A stretch of 64,000 nt of DNA from an uncultured delta proteobacterium (lineage in GTDB: Bacteria > Desulfobacterota > Syntrophia > Syntrophales > UBA5619): assembly GCA_963817385.1 (NCBI GenBank), contig CAWFOM010000009.1:13022-77021 (forward strand), given 5' to 3'. Positions 1 to 64,000 of the stretch are shown in pieces. Both the position numbers and the translations under genes were made by a program. Within the stretch, counting starts at the first letter, position 1. Every line of letters begins with the position of its first letter. The notes beneath the pieces were generated by a model. The model saw only the letters and a program-made list of their open reading frames with translations. It was not told the origin of the DNA and ran no database searches.

Positions 1-551
<551 letters not shown>

Positions 552-569
<18 letters not shown>

Positions 570-3500
570 CGACAATTGATCGCGTATCAGTCCGGCAATG
601 ACCTCGACCGGTTCGCCGAGAAGGCGCCCGAGCGGGATCTCCCCGAGGCACCGATCATCCCAGACGAGGTTGTACTCCTGGATGAGATCGCGAATATCAT
701 TCACCCGCTCTCCGAGGATCTCCTTCCGCTCGTGGATTGAGAGCGCCTCATTGAAGCTCACGTGGATCAAAAGGAGATGCCGGACAAAATCGTCCTCGCC
801 AAGAAGCGGCATGATCACGATCGGCGCGCCGTCCGATTTTCCCTGGCCGACATAGATATGGCCCGAAGCCACGATGTTCTTTTTCGTCCCCATCAAGCGG
901 CCCGACGTCTCGGCGCGCGAGCTCATCCCCACGGCAACGCCGCCGCGGCGAACGATTGCGATCGCGGCATCCTCCCCCGGCTTGCCGTCGGCGTCGAGAT
1001 GGTTGACGGCGTAGAGGGTATAGCCGTTCGCGGCGGCCAGGGCCCGCTGGATCCGGCTGACGGCCAGCACATTGGTGCTCAGAAGCGCATTGGCGGAGAA
1101 CGCCAGTTCCCTGAGAAGATCGAAGACAACACCCGTGAGCGGCGTTTCCTTCCGGCTGGTCCCCACCGTGACCGTCTTTGCCTGATGCCGGATGGCATCG
1201 ATCGGACGGGAGAGCTCGTCCACGGCATGACCGAGCGTGATGTCCAACAGGGTGACCGGTGAGGCCGTCCCCTCCGCCCAAGGGAAGTCGTGGCGGAAAT
1301 CATCCAGGGGGAGCTTTCCCGCCGCGTATTTCAAGAGAAGGATCAGATCGGCAATCGTCCTGACGCCGGTCAGGGAGAAGGCGCCGTCGATTCGCCGCCG
1401 GTTGAAGCGGGTCGTAAAATCGCTCACGAGGCGGCGGAGCCGGCCGTCGGCACCACTCTCATAGAGGGTCATGTTCCTCCTGGCCTGCTCCACCATGACC
1501 AGATTGAGGCGATTCTTGAATTCGCGCAGGAACAGCGCTTCCTCATCGATGCTGCAGGCGGCCCAATACCCGAAGAGATGGCCGGCCACGGTATTCAAGA
1601 TTACGGGAAGCGGCATCGCCGCCTTCGGAATGGGAATCACCGCATCGGCGATCGGATCGAAGCGGCGCTCTCCTTCGTCGGCGAAGACGACCACGCTGGA
1701 CTTATGGGCCTTGAATATCGCCGCATCCTTGACCACGTCCCCGGTCACCGCCTCCGGATTTCCCGCGGCGCAGACGATGATCAGCGGTTCGGCGGACAGA
1801 TCGATATGCTTCTTGTTCTCGATGACGTCGGAAGAGATCGTCTTGTAGCAGAGCTCGCTGAGTTTGATCCGGATCTCGTCGGCCGCCGCCTTGTTCGGCC
1901 CGCTCCCGACGACCGCCCAGTACCGTTTCTGCTTGGCCAGCTTCTCCACGGCACCGCGGATCTCCTCGCTCCGCGCGAGGACTTTCCGCATCATCTCCGG
2001 CGTCTGTTCAAGACGGCGGAGCTCCGTCGCGATCCGCTCATCGGAGAGTGTCCCCATGATCCGGGCCAGGTAAAGGGCGAGGAGGTGGCCGGCCACGATC
2101 TGGGAGTAGAAAGCCTTGGTCGAGGCGACCGCCATCTCGATGTCGCGGCCGTCGGAAGTATAAAAGACGCCGTCGGCCTTCGTCGTGATATCGGACTGGC
2201 GGCGGTTCACGATGGCGATGACAAAGGCGCCCCGCTCCGCCGCCATCGCCACGGCGCGGTTCGTGTCGGTGGTCGTTCCCGACTGGGTGATCGGGATGAC
2301 CAGCGTATCGTGCAGGTCACTCTCCAGACAAAATCCGCTTAACTCGGAGGCGATCTTTGCCTCCACCCGGATCCCGCTCCCTTTGAGGCTGTTCTCCAGG
2401 GCTTCGGCCACGGCGCTTCCGGCGATGGCCGCCGTTCCGTGACCGATGACGATGATCCGCCGGAGCTCTCCGCCGATCAAGGCCTTTCTGATCCTTTCGG
2501 AAACGATGTCGTCTCCGAGATTAAAGGCGACCTTCAGATGCTCCCCATCGCGCTCGATCCGATATTTTCCCCGCAGGGTCTTTCGGACGGAGAGGACCGA
2601 TTCGGTGATCTCCTTGAGAAAGAAATGGGGATAGTCTCCCCGGTCGATATCCCGCGTCGTGATCTCCGCCTTCCGGATGTCCTTCTCGCCCAGCGGAAGG
2701 GGGGTTCCGTCATAACAAAGCCCCACGATCCCGGCCGCGCCGCCGGGAGAATCCTGATCGAGGATGAGGAGCTGGCCGGTCATCTCCGCCCTATCGGGAC
2801 AGGAGGGTTTCTCGCCGTCCATCTTCAGGAAGTAGGGGGTCTCCTCCACGAGGCCGTAGAGTTCCGAAGAGAAGAGATACTTATCGGGGGCAATCCCGAC
2901 GTAGATCGACTGACCGCTGCCCCTGAGGGCGAGATAGGTCTTCCCCGGCTCGACGTTACTGACCATGGCGATGGCATGGGATCCTTCGAAGTCGCCGACG
3001 GCGCGCCGAAACGATTCTCTCAGGTCATAACCGGCGAGGAGATACTTCTCGATCTGGAGCGGGATGATCTTCGTATCCGTCGTCACCGCCGGAGCGATCA
3101 GCTCCCCTCCCGCCTCGATGGCCTCCCGGAGGGGCAGATAGTTGTCGATGTCCCCGTTGAGGACGACATGGATGGACCAGGGACCCGTCCCGTAGGCCGG
3201 GTAGGTTTTCTCCTGAACGGCGGACGGCGCGGCCGGCAGGGTAAAGTTGCTCAAGGGGTGGCAGTTCTCTTCCGTGATCGAGCCCACCGAAGCCCAGCGG
3301 GTGTGAGCAAGGGCGGTCTCAAAAGAGACGGGCAGACGGACAAGGGCATGGAGGAGACGGTCCTCGGCGATGTGGCGCCTCAATTCCCGGACGTTCCGCC
3401 CCAGTTCGCCGATGATCGAAGCGGTCTTGTACGTAAGGGTGAGAGAACCGCCGCCGGCCCCGTTCCCCCCTGAAGCATCGCTCAGAGAGCAGGTGATCGA

Positions 3501-4301
3501 TCCGTTGATCAGATCCCCCGCTTCGGTACGCCGGCGCAGCTCCCCGTCAAGCCCTTTTTCCCGAAGGCTTCTCAGGAGCCGACCGGCGGCGCCGGAATCA
3601 GCCGGAACGAACGAGATCTGGATCCCCGCCGAATCCCTCCCCCGGACCTCCAGACGGTCGAGACAGTTCAGGAGGGTGTTGATCTTCCGGTATTTCGGAA
3701 GGGCCTCTGCATCCACTTCGGCGGCGCGGCGGGCGCCGGCCAGGGATACGATCCGCTGAACGTTGTCCAGGATATCGTGGTCCAGCCCCCAGACGAGATC
3801 CCGGATCAGGACCAAGCCGCGGTTGACGGCCTCGATGTCGGTAGTGGAAAAACGGCCGGCCTTTTCCTCCAGGATCGCCTCCTCGGCCAGGAGAAATCGG
3901 TGCATCCGCGCGGAAAGATCTGCCAGACGCCGCACTCCGTCGGCGGCAAAGAAAAGCCTCCGGAAGGCATCCTCCCCCTTCATTCGAAGGAGTTCCCGCT
4001 CCATTTTTTCCGCCGATGGGTTCCCCCCCAGATACTCCGGAGCGTTAATCCTGCCGTCCAGGAGCGCGGCCAGATCGCTCGCGGACGCCCGCCCGAACAG
4101 GAGGGAAAGATCCTCTCCCGGCGTATCCGGCGTGACTCTTCCCTTCACGGTCAGGATGCCGGCCAAACCGCAGCAGAGGGTCATCGGCGCGAGGGGAAAG
4201 AGGATCAGTGCCGGCCCCGCGACCTTCTGCGGGTTGACGCCCACGAAGATCTTCCAGCTCCTCATGAAGCGGATGGTCCTTCGGCAAACGCGTGTCAGCA
4301 T
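552..4301 (-). CDS. glmS: Extended glutamine--fructose-6-phosphate aminotransferase (GATase-2 plus two SIS domains, ~1250 aa); start uncertain (4376/4301/4265)
   Basis: Motifs CGLAGIL, LDRLEVRGRDSAG, AHTRWAS, NGDIDN, TQSGTTTDT, VASTKAF and AKTVTV match the GlmS glutaminase and isomerase motifs. Confidence 0.85.
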
Positions 4302-4380
4302 ATCGATTTCAGCAGACAATGGTTTCCTCCTGTTACCGGCGATGTACAAATGTTCCGTAAAGCCGTCAATCGTCATACTA

Positions 4381-5650
4381 TTACCCGCGACAGGCGGGTA
4401 TGTAAGCAAAAGCCCGTTCCTGAACGGCATCGACCACCTGCCGGAGCCACGCCGTCCCGGATGATCGGGCGCTCTGGTCCAGAGACCGGATCACCGAGAG
4501 GTAATCGTCCCCCTGCTTAGCCCGGGCGGCCGCCAGTTTCCCGAGGAACTCATCCCGCGCTTCCCGGCCCGCCTCTTCCTCCCGCATCTCCGCGAGGCAG
4601 GCCGCAAGCTCCGGCCAGCGGTCATGGAACTGACGCTGTTGCCGAAGGATGATCGCACGGTTCTCTTCCGGCAGGAACCGTTCGGCCAGCTCCTGCGACG
4701 TCTTCATCTTCTGAGCCAGGGCGCCCAAACGGGTCAGGCGCTCCGCAATGGCCTTCTCCAGCGTCTCCAGCGCCCCCCGGACAAGCCCGTCCCCCATCTC
4801 CGGATCCCCCGGGAAAGCGAAACGCACGTGGATGTACCACTGACGAAGGGCCAGGAGGTTGGCAAGATAGAGGACGTTGTTGGTCACCCGCCGGCGGATG
4901 TCGCCGTAGAGTCCGGGATGAAACGCCTCGGCGGCAGCCGGCTCTCCCCTCTCCCCGGAGCAGCTTTCCCCCTTCCGGGCAATCCCCCCGCCAGACGGTC
5001 CCCGCGGCGATCACCGTGCCGAAGCCGATCCGGGCCGGACCGACCAGCCCTCCCTGCCCTCCGAGAAAGATCGGGGGCTCCCTGAGCATGACCCCGCGGG
5101 GGACATCGCCCAAGAGCGATGGGGTCGCCTTGTCCTGGTTCGGGGTGTAGTTGAAATGGATGTAAGAGCTTCCCACCTCGCTGTGATTGTTCCGGCTGGT
5201 CCCTCCCGCGAGCAGGCAGTCGCAAAAGTTGATCAGACTGCCCAGGGTGACGAAGGGGAAGAGGATTGTCTGTTTCAGACCAACCGTATGGGCGCCGTTG
5301 GCCTCTTCTTCGAGGAGGCAGCCCTCTCGAACCTGGGCGCCGGAGGCCATGTTCGCCTTATCGAAGAATACGGAAGAGGCGAAAAATCCTCCTCTGAGTT
5401 CCACTCCCCGGCCGAGTTGGCAATTATCCACGGTGACCGGCGCCTCCGAGCCCAGTTTCGTCCCCGCAGAAATCAGGGTTTTGGCGCCGGCGAGCTTAGT
5501 CCCCCGGGAGAAGACGACCCCTTCGCCGGATATGCGTCCCGGGTCGACCTCTTCGCCGATATCGACGGAGAAGGGGGCGGGGATGCGGACCCCCTTTTTC
5601 AGGAGGCGCAAAACCGGCAATGGCAGCGTTATTTCGGCCCCGTGATCCAT
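4381..5650 (-). CDS. GlmU-related left-handed beta-helix (acetyltransferase-like) protein; apparent +1 frameshift near 4940-4960
   Basis: ORF 4622..5650 has LbH hexapeptide-like sequence and a GlmU-like HFNY...DK motif. After GGGGAGAGGGGAGAG the sensible continuation (EPAAAEAFHPGLYGDIRRRVTNNVLYLANL) lies in the frame of ORF 4381..4887. Total length is 1270 = 3n+1. Confidence 0.7.
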
Positions 5651-5723
5651 TCCTCTCTCCTTATGCCTCTTCCCTTCCCGGCTCTGGGTGCATCACACGG
5701 CCGCACAGGTCTTCCCCCATCCT

Positions 5724-6027
5724 TCATTCCTGATTGTTGCCGATACCGAATTTGACCATCTTGCTCTGGAAGGTGTTCCGGTTGATCCCAAGATAGGCGG
5801 CGGCGGCACTCTTGACATGATTCGACCGCCGGAGGGCTATACGGCAAGAGGCCTCTCTCCACCATGGCAAGGACCTCCTCGTAGAGCCGGCTCTTTCCGG
5901 CCTCGGTCGCGGAGAGGATTGTCGCTATGTCCTCGATCTTCTTTTCCAGGACCTCCTCTGCAACAGAAGCCGGCGTCCTCCGCCCCTGAAACACCGCCGC
6001 ATCAACACCGGAACGTTTGGGATTCAT
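5724..6027 (-). CDS. Small Fis-family helix-turn-helix protein; apparent +1 frameshift near 5843
   Basis: LYEEVLAMVERGL continues in another frame as RIALRRSNHVKSAAAAYLGINRNTFQSKMVKFGI*, a Fis/HTH_8 motif. Length is 304 = 3n+1. Confidence 0.75.
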
Positions 6028-6057
6028 GAATCACCGGATTCCTTTCTACTCCAATGG

Positions 6058-6582
6058 TCAAACAATAAAAGGGAACACCTTGAGGAGGATGATGCCGATC
6101 ATGGCCGCGGCTGCGATCCATGCCGATACGACAGGGGCGATCCCCGTGACTAAACGACCAGCCTGCAGGCGGACCTCCTCCTCGACCTTCTCCAAACCGA
6201 CATGAGCGACGATCTCTCCCGTAAGCGCGGGAAATCCCTCAAAGGCGTTGGAAACGATAAAAAATCCTTTGACGGTTGTGAGCAGGAGGTAGACCTTCTT
6301 GTGGAGGGTGAGGCCTCCGACATGGGTGATCTCGTCCCAGGAGATCGCCTTCTCAAACCATAACTTTCTGATGACCAGCCCTCCCTGGGTCACGGTGACC
6401 CGCCGGCGGAGACATTCGAGAAAGAGATACCCGGCGGGCAGGAAAAATAGTGCGAAGACAAGCCTCTCCACGGTATCTCCGTTCAGGAACAGGGCCATCA
6501 GGAAAAGACAGAAAAGCAGAGCGACGTCCAGACCCAGAGGAATGAGAAACGCATTTTTTATCCTATGGAGACGCTGCGGCAC
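6058..6582 (-). CDS. Membrane protein with two N-terminal TM helices, a bacterial PH-like segment and a C-terminal TM helix
   Basis: GTG start after AGGAGGA; hydrophobic segments; RRVTVTQGGLVIRKLWFEKAISWDEI resembles a bacterial PH domain. Confidence 0.6.
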   Translation of the reverse strand: MPQRLHRIKNAFLIPLGLDVALLFCLFLMALFLNGDTVERLVFALFFLPAGYLFLECLRRRVTVTQGGLVIRKLWFEKAISWDEITHVGGLTLHKKVYLLLTTVKGFFIVSNAFEGFPALTGEIVAHVGLEKVEEEVRLQAGRLVTGIAPVVSAWIAAAAMIGIILLKVFPFIV

Positions 6583-6614
6583 ATCTCCTCCTCGCGTCGG
6601 TAACGGCGCCGCGT

Positions 6615-7103
6615 TCAACCTGTTGGCTCCTGCCTGACAAAGGCGCCGCTTTTGCCGCCCTGTTTGCTCATCAGCCGGATATCCGTGATGACCATCGCCC
6701 GGTCCACCGCCTTGCACATATCGTATATCGTCAGCGCAGCCACGCCGACGGCCGTCATTGCCTCCATTTCGACCCCTGTTCTTCCCACCGTCCTTACCTC
6801 TGCCTCGATCACGACCTCGCCCGTCGCTCTATCGCTGGTAAACAGGATGTCGACCCCGGTGAGTTCGAGGGGATGACACAGGGGGATGAGCTCTCCGGTC
6901 TTCTTGGCCGCCATGATCGCCGCGATCCTGGCGGCGGCAAAGACATCACCCTTGGGCATCCCTCCCCGTTCGATCAGGGCGACCGTTTCCGGACGCATGC
7001 GGATTGCGCCCCGGGCAACAGCTGTTCGCAGGGTAGGCGCCTTTGCCGTAACATCCACCATTCGCGCCTGCCCTTTTTCGTCAAGATGGGATAGTTGGTT
7101 CAT
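6615..7103 (-). CDS. moaC: Cyclic pyranopterin monophosphate synthase
   Basis: [39 protein letters not shown] and KQGGKSG motifs. Confidence 0.97.
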
Positions 7104-7289
7104 GACCCTGCCAAAGTCGGAATGAAGTTGCCGGGAAAGTTTTGAGGGAACTTAGCATAGCCCTTTGACGCAGTCAAGGAGGATGCTGATGAAAAACAAT
7201 AAACCTCTTGCGGGAAACGCGCTTCTCGGTTAACATGCCCGCCGGAATTGGATCAGAAACATCCTTTAAAATCGTCAGGGGGTGTTCCA

Positions 7290-8819
7290 TTGATCGTCAA
7301 GGCAATCAGCTCCGCCGTCATCGGCATCGATTCCCATCCCGTCGTGGTGGAGGTCGATCTCGCCGCCGGTCTTCCCCTTTTTTCGACCGTCGGCCTCCCC
7401 GACGTGGCGATCCGGGAGAGCAAGGACCGGATCAAGGCCGCCATCAAGAACTCCGGCTACGCATTCCCCGGCCATCATGTCACCGTCAATCTGGCCCCGG
7501 CCGACATCAAAAAGGAGGGCACCGCCTTTGACCTCCCCATCGCCGTAGCGATCCTGACCGCCCAGGGCCTCCTGCCCGCGGAGCCGCTCGCCGATTATCT
7601 CCTCCTGGGAGAACTCTCCCTGGACGGCGGCGTGAAGGGGATCCACGGCGCCCTGTCCGCGGCCTTCCAGGCAAAGTCCCTCGGCATCCGGGGGATGATC
7701 GTCCCTCGCGAGAACGCCGCCGAGGCGGCCCTCGTTGCGGAAATCGAGGTCATACCGGTGGATCGGCTCTCCGAGGTCGTGGAGTTTTTCGGCGGCAGGA
7801 CCCAGATCGCGCCGGTCAGGGTCGATATCGGTGCGCTCTTCCGGCGGAGCCTCGACTACCCCGTCGATTTCAATGAGATCAGCGGCCAGCAGCAGGCCAA
7901 GCGCGCCATGGAGGTCGCCGCCGCCGGAGGACACAACCTCCTGATGATCGGCCCCCCCGGCGCCGGAAAGACCATGCTTGCCCAGCGTCTCGTGACGATC
8001 CTTCCCGACCTTTCCCTGACGGAGGCCATCGAAACCACCAAGATCTTTTCCGTCGCCGGTCTCCTGGACCGGAAGGAGGCGATCCTGGGAACCCGCCCCT
8101 TCCGCGCCCCGCACCACACGATCTCCGACGCCGGCTTGGTCGGCGGCGGGCATACCCCCCGGCCGGGAGAAATCAGTCTTGCCCACCACGGCGTCCTCTT
8201 CCTTGATGAACTGCCGGAGTTCAGAAAGAACGCCCTCGAGGCGCTGCGCCAACCGCTCGAAGACGGACAGATCACGATCACCCGCTCTTCGGTGACGGCG
8301 ACCTATCCCGCCCGGTTCATGCTCGTCGCCGCGATGAATCCCTGCCCGTGCGGCTATTTCGGTGAAAGGAACCGCTCCTGCCGATGCACCCCTCAGCAGA
8401 TCCGTCAATACCAGGGGCGGATCTCCGGACCGCTCCTCGATAGGATCGACATCCATGTCGAGGTCCCCTCGGTCCGCTACCGCGACCTGACGGCGCGGGA
8501 GGCGGGTGAACCCTCCGCCGCGATCAAAGCCCGGATCGAGAAGGCCCGGGAGATCCAGAAACGGCGCTTCACCGCCGATGAAACCCGCTGCAACGCCCGC
8601 CTGTCGGACCGCCAGGTCCGGACCATCTGCCCGATCGACCAGGATTCCCGGCAACTCATCGAGATGGCCGTCGATCGGCTGGGCCTCTCCGCCCGCGCCC
8701 ACACCCGGATATTGAAGGTCGCCCGGACGATCGCGGACCTCGATGGTCACCCCGCGATCCGGGCTTCCCATGTCGCGGAAGCCATCCAGTACAGAAGCCT
8801 TGATCGCCGTCTCATTTAG
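7290..8819 (+). CDS. comM: YifB/ComM Mg-chelatase-like AAA+ ATPase
   Basis: VGLPD..RES, VNLAPADIKKEG, GPPGAGKT, PFRAPHHT, GVLFLDELPEF, AMNPCPCG and AEAIQYR motifs; TTG start at 7290. Confidence 0.95.
   Translation: MIVKAISSAVIGIDSHPVVVEVDLAAGLPLFSTVGLPDVAIRESKDRIKAAIKNSGYAFPGHHVTVNLAPADIKKEGTAFDLPIAVAILTAQGLLPAEPLADYLLLGELSLDGGVKGIHGALSAAFQAKSLGIRGMIVPRENAAEAALVAEIEVIPVDRLSEVVEFFGGRTQIAPVRVDIGALFRRSLDYPVDFNEISGQQQAKRAMEVAAAGGHNLLMIGPPGAGKTMLAQRLVTILPDLSLTEAIETTKIFSVAGLLDRKEAILGTRPFRAPHHTISDAGLVGGGHTPRPGEISLAHHGVLFLDELPEFRKNALEALRQPLEDGQITITRSSVTATYPARFMLVAAMNPCPCGYFGERNRSCRCTPQQIRQYQGRISGPLLDRIDIHVEVPSVRYRDLTAREAGEPSAAIKARIEKAREIQKRRFTADETRCNARLSDRQVRTICPIDQDSRQLIEMAVDRLGLSARAHTRILKVARTIADLDGHPAIRASHVAEAIQYRSLDRRLI
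8726..8818 (+). repeat. 93-bp direct repeat, left copy (comM 3' end; attL-like)
   Basis: Matches 28237-28329 apart from 2 synonymous substitutions. Confidence 0.95.
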
Positions 8820-8964
8820 AGTTAGCAAAAACAGATTTGAAGCCTGATATTCTGACCCGACTGCGTTTTCCCGGGATCATTTTTTTGGGGGGACTGGGAA
8901 TCTTTTTGGCTTATTTAGTCCCCCCACTCTCTCGTCCTTCCCCGAGCGCAGGGTTTGAATAACC

Positions 8965-9720
8965 TCACCCCCGTCCGATGAAGGGCATCTTGGTCGCCAT
9001 GATCGTCATGAACTGCACGTTGGCATCGATCGGCAGGCTCGCCATGTGCACGACGGCATCGGCGACATGCCGCACGTCTATCATCGGTTCGGGCGCCCTT
9101 TCGCCGTTTGCCTGCTTCACACCCGTGGCGATACCCGCCGACATTTCGGTCAGCGCATTGCCGACGTCGATCTGGCCGCAGGCAATGTCGTACTTCCTGC
9201 CGTCGAGCGAGATGCTCTTGGTCAGCCCGGTGACCCCGTGTTTGGTCGCGTTGTAGGGCGCGGAGTCCGGCCGCGGCACGTGGGCCGAAACCGACCCGGT
9301 GTTGATGATACGCCCACCGCGCGGCTCCTGGTTTTTCATCATCCGGAAGGCCTCCTGTGCGCAGAGGAACATGCCCGTAAGGTTCGTCTCCACCACCGAT
9401 TTCCACTGTTCATAGGTGAGATCCTCGAACAGGATTCCGGGTACATTGACGCCGGCGTTGTTGAACAACAGATCGACACGTCCGAACGCCTCTTTCGTTA
9501 TTTGAAAAAGCAGCCGTACCGACTCGGGATTGCTGACGTCGGTGGGGACGACCAGCACATGCGAGCCCACACCCGCTTCCGCCGCCGTTTTCTCCAAGAA
9601 TTCCGCACGGCGTCCGACCAGCACGACCAAATAGCCATCCTTCCACAGGGCAAGAGCCGTAGCCTTGCCGATACCCGTTCCCGCGCCGGTTACGACGGCA
9701 ACCTTCTGGAGTGAACCCAT
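8965..9720 (-). CDS. SDR family oxidoreductase
   Basis: [12 protein letters not shown] and YNATK motifs; ends in [10 protein letters not shown]. Confidence 0.92.
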
Positions 9721-9822
9721 TACCTTCCTCCTTGCAACTTTATTATTAACAATCCGTTCAACTACAGCGGGTCTTCCTCGCCTTGCGCGCCAACGGTTCC
9801 TGCGGATCGATCGGCCAACCGG

Positions 9823-10809
9823 TCAGGCAGCGATGTGACCGCCCAATTCATCCTCGATATGGATACGGATGATCTCGTCGAAGCTCGCCTCGGCTTTAAA
9901 GCCCAGCGAGATGGCGCGGCGAGCGTCGAAATTGCGCGGCCAGCCGGCAACTATCTTGATGATTTTCTCGTCTGGTTCCTCGCGGATAAGTCTGACCGCC
10001 TTATCGCCGGCGACGCGCCGTAACGCTTCGATCTCTTCGCCTACCGTTGCCGATAGTCCGGGAGCAGAGAGCGTCCGTCGCCAGCCCAAGACTTGCGTGT
10101 CGAGTCCCGCGGCATGCAGCAGAAAACCTGCCGCGGCGCGCGGGCTGGCAAACCAGTGCCGTATGTCGCGGCTAACCGGCAGCACCGCTTCCTGTCCGGA
10201 GAGCGGTTCGCGCAGGATGTTGGAGAAGAACCCCGAAGCCGCCAGATTCGGTTTACCCGGGCGGATAACGATGGTGGGCAACCTGATGCCGATGCCGTCC
10301 ACGAACCCCCGCCGCGAATAGTCGTTGAGGAGCAACTCCCCGATTGCCTTCTGCGTACCGTAGCTGGTCAACGGGGTGGCGAAGAACTCGTCGCCGATAG
10401 CTTCGGGGAACGGCGCACCGAACACCGCGACCGAAGAGGTATACACCAGCTTTGGGAAATAGGGTCGGTTGATGCCCTCCAACCGGATCGCTTCGAGCAG
10501 CAAGCGCGTGCCGTCAAGATTGATCCGGTAGCCCTTCTCGAAATCGGCCTCCGCCTCACCCGAAACGATGGCCGCCAGATGGAATATGAGATCGGGGCGC
10601 GAAGCAATGAGTGCCTGCGCCGCGCCGGGGGCGGATAGATCGGCGGGAATGGTCTCGACAGCGCCGGCATGGGGCATAGGTTCCGGCTTGATCACGTCAG
10701 TAAGTGTGAGTTTGACAATCTCTTTGCCGCCAACCTGGCCCGCCCTGACAAGGCCGGCGGTGAGCTTGCGGCCGACCATACCGGCGGCTCCGATAATCAG
10801 AATATGCAT
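9823..10809 (-). CDS. denD: D-erythronate dehydrogenase (extended SDR)
   Basis: MHILIIGAAGMVGRKL, HLAAIVSGEAEADFEKGYRIN, YGTQK and RPGKPNLAASGF are typical of DenD. Confidence 0.82.
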   Translation of the reverse strand: MHILIIGAAGMVGRKLTAGLVRAGQVGGKEIVKLTLTDVIKPEPMPHAGAVETIPADLSAPGAAQALIASRPDLIFHLAAIVSGEAEADFEKGYRINLDGTRLLLEAIRLEGINRPYFPKLVYTSSVAVFGAPFPEAIGDEFFATPLTSYGTQKAIGELLLNDYSRRGFVDGIGIRLPTIVIRPGKPNLAASGFFSNILREPLSGQEAVLPVSRDIRHWFASPRAAAGFLLHAAGLDTQVLGWRRTLSAPGLSATVGEEIEALRRVAGDKAVRLIREEPDEKIIKIVAGWPRNFDARRAISLGFKAEASFDEIIRIHIEDELGGHIAA

Positions 10810-10918
10810 ACAAAACCCTCCGTTGATAAATCATCTGCAAGTCTTCAGTAAAGTCTTCCGGATCACTATTATAATAATGTTCATCAGCCAGCCAAGCATG
10901 GTTATCGTACCAAATTGA

Positions 10919-11953
10919 TTATGGTGTAAGGATAACCTTCATTAACCCGTGTTCTTTATCATATAATCGTTTAAACCATGATGCTCCCTCAGAAAGTGGG
11001 GCGACAGCGCTAATTAAGGCATCAACATCTATTTTTTTACAAACGATCATATCCATGCAAGCCGGATATTCTCCATTTGATCCACACGATCCATACAGGG
11101 TAATTTCTCTTGTAACGACCGCCTGGAGGGGAAAATCAATTCTTGCACTTAAATTACCGACAAGCGTCAAGCTCCCCCCTTTTTTTACGGCGCCGATTCC
11201 CGTGTTGACGGCGGGAGAAATTCCCACCACTTCAAATGCACAATCGGCGCCTCTTTTGCTCGTTAATCTTAAAACCTCCTCTTCCACATTTACTCTCAGC
11301 GAGTTAAATCCAAAATCTGCACCCAATTTTTTGGCAACAGCAAGCTTTTCTTCGTCAATATCAACCGCAATGATCTTCCCGCAACCGGCGAGTCTCAACG
11401 ATTGAATCACCAACAGTCCGATCATTCCCGCGCCTACCACAACAGCCGTATCGTTTAAACGAATTGGAGTTCTTTTTACTGCATGAAAAGCGATTGAAAG
11501 GGCTTCGACCATTGCAGCCTGCTCGAAGGTAATTCCTTCAGGAAGTCTATAAAGAATATGCTGGGGGACAACGATATATTCTGCAAAAGCACCGTGCTGT
11601 CGGTACTCTTTGCAGGAAACGCCGGCAACACGTCGATTATCGCAGAGATTAATCTGACCAAGTCGGCAGAAATGGCACTCCCCGCAATAAATTGTGGAAT
11701 CAAATGTTACCTTGTCTCCTTTTACCCATTGGGTCACATTATTTCCAACTTCCGCAATAGTTCCTGAAGCTTCGTGTCCCATGACAATAGGAGGAATTCT
11801 TCTCCCGGTGCTCCCATCCATACCATGAACATCACTACCGCATATTCCACATGCTTTCACGCGTATGAGAACTTCATCATCACGTTTGATTACTGGTCTA
11901 TCCATGTCGATATATTCAAATTTATTGTATTCTTGTAATATAAGGGCTTTCAT
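10919..11953 (-). CDS. Zn-dependent polyol/sugar dehydrogenase (galactitol-1-phosphate/sorbitol dehydrogenase-like)
   Basis: GICGSD, GHE, structural Zn CGECHFC..C and GAGMIG motifs; AT-rich gene. Confidence 0.9.
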   Translation of the reverse strand: MKALILQEYNKFEYIDMDRPVIKRDDEVLIRVKACGICGSDVHGMDGSTGRRIPPIVMGHEASGTIAEVGNNVTQWVKGDKVTFDSTIYCGECHFCRLGQINLCDNRRVAGVSCKEYRQHGAFAEYIVVPQHILYRLPEGITFEQAAMVEALSIAFHAVKRTPIRLNDTAVVVGAGMIGLLVIQSLRLAGCGKIIAVDIDEEKLAVAKKLGADFGFNSLRVNVEEEVLRLTSKRGADCAFEVVGISPAVNTGIGAVKKGGSLTLVGNLSARIDFPLQAVVTREITLYGSCGSNGEYPACMDMIVCKKIDVDALISAVAPLSEGASWFKRLYDKEHGLMKVILTP

Positions 11954-12156
11954 TTATTTCTCCTTAAAAATATTGGTATCTTCTTGCCTTCTGCATTGCA
12001 ACTTAAAACGCTGGAAGCATTATTCCGGCATTGAGAAGGAGTCACAAAATAACCACTTCGATCAACTGTTTCCATGATGACGGGGTGTATAGATACAGAG
12101 ATCATCAAGCGGCTGGGAGACGGTTAATATCGGTGACCCGGTTATGATAAAATCAT

Positions 12157-12186
12157 CTTGACATACAAGACTCGTTTCCGTATCGT
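12157..12186 (+). promoter_or_regulatory. Sigma70-type promoter with conserved spacer (copy 1), upstream of the ABC operon
   Basis: TTGACA-17 bp-TATCGT; overlaps the palindrome TCTTG-ACATA-CAAGA (12156-12170). Confidence 0.7.
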
Positions 12187-12247
12187 CATTACGCTAAAGT
12201 GCGGCTTCTTGTCAATCCAATTCACTTAACAGGAAAGGAGGAACGTG

Positions 12248-13597
12248 ATGAAGGGCCATCCGAAGAAGGGAAAGGAAAGGGTTAAGTTAAGTCGGCGTGA
12301 TTTTCTCAAGGCAGGAGCGGCCGGCTTGGGTGTAGCTGCCATGGGAGGGCTGCTGCCCGACATGCTCCTCGCCGCCAAGGCGCCGGCGTTCAAGAAAGGG
12401 ACAAAACTCTCCATCCTGCAGGGCTCTTATTTCATCGCGCCTTCGCAGGACCTGTACAAGAGGCAGGCTCAGGAGTGGGGCGAGGCGAACGGCGTTGAGA
12501 TGGCTTGCGACTTCCTGAACTGGCCGGACCTGCAGCCCAAGATTGCGGCCTCCGTCCAGGCCGGCGGTTACGACATCGTCGAACTATGGGGCGGCTGGAA
12601 CTATCTCTATCAAGACAACCTTGTAGAGGTAAGCGATATTGCCGAGGCTTTCGGAAAGAGAAACGGCGGGTGGGAAAGATTTGTTGAGCTCTCTTACAAG
12701 GTTGGAAACCGCTGTCTGGGAGTTCCCCATGGTTACTCCAATGGTTCCATGGCCTACCGGATCAGTTGGTTCAAGGAAGCCGGATGCCCGAACGCCGAGG
12801 ATGGGAACAAAATTGATTTGACCTGGGACGAGTACTTCGCCATCGGCAAGAAGTGTAAAGCAAACGGGCACCCATTCGGGCAGGCACTCGGCCACAGCAC
12901 CGGGGATCCTCCGGGATATTGCTATCCGTATATGTGGTCCTACGGGGCCATGGAAGTGGAAAAGGACGGCAAGACCATAGCCTTCAATAAGCCCCAGTTT
13001 GTAGAAGGAATGCGGAAGTTCATCGAGGGCTGGAAGGACGCCTATGATGAAACCGGGACCTCCTGGGACGACAGCAACAACAACCGCGCATATCTTTCCG
13101 GCCAGATCTCCAGCACCTTCAACGGCTCCAGCATCTATTTTGCCGCAAAGAAGGATAAACCGGAGATCGCCGCAGACACGCACCACATACTCATTCCCAA
13201 AGGACCGGCCGGCCGGTTCTACTGGCTGGATACCCGGACATTCGCCATCCTGAAGAACTCGAAAAATATACCGGCAGCCAAAGCGTTCTTGAAGTGGTGG
13301 TTCGAAGAAAAACAGTTCGGCGACTGGTGGCGCAGCCAGAAAGGGTATATGCTTCAGCCGGTGAAAAAGTATTACACCGATCCTGTCTGGTTCGAAGATC
13401 CGAAAATGGCCCCCTTCCGGGAACAGCCCAAGTACGGGTTAAACCAGGGCTATGCCGGCCCGCCGAATAGAAAAGCAGCCGAGGCGTGGTCAAAGTATAT
13501 CGTAGTGGACACTTTTGCTAAGGCCGTCCAGGGCGGGGATGCCAAACAGGCGATTGAATGGGGCGCGGACCAGTTGAAACGGATATATGGCAGGTAA
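12248..13597 (+). CDS. Carbohydrate ABC transporter substrate-binding protein with Tat signal
   Basis: SRRDFLK twin-arginine motif; CUT1-type binding-protein sequence; AGGAGG RBS. Confidence 0.9.
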   Translation: MKGHPKKGKERVKLSRRDFLKAGAAGLGVAAMGGLLPDMLLAAKAPAFKKGTKLSILQGSYFIAPSQDLYKRQAQEWGEANGVEMACDFLNWPDLQPKIAASVQAGGYDIVELWGGWNYLYQDNLVEVSDIAEAFGKRNGGWERFVELSYKVGNRCLGVPHGYSNGSMAYRISWFKEAGCPNAEDGNKIDLTWDEYFAIGKKCKANGHPFGQALGHSTGDPPGYCYPYMWSYGAMEVEKDGKTIAFNKPQFVEGMRKFIEGWKDAYDETGTSWDDSNNNRAYLSGQISSTFNGSSIYFAAKKDKPEIAADTHHILIPKGPAGRFYWLDTRTFAILKNSKNIPAAKAFLKWWFEEKQFGDWWRSQKGYMLQPVKKYYTDPVWFEDPKMAPFREQPKYGLNQGYAGPPNRKAAEAWSKYIVVDTFAKAVQGGDAKQAIEWGADQLKRIYGR

Positions 13598-13611
13598 TTC
13601 CCAGTGAGATG

Positions 13612-13649
13612 GGGGGTGGATTGAAAACCAATCCATCCCCCTATTTTTT
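13612..13649 (+). terminator. Stem-loop plus U-tract after the SBP gene (terminator or mRNA stabiliser)
   Basis: GGGGGTGGATTG-AAAAC-CAATCCATCCCC followed by CTATTTTTT. Confidence 0.65.
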
Positions 13650-13671
13650 GAATATTCTGAGCATATCTCCT

Positions 13672-14580
13672 ATGGTCAATGGTTCTCGATTAAAATCCTT
13701 TTCCATGAGGGACTTTTTTGACAGGGAGAGGAATCTCGGCATCATTCTCATGTTACCGGGGGCCATCCTCCTGATTGCTTTCATGGCCTATCCTTTTTTT
13801 ATCGGCATCTGGCTCTCCCTGACGGACAGCATGATCGGACGAGCAGGGCAATTTATCGGCCTCAGGAATTTTACGGATCTGCTGACCGACACCATCTTTC
13901 ACCAAACCGCCCGAAATACCTTCATCTATGCTCTGGTAACCGTCCCCTTTAAGGCCATGCTCGGCTTGGGGCTGGCTTTGGTCCTGAACCGGCATATGCG
14001 GTTCAGCAGCCCGATCCGCGCCGCCGTGATGATGCCCTGGATCGTTCCCACCGCGCTCAGTTCTCTGGGTTGGTTCATGATCTTCGATCCGGTCTTCAGT
14101 CCGATCAGCTGGCTCTTTAAACATATGGGTTTAATCAGCAAGAACATCAATTTCCTGGGAGATCCCATTTTGGCGATTTCCTCGGTTTGCTGGGCAAATA
14201 TCTGGCGCGGAGTCCCCTTTTTCGGAATCACCATTCTGGCCGGGCTGCAGTCGGTTCCCCAGGAGCTGCATGAGGCCGCGGCGATTGACGGGGCCTCAGT
14301 CTGGCATCGGTTCCGTCATGTGACCATCCCTTCGATCAAAGGAGTGGTCCTGATTGCCTCTCTCCTGTCCATTATCTGGACCTTTGCGGATTTCCAGCTC
14401 ATCTATATTTTGACCAAAGGAGGACCGGCAAACCAGACCCATATTTTTGGAACCTATACGTACCAAATTGGCTTGTCGGCAACGGAAATCGGCATGGGCG
14501 CGGCCATTTCCCTGTACATGTTCCCCATCCTCGCCGTCTTCGCCATTCTGCTTCTCATTTATCTACGGAGGGAACAATAA
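13672..14580 (+). CDS. Carbohydrate ABC transporter permease (MalF/UgpA-like)
   Basis: Multiple TM helices; EAA loop ELHEAAAIDGA; LTKGGP motif. Confidence 0.93.
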   Translation: MVNGSRLKSFSMRDFFDRERNLGIILMLPGAILLIAFMAYPFFIGIWLSLTDSMIGRAGQFIGLRNFTDLLTDTIFHQTARNTFIYALVTVPFKAMLGLGLALVLNRHMRFSSPIRAAVMMPWIVPTALSSLGWFMIFDPVFSPISWLFKHMGLISKNINFLGDPILAISSVCWANIWRGVPFFGITILAGLQSVPQELHEAAAIDGASVWHRFRHVTIPSIKGVVLIASLLSIIWTFADFQLIYILTKGGPANQTHIFGTYTYQIGLSATEIGMGAAISLYMFPILAVFAILLLIYLRREQ

Positions 14581-14581
14581 A

Positions 14582-15427
14582 ATGGTTGGGAGCAACGTCT
14601 TTCGTGCCAAGTTTTTCAGCCTCTATCTGCCCCTGGCGTTATATTTGCTCGTCCTCCTCTTTCCCTTTTATTGGATGTTGATCGTTTCTTTCAAGCCCAC
14701 GAACGACCTTTTCGAAATGAAATTCAATCCGTTCTGGATCCAGCAATTCACCCTGGAAAATTATTTGTATCTTTTCCAGAATACCGATTTTCTAACCTGG
14801 CTGAAAAACACCCTTATTGTCTCCGTCGTTTCTACGGCCTTATCGCTGATATGCAGCATCTTCATCGGTTACGCCTTGGCCCGGCTGCGTTTTCCCGGGA
14901 GCAATTTTTTGGGGCTGGGAATCTTTCTGGCTTATCTGGTCCCCCCCACTCTCCTCTTCCTTCCCCTGGCGCAGGTTATTAACGGATTCGGTCTGAACAA
15001 CACCTACTGGGCGCTTATTCTTACTTATCCAACCCAGTTGATTCCTTTTGCCTCCTGGCTCTTGATGGGTTATTTTCGAACGATCCCGAAGGAAATCGAG
15101 GAAAGCGCGATGGCCGACGGCTGCTCGCGCATCCAGATCCTCGTGCGCATGGTCCTGCCCCTCTCCGTTCCAGGCCTCCTTTCGGCCGGGATTTTTTGTT
15201 TCACGCTGTGCTGGAATGAATTTCTCTATGCCCTTATCTTCATGTCTTCCGGCTCCATGAAAACCGTCTCCGTGGGAACGGTCAGCGATCTGATCAAGGC
15301 CGACACCCTGTTCTGGGGTGCGCTTATGGCCTCCGCGGTTTTAGGGTCCTTTCCGATAGCTTTCATATATTCATTTTTCGTGAAGCATTACGTCTCCGGC
15401 CTCACGGCCGGGGCCGTGAAAGGGTAG
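14582..15427 (+). CDS. Carbohydrate ABC transporter permease (MalG/UgpE-like)
   Basis: EIEESAMADG and WNEFLYA motifs; ends GLTAGAVKG. Confidence 0.93.
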   Translation: MVGSNVFRAKFFSLYLPLALYLLVLLFPFYWMLIVSFKPTNDLFEMKFNPFWIQQFTLENYLYLFQNTDFLTWLKNTLIVSVVSTALSLICSIFIGYALARLRFPGSNFLGLGIFLAYLVPPTLLFLPLAQVINGFGLNNTYWALILTYPTQLIPFASWLLMGYFRTIPKEIEESAMADGCSRIQILVRMVLPLSVPGLLSAGIFCFTLCWNEFLYALIFMSSGSMKTVSVGTVSDLIKADTLFWGALMASAVLGSFPIAFIYSFFVKHYVSGLTAGAVKG

Positions 15428-15431
15428 TTTA

Positions 15432-16229
15432 ATGAAAAAAAGAAAAAATGTTTTGCGCAATCTTTTGAAAGCCGGAAAGCCTTCTTTGGGAGTGCATGTG
15501 CACGTCACCTGGCCCGGGTTCGTGGAAGTCATCGGGCAAACCGGTGTCATCGACTATATCGAGTTCTCGGGGGAATACGCACCCTACGATCTATATTCCC
15601 TGGAAAATTTCGGACGAGCGGTGGATCTCTTTCCGCACATGACCTCCATGATCAAGATCGACCAGGACCCCAAGCTATTTTTGACGAGCCGGGCGATCGG
15701 TTCCGGCATTCCGAACCTCCTTTTCGCGGATATCCGCGGCGTGGAAGACGCACGGGAATCGGTTGCCGCCGCTCGGGCGGAAACACCAAGAACAAAGGGT
15801 TTTATGGGCGCGGCGATGCGGAGGGATGTCGGCTATGTTCTCGGACCCGGGTCCAGGGAATACGTGCAGCAGCTCGAAGAAGGTGTTGTCGCCCTGATGA
15901 TCGAGAAACAGGCCGCCATCGAAAACCTGGAGGCGATCCTTTCCGTGAAAGGGGTCGACATGGTCCAGTTCGGGCCGGCCGATTACTCCATGTCTCTCGG
16001 AATACCGGGGCTGTGGAACGATGCTCGGGTGAAAGAAGCTGAGGAATACATGATTAAAACGGCCATCAACATGGGGGTCGTCCCCCGGGTCGAACTGATG
16101 GATTTCAAGGATGCCGAGCCCTACCTGAAATTGGGGGTCAAACATTTCTGCGTGGGTTGGGATGTGTTCATCATCCAGAAATTCTGCCAGGAGCAGGGTG
16201 CAGCCTTTCGAAAGGTTTTCGGCCGATAA
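15432..16229 (+). CDS. HpcH/HpaI-family (2-keto-3-deoxy acid) aldolase
   Basis: LMIEKQAAIENLEAIL..GVDMVQFGPADYSMSLG motif. Confidence 0.85.
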   Translation: MKKRKNVLRNLLKAGKPSLGVHVHVTWPGFVEVIGQTGVIDYIEFSGEYAPYDLYSLENFGRAVDLFPHMTSMIKIDQDPKLFLTSRAIGSGIPNLLFADIRGVEDARESVAAARAETPRTKGFMGAAMRRDVGYVLGPGSREYVQQLEEGVVALMIEKQAAIENLEAILSVKGVDMVQFGPADYSMSLGIPGLWNDARVKEAEEYMIKTAINMGVVPRVELMDFKDAEPYLKLGVKHFCVGWDVFIIQKFCQEQGAAFRKVFGR

Positions 16230-16280
16230 ATCATTTCATATATAAGCCGGATTTCCCGGCGTTCGTGAAGGAGAGTCACC

Positions 16281-17375
16281 ATGGCCAAAGTCTTGATGGA
16301 GAAGCTGAACAAGCATTACGGGGAAGTGATGGCGGTGAAGGACCTGGATTTGGAGATTCTGGACAAGGAGTTCATGGTTTTGGTGGGGCCTTCGGGCTGC
16401 GGCAAGACAACAACTCTTCGCATGGTCGCCGGTCTGGAAGAGATCACCGCCGGGGATATTTACATCGACGACAAAGTGGTTAACCATCTCCCCCCCAAGG
16501 ACCGGGACATTGCCATGGTGTTCCAGAACTACGCCCTGTACCCCCACATGACGGTTTACCAGAACATGGCCTTTGCGTTGACCTTGCGGAAGATCCCCAA
16601 GGCGGAGATCGACCAGCGAGTGAAGGATGCGGCGGAAATCCTGAATATCGGCGAGCTGTTACAGCGAAAACCCAAGGCTTTGTCCGGGGGACAGCGGCAG
16701 CGGGTGGCGGTGGGGAGAGCGATCGTGCGGAAGCCGAAGGTATTCTTGTTCGATGAGCCTTTATCGAACCTGGATGCGAAGCTGAGAGTTCAGATGCGGG
16801 TAGAACTCAAGAAGCTGCATGAGCGGCTGCAGACTACCATCATCTATGTGACCCATGATCAGGTGGAGGCGATGACGATGGGGGACCGGATCGTGGTGAT
16901 GAAGGATGGGTTGAAGCAGCAGGTGGGGCCGCCTCTGGGACTTTATTTTAAACCGGCGAACAAGTTTGTGGCAGGATTTATCGGGAGTCCGGCGATGAAT
17001 TTTATTGAGGGGGATCTTTTATCGGAGAGGGGAGAGTTATATTTCCAGGCAGCGGGGATGAAGTTGAAGGTGCCGAAGGACAAGGCGGAGCCGCTGAGGA
17101 AATACGGCAAGAAGCGGGTGATCTTTGGGATTCGTCCGGAGGATTTGCCGGAGGCGGCTTGTGCGTTGCCTGGGGAGACGATCGAGGCGGTGGTGGAGGT
17201 GACGGAGCCTCTCGGGTGCGATGTGTTTTTGGATGTGAAGATTGGGGAGAGGAGTTTGACTGCCCGAGCGGAGCCGACGACGCAGGCGAAGCCGCATGCC
17301 GCGATCTGCCTTCAGCCGTCGCCGGAGAACATGCGGTTTTTTGACATTGAAACGGAGAAGGCGCTCATTACATAA
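16281..17375 (+). CDS. Carbohydrate ABC transporter ATPase (MalK/UgpC family)
   Basis: GPSGCGKT, LSGGQRQR, FLFDEPLSNLDA and VTHDQVEA motifs; TOBE tail. Confidence 0.96.
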   Translation: MAKVLMEKLNKHYGEVMAVKDLDLEILDKEFMVLVGPSGCGKTTTLRMVAGLEEITAGDIYIDDKVVNHLPPKDRDIAMVFQNYALYPHMTVYQNMAFALTLRKIPKAEIDQRVKDAAEILNIGELLQRKPKALSGGQRQRVAVGRAIVRKPKVFLFDEPLSNLDAKLRVQMRVELKKLHERLQTTIIYVTHDQVEAMTMGDRIVVMKDGLKQQVGPPLGLYFKPANKFVAGFIGSPAMNFIEGDLLSERGELYFQAAGMKLKVPKDKAEPLRKYGKKRVIFGIRPEDLPEAACALPGETIEAVVEVTEPLGCDVFLDVKIGERSLTARAEPTTQAKPHAAICLQPSPENMRFFDIETEKALIT

Positions 17376-17512
17376 GACGCAGAGCCGGGCGCATGGCGCA
17401 GAAAGCAGAGCGCAGAAAACATCGGAAGGGCATTTTTGAATTTTAATGCCGGGTGCTCCCGCGGAGAAGGGATGCTCCCCTGCCCTCTTTGACGGAAACA
17501 AGAGGTTTTTCT

Positions 17513-18496
17513 TTAAAGAATCCCCTGGTTGGATTTAGCCTGAGGATTCAGGCAATTCGGCGGTATTTGATTATTCAGCGCGGCAATAATGTCCCTGGCG
17601 CAAACGGCGGCCATCTCGATTCTCGTCTCCGTGGTCGAGGTGCCGACATGCGGCGACAACACAACGTTGGGAAGTTCGGATAGCCCATCCATTAAATCAG
17701 GCTCTTTCTCGAAGACATCCAAACCGGCTCCTGCAAATTGACCTTTCCGTAACGCCTCTACCAGTGCCTTCTCATCAACAATCGGACCGCGTGCATCATT
17801 GATCAGTATGGCCGTTTTCTTCATCAGCTTGAACTCATCAGCCCCGATAAGATGTCGGGTGGAGGGGAGCAGAGGAGCATGCACGGATATAAAATCTGCT
17901 GACTTAAAAAGCGTTTCTTTGTCGACGAACTGACCACCCGTCGCGGCTTCAAAGGCAGGCATTTTCTGGACATCCGTGTAGATCACCTTCATTCTGAATC
18001 CCTGTGCACGCCGGGCAACCGCCTGCCCGATCCGGCCGCCGCCGACGATGCCCAGCGTCTTGCCCGTCACTTGGGTGCCCACCAAATTCATCGGGTTCCA
18101 GCCCTTTTTCCCGGCCCGAACGAACTGATCGCACTCTACGATTCGCCTTGCCGTTGCCAACAACAACGTCCAGGCCAGATCAGCCGTGGCGTCGGTGACA
18201 ACATCAGGCGTGTTGGTCACATAGATGCCCTGTTTGGTTGCACTCTCCACGTCGATATTATTGTAACCCACGCCATAGCAGGAAAAAATTTTGCATTTCG
18301 CTTTGACGCTGCGGCATATCTCCTCATCGATGATCGTCGAAATAACGAGCACGGCATCGCGGCCTTTCATCTTGGCCAGCAACTCATCTCTCGTCAGTAC
18401 CCGGTCTTCGCTGTTCATCTCTACATCATAGTCACCCAAGAAATCGAATATTTGAACCGGGATGGGTCGCGTTACATAGACACTGGCTTTCGTCAT
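17513..18496 (-). CDS. D-2-hydroxyacid dehydrogenase (glyoxylate reductase/D-glycerate dehydrogenase-like)
   Basis: VTNTPDVVT, GGGRIG, INDARG, GLDVFEKEP and SPHVG motifs. Confidence 0.93.
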   Translation of the reverse strand: MTKASVYVTRPIPVQIFDFLGDYDVEMNSEDRVLTRDELLAKMKGRDAVLVISTIIDEEICRSVKAKCKIFSCYGVGYNNIDVESATKQGIYVTNTPDVVTDATADLAWTLLLATARRIVECDQFVRAGKKGWNPMNLVGTQVTGKTLGIVGGGRIGQAVARRAQGFRMKVIYTDVQKMPAFEAATGGQFVDKETLFKSADFISVHAPLLPSTRHLIGADEFKLMKKTAILINDARGPIVDEKALVEALRKGQFAGAGLDVFEKEPDLMDGLSELPNVVLSPHVGTSTTETRIEMAAVCARDIIAALNNQIPPNCLNPQAKSNQGIL

Positions 18497-18543
18497 CATC
18501 ATCACCTCAAATTGGGTTCGTTCAATCAATGTCTTGACCGGGG

Positions 18544-18573
18544 ACGATACGGAAAGGCGTTTTGCGTGTCAAG
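18544..18573 (-). promoter_or_regulatory. Conserved promoter, copy 2
   Basis: Minus strand reads CTTGACA-CGCAAAACGCCTTTCCG-TATCGT. Confidence 0.7.
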
Positions 18574-18665
18574 GAGAATTGCCCGGTTACGGCCGGTTTT
18601 CCTTTCCCGCCTTCGCGCCCAGTCTGCATGACGGAATGCCGTGGAAAAACACGAAATCAGACCGG

Positions 18666-19325
18666 TCAGGCCCGGTTGTTCACCAGCTCCCTCAAATGCC
18701 TGGCAAAGGACTCTATCATGAAATAAAAGGCGGTAGCTCCGCCATCCCGCTTACCCACCGTCCCGTCAGGACGCCAGCTGCCCCGTCCGAATTTGGCCTT
18801 CATATTGTCCGTGGCCAGCATACCGGCTTCAGCGGCGGACACTGCGGCTTTCAGGGCCTCTGCAATATCCCCTTTTTCGGTAAAGGATCGCTGAAATGTT
18901 TCGACCGCCGGGACCAGCGAGTCCAGCATGGTTTTATCACCGACCTCAGCCTTGCCCCTCTTTTTTATGCCGTCGACGGCTCCGTTTCCCATCGCTATCA
19001 GATCAACAGCCGTGATCTCCGTTTTATTCAAAACGGCTTTACCGGCCCCCATAAAGGCCGACGCCTGCAAGGTACCGAAGGTGGAAGGATTGACTTTATT
19101 GACATTCATCCCGCATTTGGTCAGCATTTTGCCGATATCAGCTTCATCCGGGGCGGCCAGGTAAGCGATCAGGGCATCGGAACCCATCCCAATGGTCACC
19201 CCCAGGTCGCCGTCGCCCATCACCGCGTCGAGGTCCCGCAACTGGTCGACATGTCCCTTCATATCGCCGGCTACCTTGGTTAAAACTGAGGCCAGATCCG
19301 CTCTGTTCAATTTAACACCCGTCAT
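18666..19325 (-). CDS. dhaL: Dihydroxyacetone kinase-family subunit L (Dak2)
   Basis: LDAVMGDGDLG, GDKTMLD, AKFGRGS and DGGA motifs; ATGA overlap with the dhaK stop. Confidence 0.88.
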   Translation of the reverse strand: MTGVKLNRADLASVLTKVAGDMKGHVDQLRDLDAVMGDGDLGVTIGMGSDALIAYLAAPDEADIGKMLTKCGMNVNKVNPSTFGTLQASAFMGAGKAVLNKTEITAVDLIAMGNGAVDGIKKRGKAEVGDKTMLDSLVPAVETFQRSFTEKGDIAEALKAAVSAAEAGMLATDNMKAKFGRGSWRPDGTVGKRDGGATAFYFMIESFARHLRELVNNRA

Positions 19326-20332
19326 GACTTTCTCCATTGCGGCAGGAAGGGTGAAAAGGCCGGTGCGTCCAGCAGTTTCTTGAATTCATCATCGAGACGA
19401 AGCAAACTCAATGAGGCTCCCGCCATCTCCATGGAGGTCGCGTATTCTCCCACAAAGGTCCTATAAACCTTTATTCCCTGGGCTTTCAGGATATCATGGA
19501 CCCTGCTGGAGAGGATAAACAACTCCTCCGGAGGGGTAGCGCCCAGTCCATTCATCAACATGGCCGCTTCATCGCCTGATTTGAAGGGCAGGTCATTGAT
19601 GACCCTCTCAGCCATAATTGCAGCCACTTCATCCGCTTTCTTCAATTTGGTCCTTTCGATTCCCGGTTCGCCGTGAATTCCCATGCCTATTTCCATCTCA
19701 TCTTCGGCAATAGTAAAATTCGGCTTACCCACAGCGGGAATCGTGCAGGGGCTCAATGCCACTCCCATTGTACAGGTATTGGCGATGGCCCGGTCGGTCG
19801 TAGCCTTGACCTCATCGAGGGTGGCCATCGTATCAGCCTTCGCCCCGGCAATTTTATAGGCGAAGAATATACCGGCAATACCGCGGCGACGCTCTTTCTG
19901 TGAAACGGGTGCCGAGGCGACGTCATCCGCCGCCACGCTTGATTTAACGGGGATATCATCCATAGACGCCATTTCGGCTGCCATCTCGAAATTCATCGTA
20001 TCGCCGCTGTAGTTTCCGAAAAGATAAAAGACGCCTGCCCCGCCGTTAACCTCTCTGGTGACGGCCAGCATAGCATCGGCGCTCGGTGAAGCAAAAACAT
20101 TGCCGATTGAGACCCCGTCCAGCAGTCCCGGACCTACATACCCTAAAAACACCGGAATGTGTCCCGAACCACCGCCGGTGCAAATGGCCACTTTTCCCTC
20201 GACCGGCGCGTCGGCCCGCACCAGACCGCGCGGGCTTTCCTTTGACAGGCGCAGGTGGAAAGGATAGGCTTTGAGAATTCCGGATATCGTCTCATCGACA
20301 AATTGAAGAGGATCATTAATCAACTTCTTCAT
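19322..20332 (-). CDS. dhaK: Dihydroxyacetone kinase-family subunit K (Dak1)
   Basis: MKKLIND, GGGSGH, VFASPS, NYSGD, GMGIHGEPG and TSMEMAG motifs. Confidence 0.92.
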   Translation of the reverse strand: MKKLINDPLQFVDETISGILKAYPFHLRLSKESPRGLVRADAPVEGKVAICTGGGSGHIPVFLGYVGPGLLDGVSIGNVFASPSADAMLAVTREVNGGAGVFYLFGNYSGDTMNFEMAAEMASMDDIPVKSSVAADDVASAPVSQKERRRGIAGIFFAYKIAGAKADTMATLDEVKATTDRAIANTCTMGVALSPCTIPAVGKPNFTIAEDEMEIGMGIHGEPGIERTKLKKADEVAAIMAERVINDLPFKSGDEAAMLMNGLGATPPEELFILSSRVHDILKAQGIKVYRTFVGEYATSMEMAGASLSLLRLDDEFKKLLDAPAFSPFLPQWRKS

Positions 20333-20430
20333 TCATTTATCTCCTTTGGGAACGTCATTACCATTTCGTTATAATGGAAAACATCGAAAGCGATGATTGA
20401 ATCGATAAGAAGTTGCGTTTGCGTGGGCTG

Positions 20431-20460
20431 AGGATACGGAAAGGAATCTTGTGTGTCAAG
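20431..20460 (-). promoter_or_regulatory. Conserved promoter, copy 3
   Basis: Minus strand reads CTTGACA-CACAAGATTCCTTTCCG-TATCCT. Confidence 0.7.
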
Positions 20461-20563
20461 GCGAATTTAGCGGGCGAATTTTTGCCTTTTGGATGCGAAA
20501 GGCCTTGTGGTAAGGTGAAAACATGAATCGGTAAAAAAAGGACCTTTTCAAGGAGGAGTCAAA

Positions 20564-22234
20564 ATGTTCTGGCGAAGCAAAGACATTCTTCAGTTTCCCG
20601 AGGGGGCCATGGTTCGCGGACTTTACAAATCCATGGGGTACAGCGACTATGACCTGTCCCGCCCTATGATCGGGATCGCCAATTCGTGGAACCGGGTGGT
20701 CCCGGGGCATTACAACCTGAACCTGGTTTCGGAGTACGTGAAGCAGGGAATCTTCCAGGCCGGGGGGACGCCGGTCGAATTCGGAACGATTGCCGCCTGC
20801 GACGGGATCTCCCAGGGCCACGACGGGGGGCGTTACATCCTGCCCAGCCGCGACCTCATCGCCAATGACATCGAAACGATGATCGAAGCCCACCGTCTGG
20901 ACGGGGTGGTGCTCCTGGGGTCTTGCGACAAGATCGTCCCCGGCATGCTCATGGCCGCGGCACGCATGGACCTTCCCGCCATCCTGGTGGCGGGGGGCCC
21001 TATGGAAGGGGGCTGCGAGTTCGACGGCCGGGCGGCGGATATCACGGCCCTCACGGAAGCGATGGGAATGCTGACAACGGGAAAGATGACCGAAGAAGAA
21101 TACCGCCATTTGGAAAATTGCGCCGGACCGGGCTGCGGCTCTTGTTCCTTCTTCGGGACGGCCAATACCATGTGTTGTCTTGCCGAGGCTCTGGGGCTGA
21201 GCCTTCCGGGGAGCGCGACCATCCCCGCCACGCGAGCCGACCGTCTGCGGGCCGCCCAGGAATCGGGGAGACAGGTCGTGCGCATGATCATGGAAGGGAT
21301 TACGGCCCGGCGGATCATCAACAAAAAAAGCATCGAAAACACGATTCGCCTCAACGCCGCCGTGGGCGGTTCGACCAACGCCATCCTCCACCTTCTGGCG
21401 ATCGCCTATGAAGCGGACGTGGACCTCAATGTGGACAAGTTTGAAGAGCTGAGCCGAACGACCCCCTTGATCGCCAAGATCTTCCCGGCGGCGGCGGAGA
21501 ATGTGCCCGATTTCCATTTTGCCGGGGGTGTGCCGGCGGTGATGAAGGAAATTCTCCCCTTGCTGCATAAGGAAGCTCTCAGTGTGAACGGAAAAACAGT
21601 TGTCGAGAATGTGGCCGATGCCAAAATCATGAACCCCAAAATGATCAAGACCCTGGCCCAACCATGGGCCGCGGAGGGAGGTCTGGCAGTCCTGAGGGGG
21701 AATCTGGCGCCCAACAGCTGCATCACCAAGCCTGCCGCCATCCGGCCTGAAATCCACAAATTCACGGGCAAGGCGCACTGCTTCGATTCGGAGGAGGCGG
21801 CGAACCAGGCCATCCTGGACCGCAAGGTGGTCGAAGGGGAGGTCGTGGTCATTCGCTACGAGGGACCGAAGGGCGGGCCCGGGATGCGGGAGATGTACAC
21901 AGCCATGAAGCTTTTGTTCGGTCAGGACCTGGCTCTCAAAACCGCCCTGGTGACCGATGGGAGGTTTTCGGGGACGAACAACGGATGTTTCGTCGGCCAC
22001 ATTTCCCCCGAAGCCGCCGAGGGAGGCCCTCTGGCCATCGTCCGGGACGGGGATCCAATCACCATCGATATCCCCGCCAGGAAGCTGCACCTCCATGTCT
22101 CCGACGAGGAGATCAAGACCCGTCTGGCCAAATGGAAGCGGCCGGAGCCCAAGTTTAAAAAAGGGTACCTGGCCCTTTACTCGCGCCTGGCTGAGTCGGC
22201 TGATAAAGGCGCGATCATTCGGAACAAATTCTAA
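20564..22234 (+). CDS. ilvD: IlvD/Edd-family dihydroxy-acid dehydratase (possibly a sugar-acid dehydratase)
   Basis: ACDGI, SCDKIVPG, GCGSCS..GTANTM, GGSTN, YEGPKGGPGMREM and TDGRFSG motifs. Confidence 0.9.
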   Translation: MFWRSKDILQFPEGAMVRGLYKSMGYSDYDLSRPMIGIANSWNRVVPGHYNLNLVSEYVKQGIFQAGGTPVEFGTIAACDGISQGHDGGRYILPSRDLIANDIETMIEAHRLDGVVLLGSCDKIVPGMLMAAARMDLPAILVAGGPMEGGCEFDGRAADITALTEAMGMLTTGKMTEEEYRHLENCAGPGCGSCSFFGTANTMCCLAEALGLSLPGSATIPATRADRLRAAQESGRQVVRMIMEGITARRIINKKSIENTIRLNAAVGGSTNAILHLLAIAYEADVDLNVDKFEELSRTTPLIAKIFPAAAENVPDFHFAGGVPAVMKEILPLLHKEALSVNGKTVVENVADAKIMNPKMIKTLAQPWAAEGGLAVLRGNLAPNSCITKPAAIRPEIHKFTGKAHCFDSEEAANQAILDRKVVEGEVVVIRYEGPKGGPGMREMYTAMKLLFGQDLALKTALVTDGRFSGTNNGCFVGHISPEAAEGGPLAIVRDGDPITIDIPARKLHLHVSDEEIKTRLAKWKRPEPKFKKGYLALYSRLAESADKGAIIRNKF

Positions 22235-22257
22235 AAGGAAGGGAGGCCAACCGACCC

Positions 22258-22935
22258 TCATCTTGCCGGAAACGATTCTCGGAGCCGGTGGACATCGGAC
22301 ATATGACGGACATGATAGGTCTTCATGCCGGTTGCCCTGGCAGGGGTCAGATCAATTCCCTCTTCATCACCGATAGCGAGACACTTTTCAGGGAGCACGT
22401 CGAGCAGGCGGGCCATGGTAGAACATAGGACCCGGTCCGGTTTGGTTCTCCCCGTCTCGGACACCGTAAGGATCGCTTGGAAAAAAGGACCGACACCAAG
22501 GATCTCCAAAATACGGTCGGTGTGGACCCGATGGTTATTGGTGAGCAGTCCAAGTCGATAACGACTCGAGAGGATCGAGATGGTTGTCACGAGTTCCGGA
22601 TCCTGCCGGAGGAAGCTTCCGGGATCGATTGTGCGGATAGTCTTATTTCGCCATACTTCCCAAACAATGCCTAACTCACGCAATATCAAAGTGTTGCTTG
22701 GGGTATAACCGCATCGCGCTGCAAGGACCGTCCGAGTTCGGTTATAGAGCTCCTTTGTCTCGAGATGATCAATTCCTTTAACTTCAGCTATGAGGTTGCA
22801 GGCGGCCTGCCGATAAGCTCCTTTGAACTCCGGGCTTGTATAGAGGGTGTCGTCCATGTCGAAAATCAACGCCTGGATGTCCTTCCATTCGTCTTGATTG
22901 AAAGGGGATGTTGTGACTTCAGCGTTCGACATCAT
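22258..22935 (-). CDS. HAD-family phosphatase
   Basis: IFDMDDTLY, LLTN, KP and IGDEEGID motifs. Confidence 0.85.
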   Translation of the reverse strand: MMSNAEVTTSPFNQDEWKDIQALIFDMDDTLYTSPEFKGAYRQAACNLIAEVKGIDHLETKELYNRTRTVLAARCGYTPSNTLILRELGIVWEVWRNKTIRTIDPGSFLRQDPELVTTISILSSRYRLGLLTNNHRVHTDRILEILGVGPFFQAILTVSETGRTKPDRVLCSTMARLLDVLPEKCLAIGDEEGIDLTPARATGMKTYHVRHMSDVHRLRESFPAR

Positions 22936-23037
22936 CGGTGCCCTGTTGACGCCCCGCTGCGCCCACCCTGTTCTTTATCGGTCATGTACGGCCGAGCAGG
23001 CTCGGTGGCGGTGCACTGCAAAGGGGCAATATGGAAA

Positions 23038-23817
23038 TTAGACGGAGCTGGTAAGGCCGCCATCAACATAGATGATTTGCCCGTTTACAAATGTCGAAGC
23101 CTTTGACGCAAGAAACACGGCGGTACCGCACAGTTCGTCGACATTTCCCCATCGTCCGGCAGGAGTTCTCTTGCATAACCAATCGGAAAATTCCTTGTTC
23201 TCGACAAGAGCCTTGTTCATTTCCGTCGCAAAATAACCCGGTGCAATGCCATTGATTTGGATGCCGTATTTCGCCCATTCCACGCACATGCCCTTGGTCA
23301 ACATCGCCACTCCCCCTTTCGTCGCAGCATAAGGAGCGACGGTGGAACGACCGAGCTGGCTTAGAACCGAACAAATGTTGATGATCTTACCTGTCATTCG
23401 CGGGATCATATATTTTGCGACAGCCTGAGAAACATGAAATACACTGCTCAGATTGGTATTGATCAGTCTTTCCCATGCATCTGCGGGAAAATTTTCCAGG
23501 GGTGCACGATACTGAATGCCTGCATTATTAACCAGAATATCAATAACTCCGATTTCGGACTCAATTTTACGAATTGATGATACGACAGCGTCACGCTCTG
23601 TTGCGTCAAATATGGACGTCGCTATGGTAAACCCCTCTTTCCTCAATTCTCCGGCCGCGCGTGCTAATTTTTCCCGATCGCGGCCATTCAGCACGATTGC
23701 CGCTCCGGCTTCAGCGAGTCCCTTTGCCAGAGCCAAGCCAATTCCCTGGCTTGATCCGGTAATTAATGCACGCGACCCGGTAAGATCAAAAGGATTCTTT
23801 CTATCAGATTTATTCAT
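23038..23817 (-). CDS. idnO: Gluconate 5-dehydrogenase
   Basis: FDLTGSRALITGSSQGIG, YAATKG, RTPAGRWG and VNGQIIYVDGG motifs; adjacent to idnD. Confidence 0.85.
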   Translation of the reverse strand: MNKSDRKNPFDLTGSRALITGSSQGIGLALAKGLAEAGAAIVLNGRDREKLARAAGELRKEGFTIATSIFDATERDAVVSSIRKIESEIGVIDILVNNAGIQYRAPLENFPADAWERLINTNLSSVFHVSQAVAKYMIPRMTGKIINICSVLSQLGRSTVAPYAATKGGVAMLTKGMCVEWAKYGIQINGIAPGYFATEMNKALVENKEFSDWLCKRTPAGRWGNVDELCGTAVFLASKASTFVNGQIIYVDGGLTSSV

Positions 23818-23859
23818 TGTTCCTCCAGGCGGGGATATCAGCCGTTCAGGGAAAAGATC

Positions 23860-24906
23860 CTAAAAAGACAGTTGCACCTTCATTTGCGCTTTCCGATCGC
23901 TTGCAAGATGAAAAGCTTCGACAGCTCTTTCGAAGGGAAGAGTTGCGGTTATAATCGGTTTTACATCAATCTTTCCTTCGCGGATCAGACGCACAGCGAA
24001 AGGAAATTCTGAATTACAGCGGTGCGTACCAACCAACGCAATCTCTTTACCCACCAGCCCATTAATTGGGACAGAGACATCTCCCGTCACCGTCAAACCC
24101 ACCTGAACAATAGTCCCGCGTGGCTTTACGACAGGAATGACACCACGCAATACCGACGAAGCGCCCGTACATTCGAAGGCCACGTCAAAATAACCCTTAT
24201 CCGAAAGAAACTCCTTTTTTTCAAGTCCCGGCTCAATCGAAACGTTCACGACTCGCGTCGCTCCCATCTCCATAGCCTTCTTTAATGCCGCATCATGAAG
24301 ATCGGCAGCAACCACTTCAGCCGCACCCGCGTAACGGGCCACGGCAATAACAAGAGCGCCAATCGGACCAGAACCGTTTACGAGGATCTTTTTACCCATT
24401 AACGTCCCGGCCTGGTTTACCGCATGCAGCGATACGGCAAGAGGTTCGGCACACGCAGCCTCTCCAAACGAAACCGAATCGCCGACCGACTCGCAACGGA
24501 ACTCCTCAGTGATCAGCCGTTCCCGAAACGCCCCGTGACTATGGGGCACGCGCATGGCACTTCCGTAAAACCACACATCCAGACAATGTTGTTGTTGGCC
24601 TAATTGGCAGAAAGTACAACGGCCGCATGGGAGACTCGGATTGAGAGCGATGTGATCTCCGACATTAACCTTTGTAACTTTAGGACCGACCGCTTCAACC
24701 GTTCCGGATACTTCATGACCGAGTATCATCGGCTCCTTTATTCTCACCGTTCCAAACCCGCCATCGAGATAGTAGTGGCGATCGGAGCCGCAAATTCCTC
24801 CTGCAAGAACACGGACCAAAACCTGCGTTTCTCCCAGTGCACCAAGCGGAACCTTCTCGATTCGCAGATCCAGTTTATCGTGAATGACACAAGCCAAACT
24901 CTCCAC
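23860..24906 (-). CDS. idnD: L-idonate 5-dehydrogenase
   Basis: GGICGSD.HYY..GGFG, FYGSAMRVPH..G and DKGYFDVAFECTG motifs; ends KVQLSF. Confidence 0.85.
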   Translation of the reverse strand: MESLACVIHDKLDLRIEKVPLGALGETQVLVRVLAGGICGSDRHYYLDGGFGTVRIKEPMILGHEVSGTVEAVGPKVTKVNVGDHIALNPSLPCGRCTFCQLGQQQHCLDVWFYGSAMRVPHSHGAFRERLITEEFRCESVGDSVSFGEAACAEPLAVSLHAVNQAGTLMGKKILVNGSGPIGALVIAVARYAGAAEVVAADLHDAALKKAMEMGATRVVNVSIEPGLEKKEFLSDKGYFDVAFECTGASSVLRGVIPVVKPRGTIVQVGLTVTGDVSVPINGLVGKEIALVGTHRCNSEFPFAVRLIREGKIDVKPIITATLPFERAVEAFHLASDRKAQMKVQLSF

Positions 24907-25069
24907 TACATCCTCCGAATCGTCATTGATATGAGCGCAGCATTACCGTCAATCCGATCAGGACGAGGCAATGGGCGGATGAAGCAACCTCTTTTGCACC
25001 GAAATTGCTATTTGTCCGGGCAACAGAAGTAGAGATTCGGAACAACCGGCAATTCTGCCGCAACCTGGA

Positions 25070-25822
25070 TCACCATGCCGTCGCGCCACCGTCCACCGGA
25101 AAGGCCACCCCGTTGATGAACGCCGCCTCGTCCGAAGCCAGGTAAAGCGCGGCGCTGGCCACATCCTCCATACTGGCGAGACGGCCCAGAGGCACCTCAC
25201 CCACGCGCTCCTGCCTGCGATCGAGATCCTTCATCATCTCTTGAACCAGAGGGGTCTCCACCGTACTGGGGCAGAGCACATTGGCCCGGATGTTGTCTTT
25301 GGCATAGCGGACGGCCACTGACCGGGTCAGCTGGGAAATTGCACCCTTTGTCAAGGTGTAGGCTTCGGGGGTAAACTTGTGGCCGATGAGGCTGCAGACC
25401 GAACCCATGCTGATGATGGAACCACCGCCGTTTTTACGCATCAGGGGCAGGGTGTGCTTGATGCCGAGAAACGGCCCTCGGACATTCACGGCCAGCATCC
25501 TGTCAAGGCTCTCAACGCTCATCTCCTCGATGAGCTGGCGGATGTTGATTCCGGCGTTGTTCACCAGGGTGTCGAGCTTTCCCGCCTTGTCGATCAGCGC
25601 GGCCAGCGCGGCCGTCCAACTCTCCTCGTCGGCCACGTCCAGGCGGACAAACCAGGCCTGGGCGCCCTTCGAGGTAAGTTCGGCCGCGGCGGCCCGGCCC
25701 TGATCCTCCTTGATGTCGCCGAGAAAAACCAGGGCGCCCTCCAGGCTGAACCGGCGGGCGATGGCCAGTCCCAGACCCTGAGAAGCGCCGGTGACGAGGG
25801 CAACTTTGTTTTTGAGACGCAT
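25070..25822 (-). CDS. SDR family oxidoreductase
   Basis: TGASQGLG, NNAG, YTLTKG and VDGG motifs. Confidence 0.92.
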   Translation of the reverse strand: MRLKNKVALVTGASQGLGLAIARRFSLEGALVFLGDIKEDQGRAAAAELTSKGAQAWFVRLDVADEESWTAALAALIDKAGKLDTLVNNAGINIRQLIEEMSVESLDRMLAVNVRGPFLGIKHTLPLMRKNGGGSIISMGSVCSLIGHKFTPEAYTLTKGAISQLTRSVAVRYAKDNIRANVLCPSTVETPLVQEMMKDLDRRQERVGEVPLGRLASMEDVASAALYLASDEAAFINGVAFPVDGGATAW

Positions 25823-25993
25823 AGGATTCTCTTTCTATCGCCGCCGCCATGGGTCGGAGCATTGCGGCGATGGGTGTTGATGCGGTGGAAACTCCCGTGC
25901 ACTCCCCATTCCATTGTGGGGTGCACGGTTGCTTCTCTTCCCGCGGATTGAGCACGTACTGGCTAGCTGGCCTTGTTGACCGTTGCCCGGTAC

Positions 25994-26212
25994 TCATCCA
26001 GGAGCGACTTGCCGAGGAGGAAAATGTGCGGGCCGGTCGCCGGTTCGGGTTGTGCCGGGAGCAGTCGGCCCCGCCTCAGCCTTGACGCGCACGATTTCGG
26101 AGGGAAGTTTGCTACCTGGAGACCAGGTGCGGCGAAGAATCTGATCACGGAGCTGCCAGAAAACCTGGCCGCGGACGCTCTCTTCTTTGATGGGTTTGAG
26201 CATGGTTACCAT
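25994..26212 (-). pseudogene. Truncated GntR/FadR-family regulator
   Basis: MLKPIKEESVRGQVFWQLRDQILRRTWSPGSKLPSE matches the start of a GntR winged helix. Similarity stops abruptly before the recognition helix. Confidence 0.75.
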
Positions 26213-26500
26213 CCAAGGTCATAGCCCAAATTGTCATTGCCCAAATCAGAGGTTGTCCGATATCCTACACCTGATCACTTGTCAAGAATTTTTCAATGAG
26301 ATCCGTTGATAGGAACTGGAAGGCTGAACGATCAAACAATGGTAATCCTTAATGTAGTGGTTCTGAAGAAAATGTGGTAGGGTTGAAAGAAATGGAGACC
26401 AATGTTTAGGTACCAGTTGCCTCATTGAAAAATGTTGCCGAAGGAGTTGAGTTGGAAGGTAAATAACTAGGACTTCCATTTTGTTCGATAAGGATTGAAG

Positions 26501-27871
26501 ATGAATGATTTGTTGATGGCCTTTTATGGCGATGATTTTACCGGTTCGGCAGACGCGATGGAGGCACTGACTTTAAATGGCGTGCCGACTGTGTTGTTTC
26601 TTGACCGGCCTGATCCCGCTTTACTGAAAAGACGATTGAAAAACGTTCGGGCCGTGGGCGTAGCCGGAACCAGCCGAACCATGACGCCATCGCAAATGGA
26701 CGAGGAATTACCCGGGCAGTTTCAGATGCTCAAAGATCTGGGAGTCCCTCTTATCCATTACAAAGTATGCGCGACTTTTGACTCGTCAGCCAGGATCGGC
26801 AGCATCGGGCATGCGGCTGACCTCGCATTTAGCGTGATCAAACCACCATTCGGGGTCATTGTCCAAGGCGTTCCGATTATCGGACGCTATGTAGTATTCG
26901 GTAATCATTTCACTACGGTAGGGAATAAAACCTACCGCCTTGATCGTCACCCGATGATGAGCAGACATCCTATTACCCCTATGGACGAAGGAGACCTGAG
27001 ATTACATTTTGCCAAACAAACGGGGAAAAAAGTTGAACTGATTGATCTGCTGCAGCTAAGCAAACCATTTGATTCAATCTCCCGTCAATTTGACCAGTAC
27101 ATCGACCAAGGAAATGAAATTATCCTTTTTGACACCCTGGAAGAAATAAATCTTCTCAAGATTGGCCAGCTAATAAATAAAAAAATCGGCTCTCAACCGA
27201 TTTTTGCCATTGGTTCTTCAGGATTTGAGTATGCGATGGCACTCTATTGGCAATCTGCAGGCATTGTTTCAAAACCGAATCCGATTCCTCCGGCAGGACC
27301 AGTGGATCAGCTAATCGTAGTAAGCGGCAGTGCGGCAGACAAGACTGCCGAACAAATCAAATACGCCATGGATCACGGCATTGAGGGTATTCGACTGAAC
27401 ACTGATCTGCTCATTGATCATGAAACCGTCAAAGACGAACGGAATCGCGTGATTCAACACTCACTAAAATTTCTTCGCCAAGGGAAAAGCATTATCCTCT
27501 TCTCTACCGTTGGACCAGATGATCCGTACATCAAAAAAACCAAAGATACGATGAAATCTTTGGGTATTGATGTAAATGAAGTCGGGAAACATCTTGGAAA
27601 ACAACAAGGATTAATACTACGTGAATTGGTAGAAATAGCAGGACTGAAAAGAGTGTGCGTTGCAGGAGGAGACACCTGCAGTTATGTATTGCGCCAAATG
27701 GATATAAATTCGCTGGAGCTGTTGATGCCGATTACCCCAGCGGCTCCGCTATGCCGTGCGTTCTCCGATAATCCCACATTTGAAGGCCTCCAGGTTGCTT
27801 CAAAAGGCGGACAAATAGGTGCACCTGAATATTTTATTCAAGTCCTAAACGGACAAAGAGCGAATCTCTGA
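26501..27871 (+). CDS. Four-carbon acid sugar kinase family (DUF1537), resembling 3-oxo-isoapionate kinase OiaK
   Basis: AFYGDDFTGSADAMEAL, HYKVCATFDSS, YRLDRHP.MSRHP.TPMDE, VAGGDT and KGGQIG motifs. Confidence 0.85.
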   Translation: MNDLLMAFYGDDFTGSADAMEALTLNGVPTVLFLDRPDPALLKRRLKNVRAVGVAGTSRTMTPSQMDEELPGQFQMLKDLGVPLIHYKVCATFDSSARIGSIGHAADLAFSVIKPPFGVIVQGVPIIGRYVVFGNHFTTVGNKTYRLDRHPMMSRHPITPMDEGDLRLHFAKQTGKKVELIDLLQLSKPFDSISRQFDQYIDQGNEIILFDTLEEINLLKIGQLINKKIGSQPIFAIGSSGFEYAMALYWQSAGIVSKPNPIPPAGPVDQLIVVSGSAADKTAEQIKYAMDHGIEGIRLNTDLLIDHETVKDERNRVIQHSLKFLRQGKSIILFSTVGPDDPYIKKTKDTMKSLGIDVNEVGKHLGKQQGLILRELVEIAGLKRVCVAGGDTCSYVLRQMDINSLELLMPITPAAPLCRAFSDNPTFEGLQVASKGGQIGAPEYFIQVLNGQRANL

Positions 27872-28236
27872 CGCACTAAACCTGAATCCGCGATTCCATC
27901 CGGAGGATCTTATGCCGGAATATCGCCTCCAGTTTTTCAACTCCGAGGGAGGCGCTGCCCGGAACATGCCTTTGCCGTAGAAATATCCGTCAGTGATCAG
28001 AATAGGAAATTCTATAGAGTCGAGCAGCGGGCGACGCAGCGAAGGGAAAGTTCCTTCGCCCGATGACAGCTCACGAAGTGGTTCGGGGCAATCCATTCCT
28101 GCACCGGCGTCATTTCCCGGCAGACGGCCTCCGCATAACTGCATCGGGGATGGAAATAACAGCCAGGCCGGAGTATGAGGGAAGGGGGGCTTGTATGTCA
28201 AGAAAAATTGGCCCCAACATATGGGTGCTAAGCGGA

Positions 28237-28329
28237 GACGATCGCGGACCTCGATGGTCACCCCGCGATCCGGGCTTCCCATGTCGCGGAAGCCATCCAA
28301 TACAGAAGCCTTGATCGCCGCCTCATTTA
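28237..28329 (+). repeat. 93-bp direct repeat, right copy (displaced comM 3' end; attR-like)
   Basis: Encodes TIADLDGHPAIRASHVAEAIQYRSLDRRLI*, the same as the comM C-terminus, with CAA/CGC/TAA in place of CAG/CGT/TAG. Confidence 0.95.
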
Positions 28330-28385
28330 ATGATAAAGACCAACGTACTTACTCACCATCGAATGGTTGCTTTAAGGAGACGACA

Positions 28386-29462
28386 ATGGAAATAACGGTT
28401 ATTGAGACCCCTCCCGACAAGAGGAAGGTGAAGCCCGCCGATGAATCGAAGCTGGGCTTCGGAAAGATCTTCAGCGATCATTTTTTCACCATGACCTACC
28501 ATACCGGACGTGGCTGGCATGATCCCCTGATCGAACCCTACCGGCCGCTCCAGCTCGATCCCACAGCCATGTGCCTCCATTACGCCCAGGAGATCTTTGA
28601 GGGGATGAAGGCCTATCGGGGAAAAGGCGGCGCCATCTTCCTCTTCCGGCCGATGGAAAATATCCGGCGGATGAACGTCTCGGCAGAGCGCCTCTGCATG
28701 CCGCAGGTCGATGAGGAGCTTTTCTTCGAGGCGCTGAAGCGTCTGACAATTATCGAAAAGGAGTGGATCCCCCACGGCAGCGGAACCTCCCTCTACATCC
28801 GGCCGACGATGATCGCCACGGAGGCTGCCCTCGGCGTGCATCCGTCAAACGAGTACCTTTTCTTCATCATCATGGGTCCGGTAGGGGCTTACTACCCCGA
28901 GGGGTTTGGCCCGACCAAGATCTTCGTCACGGAGGAGTACTGCAGGTCCGTTCCCGGAGGAACCGGTAACTGCAAGGCCGGCGGCAACTATGCGGCAAGC
29001 CTCTATGCGGGTGAGATCGCAAAGCGTATGGGGTATACCCAGGTCCTGTGGCTCGACGCCGTCGATCGGAAATACGTGGAAGAGGTGGGGACGAGCAACA
29101 TGTTCTTCGTGATCGGCGAGGAGTTGATCACCGCCCCCCTGACGGGAACGATCCTCCCCGGCATCACCCGTGATTCGGTGATCCAACTCGCAAAAAACTG
29201 GAAAGTGAAGGTTGCCGAACGGCGCCTCTCCATGGATGAAATCATGGCCGCCATAGCCAACGGGACCCTCCGGGAGGCCTTCGCCTCGGGAACTGCCGCC
29301 ATCGTTTCGCCGGTCGGTCAGATCTATTACCGGGGGAAGGAGCACCTCATCGGCGGTGGTAAAACAGGCAATCTCACGGAAAGACTGTACAATGAGATAC
29401 TCCAGATTCAGTACGGACAGAAGGAAGACCCCTTCGGCTGGCGGATCAAGATTGCGGATTGA
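28386..29462 (+). CDS. ilvE: Branched-chain amino acid aminotransferase
   Basis: LHYAQEIFEGMKAY, LYIRP, KAGGNYA, EEVGTSN, ILPGITR and SGTAA motifs; AAGGAG RBS. Confidence 0.96.
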   Translation: MEITVIETPPDKRKVKPADESKLGFGKIFSDHFFTMTYHTGRGWHDPLIEPYRPLQLDPTAMCLHYAQEIFEGMKAYRGKGGAIFLFRPMENIRRMNVSAERLCMPQVDEELFFEALKRLTIIEKEWIPHGSGTSLYIRPTMIATEAALGVHPSNEYLFFIIMGPVGAYYPEGFGPTKIFVTEEYCRSVPGGTGNCKAGGNYAASLYAGEIAKRMGYTQVLWLDAVDRKYVEEVGTSNMFFVIGEELITAPLTGTILPGITRDSVIQLAKNWKVKVAERRLSMDEIMAAIANGTLREAFASGTAAIVSPVGQIYYRGKEHLIGGGKTGNLTERLYNEILQIQYGQKEDPFGWRIKIAD

Positions 29463-29509
29463 ACAAAAGGTCAATGGGATATTTCTCTTGATTCGGGAAC
29501 TTGGAAAGG

Positions 29510-29601
29510 GAATCCACAGGGGTGTGGAGAGGGTTGTGGACAAGACTGTGTATAACTTTCGTAACTCTTCAATTGTCACGATTTTATACCGGTTTGCATA
29601 A
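29510..29601. promoter_or_regulatory. DnaA-box cluster
   Basis: Minus-strand TTATACACA (29547-55), TTGTCCACA (29535-43) and CTCTCCACA (29523-31) at 12-bp spacing; an opposed GAATCCACA (29510-18); TTATGCAAA (29593-601). Confidence 0.6.
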
Positions 29602-29710
29602 GGTTTGGGCAGTAAATATGTCTATTGAAAACAATATGTTAGAATTAACCACTGCTACCTCGGCCAGTTACGGTACATTTCGCGGAGGTTATAAACTTTC
29701 GGAAAAACTC

Positions 29711-30442
29711 GTGCCATTCCTGTATGGCCGGACGGATATATTTTTCGTAGGAAAATCCTCTGCCCCCGCCATCCGGGCGGCAGGGATCACCATCCTCCTG
29801 TTCGCATTCCTTTTGTTCCTCGTCCCCGTTCTCCAGGCGGCCGAACCCCCCTCCCTCGAACAGCTCTCCGCGCGGATGCAGGAGATCTATGAAAAGACCA
29901 CGGATCTGAAGGCCCGCTTTATCCAGGAGGTGACGATCAAGTCCATGAAGAAGACCGAGCGGGAAGAGGGGACGGTTACCTTTAAAAATCCGCGGATGAT
30001 GCTATGGGACTACCTGAAGCCGAAGGCGAAGAAGCTGGTCATCAACGCCCAGAAGGCATGGCTGTATATCCCCGAGGACCGCATGGTCTATGTCCAGAAT
30101 GCCGAAGAGGTCTACCGATCGCGGATGGCCGTCCGATTCCTCTCCGGAATCGGCAAGCTCCCCGAGGACTTTCAGATCCGTTTCTCGAATGACAGCCCGC
30201 TCGACAAGGAAGGAAACTACCGCCTCACCCTGACGGCCAAGGAAACGGGGAGCGGCATCGACCGGCTTGATCTGACCGTCGACGGGAAGACCTTCCAGAT
30301 CACCGAGTGCCGGTTCGAAGACACGTTCGGGAATGCCACCCGTCTACGCTTCAGCGACATCCGCCTGAACACGGGCGTTTCCGACAAATTATTCACCTTC
30401 AAGGCGCCGGACGGCGTCGAGATAGTCAACATGACCCCATAA
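29711..30442 (+). CDS. lolA: Outer-membrane lipoprotein carrier protein (start uncertain)
   Basis: Signal peptide; ARFIQE..G.V.FKNP.MMLWDY.KP; W.Y.PE; ends LFTFKAPDGVEIV. Confidence 0.85.
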   Translation: MPFLYGRTDIFFVGKSSAPAIRAAGITILLFAFLLFLVPVLQAAEPPSLEQLSARMQEIYEKTTDLKARFIQEVTIKSMKKTEREEGTVTFKNPRMMLWDYLKPKAKKLVINAQKAWLYIPEDRMVYVQNAEEVYRSRMAVRFLSGIGKLPEDFQIRFSNDSPLDKEGNYRLTLTAKETGSGIDRLDLTVDGKTFQITECRFEDTFGNATRLRFSDIRLNTGVSDKLFTFKAPDGVEIVNMTP

Positions 30443-30468
30443 CACCTGCCGGCAGACGAAGGGACGAC

Positions 30469-32442
30469 ATGATTCGAATCGACGTTGAACAGGCAGCTTC
30501 TTCGGACCTCGATCACGAATGGTTGGACACCGACGGCCGGGGGGGGTATGCGGCAAGCACCCTTGCGGGCTGTCATACGAGGCGATATCACGGCCTGATG
30601 GTGGCCAACCTTCTGGCGCCGGAGGGTCGGCATTGCTTGTTGTCCACGCTGGAGGATTCACTCTCGGTCGGCAACGAAGAATATTTTTTCACCAGCCATC
30701 GGTATCCCGGCGTCCTTTTTCCCCCCGGAGGATCCCTTCTGCGGGAGTTTATCCTCGACAACTGCCCCCGTTTCACCTACCGGGCGGGCGTTCATCGCCT
30801 GCAAAAAAGCGTGATGCTTATCCGAGGCACGGGCACCCTTCTCGTTCGTTACGACCTGGACGAATCTCCCGCAAACGGCCTCCTCCGCCTGAAACCGTTC
30901 CTGGCGTATCGGGGCTATCACCATCTCGCCCACGAAAACCCCCATCTCCGCAGCCGGACGGAAGGGATCAAAAACGGCTTTACGATCACACCCTACGCGG
31001 GTATGCCCACCCTCACCATCCGGACCTCCGCGCCATCGAGATTTACCCCCTCCCCCCTCTGGTACAACCGTTTCGAATATATCGAGGAGAGGGCGCGGGG
31101 CTTCGATTGGCAGGAGGATCTCTTCCTTCCAGGGGTCCTTGAGGTCCCTTTCGCAGCGGGGTGCACGGTGATCCTCCAGGTTTCCTGCGACTCCCCTGAG
31201 GAAGACCCGCAGGCCCTCTGGAGAGCGGAGACATCCCGACGGCGTCGGGAACAGGCGGAAGAGGAAGCGCTGGCCGGTGGCTGCACCGGTGAAGACCGGG
31301 AGCTTCTCCTCGCCCTGATTCGCGCAGGGCGTCAGTTTCTCATCAGAACCCCTTCGGGGAGACCGGCCGTCATCGCCGGCTACCCCTGGTTCGGGAGTTG
31401 GGGACGGGACACCCTGATCGCGCTCCCCGGCCTCGCCTTCTGCTCGGGTCGGATCGAAGAAGGGATCGAGATCCTCACCGAAATCGGCCGCCATGAGCGC
31501 GATGGACTCCTCCCCAACTTCTTCTCCGCGGACGGAAAACCCGAGGCCTACAATACCGTCGACAGCTCGCTTCTCTACTTCCGGGCCGTCCAGGAGCTCC
31601 TCAGGATCGCCGGCGATGCGGAGATGATCCGGAGCCGCTTCTGGCCAGTCATGAAACGGATCATCAGCCGTTTCATGGCCGGAACCCGATTCGGAATCGG
31701 GATGGACCACCGGGGACTCCTGCATGCCGGCGACGGTCTGACGGCCCTTACCTGGATGGACGCAACCGTAGGGGGAGCCCCCGTCACCCCCCGGCATGGG
31801 TATCCAGTGGAGATTAACGCCCTCTGGTACAACGCCCTGTGCTTCGCCCGCGACCTGTCGGGGAGATTCTCCGATCCCGAATGGTCCTTCGACGATCTCA
31901 TTGCCCGGATCCGCCGCTCATTCCGGGAGACGTTCTGGGTCCCGGAGGGCAACTATCTGGGCGACGTTTTTCGTGACGGCGTCCTCGATGCCGCCGTCCG
32001 GCCGAATCAGCTCTTTGCCGTCTCGCTCCCCTTCTCGCCCCTCGATCCGAGAGAGCAGGCGGGCGTCGTCCGGAAGGTGCGGGAGGAGCTTCTGACCCCC
32101 TGCGGTCTGAGGACCCTCTCGCCCGCCGATCCTGCCTACCGGGGGTTCTACCGCGGGAACGGCGCCGTGCGGGATGCCGCATACCACCAGGGCACCGTCT
32201 GGCCATGGCTGCTCGGTCCCTTCGGCGAGGCCGCCCTTCACGTCGCGAAGGACCGGGGGCGGGAAAAGGAAATGCTCCGAACCACCCTCGGAAAGTTCCT
32301 TCGGAACCATCTGAGAGAGGCGGGTGTCGGCAGCGTCTCCGAAGTCTTCGACGGGAACGCCCCCCACCGGCCGGGCGGTTGCACCGCCCAGGCATGGAGC
32401 ATCGCCGAACTGATCCGCCTTTTTTTGCTCCTGGGAAAGTGA
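30469..32442 (+). CDS. Glycogen debranching enzyme (amylo-alpha-1,6-glucosidase family)
   Basis: EWL.TDGRGGYA, TRRYHGL, AGYPWFGSWGRDT, TWMDA, VEINALWYN, YHQGTVWPWL and AQAWS motifs. Confidence 0.93.
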   Translation: MIRIDVEQAASSDLDHEWLDTDGRGGYAASTLAGCHTRRYHGLMVANLLAPEGRHCLLSTLEDSLSVGNEEYFFTSHRYPGVLFPPGGSLLREFILDNCPRFTYRAGVHRLQKSVMLIRGTGTLLVRYDLDESPANGLLRLKPFLAYRGYHHLAHENPHLRSRTEGIKNGFTITPYAGMPTLTIRTSAPSRFTPSPLWYNRFEYIEERARGFDWQEDLFLPGVLEVPFAAGCTVILQVSCDSPEEDPQALWRAETSRRRREQAEEEALAGGCTGEDRELLLALIRAGRQFLIRTPSGRPAVIAGYPWFGSWGRDTLIALPGLAFCSGRIEEGIEILTEIGRHERDGLLPNFFSADGKPEAYNTVDSSLLYFRAVQELLRIAGDAEMIRSRFWPVMKRIISRFMAGTRFGIGMDHRGLLHAGDGLTALTWMDATVGGAPVTPRHGYPVEINALWYNALCFARDLSGRFSDPEWSFDDLIARIRRSFRETFWVPEGNYLGDVFRDGVLDAAVRPNQLFAVSLPFSPLDPREQAGVVRKVREELLTPCGLRTLSPADPAYRGFYRGNGAVRDAAYHQGTVWPWLLGPFGEAALHVAKDRGREKEMLRTTLGKFLRNHLREAGVGSVSEVFDGNAPHRPGGCTAQAWSIAELIRLFLLLGK

Positions 32443-32634
32443 ACAGGGGAACATTTTTTTATTATTTGTCCCCGATGGGGGGTTTACTTTCAGGCGCCGG
32501 TATGACATGATGATATTATTAAGCCACGCGGCCGTTCCTGATCACTCAGCTTCTTTGTTAATTTCGGTGTGTCGTTCTGCCCGCCTTTCCTGACGGCTGG
32601 AGAAAGCCCTGCAGGAGGAAGGATGTAGAGAACC

Positions 32635-33948
32635 ATGCACATGCGCATCCTCATGTTCGGATGGGAATTTCCGCCCAGGATGAGCGGCGGCCTGGGCACG
32701 GCCTGCTTCGGCATGACAGCGGCCCTGGCCGGCCTCGGCCACCGTATTATCTTCGTTTTGCCGCAGCCGGGAGTGGCGAGTTCAGCCCCCTTTCTCGATC
32801 TCGTATCGGCATCCGATATTCCCGACTCCGCCCGCGAAGGCGAAGAGATGCAACTGCTGAGACGGCTGGCACTGCAGCCCGTCCCGTCTCTGCTTCACCC
32901 CTATCTCAACGGAGAGGGTTACCAAACCCTGTATCTTTCCGAAGAGAAACGATTCCCGGAGAGAACGAGTATCTATGGCCGCAACCTGATTGCCGAGGTG
33001 ATCCGCTACGGCCTCTCCGGAGGCGCCATCGCACGGAACCACTCCTTCGATATCATCCATGCCCATGACTGGATGACGGTTCCCGCCGCCCTCTGCGCCC
33101 GCCGGATCAGCGGAAAGCCGCTCATTCTCCACATCCATTCCCTCGAGTATGACCGAAGCGGTGAGAACGTCAACCCGGAGATCCGAGAAATCGAACGGGA
33201 AGGTTTGGATCAGGCCGATCGGATCATCGCCGTCAGCCACCGGACAAAGCGGATGATTGAGGAGCGGTACGGGATCCCCCCGGGTAAGATCACCGTGGTC
33301 TACAACGCCGTAACCCGCGCGGAGGCGAGGAGCATCTATCGCCCCGAACGGCGAGGGACGCCGAGAGATCAGAAGATGGTCCTCTACCTCGGCCGGATCA
33401 CCTTCCAGAAGGGGCCGGACTACTTCATCGAGGCGGCGGCCAGCGTCTTGAAGGTGTTTCCCGATGTAACCTTCGTCCTGGCCGGCGCCGGCGACATGAT
33501 GGGGCAGATGATCGAACGGGTCGGCGAACTGGGTATCGGAAACCGCGTTCATTTCACGGGATTCCTCCAGGGGGAAGAGATCGAGCGGATCTTCTCCCTG
33601 AGCGATCTCTATGTCATGCCGAGCGTCTCCGAACCCTTCGGGATCTCCCCTCTCGAGGCGATGCTGTATGATGTCCCGGTGGTCATCTCCCGCCAGTCAG
33701 GCGTCGCCGAGATCCTGAAGCATGCCTTAAAGGTCGACTTTTGGGACGTCCGGGATATCGCCGGCAAGATCATCGCCGTCCTGAAATACCCCGTTCTCGC
33801 CGGGGAGATGGCGGAAAAGGCGCGTGAGGAGCTTCGGGGGATCCGCTGGGAAACCGCCGCAGAGCGGATCACGGAGATCTATCGGAAGGCGGCGGCCCCC
33901 CCCGCAACGGGGGAAGGGCTCCGAACGGAAGAACGGAAAGACGAATAG
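32635..33948 (+). CDS. GT4 glycosyltransferase (glycogen synthase-like)
   Basis: LMFGWEFPPRMSGGLG, IHAHDW, QKGPDYF and PSVSEPFGI motifs. Confidence 0.9.
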   Translation: MHMRILMFGWEFPPRMSGGLGTACFGMTAALAGLGHRIIFVLPQPGVASSAPFLDLVSASDIPDSAREGEEMQLLRRLALQPVPSLLHPYLNGEGYQTLYLSEEKRFPERTSIYGRNLIAEVIRYGLSGGAIARNHSFDIIHAHDWMTVPAALCARRISGKPLILHIHSLEYDRSGENVNPEIREIEREGLDQADRIIAVSHRTKRMIEERYGIPPGKITVVYNAVTRAEARSIYRPERRGTPRDQKMVLYLGRITFQKGPDYFIEAAASVLKVFPDVTFVLAGAGDMMGQMIERVGELGIGNRVHFTGFLQGEEIERIFSLSDLYVMPSVSEPFGISPLEAMLYDVPVVISRQSGVAEILKHALKVDFWDVRDIAGKIIAVLKYPVLAGEMAEKAREELRGIRWETAAERITEIYRKAAAPPATGEGLRTEERKDE

Positions 33949-35148
33949 ATGCCGAGTGTCTGTCTCTATTTTCAGGTCCATCAGCCCCGACGTCTCCGGA
34001 GGTACTCCTTCTTCGATGTCGGCCATCTTCACGAATATGATGACGAGACGGAAAACCGCCGGATCCTGGAGAGGGTCGCAGCGAAGTGTTATCTCCCCGC
34101 AAACGCCCTTCTGCTCAGCCTATTCGGGGAATATGGGGAGAAATTTCGGGTGGCTTTTTCTCTCTCGGGCGTGGTTCTCGACCAACTCGGGCGGTACCGG
34201 CCGGATGTCGTGGAGAGCTTCCAGCAGCTTGCCGCCACTCACTGCGTCGAATTTTTAAACGAGACCGACAGCCACTCCCTTGCATTTCTCTTCTCCCCAC
34301 GGGAATTTCAAGAGCAGGTCCGACTGCACCGGGAGCGGATTCAGACCCTCTTCGGGCAGAACGGCCGGACCTTCCGGCACACCGAATTGATCTATAACAA
34401 CGAACTGGGGAAAGCGGTGGAGCAGATGGGCTACAACGTCATTCTTGCCGAGGGCGCCGAAAAGATCCTCGGCCGGCGAAGCCCAAACCAGCCCTACCGT
34501 CCGACCGGCTGCGGGCGGCTGAAGCTGCTCCTCAGGAACTACCGGCTTTCGGACGACGTGGCCTTTCGCTTTTCCGATCGGCATTGGCCCGAATATCCAC
34601 TCACGGCCGCCAAATACGCCCACTGGCTCCACCGGATCGGACCGGAGGCGGCGGTGATCAACCTGTTTATGGATTATGAAACCTTCGGCGAACACCAGTG
34701 GGCCGAAACAGGGATCTTCGATTTTCTCCGGGCGTTCCCCGGGGAGGTCCTGCAGGACCCCGATTTTCGTTTTCTGACGCCTGCCGAGGCGGCCGAAGCC
34801 TATGAGGCGATAGACGAGATCGATACCCCCGGCTTCATCTCCTGGGCCGATGAGGAGCGGGACATGACGGCTTGGCTGGGAAACGTCATGCAGCAGGATG
34901 CCGCACGCAAGATTTACGAAATGGAGTCCGCCATCCGCCTGCAAAGCGACGAAGACCTCCTCCGGAAATGGCGTACCCTCCAGACGTCCGACCATTTTTA
35001 TTACATGTGTACGAAATGGTTCGCCGACGGCGATGTCCATCGTTACTTCAACCCCTTCGAGTCTCCCTACGAGGCCTACATCAATTACATGAACATCCTC
35101 GATGATCTTGCAAAATCCATCACAAAGAGCCAAGGAGAAGCATCATGA
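33949..35148 (+). CDS. GH57 alpha-amylase family glycoside hydrolase
   Basis: YFQVHQP, TELIYN, LSDDVAFRFS, MDYETFGEHQ and LQTSDHFYYM motifs. Confidence 0.93.
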   Translation: MPSVCLYFQVHQPRRLRRYSFFDVGHLHEYDDETENRRILERVAAKCYLPANALLLSLFGEYGEKFRVAFSLSGVVLDQLGRYRPDVVESFQQLAATHCVEFLNETDSHSLAFLFSPREFQEQVRLHRERIQTLFGQNGRTFRHTELIYNNELGKAVEQMGYNVILAEGAEKILGRRSPNQPYRPTGCGRLKLLLRNYRLSDDVAFRFSDRHWPEYPLTAAKYAHWLHRIGPEAAVINLFMDYETFGEHQWAETGIFDFLRAFPGEVLQDPDFRFLTPAEAAEAYEAIDEIDTPGFISWADEERDMTAWLGNVMQQDAARKIYEMESAIRLQSDEDLLRKWRTLQTSDHFYYMCTKWFADGDVHRYFNPFESPYEAYINYMNILDDLAKSITKSQGEAS

Positions 35149-38100
35149 CACAGGCGCGCGATCACTACCTCTTCGAGGTGAGTTGGGAGGTGTGCAACAA
35201 AGTCGGCGGGTATCTATACGGTCATCACGAGCAAGATTCCTGAGGCAACCAGGGTCTACGGCGAGAATTACTTCCTCCTCGGCCCGGACCTCAAAACCAA
35301 TCCCGATTTCGAGGAGACGGACGAAGAGTGCTGGAGTCATATCCGGGAGACGGTCGCCATCAAGGAGATCCCGTGCCGCTTCGGCAGATGGAAGGTCCCC
35401 GGCGAACCCAAGGCGATTCTGGTGAGCTTCGGGAAAAAGTATGACAAAGACCAGCTCCTCTTCCGGATCTGGGAGGATTACGGCGTCGACTCCATCGCCG
35501 GGGGGTGGGACTATGTGGAGCCGATCATGTTCAGCTATGCGGCAAGCGAGGTGATCGAGACCGCCTACCATCTCCTCGCGAAACCCCGGGGGATGGGCGC
35601 CGTCGCCCAGTTCCACGAGTGGATGACGGGGGCGGGTCTCCTCGGCCTGAAAAAACGGTGCCCGGAGATCGGAACCGTCTTTACCACGCACGCGACGATG
35701 CTCGGGAGGACCCTCTCCTCATCCGGGATGGACATCTACACGGCGATGGACCATATCTCGCCCCAGCGAGAGGCGAGCGCCCACAACATTACGGCCAAAT
35801 GCTCGATGGAAACGGCGTCGGCCCGCGAGGCGGACTGCTTCACGACGGTGAGCGAGATCACGGCCCGCGAGGCGAAGAACTTCCTCGGCCGGGAGCCGGA
35901 TGTGATCACCGTAAACGGCCTCGACATGGAGAATATCCCCGATCTCGCGGCGGACCGTGCCCCCGCCCTCCGGTCCCGGGAGAAGCTCCTCGCCGCCGCC
36001 GCCCGATTCCTTCGCCGGGATCTGCCCGCCGACACCCGGATCATGGTCATCTCGGGGCGCGGTGAATTCCACAATAAGGGGGTCGGCCTCTTCCTCGAGG
36101 CCCTCGGCAGCCTGAACGCGGAGATGGCAGAGAACCAGACGATCCTCGCCTTTCTCTTCGTCCTCGGAGGATACACGGACCTGATCCCCTGTCTCAAGAG
36201 CGACGCCTTCAAGCCTGACCCGGCGAATCCGCCCATCGCCACCCACCGGCTGCAGAACGAGGCCTCCGATCCCATCCTCCAGACATGCGAGCGTCTCGGT
36301 CTCAAAAATTTCCCCCAGAACCGGGTCCAGGTCATCTTTGTCCCCGCCTATCTGAACGGTCACGACGGCTTCCTCAACATGACCTACTACGATGCGCTTG
36401 CCGGGTGCGATCTCGGGGTCTTCCCCTCCTACTACGAACCCTGGGGCTATACGCCTCTCGAGAGCGCCGCGTACGCCGTGCCGACCGTCACCACCGACCA
36501 GGCCGGCTTCGGCCTCTGGGCGCAGAAGGCGGCGGGCGATTGCAACGGGATCATCCTCGTCAAGCGCCTGGGACAGCCCGAGGAGGTGATCACCGACCGT
36601 CTCTCCGCAATCTTCCGGGATTTTCTCGCTCTTGAGGAGGCGGATCTGCAGTGCATGCGCGTAAATGCCCGTGCAGCGGCCAACCGGGCGAACTGGAAGG
36701 AGTTCTTCCGGAACTACGAGGAGGCGTATGACCTCGCCCTGGCGGCATCCCGGATCCGGGCGGAAAAGCGCACCGCGGAGGATCTCAAGACCGAACTGAA
36801 ACACGTCTTCGCCGGAACGGTCTCCGTTTCACCCCACTTCCGGACCTTCACGGCGGTGGCCAACCTCCCGGCGAAGATCTCCCGGCTCCGGGAGCTCGCC
36901 TACAACCTCTGGTGGACCTGGAATCCCCGCGCCCGGGAACTCTTCTCGGCCCTGGACTCCAAACTCTGGGCACGGATGGGCAACAATCCGGTCCGGATGC
37001 TGGAGACCGTCTCCAACGACCGGCTGCAGGAGGCATCGAAGAACACGAGCTACATCAGTCTCTACGGCCAGATCTTTCAGCAGTTCGATGACTACATGGG
37101 CGATAAGACCCCCTCCCCGCAAATCGGGCCGCCCAACGGCATCAAATGGTCGCAGCCGGTCGCCTATTTTTCGACCGAATACGGACTGCACGAGAGCCTG
37201 CCCATCTATTCCGGCGGTCTCGGCACGCTCTCCGGCGACCACCTGAAGACGGCGAGCGATCTGAACGTTCCCCTGGTCGGCGTCGGCCTCCTTTACAAGA
37301 ACGGGTTTTTCAAACAGGTCATAGACAAAAACGGCACCCAGATTGCGGAGTATCCGGAGAACGATTTCTCCAGCATGCCGGTGCAGATCGTCCAGGACGA
37401 CCGGGGAGACGCCGTGCAGATCTCCCTGGACCTGCCCGGAAGAACCCTCTTCGCCAACATCTGGGAGGTCCATGTGGGGCGCGTCTCGCTTTACCTCCTG
37501 GACACCGATTTCCCGCGGAACACGCCCCAGGACAGGAAAATCACGGAGCGCCTCTACTGCGCCGAACCGCGGACGAGGATCGAACAGGAGATCCTCCTGG
37601 GAATGGGGGGGATCCGGATCCTGAAACGGCTGGGGATCCGCCCCCGCGTCTACCACATCAACGAGGGGCACTCGGCCTTTCTTCTGTTCGAGCGGATCGG
37701 CTCCCTGATGACGGATGAGGGGCTCTCCTTCGATGAGGCGAGCGAAGTCGTCCGCGGAAGCACGGTCTTTACGACCCATACCCCGGTGGAGGCGGGAAAT
37801 GAGCGGTTCAGCAAAGAGTTGATCGAACACTACTTCGCGAATTTCGTGAAGTGGACCGGGATCTCCTGGTCCCAGTTCTGGGAGATGGGCAGGAAGGAGA
37901 GCGGGGAGGGAAAACCGTTCTTCATGACGATCCTGGCCCTCAAGATGGCCCACAAGAGCAACGCCGTGAGCCGCCTCCACGGGCAGGTCTCCCGGCGGAT
38001 GTGGCGGGAGGTCTGGAAGGGATTCGACGAGACGGATATCCCCATCTCTCATGTCACGAACGGCGCCCATGTGCTCTCCTACATCGCCCCCCGGATGAAG

Positions 38101-39402
38101 GAGCTCCTCGACACCTATCTCGGCATGGACTGGGACCGGCACATCAGCGATCCCGAACGCTGGGCGCGCCTCCAGGACATCCCCGACACCGTCCTGTGGC
38201 GGACGCGATACGAGATGAGGCAGAAGATGATCGACTTCCTCCGGGAGGATCTTTCCCGAAACTGGATGAAGTTCGGCTACTCGAAAACCTGGCAGGAGGA
38301 GCTCTTCTCCCGGATCAATCCGGCGGCCCTGATGATCGGCTTTGCCCGGCGCTTCGCCCCGTACAAGCGGGCGGACATGATCCTCTCGGATCTCGATCGC
38401 CTGGATAGGATCCTGAACCATCCCACCCGGCCGGTCCACATCATCTTTGCCGGCAAAGCCCATCCGAACGACGAGATGGGGAAGGATCTGATCCGGAAGG
38501 TCATCGGTGTCTGCAAAGAAGAGCGGTTCCGGGGCAAGATCTTCTTCGTCGAGGGGTACGACATCCGGGTTGCCCGCCACCTCGTCCAGGGGGTCGACGT
38601 CTGGCTGAACACCCCCCGACGCCCCCTCGAGGCGAGCGGCACGAGCGGCGAGAAGGTGGTCGCCAACGGCGTCCTTAACCTCAGCATCTCCGACGGGTGG
38701 TGGGTCGAGGGGTATGACGGCACAAACGGATGGACCGTCGGACCCGTCGTCAAAGGGTATGCCGAAGAGACGGAAAACGCTGACGAGGAAGACAGCCGGT
38801 CCCTGTATACGCTTCTGGAAAACAGCGTGATCCCGCTCTTCTACGACCGCGAGATGTCCGGGCTCCCCGAGAAGTGGCTCGCCATGATCAAGCGGTCGAT
38901 GCAGACCCTGGTTCCCCGTTTCAACACGGAAAGGATGCTCATCGATTACTACCGCGACCTCTACCTGCCGACCGCACGGCGGGAGCACGAACTCTATAGT
39001 GAATCCTACCGGATGGCCAGGGAGCTCGCGGACTGGAAGCGGAAGCTCCCCATGCGCTTCTCTTCGCTGCGCCTCCTGGACGTCAGCGTCGAAGGGATTC
39101 GCGGCGACACCATACGTGTGGAGAGTCCGTTTACCGTCACGGTCCGGATCGATCCCGGAAAGATGGAACCGCAGGAGGTGCTTGCGGAACTGATCATCGG
39201 AAAGAAGGAGGGCCTCGGCTTCGCCGATCCGCCGGAGTGCGTCCCGCTCAAGATCGCCGGCCGGGCGGCAGACGGGATACTCACCTTCTCCGTCTCCTAT
39301 ACGGTCCGGCAGAATGGCGCCTATGCCTACGGCATCCGCGCTTTGCCGTATCATCCGCACCTCGCCACGAAGGAGGAGACGTCTCTGGTGTACTGGGGGT
39401 GA
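35145..39402 (+). CDS. glgP: GT3 glycogen synthase-GT35 alpha-glucan phosphorylase fusion (~1418 aa); apparent +1 frameshift near 35210
   Basis: ATG at 35145 overlaps the GH57 stop. FEVSWEVCNKVGG then IYTVITSK after removing one G. GT3 motifs FHEW, FTTHAT and PSYYEPWGYTP; GT35 motifs YSGGLG.LSGD, NEGH, ARRFAPYKR and EASGTSGEK. Confidence 0.9.
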
Positions 39403-39498
39403 CGGCACGCAGCTCAGGTGTTCGCATCTCCGGGAGGGGACGCGGATAGGCTTTCGTCCGGTCGTGGGGCAGCGCCGCATCCTGGTTAAAAAAATGTG

Positions 39499-39527
39499 TT
39501 GACATGCCGGATTGTTCTTCGTATCCT
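39499..39527 (+). promoter_or_regulatory. Sigma70-type promoter of the MORN gene
   Basis: TTGACA-17 bp-TATCCT. Confidence 0.55.
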
Positions 39528-39630
39528 TCAGGCGTATGAAAGCAAGCTTTTATCAGCAGTTAATGCATTTCACCTCTATGATGAATCCAAATCGCGTCCA
39601 GTGACTTCGGTACTGGGGTGAGGGAGAGAC

Positions 39631-40977
39631 ATGCCGGTTTTCTTGAAAAAGCTTCTGAAAAAACTATCCCGGAACACGATCGCCAGAGAAGATGGATTGG
39701 AAAAACGGCCCCCGATGAGCGGCCAGGGCTCGATGAATTACCCCGGGGGAATGAAATACATGGGGGAATGGAGGGACGGCCTCTGGGAAGGCCAGGGAAC
39801 CCTGACGTATCCGGGAGGGATGACCTGCACCGGTGAATGGAAAAACAGCAAAATGAACGGCCAGGGGAGCGTCACCTTTCCCGACGGCGCCCAGTACGTC
39901 GGCCTCTTTTTAAGCGGTGAATACAGCGGTCAGGGGACCATGACCTTTTCCAACGGGAAAACCTATGTTGGAGAATGGAAGGATGGCGAACAGCACGGCC
40001 AGGGGACCATAATCTTTCCGGACGGAACAAAATATATCGGTCAGTTCAGCCACAACTCGTTCCATGGCCAGGGGACCATGTCTTTCCCCGACGGCCGAAC
40101 GTATGTCGGGCAGTTTAAAAACAGCCTTTTTCACGGCCAGGGGACGATGACCGAGCACGACGGCGTGCATTACGTCGGGGAGTGGAAGGAAAACAGGATG
40201 GACGGCAACGGGGTCATGACCTATCTGGACGGGCGGACCTACAAGGGACAATTCATCGACAACCAGTTCAACGGCCAAGGGACGCTGAACGACCGGGACG
40301 GGGGAAAATTCATCGGGCAGTTCCGCGACGGCCGGAAACACGGCCGGGGAACGCTTGCCCGCCCCGATGGGACGCAGTTCGCGGGCGAATGGAAAAACGA
40401 TGCCATGAACGGTCAGGGAACCGTCCATTTCGCCGACGGTCGCGTATATGCGGGGCAATTCCAGGATGACGGCATCAACGGCCAGGGGACCATGTCTTTC
40501 CCCGACGGCCGGAAATACACCGGGCAGTTTCGCGATGGATTGATGGAGGGACAGGGGTCGGCAGCCTTCGCCAACGGCAAGGAATACACCGGGCAGTGGA
40601 AGAACAACCTCTTTGACGGCCAGGGGACCCTAACCTACCCCGACGGGGGAACCTATGTGGGCCAATTTGAAAGCGGCATGCCACACGGTCAGGGAACGAT
40701 GATCCGGCCCGACGGACAATATACGGGACAGTTCAAGTTCGGAAAGAAACACGGACACGGAACGGTCATCTTTGCCAATGGCTCCAAATATGTGGGCCAG
40801 TTCCGGGATAACGAGTACCATGGTCAGGGAACGATGACCAACTCGGGCGGTGAAAAAAACGTCGGGGAGTGGCAGGAGGGCAAATTTGTCGAGGTCTCCG
40901 CCGATGGGTCTTACCCCGACCTGAAAAATCATGAGCTCCCCGAGCCTGACCTCAAGGCGGCGGGGGGGCGCCGCTGA
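39631..40977 (+). CDS. MORN-repeat protein
   Basis: About 17 tandem ~23-aa repeats of the form Y.G.W/F.....GQGT..F.DG. Confidence 0.92.
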   Translation: MPVFLKKLLKKLSRNTIAREDGLEKRPPMSGQGSMNYPGGMKYMGEWRDGLWEGQGTLTYPGGMTCTGEWKNSKMNGQGSVTFPDGAQYVGLFLSGEYSGQGTMTFSNGKTYVGEWKDGEQHGQGTIIFPDGTKYIGQFSHNSFHGQGTMSFPDGRTYVGQFKNSLFHGQGTMTEHDGVHYVGEWKENRMDGNGVMTYLDGRTYKGQFIDNQFNGQGTLNDRDGGKFIGQFRDGRKHGRGTLARPDGTQFAGEWKNDAMNGQGTVHFADGRVYAGQFQDDGINGQGTMSFPDGRKYTGQFRDGLMEGQGSAAFANGKEYTGQWKNNLFDGQGTLTYPDGGTYVGQFESGMPHGQGTMIRPDGQYTGQFKFGKKHGHGTVIFANGSKYVGQFRDNEYHGQGTMTNSGGEKNVGEWQEGKFVEVSADGSYPDLKNHELPEPDLKAAGGRR

Positions 40978-40993
40978 CCGGGAGCGCCACCCG

Positions 40994-41083
40994 CAAGCCC
41001 CGCCTTGTAGGCGGGGATAAGGGGCGCAATAAACAGATCCCTTCCTTACCGGGAAGCCCCGCCCTGTGGGCGGGGAGCTTCAA
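40994..41083 (+). mobile_element. Miniature IS200/IS605-type element (paired end hairpins, no transposase) or REP-like doublet
   Basis: AAGCCCCGCC-TTGTA-GGCGGGG and AAGCCCCGCCC-TGT-GGGCGGGG-AGCTTCAA. Confidence 0.6.
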
Positions 41084-41097
41084 TTCTCACCCATCCT

Positions 41098-41874
41098 TCA
41101 TTCCCGGGCTCTGCGGTAACCGGCCCGGATGGCTTCCTTTTCGGATTGAAAAACGACCCGGTGGTATTCCTTGACCAAGTCATAGTACTTCATTCCCGGC
41201 AGGTGATACCGCTTCGAATCGCGATTCCCGATCACCCTGACGCCCTTGGGCTGAGGGGGAATTTTCCCCTCAGCAACGCCCGGCCCGGGGTGAGGAGCTT
41301 CAGGCAGAGAGACCCGGTTCGGAAATATGCTTCGCCCCTCCGCGTCGGCCGCGGGCGTGGGGACGCGGTCCTTGGCGGGAAGGATGTCGATTGCCGTCTC
41401 GGACGGCGGCCAATGATCGGGTGGCGTTATTTCCCGTTTCGTATCGGGCAAGTCAATGAAAAGAACGGAAATGATGATCAGCGCCCCGACGATGACGGAC
41501 AACCAGACCCGCCTTGCGGGGAGATGCCCGACAAGGAGCCTCTTCCCTTTCAATATGGCCGATTTGACCGGGGAAGAGTCGCCATCCGCAAACTGCGTCA
41601 ATTTCGGATATCGCTTCACCCCGCCGGTGCGTTTCCACTCGGCGTCGAAGAGCCTGAGCACCTCCGTCTGATTCAGCTTCAGATAGGCAGTGTATTGCTT
41701 GATCAGCCGTATGCATTCGGAACGCCCGGTAAAGACGTCGAAGTCATCCCCTTCCAGGGCATCGATGAAGGACCTGTTCACCCTCATGAAAAGCGCCATT
41801 TCTTCAACGGGCACCCGGTGTGATTCCCGCTCCCGTTTCAGGTATTGGCCCAGTGTTTCATGGTCCTGATACAT
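41098..41874 (-). CDS. RodZ-like HTH membrane protein with a C-terminal Ada-metal-binding-like small domain
   Basis: TLGQYLKRERE..FIDALEGDDF..Y..YL.L (HTH_25-like), one TM helix, then VIGNRDSKRYHLPG..F.SE.EA..AGYR. Confidence 0.78.
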   Translation of the reverse strand: MYQDHETLGQYLKRERESHRVPVEEMALFMRVNRSFIDALEGDDFDVFTGRSECIRLIKQYTAYLKLNQTEVLRLFDAEWKRTGGVKRYPKLTQFADGDSSPVKSAILKGKRLLVGHLPARRVWLSVIVGALIIISVLFIDLPDTKREITPPDHWPPSETAIDILPAKDRVPTPAADAEGRSIFPNRVSLPEAPHPGPGVAEGKIPPQPKGVRVIGNRDSKRYHLPGMKYYDLVKEYHRVVFQSEKEAIRAGYRRARE

Positions 41875-41898
41875 CGCACCTCGCCGCGAAGCTCTTTC

Positions 41899-42831
41899 TC
41901 ATCCCTTCAGCTTTATCTTTGACGGGCTCTTTGACCTGGCTTCCTGTACCGAGCTCCCCACCGATTGAGTAGATTCGGAGGGCAGGGCCTCCGCCTGAAT
42001 CCCTGCTTCCTCGATGGCGGCATTGATCGCAATCGTCAAATAGGAAATGGCCTGCGCAAGCGAACAGTTCTTGGTCGCCTCCAGCCCCAACGCGATTTTT
42101 TGCTGATTATAGAGGCTGTAATAGGTCAGCGATCCTTTCTGCTCCTGATGCCGTGACTGCTTGACCGCGGTATTGGTGTTGTTGACGGCAAAGTGGAAAT
42201 CTCCATCAGGGATTCTGCTGTTTGCCCGATGGACGACGCGCTTCGCATAATGCCCCAACTCCAGCTTCTTCCCACTCGGCAGGTAGTACGTGGCTGAATC
42301 GATGACATTGGACTGTCCCCATTTGGAGGGATTTCTCTTGCGGGATATCCAGCGGGGATTATAGAAATCGTACCCCTGGTGAAGATTCAGGACGTAATCA
42401 GACTGCCTGATCAGTTGCTTCGCCAGATTTATGACCTTGGCATCGGGATTGGAACTGCCGGCAGGGAGGTTGAACAGGCGGTTCATATCGCCTCCGAGAC
42501 CGCATCGCTTCCCCGCATTGACGGCCGGCCCGTTGAGACGCGGGACGATGATCAGGTTCCCCTTGTTCAGCTTGACGTCTGAATACCTCTCCGCAGTCAG
42601 GTAACCGCCCGCTTCGTCACCATGGATTCCGGCAATGATGAGCAGCGTCGGACCCTCGTGTCTTCCCCGGATCGTGTGAACGGTCAATTCCTGCCGGGTC
42701 TCCTGAAAGTACGCCTGGGTGCGAGATTCCGGGAGTATCCGGCCCTTTTCAGCCGCCAGATCACGAAACCCGAAGCAAAGAACAAGGAACATCGCAACGG
42801 CTAAAAGGCAGACTCGCCGAAAATTGTCCAT
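41899..42831 (-). CDS. M14/M99-type Zn carboxypeptidase (Csd4/Pgp1 catalytic domain-like)
   Basis: Signal peptide; GIHGDE, DMNRLF, LNLHQGYDFY, NPSKWGQS.VID, SLTYY and GLEATK motifs. Confidence 0.75.
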   Translation of the reverse strand: MDNFRRVCLLAVAMFLVLCFGFRDLAAEKGRILPESRTQAYFQETRQELTVHTIRGRHEGPTLLIIAGIHGDEAGGYLTAERYSDVKLNKGNLIIVPRLNGPAVNAGKRCGLGGDMNRLFNLPAGSSNPDAKVINLAKQLIRQSDYVLNLHQGYDFYNPRWISRKRNPSKWGQSNVIDSATYYLPSGKKLELGHYAKRVVHRANSRIPDGDFHFAVNNTNTAVKQSRHQEQKGSLTYYSLYNQQKIALGLEATKNCSLAQAISYLTIAINAAIEEAGIQAEALPSESTQSVGSSVQEARSKSPSKIKLKG

Positions 42832-44123
42832 CCCTTTTGTCCCTTTTTCAGGTAGAATAACTTCTTTGAATCCGCTTCGAAATTGTTGGAACGGTATTTT
42901 TGAATAAACCGTACGACGGCGACCTGTCCCTCCCGTTCCTGCGGCATGATAATGGCCATCTGGTCCATAGTCACGCGAATGAATTTTTTGCCGCTGTTGA
43001 CCCGCTCCTTGTGCCTTCGGAAGGCCTCAAATCGCATCCCTTCGCTATTGATAAAATCCTTTGAATAATAACTCAGGTATTTCCCGGTGTCGCCGCTTTC
43101 CCACGCCTTTCGCCAGTCATCCATGTAATTACGGATCTCCTGAAGCGATTCCTTGCGGCTCTCCTCCTTGACGAAGGTTACCGTATCGACGATGGAAACG
43201 GGTGTGCCGCTGGGCTTGAGCAGAGTCTTGAGTTCCTTGATGTTGTCATTGGAGACGGCGATGCAGCCTTTCGTATTGACGAGGTCTCCCGTTCCGATGA
43301 CCTTCCCGGGAACGTGTCCGTGGATCCATATCCCTGCGCCGTTCTTGCTGTCTTTCCGATCCAGGAAATTGGGATAATTCAGGACAAAGGCCCCTTCCCC
43401 ATAGATTTCGGGCAAGGCGCTCCCCGGTGCATAGCGCAGGGTGAAATAGCTCCCCCTGGGGGTTGCAAAATCCCCGGCCTTTTTCTTGTCTTCGCCATTG
43501 GCCCCGATGATGCATGCATACGATTTGACGAGGACGAACCGATCACCCTGAAATTTGAACAGATGCAGGAGTTTGGTTTCCTTCTCCCCGATAAGCGCAT
43601 ACTCGTCGGCCACCGCCCAGACCAGGGACACCGGTGTTTCGCCGGCCGGTATGATAAATTCCGCTTTCTTGGCCGGTACGGCGGGCGCCTTCGGTTCCGC
43701 TTTCACCGGTGCGGCAGGCGCCTTCGGTTCGGCGACCGCTTTCGCCGATTGCACCGGTTGGGCGGGACGTTCGGCAACCTCTTTCGCCGGTTGCGCGGGA
43801 CGTTCGGCAACCGTTTTCACCGGCGGTGCGGCGGGCGCGGGCGGCACGGCGGCCGTTATCTGACGCCTTGCATCCGCCAGATGAACAAAGGCTTTCTGGA
43901 TATCCGTCCTGCCGAGTGACTCCTGGAGCAGGGCCAGACTCTTGCTTGTCTCCTGAATAACCTGGAGGGCATTCCGGTTGTTTTTTATCTCTTTAAGGAA
44001 AAGAATCAGCAGGGTAACATTGAGAATGAGGAGAATCGCGATCAGTCCGATCCCCACCTTGATATAAAAATCGCTTGCCGTATCTCGATAATTTTTCGGT
44101 AATTTCAGGTTATGAGTCTGCAT
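42801..44123 (-). CDS. L,D-transpeptidase-fold protein with C-terminal NTF2-like domain (Csd6/Pgp2-like)
   Basis: TM anchor and Pro/Ala linker; GD..TP.G.Y, LNYPN, GIWIHG and TKGCIA motifs; tail WRKAWESGD...YY...QKYRS. Confidence 0.8.
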   Translation of the reverse strand: MQTHNLKLPKNYRDTASDFYIKVGIGLIAILLILNVTLLILFLKEIKNNRNALQVIQETSKSLALLQESLGRTDIQKAFVHLADARRQITAAVPPAPAAPPVKTVAERPAQPAKEVAERPAQPVQSAKAVAEPKAPAAPVKAEPKAPAVPAKKAEFIIPAGETPVSLVWAVADEYALIGEKETKLLHLFKFQGDRFVLVKSYACIIGANGEDKKKAGDFATPRGSYFTLRYAPGSALPEIYGEGAFVLNYPNFLDRKDSKNGAGIWIHGHVPGKVIGTGDLVNTKGCIAVSNDNIKELKTLLKPSGTPVSIVDTVTFVKEESRKESLQEIRNYMDDWRKAWESGDTGKYLSYYSKDFINSEGMRFEAFRRHKERVNSGKKFIRVTMDQMAIIMPQEREGQVAVVRFIQKYRSNNFEADSKKLFYLKKGQKGWTIFGESAF

Positions 44124-44266
44124 AGGTTCATTTCGGATCTGTTTGTCTCCCTGTAGATGCGCCGTCCCTGTTTACCGTATCGTAGCAGCTCTTGATCTGG
44201 TTTCTTCTCACAATATTGGCATCCGGTCAAGGGGGAATGTTTCGGAGCCGCCGATCCTGACCCTGA

Positions 44267-44869
44267 TCAGCGGCGAGCCCTGCTTTTTCGTTTCTGCACG
44301 GAAAACCCGAAGCGGCCGATACAGCGCCCGAGGGCAAAATATTGGCCGTGAGCGAATGCGATGAGACCGCCCTTCTCCAGACGGAGCCGTCCTTTACCAT
44401 CGATCAGCGCCGCAGATACCTGCACGGCGACCACTTCCGCCACGAACATCGTGTGCGAACCCAGCTTCAGAGATTCCCGCACCCGGCATTCGATGTTCAG
44501 CGGGCACTCCAGAACGATCGGGCAGCCCACCTTCAACGCCGGAGCCGGCGTCAACCCGGCGCCGGCGAACTTTTCCTCGCTGCGCCCGGAAACAACCCCG
44601 CACCAGTCCACTGCCCTGGCCTCCTTGAGGGAAGGGACATTCACCACGAATTCCCGGGTCTTTTCGATTATTTCATAGGAGTACCGCTCGGGCCGCACGG
44701 AAATCGACAGCATCGGCGGTTCGCTGCACACATTTCCGGTCCACGCGATCGTGATCAGGTTCGGCTTCCAGCCCCCCGTCCCCCCGCAACTCACCAGGAC
44801 CGCCGGAACCGGCGACAGGACATTTCCCGGCTTCCATGCGCGCTTCTCACTGGGTTTCCGTTTTCCCAT
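44267..44869 (-). CDS. Flavin reductase-like (flavoredoxin) protein
   Basis: PVPAVLVS, N.ITIAW, EFVVN, CG.VSGR, ECP.NIEC and LGSH motifs. Confidence 0.9.
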   Translation of the reverse strand: MGKRKPSEKRAWKPGNVLSPVPAVLVSCGGTGGWKPNLITIAWTGNVCSEPPMLSISVRPERYSYEIIEKTREFVVNVPSLKEARAVDWCGVVSGRSEEKFAGAGLTPAPALKVGCPIVLECPLNIECRVRESLKLGSHTMFVAEVVAVQVSAALIDGKGRLRLEKGGLIAFAHGQYFALGRCIGRFGFSVQKRKSRARR

Positions 44870-45027
44870 ACCATCCCGCTCCCTTCCCTGCGCCGCATTC
44901 CCGCCGATCACAAGTACGCGAATTCAGCCGTACGCATACATCAGATCTCTACGGAAAACAAGCTAAGCGGGAACGATTCCGCTTGTTCGACGTCTGTTCT
45001 GGCAAATCGGGGAATTGTCCCCCGCCG

Positions 45028-45252
45028 TTACCGTCGGTTGATGAACCAGAGGATGAGTGAGAGGATCACGCTTACGATGAGCGACGTCATGAGCGGAAAA
45101 TAGAACGAGACGTTCTTCCCCCGGAAGAAAAAATCGCCGGGAAGTCTCCCGAGCCAGGGGATCTTCCCGGCGAGGATCAGGACGAGGCCGATTCCCGCGA
45201 TAAGAAGCCCGATCACGATGAGAAGCTTGCCCAGATGGGAAAAGTCGAACAT
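45028..45252 (-). CDS. DUF2905-type small membrane protein
   Basis: GKLLI..G, LGRLPGD and FYFPLMTS motifs. Confidence 0.85.
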   Translation of the reverse strand: MFDFSHLGKLLIVIGLLIAGIGLVLILAGKIPWLGRLPGDFFFRGKNVSFYFPLMTSLIVSVILSLILWFINRR

Positions 45253-45296
45253 CGCCGTGCACCTCCCGCATCAAGAATTGAAGCTCTTGCTCCCTC

Positions 45297-46253
45297 CTAT
45301 TTCCCGTCCCATGCGAATGGCCGTTCCCGTTCGAAGTCCGGTGAGAGCGCCCGATCATCGACCTCTTGGGTGTAGAGCTCCTCGAACCCCAGATCGACGG
45401 CGGCATTGACCACCCGCTCATACTCCTCGCGGCTGACCCTCCGGCCGAGGAGAGGGTGCTTCACTACGGCCGGGATCGGCGTATACTGGGCCATGAGGCT
45501 CAGAGGAACGAACCGGGAGATCTCCTCCCGGATCGCCTTGAGGACCGCAAGGGAGCTCTCCCAGTTCCCCGGCAGGACGAGATGGCGGACCAGGACCCCC
45601 CGCTTCGCGACCCCGTCCTCGATCTCGAGGCTGTCGCCGACCTGGCGGACCATCTCCCGGAGGGAGGCAAGGGCATGGCGGGGATAGGCCTGCGCCCCGG
45701 AGAAGCGCCGACCGGCCTCATCGACGCCGTATTTGAAATCGGGGAGATAGATGTCGACCATCCCGTCGAGGAAGCGGATGATCCGCTCCCGTTCATACCC
45801 GCCGCAGTTGAAGACGAGGGGAAGGCTAAGCCCTCGTCTGCGGGCGATCAGCAAGGCCGCCATGATCCCCGGCAGATGGGGGGTCGGCGTCACCGGCTCG
45901 ATGTTGTGGCAGCCCAGGGCCTCGAGCTCCAGCATGATCCCCGCGAGCTCTTCCTCCGAGACTGACCGCCCCGCGGGGGAATGGCTGATCTGATAATTCT
46001 GGCAATAGACGCACCGGAGGTTGCAGGAGGAGAAAAAGATCGTGCCGGCGCCGCGCTTCCCCGAAAGGGGAGGCTCCTCGCCGTGGTGGGGGAGGGCCGA
46101 GCTTATGACCATTCCCGCGTCAAGGCGGCAGAACCCTTTCTCGCCTGCCGACCGGTCGACCCGGCACATCTGCGGGCAGAGGACGCACCTCTTCAGGCTC
46201 CGCTTGAGCTGTCCGACCTGCCGGGCCGCATCCGCGTCCTTCATAAAAAACAT
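45297..46253 (-). CDS. PflX-family radical SAM protein
   Basis: C.LCP..C.VDR, H.GEEPPLSG, CNLRCVYCQN, VDIYLPDFKY and RHLVLPG motifs. Confidence 0.9.
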   Translation of the reverse strand: MFFMKDADAARQVGQLKRSLKRCVLCPQMCRVDRSAGEKGFCRLDAGMVISSALPHHGEEPPLSGKRGAGTIFFSSCNLRCVYCQNYQISHSPAGRSVSEEELAGIMLELEALGCHNIEPVTPTPHLPGIMAALLIARRRGLSLPLVFNCGGYERERIIRFLDGMVDIYLPDFKYGVDEAGRRFSGAQAYPRHALASLREMVRQVGDSLEIEDGVAKRGVLVRHLVLPGNWESSLAVLKAIREEISRFVPLSLMAQYTPIPAVVKHPLLGRRVSREEYERVVNAAVDLGFEELYTQEVDDRALSPDFERERPFAWDGK

Positions 46254-46361
46254 CCCTTCCGGCTGTCATCCCGACCGGATTAATCGGCACGCCAAACTTT
46301 CCTCTGCCCGCCGCAGATCGGCCGAGCCGATGAACCGGCGGCCCGCGGGGAAACGGCGCTT

Positions 46362-46778
46362 TCAGACATCAAAGACCACCCTCCCCACCCACCCCTTGGC
46401 CGTCCGTTTGACCGAGGACTGGTGATAGGTGACCGCCTTGATCTCCGTTTTGATCCGGTGCCGGGCCGGATCGAAGGGCTCGCCCCGAAGGTGCGCCGTC
46501 AGGCGCCGGGGGGTGACCTCCCGGATCGTGCATTCTCGCCCCAGAAACCCCATAGAGTTCCACACGGAGAGGAGCTCGCGTAAAAAATTGATCAGGAGAT
46601 CCGCCGCATCCTCCCCCTCGACCGCGATCGTCCTCACCTGAGTCACCCGGATGGCCTCGGTATCCGCCAGGAGGTCGAAGAGGGCCATGGCGGCCCCGGC
46701 ATAGAGCTCCTCGATGGTGCCGCCGGAGACTTCGATCCCCAGATCGGCCGTATGGTCGAAGAGACGGTAGCCGCTCAT
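46362..46778 (-). CDS. Archease
   Basis: Y..FDHTAD and EIKAVTYH motifs; terminal FDV. Confidence 0.93.
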   Translation of the reverse strand: MSGYRLFDHTADLGIEVSGGTIEELYAGAAMALFDLLADTEAIRVTQVRTIAVEGEDAADLLINFLRELLSVWNSMGFLGRECTIREVTPRRLTAHLRGEPFDPARHRIKTEIKAVTYHQSSVKRTAKGWVGRVVFDV

Positions 46779-46832
46779 TTCACCTCCGGCAAAAAGCCGA
46801 CAACGATGCAGATCCGGCGCATATTGCTTGCG

Positions 46833-47900
46833 CTAGAGTTTTTCAATGACATCCTTGAGGCGGCCGCTTGCGATCAGCTCCAGGAACTCCTCGCCGAGCG
46901 GGGCGGAGAGCTCCACCGTCCGCCGCCAGTATGCGATCCGCGTCGCCGGGTTGTCCATGTAGGTCTCGAAATCGCCCCGGTCCGGTATCCTCCCTTCGGG
47001 CAGTCCCGCGACAAAGCCCTCCGACGGATAAACCATGACGACGCTATCGAGCCACCGCTCCGGGGGACGCCGATTCTTGAGTCTCTTGTCCATCCAGCCG
47101 GGAACGATCCGCTCCTGATGGTGGAAAAAGAGGGTCAGTCCGCCGTTGCGCGTCGCATAATCCTGATTGATGTGGTAGTCGGTGAGCCCCCCGTCGCGAT
47201 AGACCCCGTCCGGGGCGCCGAAGATGTCCCGAACGCCGGCGACCGCGATCGGGATGGCGCCGGAGGCGATCACCGCGGATTTGAAATTGACCTCGGAAAG
47301 CGGGATGGCGCGCCCGCGGAACCCCTTGCGCTGGCAGAAATCGGGGGGTTGGGGTCCGCAGAAAAAGACGACCCGCCCGGCGAAACGGGAAAGCAGCGAG
47401 GGGTGAATGGCATTGGCCAGGAAGCAGAAGAGGAAGCCCGCCCTCTGCACCCACGGATGTCCGGAGGAGAGAAGGGGTCCGACCCGGCAGGTCAGGACCG
47501 CCAGGCGGTATCGTTTGCTGGCCAGGGCAAAGGGGAGGGCGTCGTCCTCGACCGCGGCGTTGATGATCTCGCTCAGGGACTGGAGGATCGTCCCGGGAGT
47601 GTCGCTCCTGCCGTAGGTCGCCAAGATATAGGCGTCGACGAGGGCGCGGTAGCTCTTGAGCGCCTCCGGCTGCAGCCAGGCCGCAAAGCGCCACGCCCCG
47701 GCCGAGGCGCCGACGAGCCAGACCGGATAGCGCCTGCCCAACAGCTCCCCCTTCAGGAGGGCGAGATCGAAACCGCTTGCGACGAGCCACCGGGGACCGC
47801 CCGCCGGGCCGAAATAGGTCCCGATGCGGTCCAGACTGAAGCCGCCTGCACGAATGAGGTCATAGGCACGCCGGCCCGCCTTGACACGGATATTTGCCAT
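46833..47900 (-). CDS. Patatin-like/alpha-beta hydrolase family protein
   Basis: AGGPRWL, GASAGAW (GxSxG), ASGAIP and DGG motifs. Confidence 0.75.
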
Positions 47901-48009
47901 TCGCCTGCTTCCTTGTGGCGGCAGAGCCGCCGCGCCTCCGGTAAACGGAAGATGCCGAGCCCCGAGACCTGCCATCCCCGGGGTGAAAAAGCCTGTGCTG
48001 GAAATAGCC

Positions 48010-48038
48010 TTGACACGGCCCGAGGGGTCTTGTAGATT
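48010..48038 (+). promoter_or_regulatory. Sigma70-type promoter of proA-nadD
   Basis: TTGACA-17 bp-TAGATT. Confidence 0.5.
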
Positions 48039-48174
48039 AGCACCGCCCGTCTTTCGGCTGATGGCGGTTCTTATCCGAATATCATTGGATTTGTCAATGG
48101 CTAAGATGGATCCGGACGGCACGCCGAAGGCCGGCGGCGCACCCTATAAAAAGGGCGGAGAGAGGACCGGATGC

Positions 48175-49434
48175 ATGGCGGATATCAGGTTACAGATGGT
48201 TCGGATGGGCCGGGAGGCGAGGCGTGCCTCCACGATCCTCGCCCGGATCTCCACTGAGGACAAAAACCGGGCGCTTGCCGGGATGGCGGACGCGCTCATC
48301 GCAAAGCAAGATCTCCTCATCCGGGAAAACGCCCGGGACCTCGCCACTGCCCGTAAGCTCGGCCTTTCCCCGGCGATGATCGACCGCCTGACGCTTACGG
48401 AGGCATCGATCGGGGGAATCGCCCGGGGCCTCAGGGAGGTAGCCTGCCTGCCCGATCCGGTGGGAGCGGTCACGTCGATGTGGCGTCGGCCGAACGGCCT
48501 GAGAGTCGGCCGGATGCGGATCCCCCTTGGAGTGATCGGAATCATCTACGAATCCCGCCCGAACGTAACCGCCGACGCAGCCGCCCTCTGCCTGAAATCC
48601 GGAAATGCCGTGATCCTCCGGGGCGGCTCCGAAGCAATCCACTCCAACCTCGCCATCTGCCGCATCCTCCAGGAGGTCCTCCGGGACTGTTCGCTGCCCG
48701 AGACGGCGATCCAGATCGTCCCCATGACGGATCGGGAGGCGATCACGGAGCTCCTTACGCTCGATGAGTTCATCGATGTGATCATCCCCCGCGGCGGGGA
48801 GGAGCTGATCCGCGCCGTCGTCCGTGATTCGCGGATCCCGGTGATCAAGCACTACAAGGGTGTCTGCCATGTCTTCGTCGACGACGGGGCCGAGATCGCC
48901 ATGGCCGTCCGGATCTGCATGAATGCAAAAACGCAGCGGCCGGGGGTCTGCAATGCAATGGAAACGCTCCTCGTCCATGAGGCGATCGCCCCCGCATTCC
49001 TGCCGGCGGTGGCCGATCCATTCCGGAAGGCGGGCGTCGTGATCAGGGGCTGCGAGCGGACGCGGACGATCCTGCCGGATGCGGAGGCGGCCACCGAAGA
49101 GGACTGGGGGCGGGAGTATCTCGATCTGATCCTCTCCGTCCGCGTGGTCCGCGATCTCGACGAAGCAATCGCCCACATCGAAACGTACGGCTCCCTCCAT
49201 ACCGAGGCGATCGTCACCGAAAGCTATGAGCGGGCGCAGCGCTTTCTCACCGAGGTCAACTCCTCGACGGTCCTCGTCAACGCCTCCACCCGCTTCAGCG
49301 ACGGCTTCGAACTGGGGCTGGGGGCCGAGATCGGCATCAGCACGACCAAGCTCCACGCCTTCGGACCGATGGGACTCGAGGAACTGACGACAACCAAATT
49401 CATCATATATGGAAACGGACAGGTGAGAACATGA
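48175..49434 (+). CDS. proA: Glutamate-5-semialdehyde dehydrogenase
   Basis: [40 protein letters not shown] and [12 protein letters not shown] motifs. Confidence 0.97.
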
Positions 49435-50087
49435 AATGGGGATTGTTCGGAGGCACGTTTGATCCGATCCATATCGGCCATCTGCGATGCGCCGAGGAGA
49501 TGATAGAGATCTTCGACCTGAACCGGATCATCTTTGTTCCGGCATCACGGCCGCCGCATAAGCTTACCGGCGCCATCACGCCCTTCTTCCACCGGGAACA
49601 GATGATCCGGCTCGCCATCGAAGGAAACCCGGCCTTCTCCTTCTCCGACGTGGAGAACCGGCGGGCGGGGATCTCCTACTCCGTGGAGACGGTGGAGTAC
49701 ATCCTGGACACCTATCGCCTGGAAAACCTCGACCTCTACCTGATCCTCGGACAGGATGCCTTCCACGCTATCCGAACCTGGAAGGACTGGGAGAGGCTCC
49801 TGCTTCTGTGCAATTTCGCCGTCATGACGCGCCCGGGCTATGAGAATCTGGGTTTGGAGAAGATCCTCACCCCGGAATTCGCCTCCCGGTTCACGTATGA
49901 CGAGACGGCAAAGGGCTTCCGCGGACCGACCGGCCGGATGATCTGCTTCCGCGAGGTTACCTTCCTCGACATCGCCTCAAGCAACATCCGTAAACGGGCC
50001 AAGGAGGGCAAAACGATCAACTATCTCGTCTCCGACGCAGTCCGCCATTACATCGCTAAAAACTCTCTCTACCGGGATCTGGAGTGA
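49431..50087 (+). CDS. nadD: Nicotinate-nucleotide adenylyltransferase
   Basis: [22 protein letters not shown] and IASSNIR motifs. Confidence 0.96.
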
Positions 50088-50202
50088 TTGACGCTCTCCA
50101 CAGTAAGCGGTGGAGAATCTTCGATCCTCACGAAGAAAAAACCATTCCGTTTTTGCATGCGTACGCCGCGGCAAGCCATGATGCAGGTACCCGCTGGCGG
50201 AT

Positions 50203-51129
50203 TCAGGACCTGCGGCCGATCAGGGCGGCGTAGAGCTCTTCATGGAGGGGCAGCGGAACGCCGAGGGAGCGCCCCGCCCGGACGGCACAACCGATGAAGA
50301 GCTCCAGTTCGGTCCGTCTCCCCTTTTCGAAGTCGAGCTGCATGGACGATTTGGTCGCCGGAGGAAAGCGCTCGACCGTCGCGATCCCGCGCTCCACGCT
50401 GTCCGGCGGAAGGCTGATCCCCTTCGCCCGGGCGAGGCGCTCGACCTCCGCCATCAACCCCCTGGCCATCGCCCTTCCCTTCGCATCCGCCATCACGTCG
50501 CCGAAGCATTGCCCCATAAGCGAAGTCACTCCGGCCATCGGGCTCACGAAGAGGTATTTTGTCCAGAGGGGAACGGCGATATCCTGCGAGAGCTCCGCCT
50601 TGATCCCGGCCTCCTTCAGGAGCGTCTCCAGCGGCCGGTATGCCTCGCTCTTCCCGTCATCGGGACCGAAGACGAGCTGGCAGGTCCCGCCCACCTGGTG
50701 GACGACGCCGGGCGCCTCGATGAACGTGGAGATGTAGACGCAGCCGCTCAGAACCACGCCGCGGGGAATGATCGACCGGAGCCGCTCGGCGATGTCTACC
50801 CCGTTGAGGACGGGAAGGACGATCGTATGGTCATGCAGAAGCGGATCAAGACCCGCCGCGGCCGACTCCAGGTCGTACTCCTTCACGCAGAAGAGGACCA
50901 GGTCGCAGGGTCCTGCATCGGCTGCGCGGTCCGTCGCCAGATCCGGCGTTGCCCGGCACTCCCCTTCCACCGTCTTGAGCAGGAGGCCATCTTTGCGGAT
51001 CGCCGCCAGGTGTTCTCCCCGGGCGATGAATGCCACCGTGTACTCCCGCGAATCGGCATATTTCCGGGCGAGTTTTCCTCCGAAATACCCACCCACACCC
51101 CCGAGACCGACCACTGCAATCTTCATCAT
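50203..51129 (-). CDS. panE: 2-dehydropantoate 2-reductase
   Basis: G.GGVGGYFG, VKEYD, NG, LWTK and SSMQLD..GRRTE motifs. Confidence 0.92.
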   Translation of the reverse strand: MMKIAVVGLGGVGGYFGGKLARKYADSREYTVAFIARGEHLAAIRKDGLLLKTVEGECRATPDLATDRAADAGPCDLVLFCVKEYDLESAAAGLDPLLHDHTIVLPVLNGVDIAERLRSIIPRGVVLSGCVYISTFIEAPGVVHQVGGTCQLVFGPDDGKSEAYRPLETLLKEAGIKAELSQDIAVPLWTKYLFVSPMAGVTSLMGQCFGDVMADAKGRAMARGLMAEVERLARAKGISLPPDSVERGIATVERFPPATKSSMQLDFEKGRRTELELFIGCAVRAGRSLGVPLPLHEELYAALIGRRS

Positions 51130-51336
51130 CCAGACTCCTTTCACGTATCCCCTACGACCCGGTAAAACTTCTCACCGTCTCGGAAATGCACCCTGAAAAA
51201 CCCTCTCCCCGCCGCCCCGCCAGCTTTTCCTTGCAGCATTTCCGCAAGCGGATTCTTCGTTGCGCCGGGTCGCGCCATGATCCAATATCGAGATCTGTTT
51301 GTCAATCGTTCTTAGCAGGCGTGCGCCAGATACTTG

Positions 51337-51365
51337 TTGACATACCCAGCCGTTCTTTATATTGT
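51337..51365 (+). promoter_or_regulatory. Sigma70-type promoter of the PilZ gene
   Basis: TTGACA-17 bp-TATTGT. Confidence 0.5.
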
Positions 51366-51431
51366 TTCGCGCAACCAGAGCATGTCGCTATCTCTAACCA
51401 GGAGACCGGCGTATCAGGGCGGAAAAGAGTC

Positions 51432-52079
51432 ATGTCTGTTAAACCCGGGATTTCGGTCTCAATCAATCTTGATCCGTCATCAGCAAGCAGGAATTCACTG
51501 AAGGCCATCATCTACGATGTCAGGGGAAAGCGTCTTGTTCTCTCCCAGACCTCACCGCCCCTTCTCCCCCCTCCTCCCAAGGGCCCCGTGGATATTTCCT
51601 ATATCACCGGAAAGGGGAACTCGGCGCGACGTTTCGGCTTTTCGGCCCTGATTTCGGGATTTGGCGATGATTATGAGCTCTCTTCAGGGATGCGCGTGCC
51701 GACGATCATCGTGGAGATGAACCATGACTCGGAAGAGACAAGCCTCAGGAAGGGCTTCCGCATCCGAACGCCGAGCAGCAGCGGTCTTGCGTTGACGATT
51801 CAGGCACGCGGTTACCCGATTTTCGATATATCCCTGATGGGGGTAAATTTTATTCAGCCCGCCTTGCAGCCGCCTTTTAAGCCATCCGCCGTATTGGAAT
51901 GCCGGTTGAATATCGACGGGCGGAATTACCTGCTCAAGGCACGAGTCACCCGGATCATGGAAACTGCCGCGGTCAGGCACATTGCGGCAGTTTTTGTTAA
52001 TCCGGGGAAGGATCTTCAGTCTGTCCTGAGCAGAAAAATCCTCCAGTTGGAGAGGGAAGGCCTGAACCATCGCCGCTGA
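51432..52079 (+). CDS. PilZ-domain protein (YcgR-like)
   Basis: RKGFR and DISLMG c-di-GMP-binding motifs. Confidence 0.8.
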   Translation: MSVKPGISVSINLDPSSASRNSLKAIIYDVRGKRLVLSQTSPPLLPPPPKGPVDISYITGKGNSARRFGFSALISGFGDDYELSSGMRVPTIIVEMNHDSEETSLRKGFRIRTPSSSGLALTIQARGYPIFDISLMGVNFIQPALQPPFKPSAVLECRLNIDGRNYLLKARVTRIMETAAVRHIAAVFVNPGKDLQSVLSRKILQLEREGLNHRR

Positions 52080-52567
52080 TCAGAAAAATCCCCGAGATCA
52101 AAACTGCAATGATATCCTAAGAACGGTTCTTTTTGACTTCCCAAAGCGCATGAACTTATAGTTCAGCCACATCCGAGGGGACCTTATTGAGGAGTGAGTT
52201 CTAGAGGAAACATCATGGGATCATGCCCTTCATGTTTGACGAGCCCAGTTTACTCTGATAAACTTGCTTCATGTCCCACTCTTTACCCAGAGAATATCAG
52301 GATTGTTCAGCGCCGGCCTGATCATGGTCCTCATCCGTGCCAGGGACGATATCCTAAAGCACTTGATAGGTTTTCCCTCCTGATAACCGTGCAGTTGATC
52401 CTTGTTGCCTTTTACCGTAAGTTCGGCTAATCTCTCAAAGAAATTCACAATAAAGGGCTCTCGGGAGGCACCTTCCCGAAAGTGAACGGGGTGTGAAAAA
52501 TCAGTTGGGGTATGGGCAGGATGGTTTCAGTACCGGTCGGGCACAATAACGAAACAAGGAGGAGCAT

Positions 52568-53074
52568 ATGATCCCACAAATCAAGAAAATACTCTATACC
52601 ACCGATCTCAGTAAGAACTCCGCTTACGCTTTCTTCTATGCAGTAGAGATGGCCAAAAAATATGACGCCACCATTCTTATCGTGCACGTCGTCGAGCCCA
52701 TTCCTCATGTCTATACGGAAGGAGGCACTGGCCTGCTGAGGAGAATCGAAAAACAGCAGCAGGAGACGGACACTGCAGACATTAAAAAACGGGTTCAGGA
52801 ATTTTGCACGAAAGTAGAGAACCAAGTCGGCTTCGCCTGCACTGCACTGGTATCCAAAATCCTCGTTCCTCTGGGCTACCCGGTGGAAGAGATTTTGAAG
52901 GCAGCGGATGACGAAGGGTGCGATGCGATCATCCTGGGAACTCATGGAAAAGGGTTTTTGCGGCAGACCTTTCTGGGGAGTGTGTCCGTTTCGGTCTTGG
53001 AACGGACCCGGAAACCGGTCTTCATTATACCGTTGCCCTCCGAAAAAACAAAGATCGATTGGGATAAGATTTGA
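52568..53074 (+). CDS. Universal stress protein
   Basis: IKKILYTTDLS, G.P.EEIL and ILGTHGKG....FLGSV motifs. Confidence 0.93.
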   Translation: MIPQIKKILYTTDLSKNSAYAFFYAVEMAKKYDATILIVHVVEPIPHVYTEGGTGLLRRIEKQQQETDTADIKKRVQEFCTKVENQVGFACTALVSKILVPLGYPVEEILKAADDEGCDAIILGTHGKGFLRQTFLGSVSVSVLERTRKPVFIIPLPSEKTKIDWDKI

Positions 53075-53241
53075 CGCTGAAGCCATTGTGCGATACGATG
53101 CCATTGATCGCGCCGCTGCCGGAAAATACCTGGTCCGCGCCGCACAGCGCCCGCAAGGCACGAAAGCGGCGATCCGACACGCAACGGCGAGAAGCGGCCG
53201 TACCCGTATAATCCATCCAACAGACCAGGAGTGAGGACGAC

Positions 53242-53367
53242 GTGCGCCAAAAAACACCGGGGGTGATCGGTCTGGATTCGATGGGCTACGGCGCCGTCAT
53301 CAAGTTCTCCTCGGCTCTTACCGACATCGCGCTGCCTGCCACTACCGCAGAAAAGGAGGCCGAGTGA
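53242..53367 (+). pseudogene. ltnD: Internally deleted L-threonate dehydrogenase-like (HIBADH family) remnant, 41 aa
   Basis: MRQKTPGVIGLDSMGYG (N-terminal Rossmann motif) is joined in frame to AVIKFSSALTDIALP (family C-terminus). The stop overlaps the otnK GTG. Confidence 0.7.
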
Positions 53368-54620
53368 TCCTGGGCGTCATTGCCGATGACTTCACCGGCG
53401 CTACCGACGTGGCCAGCATGCTGGTTCGGGCAGGCCTGCGCACGGTGCAGGTGATCGGCGTACCCCGGGGTCCGGCGCCCGAAGCGGACGCGTTGGTGGT
53501 GGCGCTGAAGTCACGCACTACGCCGGCGAGCGATGCCGTGCGTGAGTCGCTTGCCGCACTCGACTGGCTCCGCAGAGCCGGCGCCCGCCGGTTTTACTTC
53601 AAGTATTGCTCGACCTTCGACTCGACGCCGCTCGGCAATATCGGTCCGGTGGCCGAGGCGCTCATGGAGGCTCTGGGCAGCGACTTCTCCATCGCCTGCC
53701 CTGCGTTTCCGGAAAACGGCCGGACGGTGTTTCACGGCCACCTGTTCGTCGGCGACCAACTACTGTCGGACTCGGGCATGCGCGACCATCCTCTAACGCC
53801 GATGACCGATGCCAACCTCGTGCGCGTGCTGCAGGCGCAGTCGCGCGGCCGGGTCGGCCTCGTGCGCCGCGAGGACGTGAAGCGGGGACCCGAAGCCATC
53901 CGGGCTTGCTTTGCGCAACTGCGCACCGACGGCGTGAGACTCGCCGTCGTCGATGCGATCGCCGATGACGACCTGATCGCGATCGGCGCGGCCTGCGCAG
54001 ACATGCCGCTGATTACCGCCGGTTCGGGCGTGGCGCTCGGCCTCCCTCCGGTCTACGCCCAACGCGGCTGGGTGCAGCCGGACGCTCAGGCGGCTCAACT
54101 GCCCGCCGTGGGCGGAGCGGCAGCGGTGCTGTCGGGTTCCTGCTCGATGGCCACCAACGCCCAGGTGCGGCACTGGCTCACCGGCGGCCGCCCCGGCTTT
54201 CGCATCGACCCGCGGCGGCTGGCCGCAGGCGAGCCTTCGGCCGAGCAGGCGCTGGCCTGGGCGCTCCCGCAACTCGCCGAGCGGGCGGTGCTGATCTACG
54301 CAACCGCTGAGCCCGATGAACTGCACGTCATCCAGGCGGAACTGGGAGCCGAGCGCGCCGGATATCTCGTGGAAGAGTGCATGGCGGGGATCGCACAGGG
54401 GCTGGTCGAAGCCGGCGTGCGGCGATTGGTGGCGGCCGGCGGCGAGACCTCCGGCGCAGTGGTGCAGGCGCTCGGCGTGAGCCAGCTGCGCATCGGCGCC
54501 GCCATCGATCCCGGTGTGCCATGGACGCAGGCGGAAGGCCGATCTCTGTTGATGGCCCTGAAGTCGGGCAACTTCGGCAGCATCGATTTTTTCAGCAAGG
54601 CATTGGCGCAGGTGCGGTAA
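53364..54620 (+). CDS. otnK: 3-oxo-tetronate kinase
   Basis: LGVIADDFTGATD, ALKSRT, KYCSTFDST..GNIGP, HPLTPMTD, AGGETSG and LKSGNFG motifs. Confidence 0.9.
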   Translation: MILGVIADDFTGATDVASMLVRAGLRTVQVIGVPRGPAPEADALVVALKSRTTPASDAVRESLAALDWLRRAGARRFYFKYCSTFDSTPLGNIGPVAEALMEALGSDFSIACPAFPENGRTVFHGHLFVGDQLLSDSGMRDHPLTPMTDANLVRVLQAQSRGRVGLVRREDVKRGPEAIRACFAQLRTDGVRLAVVDAIADDDLIAIGAACADMPLITAGSGVALGLPPVYAQRGWVQPDAQAAQLPAVGGAAAVLSGSCSMATNAQVRHWLTGGRPGFRIDPRRLAAGEPSAEQALAWALPQLAERAVLIYATAEPDELHVIQAELGAERAGYLVEECMAGIAQGLVEAGVRRLVAAGGETSGAVVQALGVSQLRIGAAIDPGVPWTQAEGRSLLMALKSGNFGSIDFFSKALAQVR

Positions 54621-54772
54621 ACGGATGGCCCGCAACACATCCCTGCGGGCAGCAATATCCGGTGTCAACCGGAGGTTAATATTTTTCTCCATCCATCTAT
54701 GATCGGCAGCAAGAGTAGGAACAGCCATCTTTTCAGCCCCCCGAGGGGAAAACCATGGGAGGTAATGCAACC

Positions 54773-55147
54773 ATGCCCACGCCCATCAGAATAACCGCCG
54801 GAATGATCACGGTCATGGCGGAGTTGAGCGATACGCCCCTGGCCAAGACGGTCGCCGCAAAACTCCCCATCGAGACGGAACCCAACGAATGGGGCGATGA
54901 GTTCTACTTCGGGATCCCCGTCCGGTCGGGTCTCGACGAGACAGCCACCAAGAGGGTCAAGGTCGGCGACATCGGCTTCTGGCCGCCGGGAAACGCGATG
55001 GCCATCTTCTTCGGTCCGACGCCGATGAGCAGCGGCGACGATCCCGTCCCGGCGAGCGAGGTCTGCCTGCTCGGCCGGATCACCGGCGACGCGATCCTCC
55101 TGAAAAAGGCGAGCGGCGCCCGGAAGATCCGTATCGAAAAAGCGTAA
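54773..55147 (+). CDS. Cyclophilin-like fold protein
   Basis: WGDEFYF.IP and GDIGFWPPG..AIFFGPTP motifs. Confidence 0.85.
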   Translation: MPTPIRITAGMITVMAELSDTPLAKTVAAKLPIETEPNEWGDEFYFGIPVRSGLDETATKRVKVGDIGFWPPGNAMAIFFGPTPMSSGDDPVPASEVCLLGRITGDAILLKKASGARKIRIEKA

Positions 55148-55224
55148 TCGAAGAGGATTCGCTCCGATAATTCGCGCCGCCGGGAGTCCACTGCTGCACC
55201 CGACGCCAAACGTTTCGGATACCG

Positions 55225-56397
55225 CTACGGCGAGAGTGAGTGGGGAAGGCAATCGGCCTTCTCCGCACAGCCCTGCCGCGGCGCACCCTCCAGGGCTGCA
55301 AGGATCTCCTCCCGGACCGGGGCGCTGCTGCCGGGAAGAAACGCATCCAGCGCTGCCTTCGCCGCAGGGTTCCCGATCCGGCCGAGCGCCCAGGCGATCA
55401 TCGCCGCTGTCCGATCATCGTCGTTTTCCCGAAAGGCCCTCACCAGATCGGGGACATATGCCTCATCCCGGGTGTTTCCCATCGCCCGGGCCACATTCGC
55501 CTTCCAGCGCCAGAGGTCGGCGTCGGACATGTAGAACATGTGCGGCCAGATATGCTCGGTAAAATAGGCCTTGTCCATATGGAGAAGCCGCTCCAGGCGA
55601 AACGCATCGACCATCCCCGCCGTCTTTTGATTCATCGCAAGCTCGCGGGCAAGCCAGGGGGCATTCCGGGGGCAGACGTTCTGGCACCGATCACACCCGT
55701 ATACGCAGAGCCCCATCGGCTCCCTGAGTTCCCGCGGGGTCAGCGCGTCTCCGAAATAGGTGAGGTAGGAGATGCACCGGCGTGGATCGATCCGCCGCGG
55801 CCCCTGCAGCGCTCCCGTGGGACAGGCGGCAATGCAGGCGTTGCGGCACCAGTCGGGGCAGCCGACCGAGAGGGTGGGTTCATCCGGCGTAAAGGCCTGA
55901 TCGACGACCAGGGCGATGGGGGTGACCCACGACCCGCCGGCGGCCGCCTTCCGGGAATAGAAGAGGCAGTTCTTGCCGAATGTTCCCAGGCCCGCCCGCG
56001 CCGCCGCCAGACGGTGGGGCAGATGGAAAGGTACCTTGGAATCGACCCCGCCGTCCCGAAGAAAAGAGCGGAAGGCCTTGACCCTCTTCCCCAGGCGGTT
56101 CCCGATCATCCGGTCGTCATCGAGATAGCAGCGGCCGAAATGGCGCTCCAGCGACGGGGGGAAGGCCTCCCGGAAATAGGCCTCCACCAGGACAATGATC
56201 GACTTCGCTCCGGGGAGGACGGTCTGCGGATCCGTCCCGGCGATCAGGTCGAGACCCGAGCGAATCGCCCAGCCGTACTCCTCCCGCCGCTGTTCGAGGA
56301 GCTCCCGTTGGGATGCGAAGGGCTCCGCCGTGGCGACACCCGCATCCTCGAAACCGCAATCATAAGCTTTTTTGATTATCTCTTCTTTACTCAGCAT
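55225..56397 (-). CDS. queG: Epoxyqueuosine reductase (QueG)-like Fe-S protein with HEAT-like tail
   Basis: AGLG.FGKN, C...C..ACPTGAL, CISYLT, YGCDRCQNVCP, A.AMGN and WALGRI motifs. Confidence 0.72.
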   Translation of the reverse strand: MLSKEEIIKKAYDCGFEDAGVATAEPFASQRELLEQRREEYGWAIRSGLDLIAGTDPQTVLPGAKSIIVLVEAYFREAFPPSLERHFGRCYLDDDRMIGNRLGKRVKAFRSFLRDGGVDSKVPFHLPHRLAAARAGLGTFGKNCLFYSRKAAAGGSWVTPIALVVDQAFTPDEPTLSVGCPDWCRNACIAACPTGALQGPRRIDPRRCISYLTYFGDALTPRELREPMGLCVYGCDRCQNVCPRNAPWLARELAMNQKTAGMVDAFRLERLLHMDKAYFTEHIWPHMFYMSDADLWRWKANVARAMGNTRDEAYVPDLVRAFRENDDDRTAAMIAWALGRIGNPAAKAALDAFLPGSSAPVREEILAALEGAPRQGCAEKADCLPHSLSP

Positions 56398-56449
56398 CCG
56401 TCCCCTCCCTCTTTTGTCATCAGACATCCTCTGAACTACTACGCCCTGC

Positions 56450-57193
56450 CTATACTTCCACCCAGGACGGAACCTCCTTCCAGCCTTCGCGCATCCGTTT
56501 ATTTATCGCCTTGTATGCCGGTTCAAAACCGCCGAGCATCGCCCAAAACCGGGGGGAATGGTTCATCAGGACCGTATGACACAATTCGTGCATGAGGACG
56601 CAGCGGACGGCATCGCGATCGAGGAAGAGCAGTTTGAAACTGAGGCTGATCGTTCCCCGGGACGAGCAGCTCGCCCAGCGCGTCTTCTGCCCCCGGATCA
56701 CTACTTCGCCGAACGTGAAGCCGTTCTTTTCGGCGAGACGGGCGAGCAGGGGGACCAGCTCCTCCCGTGTCCTGCGCTGCAGCCATAACTTCAGCACGCC
56801 CCGGCAGGCCTCACGGTCACGAACGGCGCCGTAGACGACGATCCGCCCCGGTTGATCAACGATCACCCCGACCATCCGCGTCTTCGCCGGCTGGTAGTCA
56901 ACCTCCCACGACTCCCCGAGGGCCGGAAGCTCGATCTTCTCCGGAAGCTCAGAGGCCGGCTCCCGGGCGCCGGCCACCGAAATATCCGCCAATCGCCTGC
57001 GGTGGGTCTCGATCCATCCTCTCTTTTGCTCCACGATCGCCGGAATCCTGCGGAGGTTGAAATTCAGGGGCACAACCACCGTAAGGCCGTCCTTCGCGGA
57101 GAGGTGCAGACGCACATTTCTCGCCCGTGCGGATGTTCGTATCCGGTAATCGACGCCCTTCCCCTGATTCGATGCGGCGCAGCTAGTTACCAC
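56450..57193 (-). CDS. YgjP/DUF45 (SprT-like) zinc metallohydrolase
   Basis: QKTRWASCS and HELCH...NHS..FW motifs. Confidence 0.88.
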   Translation of the reverse strand: MVTSCAASNQGKGVDYRIRTSARARNVRLHLSAKDGLTVVVPLNFNLRRIPAIVEQKRGWIETHRRRLADISVAGAREPASELPEKIELPALGESWEVDYQPAKTRMVGVIVDQPGRIVVYGAVRDREACRGVLKLWLQRRTREELVPLLARLAEKNGFTFGEVVIRGQKTRWASCSSRGTISLSFKLLFLDRDAVRCVLMHELCHTVLMNHSPRFWAMLGGFEPAYKAINKRMREGWKEVPSWVEV

Positions 57194-57277
57194 TTGAGCA
57201 CCATCTTTCGAGCCTCACCCCCGCAGCCTGCCGATTCGGGAAAAACCGGGGAGCAGGGCCTGATTCTTGGTTATCGT

Positions 57278-57303
57278 TTGACAGACAACATATCTTATGT
57301 CAA
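57278..57303. promoter_or_regulatory. Inverted repeat TTGACA-N14-TGTCAA between divergent genes
   Basis: ttgacagacaacatatcttatgtcaa. Confidence 0.35.
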
Positions 57304-57419
57304 GGTCTTGCGCAATCGGTAAACGGGAAGCGATAGTGATGGGAGACGGCCGTTCGGCGGTCTCCGCAGAGACCCTGACAAGTGTACCCTTGGTGATCAA
57401 TTCGTGGAGGTGCATCTTT

Positions 57420-58205
57420 TTGAAAGCTTCGGATATCTGTCGGAGATTGCGGATGCTTGGCGATAGAGAAAAAGCACGGGTACTGCAACGGTTCTTCAAA
57501 ACAGCCCCCGGTGAATACGGTGCAGGAGATCTATTTGTCGGTCTCCGTGTTCCCGAGATAAGGAAATTAGCCAAAGACTACCGGGCGCTCCCTTTTGCAG
57601 AGCTAATCCAATTACTCCACTCCCCCCTCCATGAAGCAAGAATGCTGGCGCTTGTTATTTTAGTTCGCACCTACGCAGACGGAGATGATCCTCTTCAAGA
57701 GCGAATTTACCATCTGTACCTTCAGAATACTCGGTTTATCAATAACTGGGACCTCGTCGATGCCTCGGCTGCACCCATTGTCGGCGCCTATTTGCAATAT
57801 CGCAGCAGATCCCCCCTCCATGTGTTGGCAGTATCACCCCTGCTCTGGGAAAGAAGAATTTCCATCATGGCGACATTTCACTACATAAAATGCGGAGAAT
57901 TTGCCGAGACATTGCATATCGCACAGCTTTTGCTCAGGGATCCGGAAGATCTCATCCATAAAGCCGTTGGTTGGATGCTTCGGGAGATAGGTAAGCGTGA
58001 TCACCTTACCGAAGAAGCGTTTCTCAAATCCCACTACAAAACCATGCCGCGGACTATGCTCCGGTATGCGATAGAGAAATTTCCCGAGAAGTTGAGGCAG
58101 CGGTATTTGCATGGAGAAATCCCGAAATTGAAACAGGCATTACCGCAGTGGCCTCACAAGTACACGCACGCATGGGGGCACGGGCTTTGTCCGCGCCGCC
58201 GATGA
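57420..58205 (+). CDS. DNA alkylation repair protein (AlkD family)
   Basis: FFKT.PGEYG.GD.F.G..VP, NNWDLVD, WERR and HKAVGWMLRE motifs; GGAGG RBS before a TTG start. Confidence 0.9.
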   Translation: MKASDICRRLRMLGDREKARVLQRFFKTAPGEYGAGDLFVGLRVPEIRKLAKDYRALPFAELIQLLHSPLHEARMLALVILVRTYADGDDPLQERIYHLYLQNTRFINNWDLVDASAAPIVGAYLQYRSRSPLHVLAVSPLLWERRISIMATFHYIKCGEFAETLHIAQLLLRDPEDLIHKAVGWMLREIGKRDHLTEEAFLKSHYKTMPRTMLRYAIEKFPEKLRQRYLHGEIPKLKQALPQWPHKYTHAWGHGLCPRRR

Positions 58206-58256
58206 CAGGCGGTTGGGCGGCCTGAGAAAAGCTATCATGATCTGTCATCTCGACGT

Positions 58257-58823
58257 ATGCTGAATCCACCGCGGCCAAGCCGGACGGAGTTACTCGCTGC
58301 AGCCGGCAAGACTGTTCGCGACGTGATTGCGCCCGGATTGCAGGTGCTGTTCTGCGGCATCAATCCGGGATTGTATTCCGGCGCGACCGGCCACCATTTC
58401 GCTCGTCCCGGGAATCGCTTTTGGCCCACGTTATATCACGCGGGCTTCACCCGGCGTCTGCTCACACCGGCCGAAGAGCAAGAACTTTTGCATTACGGCT
58501 GCGGCATTACCAACTTGGTCGCGCGGGCGACGGCCAGAGCAGAGGAGTTAGGCCCGGAAGAATTGATTGCCGGGAGGCGACGGCTGTCCGCCAAAGTCAA
58601 CCGCTATCAGCCGAACGTATTGGCAGTGCTGGGTATCAACGCCTATCGAACCGCCTTTGCCCGCCCCAAGGCAACCCTGGGACAGCAACCTGAATTCTTC
58701 GCCGGGGCGATCGTGTGGGTGCTGCCCAATCCAAGCGGCTTAAATGCGCACTATCAACTGATTGCGTTGATTTCTGTCTTTCGCACGTTGCGCCAGTCCT
58801 TGCAGCGCGACGAGAGCCCTTAG
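58257..58823 (+). CDS. mug: G/U mismatch-specific DNA glycosylase
   Basis: CGINPG, HHFARPGNRFW, GITN and LPNPSGLN motifs. Confidence 0.93.
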   Translation: MLNPPRPSRTELLAAAGKTVRDVIAPGLQVLFCGINPGLYSGATGHHFARPGNRFWPTLYHAGFTRRLLTPAEEQELLHYGCGITNLVARATARAEELGPEELIAGRRRLSAKVNRYQPNVLAVLGINAYRTAFARPKATLGQQPEFFAGAIVWVLPNPSGLNAHYQLIALISVFRTLRQSLQRDESP

Positions 58824-58832
58824 CAATACTAC

Positions 58833-61646
58833 TCACCTTGGCAGGATCCTGCGGAGAAACTGGCCGGTATAGGAGCCCTCGACCCGGGCGACCTCTTCGG
58901 GCGTCCCGGAGGCGATGATCCGGCCGCCGCCCGGCCCTCCTTCGGGCCCCAGGTCGATGAGGTAGTCGGCGGACTTGATCACGTCGAGGTTGTGCTCGAT
59001 GACGACGATGGTGTTCCCCATCCCGACGAGGCGCATCAGGACGTCGAGGAGCTTCTGGATGTCGGCGAAGTGAAGGCCGATCGTCGGCTCGTCGAGGACG
59101 TAGAGCGTGTTGCTGTTCGTCCGCTTCCCCAGCTCCCGGGAGAGCTTGATCCGCTGCGCCTCGCCCCCCGAGAGAGTCGTCGCCGACTGGCCGAGGCGGA
59201 TGTAGCCCAGGCCGACGTCATGCAGAAGCTGGAGCTTCCCGCGAATCGGCGGGATGTTCTCGAAGAAGACGAGGGCCTGCTCCACGGTCATATCGAGAAC
59301 CTCCGCGATGTTTTTGTCCTTATAGCGCACCTCGAGGGTGTCCCGGTTGAACCGGTGGCCGTGGCAGACGTCGCAGGTGACGTAGACATCCGGAAGGAAG
59401 TGCATCTCGATCTTGATCAGGCCGTTCCCCTCGCACGCCTCGCAGCGCCCCCCCTTCACGTTGAAGCTGAACCGGCCCGGCTTGTAACCTCGAAGCCTTG
59501 ATTCGGGGAGTCCCGTGAAAAGGTCCCGGATATGGGAAAAAACGCCGGTGTAGGTGACGGGATTCGAGCGGGGCGTCCGCCCGATGGGCTGCTGGTTCAT
59601 CAGAATGATCCGCTCGATGCCGCCCAGATCGCCGATACGGCGGATTTTTCCGCCGCCCCCCTTCTCCTGGTTGAGCCGCCGGGAGAGCGCCTTGTAGAGA
59701 GTCTCGATCACCATCGTGCTCTTCCCCGAACCGGAGACCCCGGTCACCGCGGTGAAGACCCCGACAGGAATCCGGATGTCGATCTCCCGGAGGTTGTGCT
59801 CGTGCGCCCCCTCCAGGACGATGAACCGCCCCGAAACCTGCCGCCGCTTTTCGGGGACGGCGATGGCCTTTCGGCCCGAGAGGTAGGCCCCCGTGAGCGA
59901 GACGTCGCTTGCGCAGATCTCCGCCGGCGTCCCCTGGAAGACGACCTCGCCCCCGTGCACCCCGGCCCCCGGCCCGATGTCGATGATCTGGTCCGACTCC
60001 ATCATCATGTCCTGGTCGTGCTCCACGACGAGGACGGTGTTTCCCATATCCCGCAGGCGCTTAAGGGTGGCGATGAGGCGGACGTTGTCCCGCTGGTGGA
60101 GGCCGACGGTCGGCTCGTCGAGGACATACAGGACGCCGACCAGCCCCGAGCCGATCTGGGTCGCGAGCCTGATCCGCTGGCCCTCTCCGCCGGAGAGGCT
60201 CCCCGACGACCGTTCGAGGCTCAGGTAGTCCATGCCGACGTCGAGGAGGAAGCGGAGGCGCTGACGGATCTCCTTCATCACCCGCTCCGTCACCTGCATC
60301 TCCTGCGGGGTAAGGGGGATCGCCATGATAAAGGCGAGGCACTCCCGGATCGGCATCCGGCAGACCTCGTAGATATTCTTCCCCCCGACGGTGATGGAGA
60401 GGCTCTCCTTCTTCAGCCGGGCGCCCTGGCAGGTCGGGCACTCCCGCAGGTTGATGTACCGTGAGAGGTCCATGCGGACATGCAGCGAGGTCGTCTCCTT
60501 GTACCGCCGGTCGAGCTGGTTCAGGACCCCCTCGAAGGACCGGGTATGGAAAAACCGCCGCCCGCCCCGGTCGGCGTAAAAACGGATCTTCTCATCGCCC
60601 GATCCGCGGAGGAGGACGTTCCGGATGGCCTCGGGGAGCTTTTCGAACGGCGTGTTGATGTCGAAGCCGTAATGTTCGGCCAGGGCATCGATCGTCTGGA
60701 AGTAGTGGAGCGAGTGGCGGCCCGACCAGGGGATGATCGCCCCCTCCCGGATGGAAAGCCCCCCGTCGGGGACGACGAGCTCCTCGTCGAAATACATCCG
60801 GGTGCCCAGCCCCCCGCAGTCCGGGCAGGCCCCGTAGGGACTGTTGAAGGAGAACATCCGGGGGGCGAGTTCCGTAATGCTGACGCCGCAGTCCGGGCAG
60901 GCGTAGAGCTCGCTGAAGAGAACCTCCTCTCCGCCGGTTACGGCGACGCGGACCAGGCCGTCGGAGAGCGCCGCGGCGGTCTCCAGGGAGTCGCGCAGTC
61001 GCTTGCGGATCCCCTCCTTGACGATCAGACGGTCGATCACCACGTCGATGTCATGTCGTCTGTTCTTGTCGAGGGTGATCTCCTCGGCGAGCTCCCGGAC
61101 CTCGCCGTCCACGCGGACGCGGACGTATCCCTCCTTCAGGAGTTTCCTGAGCTCCTTCTGGAACTCCCCTTTCTTCCCCCGGGCGACCGGGGCGAGGATC
61201 GATAGCCGCGAATTCTCTGGGTAGGCGAGGATCGTCTCCAGCATCGCATCGATCGACTGGGATTTGATCTCCTTCCCGCACTTGTGGCAGTGGGGAACCC
61301 CGATCCGGGCGAAGAGGAGACGGAGGTAGTCGTAGATCTCCGTCACCGTACCCACGGTGGAGCGGGGGTTGTGGGCGGCCGCCCGCTGCTCGATGGCGAT
61401 CGCCGGAGAGAGTCCCTCGATGGACTCCACGTCCGGCTTATCCATCTGCCCGATGAACTGCCGGGCGTAGGTGGACAGCGACTCCACATAGCGCCGCTGC
61501 CCCTCGGCGTAGATCGTGTCAAAGGCGAGGGACGACTTCCCCGAACCGGAGACGCCGGTGATAACGACCAGTCGGTCCCGCGGGATGTCAAGATTGATGT
61601 TCTTGAGGTTGTGCTGCGCTGCGCCCTTTATCTTGATCGTATTCAT
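58833..61646 (-). CDS. uvrA: Excinuclease ABC subunit A
   Basis: Two TGVSGSGKS motifs, [18 protein letters not shown], two LSGGE motifs and Zn fingers. Confidence 0.98.
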
Positions 61647-62611
61647 CAGAGTTTGATCTCGATATGCGACCTCGTCCGGAGGGCGTCGAGCCACTCATCG
61701 AACTTCTTTTCCACCTTCTCCATATCGATCTTCTCCCGGATCTCCTCCCGGACGGATTCGATGGGCTTGACTCCCGCCCCCCGGCGGTCGATCACCTGGA
61801 TGATGTGGAAACCGACGGACGATTCGATAACAACGCTGATCTGACCCAGCGGCAGGCGGAAAGCGACTGCCTCCACCTCGGGGAGCATCATCCCCTTCTC
61901 GATGTAGCCGATGTCGCCGCCCGCAGCCGCGGCCGGTCCCTGGGAATATCGCGCGGAGATCAACTCGAACGGCTCACCATCCAGCAGACGTTTGTGGATC
62001 GCCCCGGCATCCGCCCGAAGTTTCTCCTTCGCATCGTCAGAGGCTTCCTTCGGCAGGACCAGGAGGATCTGTTTGATCCGGACTGCCTCCTTTCCCTCAT
62101 AATCCCCACGGTTCTTGCGGTAATACTCCCCGATCTCCTCGCTACTGACCGCCACCTTGGATTTGATCTCCTTCTGGACCAAACGGATCCGCACAAGCTG
62201 ATCCCTGACCCCTTTCCTGTAGACTTCCAGGGTGGTTCCCTCCCGAGCTATGGCCTGCCGGAAATCGTCCTGGGAGATGTTCCTCCTCCCCAATAGTTCG
62301 TTGATCGCCCCGGTTACTTCCTCATCCTTAACGACGATCCCGGCCTTCCGGGATTGCTGCTCCATGAGGAGATTATCAACCATCCGGTTCAGGAGGGTCA
62401 GTTTGGTTTCGGTCAGGGCCTTTTCCCGCTCCGCTCCCTTATAGGCCGCCTCCAGTTTGGCCTGATAGGGTTCAAAGGCGCTGTTCAATTCGGACAGCGT
62501 GATCACCTCATCGTTGACGATGGCCACAATCCTGTCCGCCACCCCGGCCTGCGCCGGCACGTATAGGAAAAGAAACGCCACTCCCGCCAGAACCGCTCGG
62601 AAAATCTTCAT
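61646..62611 (-). CDS. surA: SurA-family peptidyl-prolyl isomerase/chaperone
   Basis: Signal peptide, [17 protein letters not shown], parvulin motifs GGDIG and GFHII. Confidence 0.82.
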
Positions 62612-62694
62612 TTTCTGCTCCTCAAAATCTTGATGTTCCCATAAAAAGTCGATACAACTTCCACACCACCAACCGGGTGTTGAAGAACAGCCCG

Positions 62695-63759
62695 CTAATG
62701 TCTCCCCGTTCGCGCCGACGGACTACCCGTCTTCGTCTCCGGTTGCGCCGGCACAGGGCCATCCGGCAGGGGCCGGTTGACACGAATCTCGGCCTTCGCC
62801 TTTAATCCTTCGATCCAGCGCTCGTAAGCTTCCGCCTCCTTGAGTTTCCTGAGATCGGCGATCACCCGTCCCTTTGCGTCAGCAAGCTTCCGCCCGCCGC
62901 TCTCCTCCTTGGCGAGGACCTTGAAGATGTGGAAGCCGTAAGGGCTCTGGACTACGTTGCTCACCTTCCCGACCGGCAGGGAAAAGACGATCCGGTCGAT
63001 CTCCTCGGGCATGACCCCCCGTTCGAAGAAACCGAGATCGCCGCCCCTCGCCGCCTCCGGACCGATGGACACTTCCCGCGCCACCTTATCAAAATCCTCC
63101 CCCGCCTTCAATCTTTTCAGGGCCCTTTCCGCCAAATCCCGGTCGCGCACGACGATCTGGAGCGCGCGTATGCGCCTCTCCGAGGCGTAGAGTCTGCGGT
63201 TGGCCTTGAAATAGAGTTCCGCCTCGCCGTCCGTCACCTGGATTTTTCTATTCACATCCAGGGCAATAACCTTCTCGAAAAGCATCCGTTGCCGCAGCGC
63301 CTCCTTCCAGGCGGGATAACTGATTCCGCGATTGCCGAACAGAGCATTGAAACTGTCATCAGCGTAATCCTTTCTGATCTCCTCAATTCGCGCTTCGAGC
63401 TCATCTGCACTGATGTTCAGCAAAAGCTCCCGGGCGCGCTGCAGCATGATCCTCTCTTCGATGAGATGACCCAGAACCTCCTCCTTCAGACGCGCCCTTT
63501 GCTCCGCCTTCAGGGGCTCATCACTCTTGGCGAGGGCCGCCTCCTCCGCCAACTTCCTGAGAAACTCCGGACGGTCGATCCGCTCGCCGTTGACCGTTGC
63601 TACCGGATCTTCCGGGGGCGGTGGCGGTTCCTGGCTCCGGCAGGCCGCCAGCGCCATCACGAGGAATGCCAAAAACAGCAATCCGCCGGGACGGCTTCGT
63701 ATCGGCCGATTCCTGGGGCCTTCGCCTTGTCTCTGCTCAAGTGTCTGCGTGTCTGTCAC
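62695..63759 (-). CDS. Parvulin-type peptidyl-prolyl isomerase lipoprotein (PrsA/PpiC-like)
   Basis: LAAC lipobox, VATVNGE, GGDLG and SPYGFHIFK motifs. Confidence 0.85.
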   Translation of the reverse strand: MTDTQTLEQRQGEGPRNRPIRSRPGGLLFLAFLVMALAACRSQEPPPPPEDPVATVNGERIDRPEFLRKLAEEAALAKSDEPLKAEQRARLKEEVLGHLIEERIMLQRARELLLNISADELEARIEEIRKDYADDSFNALFGNRGISYPAWKEALRQRMLFEKVIALDVNRKIQVTDGEAELYFKANRRLYASERRIRALQIVVRDRDLAERALKRLKAGEDFDKVAREVSIGPEAARGGDLGFFERGVMPEEIDRIVFSLPVGKVSNVVQSPYGFHIFKVLAKEESGGRKLADAKGRVIADLRKLKEAEAYERWIEGLKAKAEIRVNRPLPDGPVPAQPETKTGSPSARTGRH

Positions 63760-63773
63760 CGATTTCTCTCCTC

Positions 63774-64000
63774 CTATCGCAACTCCCTAAGCAGCTCCCG
63801 CGCCCGGTTCAGGATCTCCGTTCCCGTAAGATCCGGCATCGGAATGGTCAGTTTCAGATCCGGCGTAAGCTGCACGCCCCGCACCTTCCGCCGGTAGAGC
63901 TCGATGATCCGGCCGGGATCGACCGGGCTTTTCTCCTGGAGAAATACCGACATCGCCTTGCCGTCGTAGCCCATCTTCTTCCCCTTGAGGGTCTTCAGGA
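63774..64000 (-). CDS. mfd: Probable transcription-repair coupling factor, C-terminal end (partial)
   Basis: Open frame from the window edge with a TRCF-tail-like SPVDPGRII..V.LTPD.KL. The mfd-PPIase-surA order is recalled as common in this group (context inference). Confidence 0.6.
   Translation of the reverse strand, partial: LKTLKGKKMGYDGKAMSVFLQEKSPVDPGRIIELYRRKVRGVQLTPDLKLTIPMPDLTGTEILNRARELLRELR

Follow-up and report, generated by a model that had tools for sequence, protein, structure and literature searches.

A 19.5-kb catabolic island bounded by comM-tail repeats, with no recombinase in cis, at the comM-ilvE junction of an uncultured member of the Syntrophales

Introduction

Islands of the att type at the 3' ends of genes have direct repeats at their borders, leave the target gene intact and are matched by an empty site in relatives, and they carry an integrase inside, usually beside one att site. 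The Tn7-like transposons of the AbaR/Tn6022 type have Tns/TniQ proteins, terminal inverted repeats and a short target duplication. In Acinetobacter, AbaR/Tn6022-type islands are described as large accessory islands that lie within comM and inactivate it (PMC11014353, PMC11441513). CIMEs, as defined in one account (PMC5704250), have kept attL and attR and have lost the genes for integration and transfer, and the same account describes CIMEs and tandem accretion at ICE/IME sites, for example in the ICESt1/ICESt3-related islands at the fda 3' end of Streptococcus thermophilus. Among the ssrA islands of Dehalococcoides, in the description of McMurdie et al. (2011; PMC3146451), 15 are without an integration module and 16 have an integrase beside attL.

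Here we analyze a stretch of 64,000 nt (the window, to which all positions refer) from a draft genome of an uncultured Syntrophales bacterium, which comprises 31 contigs and is 81.6% complete. A 19.5-kb interval in this draft assembly is a genuine insertion between comM and ilvE, both of which are intact. The border repeats, the intact target and the empty site in relatives are those of att-type islands, but the integrase expected in such islands is absent. The island resembles CIMEs, as far as PMC5704250 describes them, in its position at the 3' end of a conserved gene, in the direct repeats of that end and in the lack of integration and transfer genes, and related Syntrophales genomes have tandem arrays with internal repeats. 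It differs from them in that neither this genome nor any examined array yielded a related functional ICE or IME specific for the same tail, and in that the comM-tail repeats range from 44 to 477 nt with no fixed att core, the tails in the window being those of its own lineage. The likeness to the Dehalococcoides islands, in the features that PMC3146451 reports, extends to a tandem arrangement downstream of a single-copy gene, borders formed by repeats of its 3' end, niche-specific catabolic or respiratory cargo, a host that is an uncultured-type anaerobe, and about half of the islands being without an integration module; their integrases are large serine recombinases, as in an element found in another Syntrophales genome (see below). 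In contrast to the comM tails, whose repeats are long and variable, the ssrA islands are reported there to have a fixed 20 bp repeat with a conserved adjacent motif. In addition, comM is a protein gene, and no recombinase lies in the eight tail-bounded comM arrays examined. The distance from the AbaR/Tn6022 islands is greater, as comM in the window is intact, transposition genes are absent and the duplication is a 93-nt gene end. Acinetobacter islands destroy comM, whereas the Syntrophales insertions between comM and ilvE preserve it.

Borders of the insertion and the empty site

The features that define the two borders are as follows.

7248-8819, plus strand: comM (yifB), intact, longest ORF; Pfam ChlI, Mg_chelatase and Mg_chelatase_C, with relatives aligning to residue 523
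8726-8819, plus strand: left comM-tail copy (the 93-nt repeat and the last base of the TAG stop), which completes comM; found by repeat search, its CAG and CGT codons differing from the right copy and from the metagenome contig L137
8820-8964, no strand: left terminal non-coding segment of the insert; homology to the comM-ilvE spacer of relatives stops at 8819
28237-28330, plus strand: right comM-tail copy, made up of the 93-nt repeat and the final base of its TAA stop; relatives aligned across the spacer are colinear with it through tail, spacer and ilvE
28331-29462, plus strand: native comM-ilvE spacer (TGATAAAG...AAGGAG) and intact ilvE (28386-29462), from alignment with relatives

The initial annotation had noted that the last 93 bp of comM recur 19,511 bp downstream with synonymous differences, and both the repeat search and a reading of the sequence bear this out. 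The direct repeat (8726-8818 and 28237-28329) is 93 nt long, with 91 of 93 positions identical and 19,511 nt from start to start; in the comM frame, its mismatches are CAG/CAA (Gln) and CGT/CGC (Arg), and the stop codons are TAG (8817-8819) in the left tail and TAA (28328-28330) in the right. Exactly two copies occur in the 3.95-Mb draft genome (E 1e-42 and 5e-40), which places the repeat far above chance. Over their first 62 nt the copies do not differ, a caveat for the assembly; the best sequencing run contained only 0.20 of the sampled words, and the compared contigs bridge neither junction.

The same annotation had read the interval as inserted at the 3' end of comM with the gene kept whole, and had pointed to an empty comM-ilvE junction in related genomes as a way of checking it. 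Full-length comM in the window agrees with this, and the empty junction exists: comM and ilvE lie 45-231 bp apart in 29 of the 40 relatives, and L137, whose comM is 95.5% identical, carries the empty site. Identity to L137 is ~95% on either flank of the site, and the closest relative over the full comM length, G010, is syntenic with this genome on both sides. No breakpoint of similarity to relatives was found within comM, the true start of which is probably slightly 3' of that of the longest ORF; the boundary of the insert falls at codon ~493 (nt 1479 of the ORF). Other relatives have unrelated inserts of 1-7 kb between comM and ilvE without a tail repeat (DHDPS in G005, PdxS in G028 and G030, and a further insert in G015).

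The right tail copy still stands at the native place, 56 nt upstream of ilvE, and is a remnant without function. At both variable sites it is this copy, not the one completing comM, that agrees with L137, and this agreement, together with the native spacer behind it, is as expected if the left tail entered with the insert. The spacer alignments of two relatives (G009 and G008) end inside the spacer, and that of G020 ends at the ilvE start codon. Both tail copies carry lineage-specific bases absent from all 14 same-family genomes aligned. The GC content is 0.44-0.55 over most of the interval (0.44-0.61 per kb overall) versus 0.60-0.64 in the flanks. No inverted repeat was found at the island ends. 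Across the order, comM is unusually conserved in DNA sequence over its final 40 nt or so.

Gene content and origin of the cargo

Judged by profile matches, the island is predicted to consist of 17 metabolic genes for sugar and polyol utilization, combining an importer with catabolism.

8965-11953, minus strand: SDR (8965-9720), NAD-dependent epimerase/dehydratase (9823-10809) and Zn-dependent alcohol dehydrogenase (10919-11953); Pfam, NCBIfam
12245-17375, plus strand: ABC sugar importer operon; Pfam
17513-20332, minus strand: 2-hydroxyacid (glyoxylate/hydroxypyruvate-type) dehydrogenase, DhaL (Dak2) and DhaK (Dak1); Pfam, NCBIfam
20564-22234, plus strand: IlvD/Edd-family dehydratase, a profile match that passes the NCBIfam dihydroxy-acid dehydratase cut-off
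22258-25822, minus strand: HAD phosphatase, SDR, Zn-dependent dehydrogenase and SDR; Pfam, NCBIfam
26495-27871, plus strand: DUF1537-family acid-sugar kinase, nearest in NCBIfam to 3-oxo-isoapionate kinase (470 bits against a cut-off of 700)
28012-28166, minus strand: C-terminal relic of an Opp/Dpp-type ABC ATPase, a truncated pseudogene; translation, tblastx
28172-28209, minus strand: orphan decayed copy of the promoter motif shared within the island, directed into the ATPase relic; motif scan

The island operons have one common promoter design, a promoter-like motif, with sites at 12158-12186 for the importer operon and at 18572-18544 and 20459-20431 for the genes of 17513-20332. The importer operon, which comprises a TAT-signal solute-binding protein, two permeases, an HpcH/HpaI-type aldolase and a MalK-type ATPase, has 91% DNA identity over 5.2 kb to G010:C58, and DNA homologous to 8965-11953 is present at 89-92% identity in G306:C109 and G010:C58. 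The Zn-dependent dehydrogenase in 22258-25822 is nearest to L-idonate 5-dehydrogenase, under the cut-off, and homologs of the DUF1537 kinase adjoin an SDR in G010:C98, G012:C113 and G306:C109. The region 17513-20332 is 98% identical to G306:C341 over 920 nt versus only ~82% for the comM of that genome, indicative of horizontal mobility of the cargo. In general, the island modules have counterparts elsewhere in genomes of the same family (83-98% identity), and in G306 nearly the whole cluster is present in the same gene order, at ~90% identity, at another locus. The cargo is mosaic DNA of this family, and the occurrence of the modules at other loci, with the near-complete cluster of G306, indicates that the island probably arrived largely pre-assembled.

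The change in situ that is visible at the island is deletion, not accretion. The ATPase relic, with the orphan promoter directed into it, marks a deletion scar; in tblastx it matches four paralogous loci of this genome at 46-51% identity (best segment each) over 35-41 aa, and the longer ORF that covers it has no Pfam match. These results do not favor the idea, put forward in the initial annotation, of a landing pad for catabolic modules.

Recombinases and comM as a target

In agreement with the initial annotation, which had remarked on the lack of an integrase, no recombinase is encoded in cis. The 17 island ORFs contain no recombinase or transposase family (Pfam), the tyrosine integrase profile PF00589 has no match on the island's contig (C9), and the serine recombinase profiles PF00239 and PF07508 have none in the 81.6%-complete genome. 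The island showed no remnant of an ICE or IME gene. The general view of comM as a target of mobile elements, which the annotation had also held, applies to this order: in the Syntrophales genome G038, comM is interrupted at codon ~362-369 (nt ~1089) by an ICE that encodes a T4SS coupling protein and a large serine recombinase, the recombinase abutting comM and an XRE gene lying at the opposite end, and comM is not restored. The same XRE-HTH gene is also found beside displaced comM 3' fragments in G212, G051, G053 and G011. However, the G038 element acts within comM, not at its 3' end as in the window, and neither its recombinase (by tblastn) nor its XRE gene has a homolog in the window.

Tail repeats in other Syntrophales

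The same architecture occurs at this site in other Syntrophales, as two or more comM tails lie on the same contig and strand in 8 of 339 genomes. These include a closed single-contig genome (G031) with a comM-tail duplication as a 50-nt repeat, and G214, in which four tails separate three cassettes. In several Syntrophales families, insertions recur at the comM-ilvE junction and leave the genes intact. The tails in the arrays measure 44, 49, 63, 94, 113, 114, 458 and 477 nt, and at least 44 nt of tail is retained ahead of ilvE in each array. In G214, G212, G226 and G053, the tail that completes comM has a TGA stop with a conserved foreign arm behind it, and the native spacer is retained after the ilvE-proximal tail; the conserved arm, seen in families f8 and f19, is absent from the window. 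No conserved motif was found immediately upstream of the right-hand tails, which, together with the variable tail lengths, is unlike a single attP/attB system. AbiE toxin-antitoxin modules adjoin tails in G311, G212, G214 and G053, and one has 96% DNA identity between families with 75% identical comM proteins; the AbiE cassette common to G214 and G053 does not have tails on both sides. The tandem arrays of G214, G053 and G212 fit accretion, and the 114-nt tail of G214 derives, by internal deletion, from a 477-nt tail of the G053 type.

No recombinase was recognized among the 20 array ORFs scanned, no tyrosine integrase lies between the tails of the five arrays checked, and relatives of the G038 recombinase are absent from the arrays L023-L029. 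PF07508 is missing from four of five array-bearing genomes, including the closed G031, as well as from the genome studied here, so no trans-acting candidate is in sight.

Proposed origin of the island

We consider the chances about even that the locus records a fairly recent insertion of a pre-assembled, co-regulated catabolic cluster and is now a CIME-like fossil left by Campbell-type integration into the comM tail. A circular DNA with a copy of the comM 3' end would recombine with the chromosomal comM tail (insertion-duplication), after which one tail copy would complete comM, so that the gene would remain functional, and the displaced native tail would be left before ilvE as a dead remnant. 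The recombination and transfer genes of the integrative element would then have been deleted, or would always have been supplied in trans, and the island would have stayed on as fixed cargo; the integration enzyme itself may have been lost, supplied in trans, or RecA. The circular intermediate, a one-time role of a site-specific recombinase and its later loss are the parts that we infer. The initial annotation had envisaged an element carrying its own comM tail, a proposal that has to be narrowed, as the lineage-specific bases in both tails and the lack of a comM breakpoint indicate that neither tail is foreign and that any imported tail came from the same species-level clade. In favor of a fossil are the rarity of the repeat, the empty site in relatives, the agreement of the ilvE-proximal tail with L137, the lower GC content, the mobility of the cargo and the deletion scars at the right end. 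The recurrence of the architecture in the order, the foreign arms, the AbiE modules beside tails, the tail deletion in G214, the recombinase-bearing ICE of G038 and the precedents of CIMEs and Dehalococcoides islands add to these. Points that weigh against a fossil are the lack of a recombinase remnant, the lack of recombinases in the arrays and of a trans-acting candidate, the unfixed tail lengths with no conserved motif, the own-lineage tails and unbroken comM, the absence of the conserved arm from the window, the AbiE cassette without tails on both sides and the position of the G038 site elsewhere in comM.

As a Campbell-type fossil, the island has an architecture that is already familiar, the textbook fossil with att repeats. 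This, and the fact that the cargo belongs to the gene pool of the family itself, makes the finding less surprising than first thought. In this way, an uncultured Syntrophales lineage of sediment type would have gained a complete set of importer and catabolic genes for short or branched sugars and polyols, with comM and ilvE spared. Tail-delimited cassettes without a recombinase at comM-ilvE may serve as a natural system for how CIMEs persist and move.

Alternative explanations

Possible, although we lean against it, is integration by homology only, in which a circle with a comM tail from the same species-level clade entered through one RecA crossover within the ~94-bp homology and no dedicated recombinase ever took part; the circle may have been looped out by RecA between the direct repeats of a donor strain, or a whole tail-island-tail block may have been copied from a conspecific by a double crossover in comM and ilvE. 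This would fit the 98% identity of the tails to each other, where the 14 same-family genomes reach ~78-86% over the comM 3' end, as well as the unbroken similarity of comM, with even identity to L137 on both flanks, and the absence of a recombinase in cis and, as searched, from the genome. The varying tail lengths and unconserved right-hand boundaries across the order, and the derivation of the cargo, point the same way. However, 94 bp is a poor RecA substrate, and the origin of the first tail-carrying circle is left unexplained. In addition, the foreign arm and different stop codon of the comM-completing tails across f8 and f19, with the two tails of G212 just 76% identical, argue for element-borne tails rather than homology of the genome's own, and addiction modules beside tails suggest true mobile elements.

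A broader reading, which we think rather unlikely, is that the comM 3' end in Syntrophales is a cassette-capture site with integron-like arrays of multi-gene cassettes and no recombinase in cis, the window island being one cassette. The cassettes would be catabolic clusters, AbiE and other defense or signaling modules, each delimited by a comM-tail repeat, and either a trans-acting recombinase that has escaped recognition or RecA, working on the unusually conserved tail, would drive their capture.

Improbable, in our view, is an origin in situ, by a small local duplication of the tail, or by an illegitimate insertion that left a long target duplication, with modules then accreting stepwise and the tail remnant being retained for signals that ilvE expression needs. 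The mosaic composition per kb, the unrelated inserts without a tail repeat at the same spot in relatives, the tail kept before ilvE in every array and the strong conservation of the comM end are consistent with it. Against it, the G306 cluster at another locus and the shared promoter design indicate that the cluster predates its arrival at comM, a simple scan found no sigma-70-like plus-strand promoter in the retained tail, and no intermediate stages were seen. Least of all do we expect an assembly ambiguity, in which an empty site and a separate circle (island and one tail) were threaded together through the 62 identical bases: the fragmented, incomplete draft and the agreement of the ilvE-joined tail with the empty-site L137 would allow it, but an unresolved two-in/two-out repeat normally breaks contigs and double threading inside a 130-kb contig would be unusual, an analogous integrated structure exists in the closed G031 and seven other assemblies, and the ilvE-proximal stop has changed to TAA, as expected for a copy that no longer ends a gene.

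As a minor observation, a hairpin element of roughly 100 nt (8853-8952) has its sole other genomic copy inside the island (14877-14975), and this internal copy is found also in G010:C58.

An insertion that preserves comM

The island of approximately 19.5 kb between comM and ilvE is a true insertion at the 3' end of comM, which has been kept whole. As the initial annotation had reported, the last 93 bp of comM recur before ilvE, 19,511 bp downstream; the two copies are identical at 91 of 93 positions, and both mismatches (CAG/CAA and CGT/CGC) are synonymous. The genome, a draft assembly of 3.95 Mb in 31 contigs (81.6% complete), has no further copy of this direct repeat. Across most of the interval the GC content is 0.44-0.55, against 0.60-0.64 in the flanks.

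Features bordering the island (window coordinates)
7248-8819: comM, an ORF with ChlI, Mg_chelatase and Mg_chelatase_C domains
8726-8818: left copy of the repeat, forming the end of comM, followed by stop TAG
28237-28329: right copy, followed by stop TAA
28386-29462: ilvE, starting 56 nt downstream of the right copy

A search for ComM and IlvE in 40 relatives, with 14 junctions inspected base by base and that of G010 rechecked at the DNA level, revealed a comM-ilvE gap of 45-231 bp in 29 genomes, and the adjacency extends to other families of Syntrophales (an order identified from the named comM matches, at 65-68%, to Smithella, Smithellaceae and Syntrophales MAGs). Inserts of 1-7 kb occupy the spot in five relatives (G005, G015, G028, G030 and G031), and in G038 comM is divided by about 31 kb, its 3' piece adjoining ilvE; the junction is truncated in G018, the two genes lie on separate contigs in G037, G007 and G036 were uninformative, and G012 gave no match. 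Both sides of the empty site in G010 are syntenic with the window's contig. From the right copy through the spacer into ilvE the sequence is colinear with that of the relatives, and at the left copy homology to them ends at the comM stop. Among metagenome contigs, an exact 27-mer of the lineage-specific tail had no match; a degenerate tail pattern matched one contig, L137, which has the order moaC-comM-ilvE with no insert, a comM 95.5% identical to that of the window, and about 95% identity directly on either side of the junction. As the L137 lineage has an empty site, the insertion is younger than the split from that lineage. The empty junction that the initial annotation had proposed to seek in related genomes was thus found in 29 of 40 relatives and in L137, which, together with the full comM ORF, bears out its claim of a gene-preserving insertion.

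Integrase, serine recombinase and transposase families had no match among the 17 island ORFs, PF00589 had none on the window's contig, and PF00239 and PF07508 had none in the 81.6% complete draft, in agreement with the earlier description of an island without an integrase. Blastn and tblastx of the non-coding gaps (8820-8964, 11954-12244, 25823-26494 and 27872-28236) against the genome itself found no recombinase remnants, the only matches being a hairpin copy and the relic of an Opp-type ATPase. The structure is a recombinase-less island bounded by putative att repeats. In addition, no tRNA or tmRNA was found in the window and no Rfam family reached gathering score at 7000-30000, which covers tail and island. 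A simple scan of the + strand of the retained tail found no sigma-70-like promoter for ilvE, a result of little weight because the promoters of this organism may differ.

Cargo and its source

All 17 island ORFs match metabolic or transport families.

Cargo of the island
Oxidoreductases: three SDR, two Zn-dependent dehydrogenases, an epimerase and a 2-hydroxyacid dehydrogenase
ABC importer: binding protein, two permeases and a MalK-type ATPase, with an HpcH-type aldolase
DhaK and DhaL
20564-22234: IlvD-type dehydratase (dihydroxy-acid dehydratase), scoring over the NCBIfam cut-off, a few kb from ilvE
HAD phosphatase
DUF1537 acid-sugar kinase, nearest to 3-oxo-isoapionate kinase, under the cut-off

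One design (CTTGACAyACAAG..CCTTTCCGTATCGTC) is common to three divergent operon promoters, and the cluster therefore looks like a single co-regulated catabolic unit, predicted to act on sugars (short or branched), on polyols or on the corresponding acids. A hairpin element of about 100 nt (GGGGGGACT...AGTCCCCCC) has only two copies in the genome, one at the left terminus of the island (8853-8952) and the other between the two permease genes (14877-14975); the internal copy is kept in G010:C58.

Comparison of the island DNA against 339 Syntrophales genomes revealed matches at 83-98% in genomes of the same genus or family, always on contigs other than the comM-ilvE one. For example, G010:C58 carries homologues of the importer operon, the epimerase and the 2-hydroxyacid dehydrogenase, and homologues of an SDR and the kinase lie on G010:C98 and G012:C113. 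In G306, nearly the entire cluster is present in the same order at about 90% identity (C109 and C341), with two additional genes, one Zn-dehydrogenase missing, and the left-end SDR followed directly by the right-end kinase; these contigs are too fragmented around the cluster to define its insertion site. The near-whole cluster at other loci of relatives thus suggests that it pre-existed and then moved, and a 920-nt segment 98% identical to G306, against about 82% for comM, speaks for a recent exchange among members of the family. The change visible in situ is loss: within the 365 nt that precede the right tail, a decayed island promoter is followed directly by what remains of an Opp/Dpp-type ATPase, its C-terminal ~50 residues. 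With the cluster pre-existing elsewhere and loss as the change in situ, the proposal that the island acts as a landing pad for catabolic modules is not supported.

Local rearrangement from a nearby site was considered and rejected: the comM neighbourhood of G010 is syntenic and empty, and its polyol module is on a different contig with other flanks, although the G010 contigs are broken and the ancestral placement is not firm. A dispersed repeat of about 117 nt, which looks REP- or MITE-like, occurs at 50089-50206 of the window (G000:C9:63110-63227) and at about 40 other places in the genome (74-92% identity), and in G306 one copy (C341:2488-2603) immediately precedes the island homologue. Two 4-kb copies, 97.5% identical, stand at contig ends of the window's genome, one at G000:C9:2-4013, ahead of the window, and the other in the final 4 kb of G000:C11; they may reflect either a genuine duplication or a mixture of strains in the draft. 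The region holds a sigma-54-activator-like gene, and its G010 counterpart adjoins the polyol module.

Tail-delimited cassettes across Syntrophales

A scan of the 339 genomes for the AIQYRSLD codons, with at most one mismatch, matched 305, of which 22 had at least two matches. Coordinates were resolved for 18 of these 22 (G287, G027 and G328 were left out): two or more tails lie on one contig and strand in eight genomes (G000, which is that of the window, G031, G051, G053, G212, G214, G226 and G311), and the matches lie on different contigs in ten (G002, G040, G274, G299, G332, G336, G049, G089, G108 and G178). G011 has a lone comM fragment on C361. The tails measure 44, 49, 63, 94, 113, 114, 458 and 477 nt from the stop and are 76-98% identical to the resident tail. 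In G214 the order is moaC-comM-[5.7 kb]-tail-[4.3 kb]-tail-[4.4 kb]-tail-ilvE-lolA, and the closed genome G031, from a different family, carries a 1.2-kb insert between 50-nt repeats that are 90% identical; the patatin-like ORF of this insert (183 aa) looks truncated.

In G214, G212, G226 and G053, the tail that completes comM ends in TGA, with a conserved arm (GCGTCATAYCATGATTGCAAA) after it, and the ilvE-proximal tail retains the native spacer; therefore, in these genomes the insert brought the functional tail. G214 and G053 share a 2.7-kb AbiEi/AbiEii cassette at 95.9% identity, against 75% for their ComM proteins, and AbiEii genes also adjoin tails in G311 and G212. In G214 an XRE-gene remnant stands before the 114-nt tail, which corresponds to the 477-nt tail of G053 type minus an internal segment. 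A short tail can therefore be what trimming has left of a long one, and its 5' end does not necessarily mark a crossover. PF00589 had no match between the tails of G214, G212, G226, G051 and G053, none of the 20 array ORFs scanned was a recombinase, and PF07508 is absent from G214, G212, G053 and G031 and occurs in G226 only on another contig. The significance of the window's island comes chiefly from this order-wide recurrence of tail-delimited cassettes without recombinases.

Transfer in units of one cassette plus one tail was rejected, since the AbiE DNA common to G214 and G053 is shared without tails on both sides. Locus L023 (G214:C11:124500-143500) holds four tails and three cassettes between comM and ilvE, carrying PAS/histidine-kinase genes, AbiEi/AbiEii with a hydrolase, and a DEAD-box helicase with an AAA/STAND-like ATPase; in this assembly both ilvE and lolA come out as split ORFs. 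In G053 (L028 and L029; C1:265000-284500 and 307500-313000), about 43 kb separates comM from ilvE, the two genes face opposite ways and tails occur in both orientations, which suggests an inversion between tail copies. Inserts without a detected tail repeat carry a DHDPS-family gene (L011, G005), PdxS (L020, G028; L021, G030) or a 7.1-kb block with a DUF255 thioredoxin-like protein (L012, G015).

Origin of the tails and mode of integration

Both tails of the window share bases absent from all 14 same-family genomes aligned, and they share one further difference from L137 (GGTC versus GGCC). At both sites where the tails disagree L137 agrees with the right copy, which is therefore the displaced native tail; the L137 stop, TAG, is that of the left copy. 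With three differences in 96 nt, the left copy may be an import whose donor belonged to the same species-level clade, or equally a duplicate that has since diverged. A sliding-identity profile placed comM nearest to G010 over its whole length, with no breakpoint. This profile and the tail alignment rule out a foreign replacement tail, and the suggestion that an element had carried in its own comM tail was not upheld, as both tails are of the window's own lineage.

In the literature, the kinds closest to this anatomy are cis-mobilizable elements (CIMEs), which retain attL and attR, have lost integration and transfer genes and accrete in tandem (PMC5704250), and the tandem ssrA islands of Dehalococcoides, which are bounded by a 20-bp ssrA repeat and include 15 without an integration module, the integrase being a large serine recombinase (PMC3146451). 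Anatomy and these likenesses together led us to place first, with even confidence, a CIME-like fossil of site-specific integration. A circle carrying a copy of the target's 3' end would have integrated in a Campbell-type event, after which one tail would complete comM and the native tail would be displaced yet kept with its native spacer. Against the fossil stand the lack of a recombinase in all eight arrays, the variable repeat lengths, the lack of any arm conserved at the right-hand borders and the own-lineage tails of the window. Integration purely by RecA, or allelic import within the species clade, ranks next as a possible but doubtful explanation. In-situ duplication followed by accretion is improbable; the cargo itself points to a cluster that had moved. 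An assembly ambiguity, with an empty site and a free circle, is the least probable. No sequencing run matched more than 0.20 of the words sampled, and the contigs of four runs (X1, X2, X3 and X6) that aligned to 8500-28450 were short fragments of related organisms, none bridging either junction or skipping the island; this result bears neither way on a circle or an empty site in the source sample.

The literature searched gave no account of islands that sit at the 3' end of comM/yifB and leave the gene whole. The Tn7-like AbaR/Tn6022 islands of Acinetobacter disrupt comM (PMC11014353, PMC11441513), whereas in the window comM is preserved and transposition genes are absent.

A gene-splitting comM element

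A recombinase-bearing comM element is present in G038. It belongs to a second, gene-splitting class of comM element, distinct from the 3'-end duplication of the window. This ICE-like element of about 31 kb (G038:C6:498500-533500, L030 and L031; GC 0.30-0.49) interrupts comM at codon ~362-369. A large serine recombinase of 499 aa (L031:13958-15457) abuts the comM 5' fragment, and the element also carries a second Resolvase-like ORF (L031:8331-9083), a T4SS coupling protein, a HEPN protein and XRE regulators. By tblastn, the G038 recombinase had no match in the array loci L023-L029.

An XRE-HTH gene stands head-to-head with the comM 3' fragment of G038, and XRE relatives adjoin long comM 3' fragments in G212, G051, G053 and G011:C361. 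G306 has three comM fragments from nt ~1089, and a DNA query found no comM 5' part in that genome. The region of nt ~1088-1102 may be the attachment point of the serine-recombinase element family. Lone comM fragments starting there lie at G306:C255:6497-6974, C334:2585-3028 and C135:22380-22520, and at G010:C70:26528-26668.
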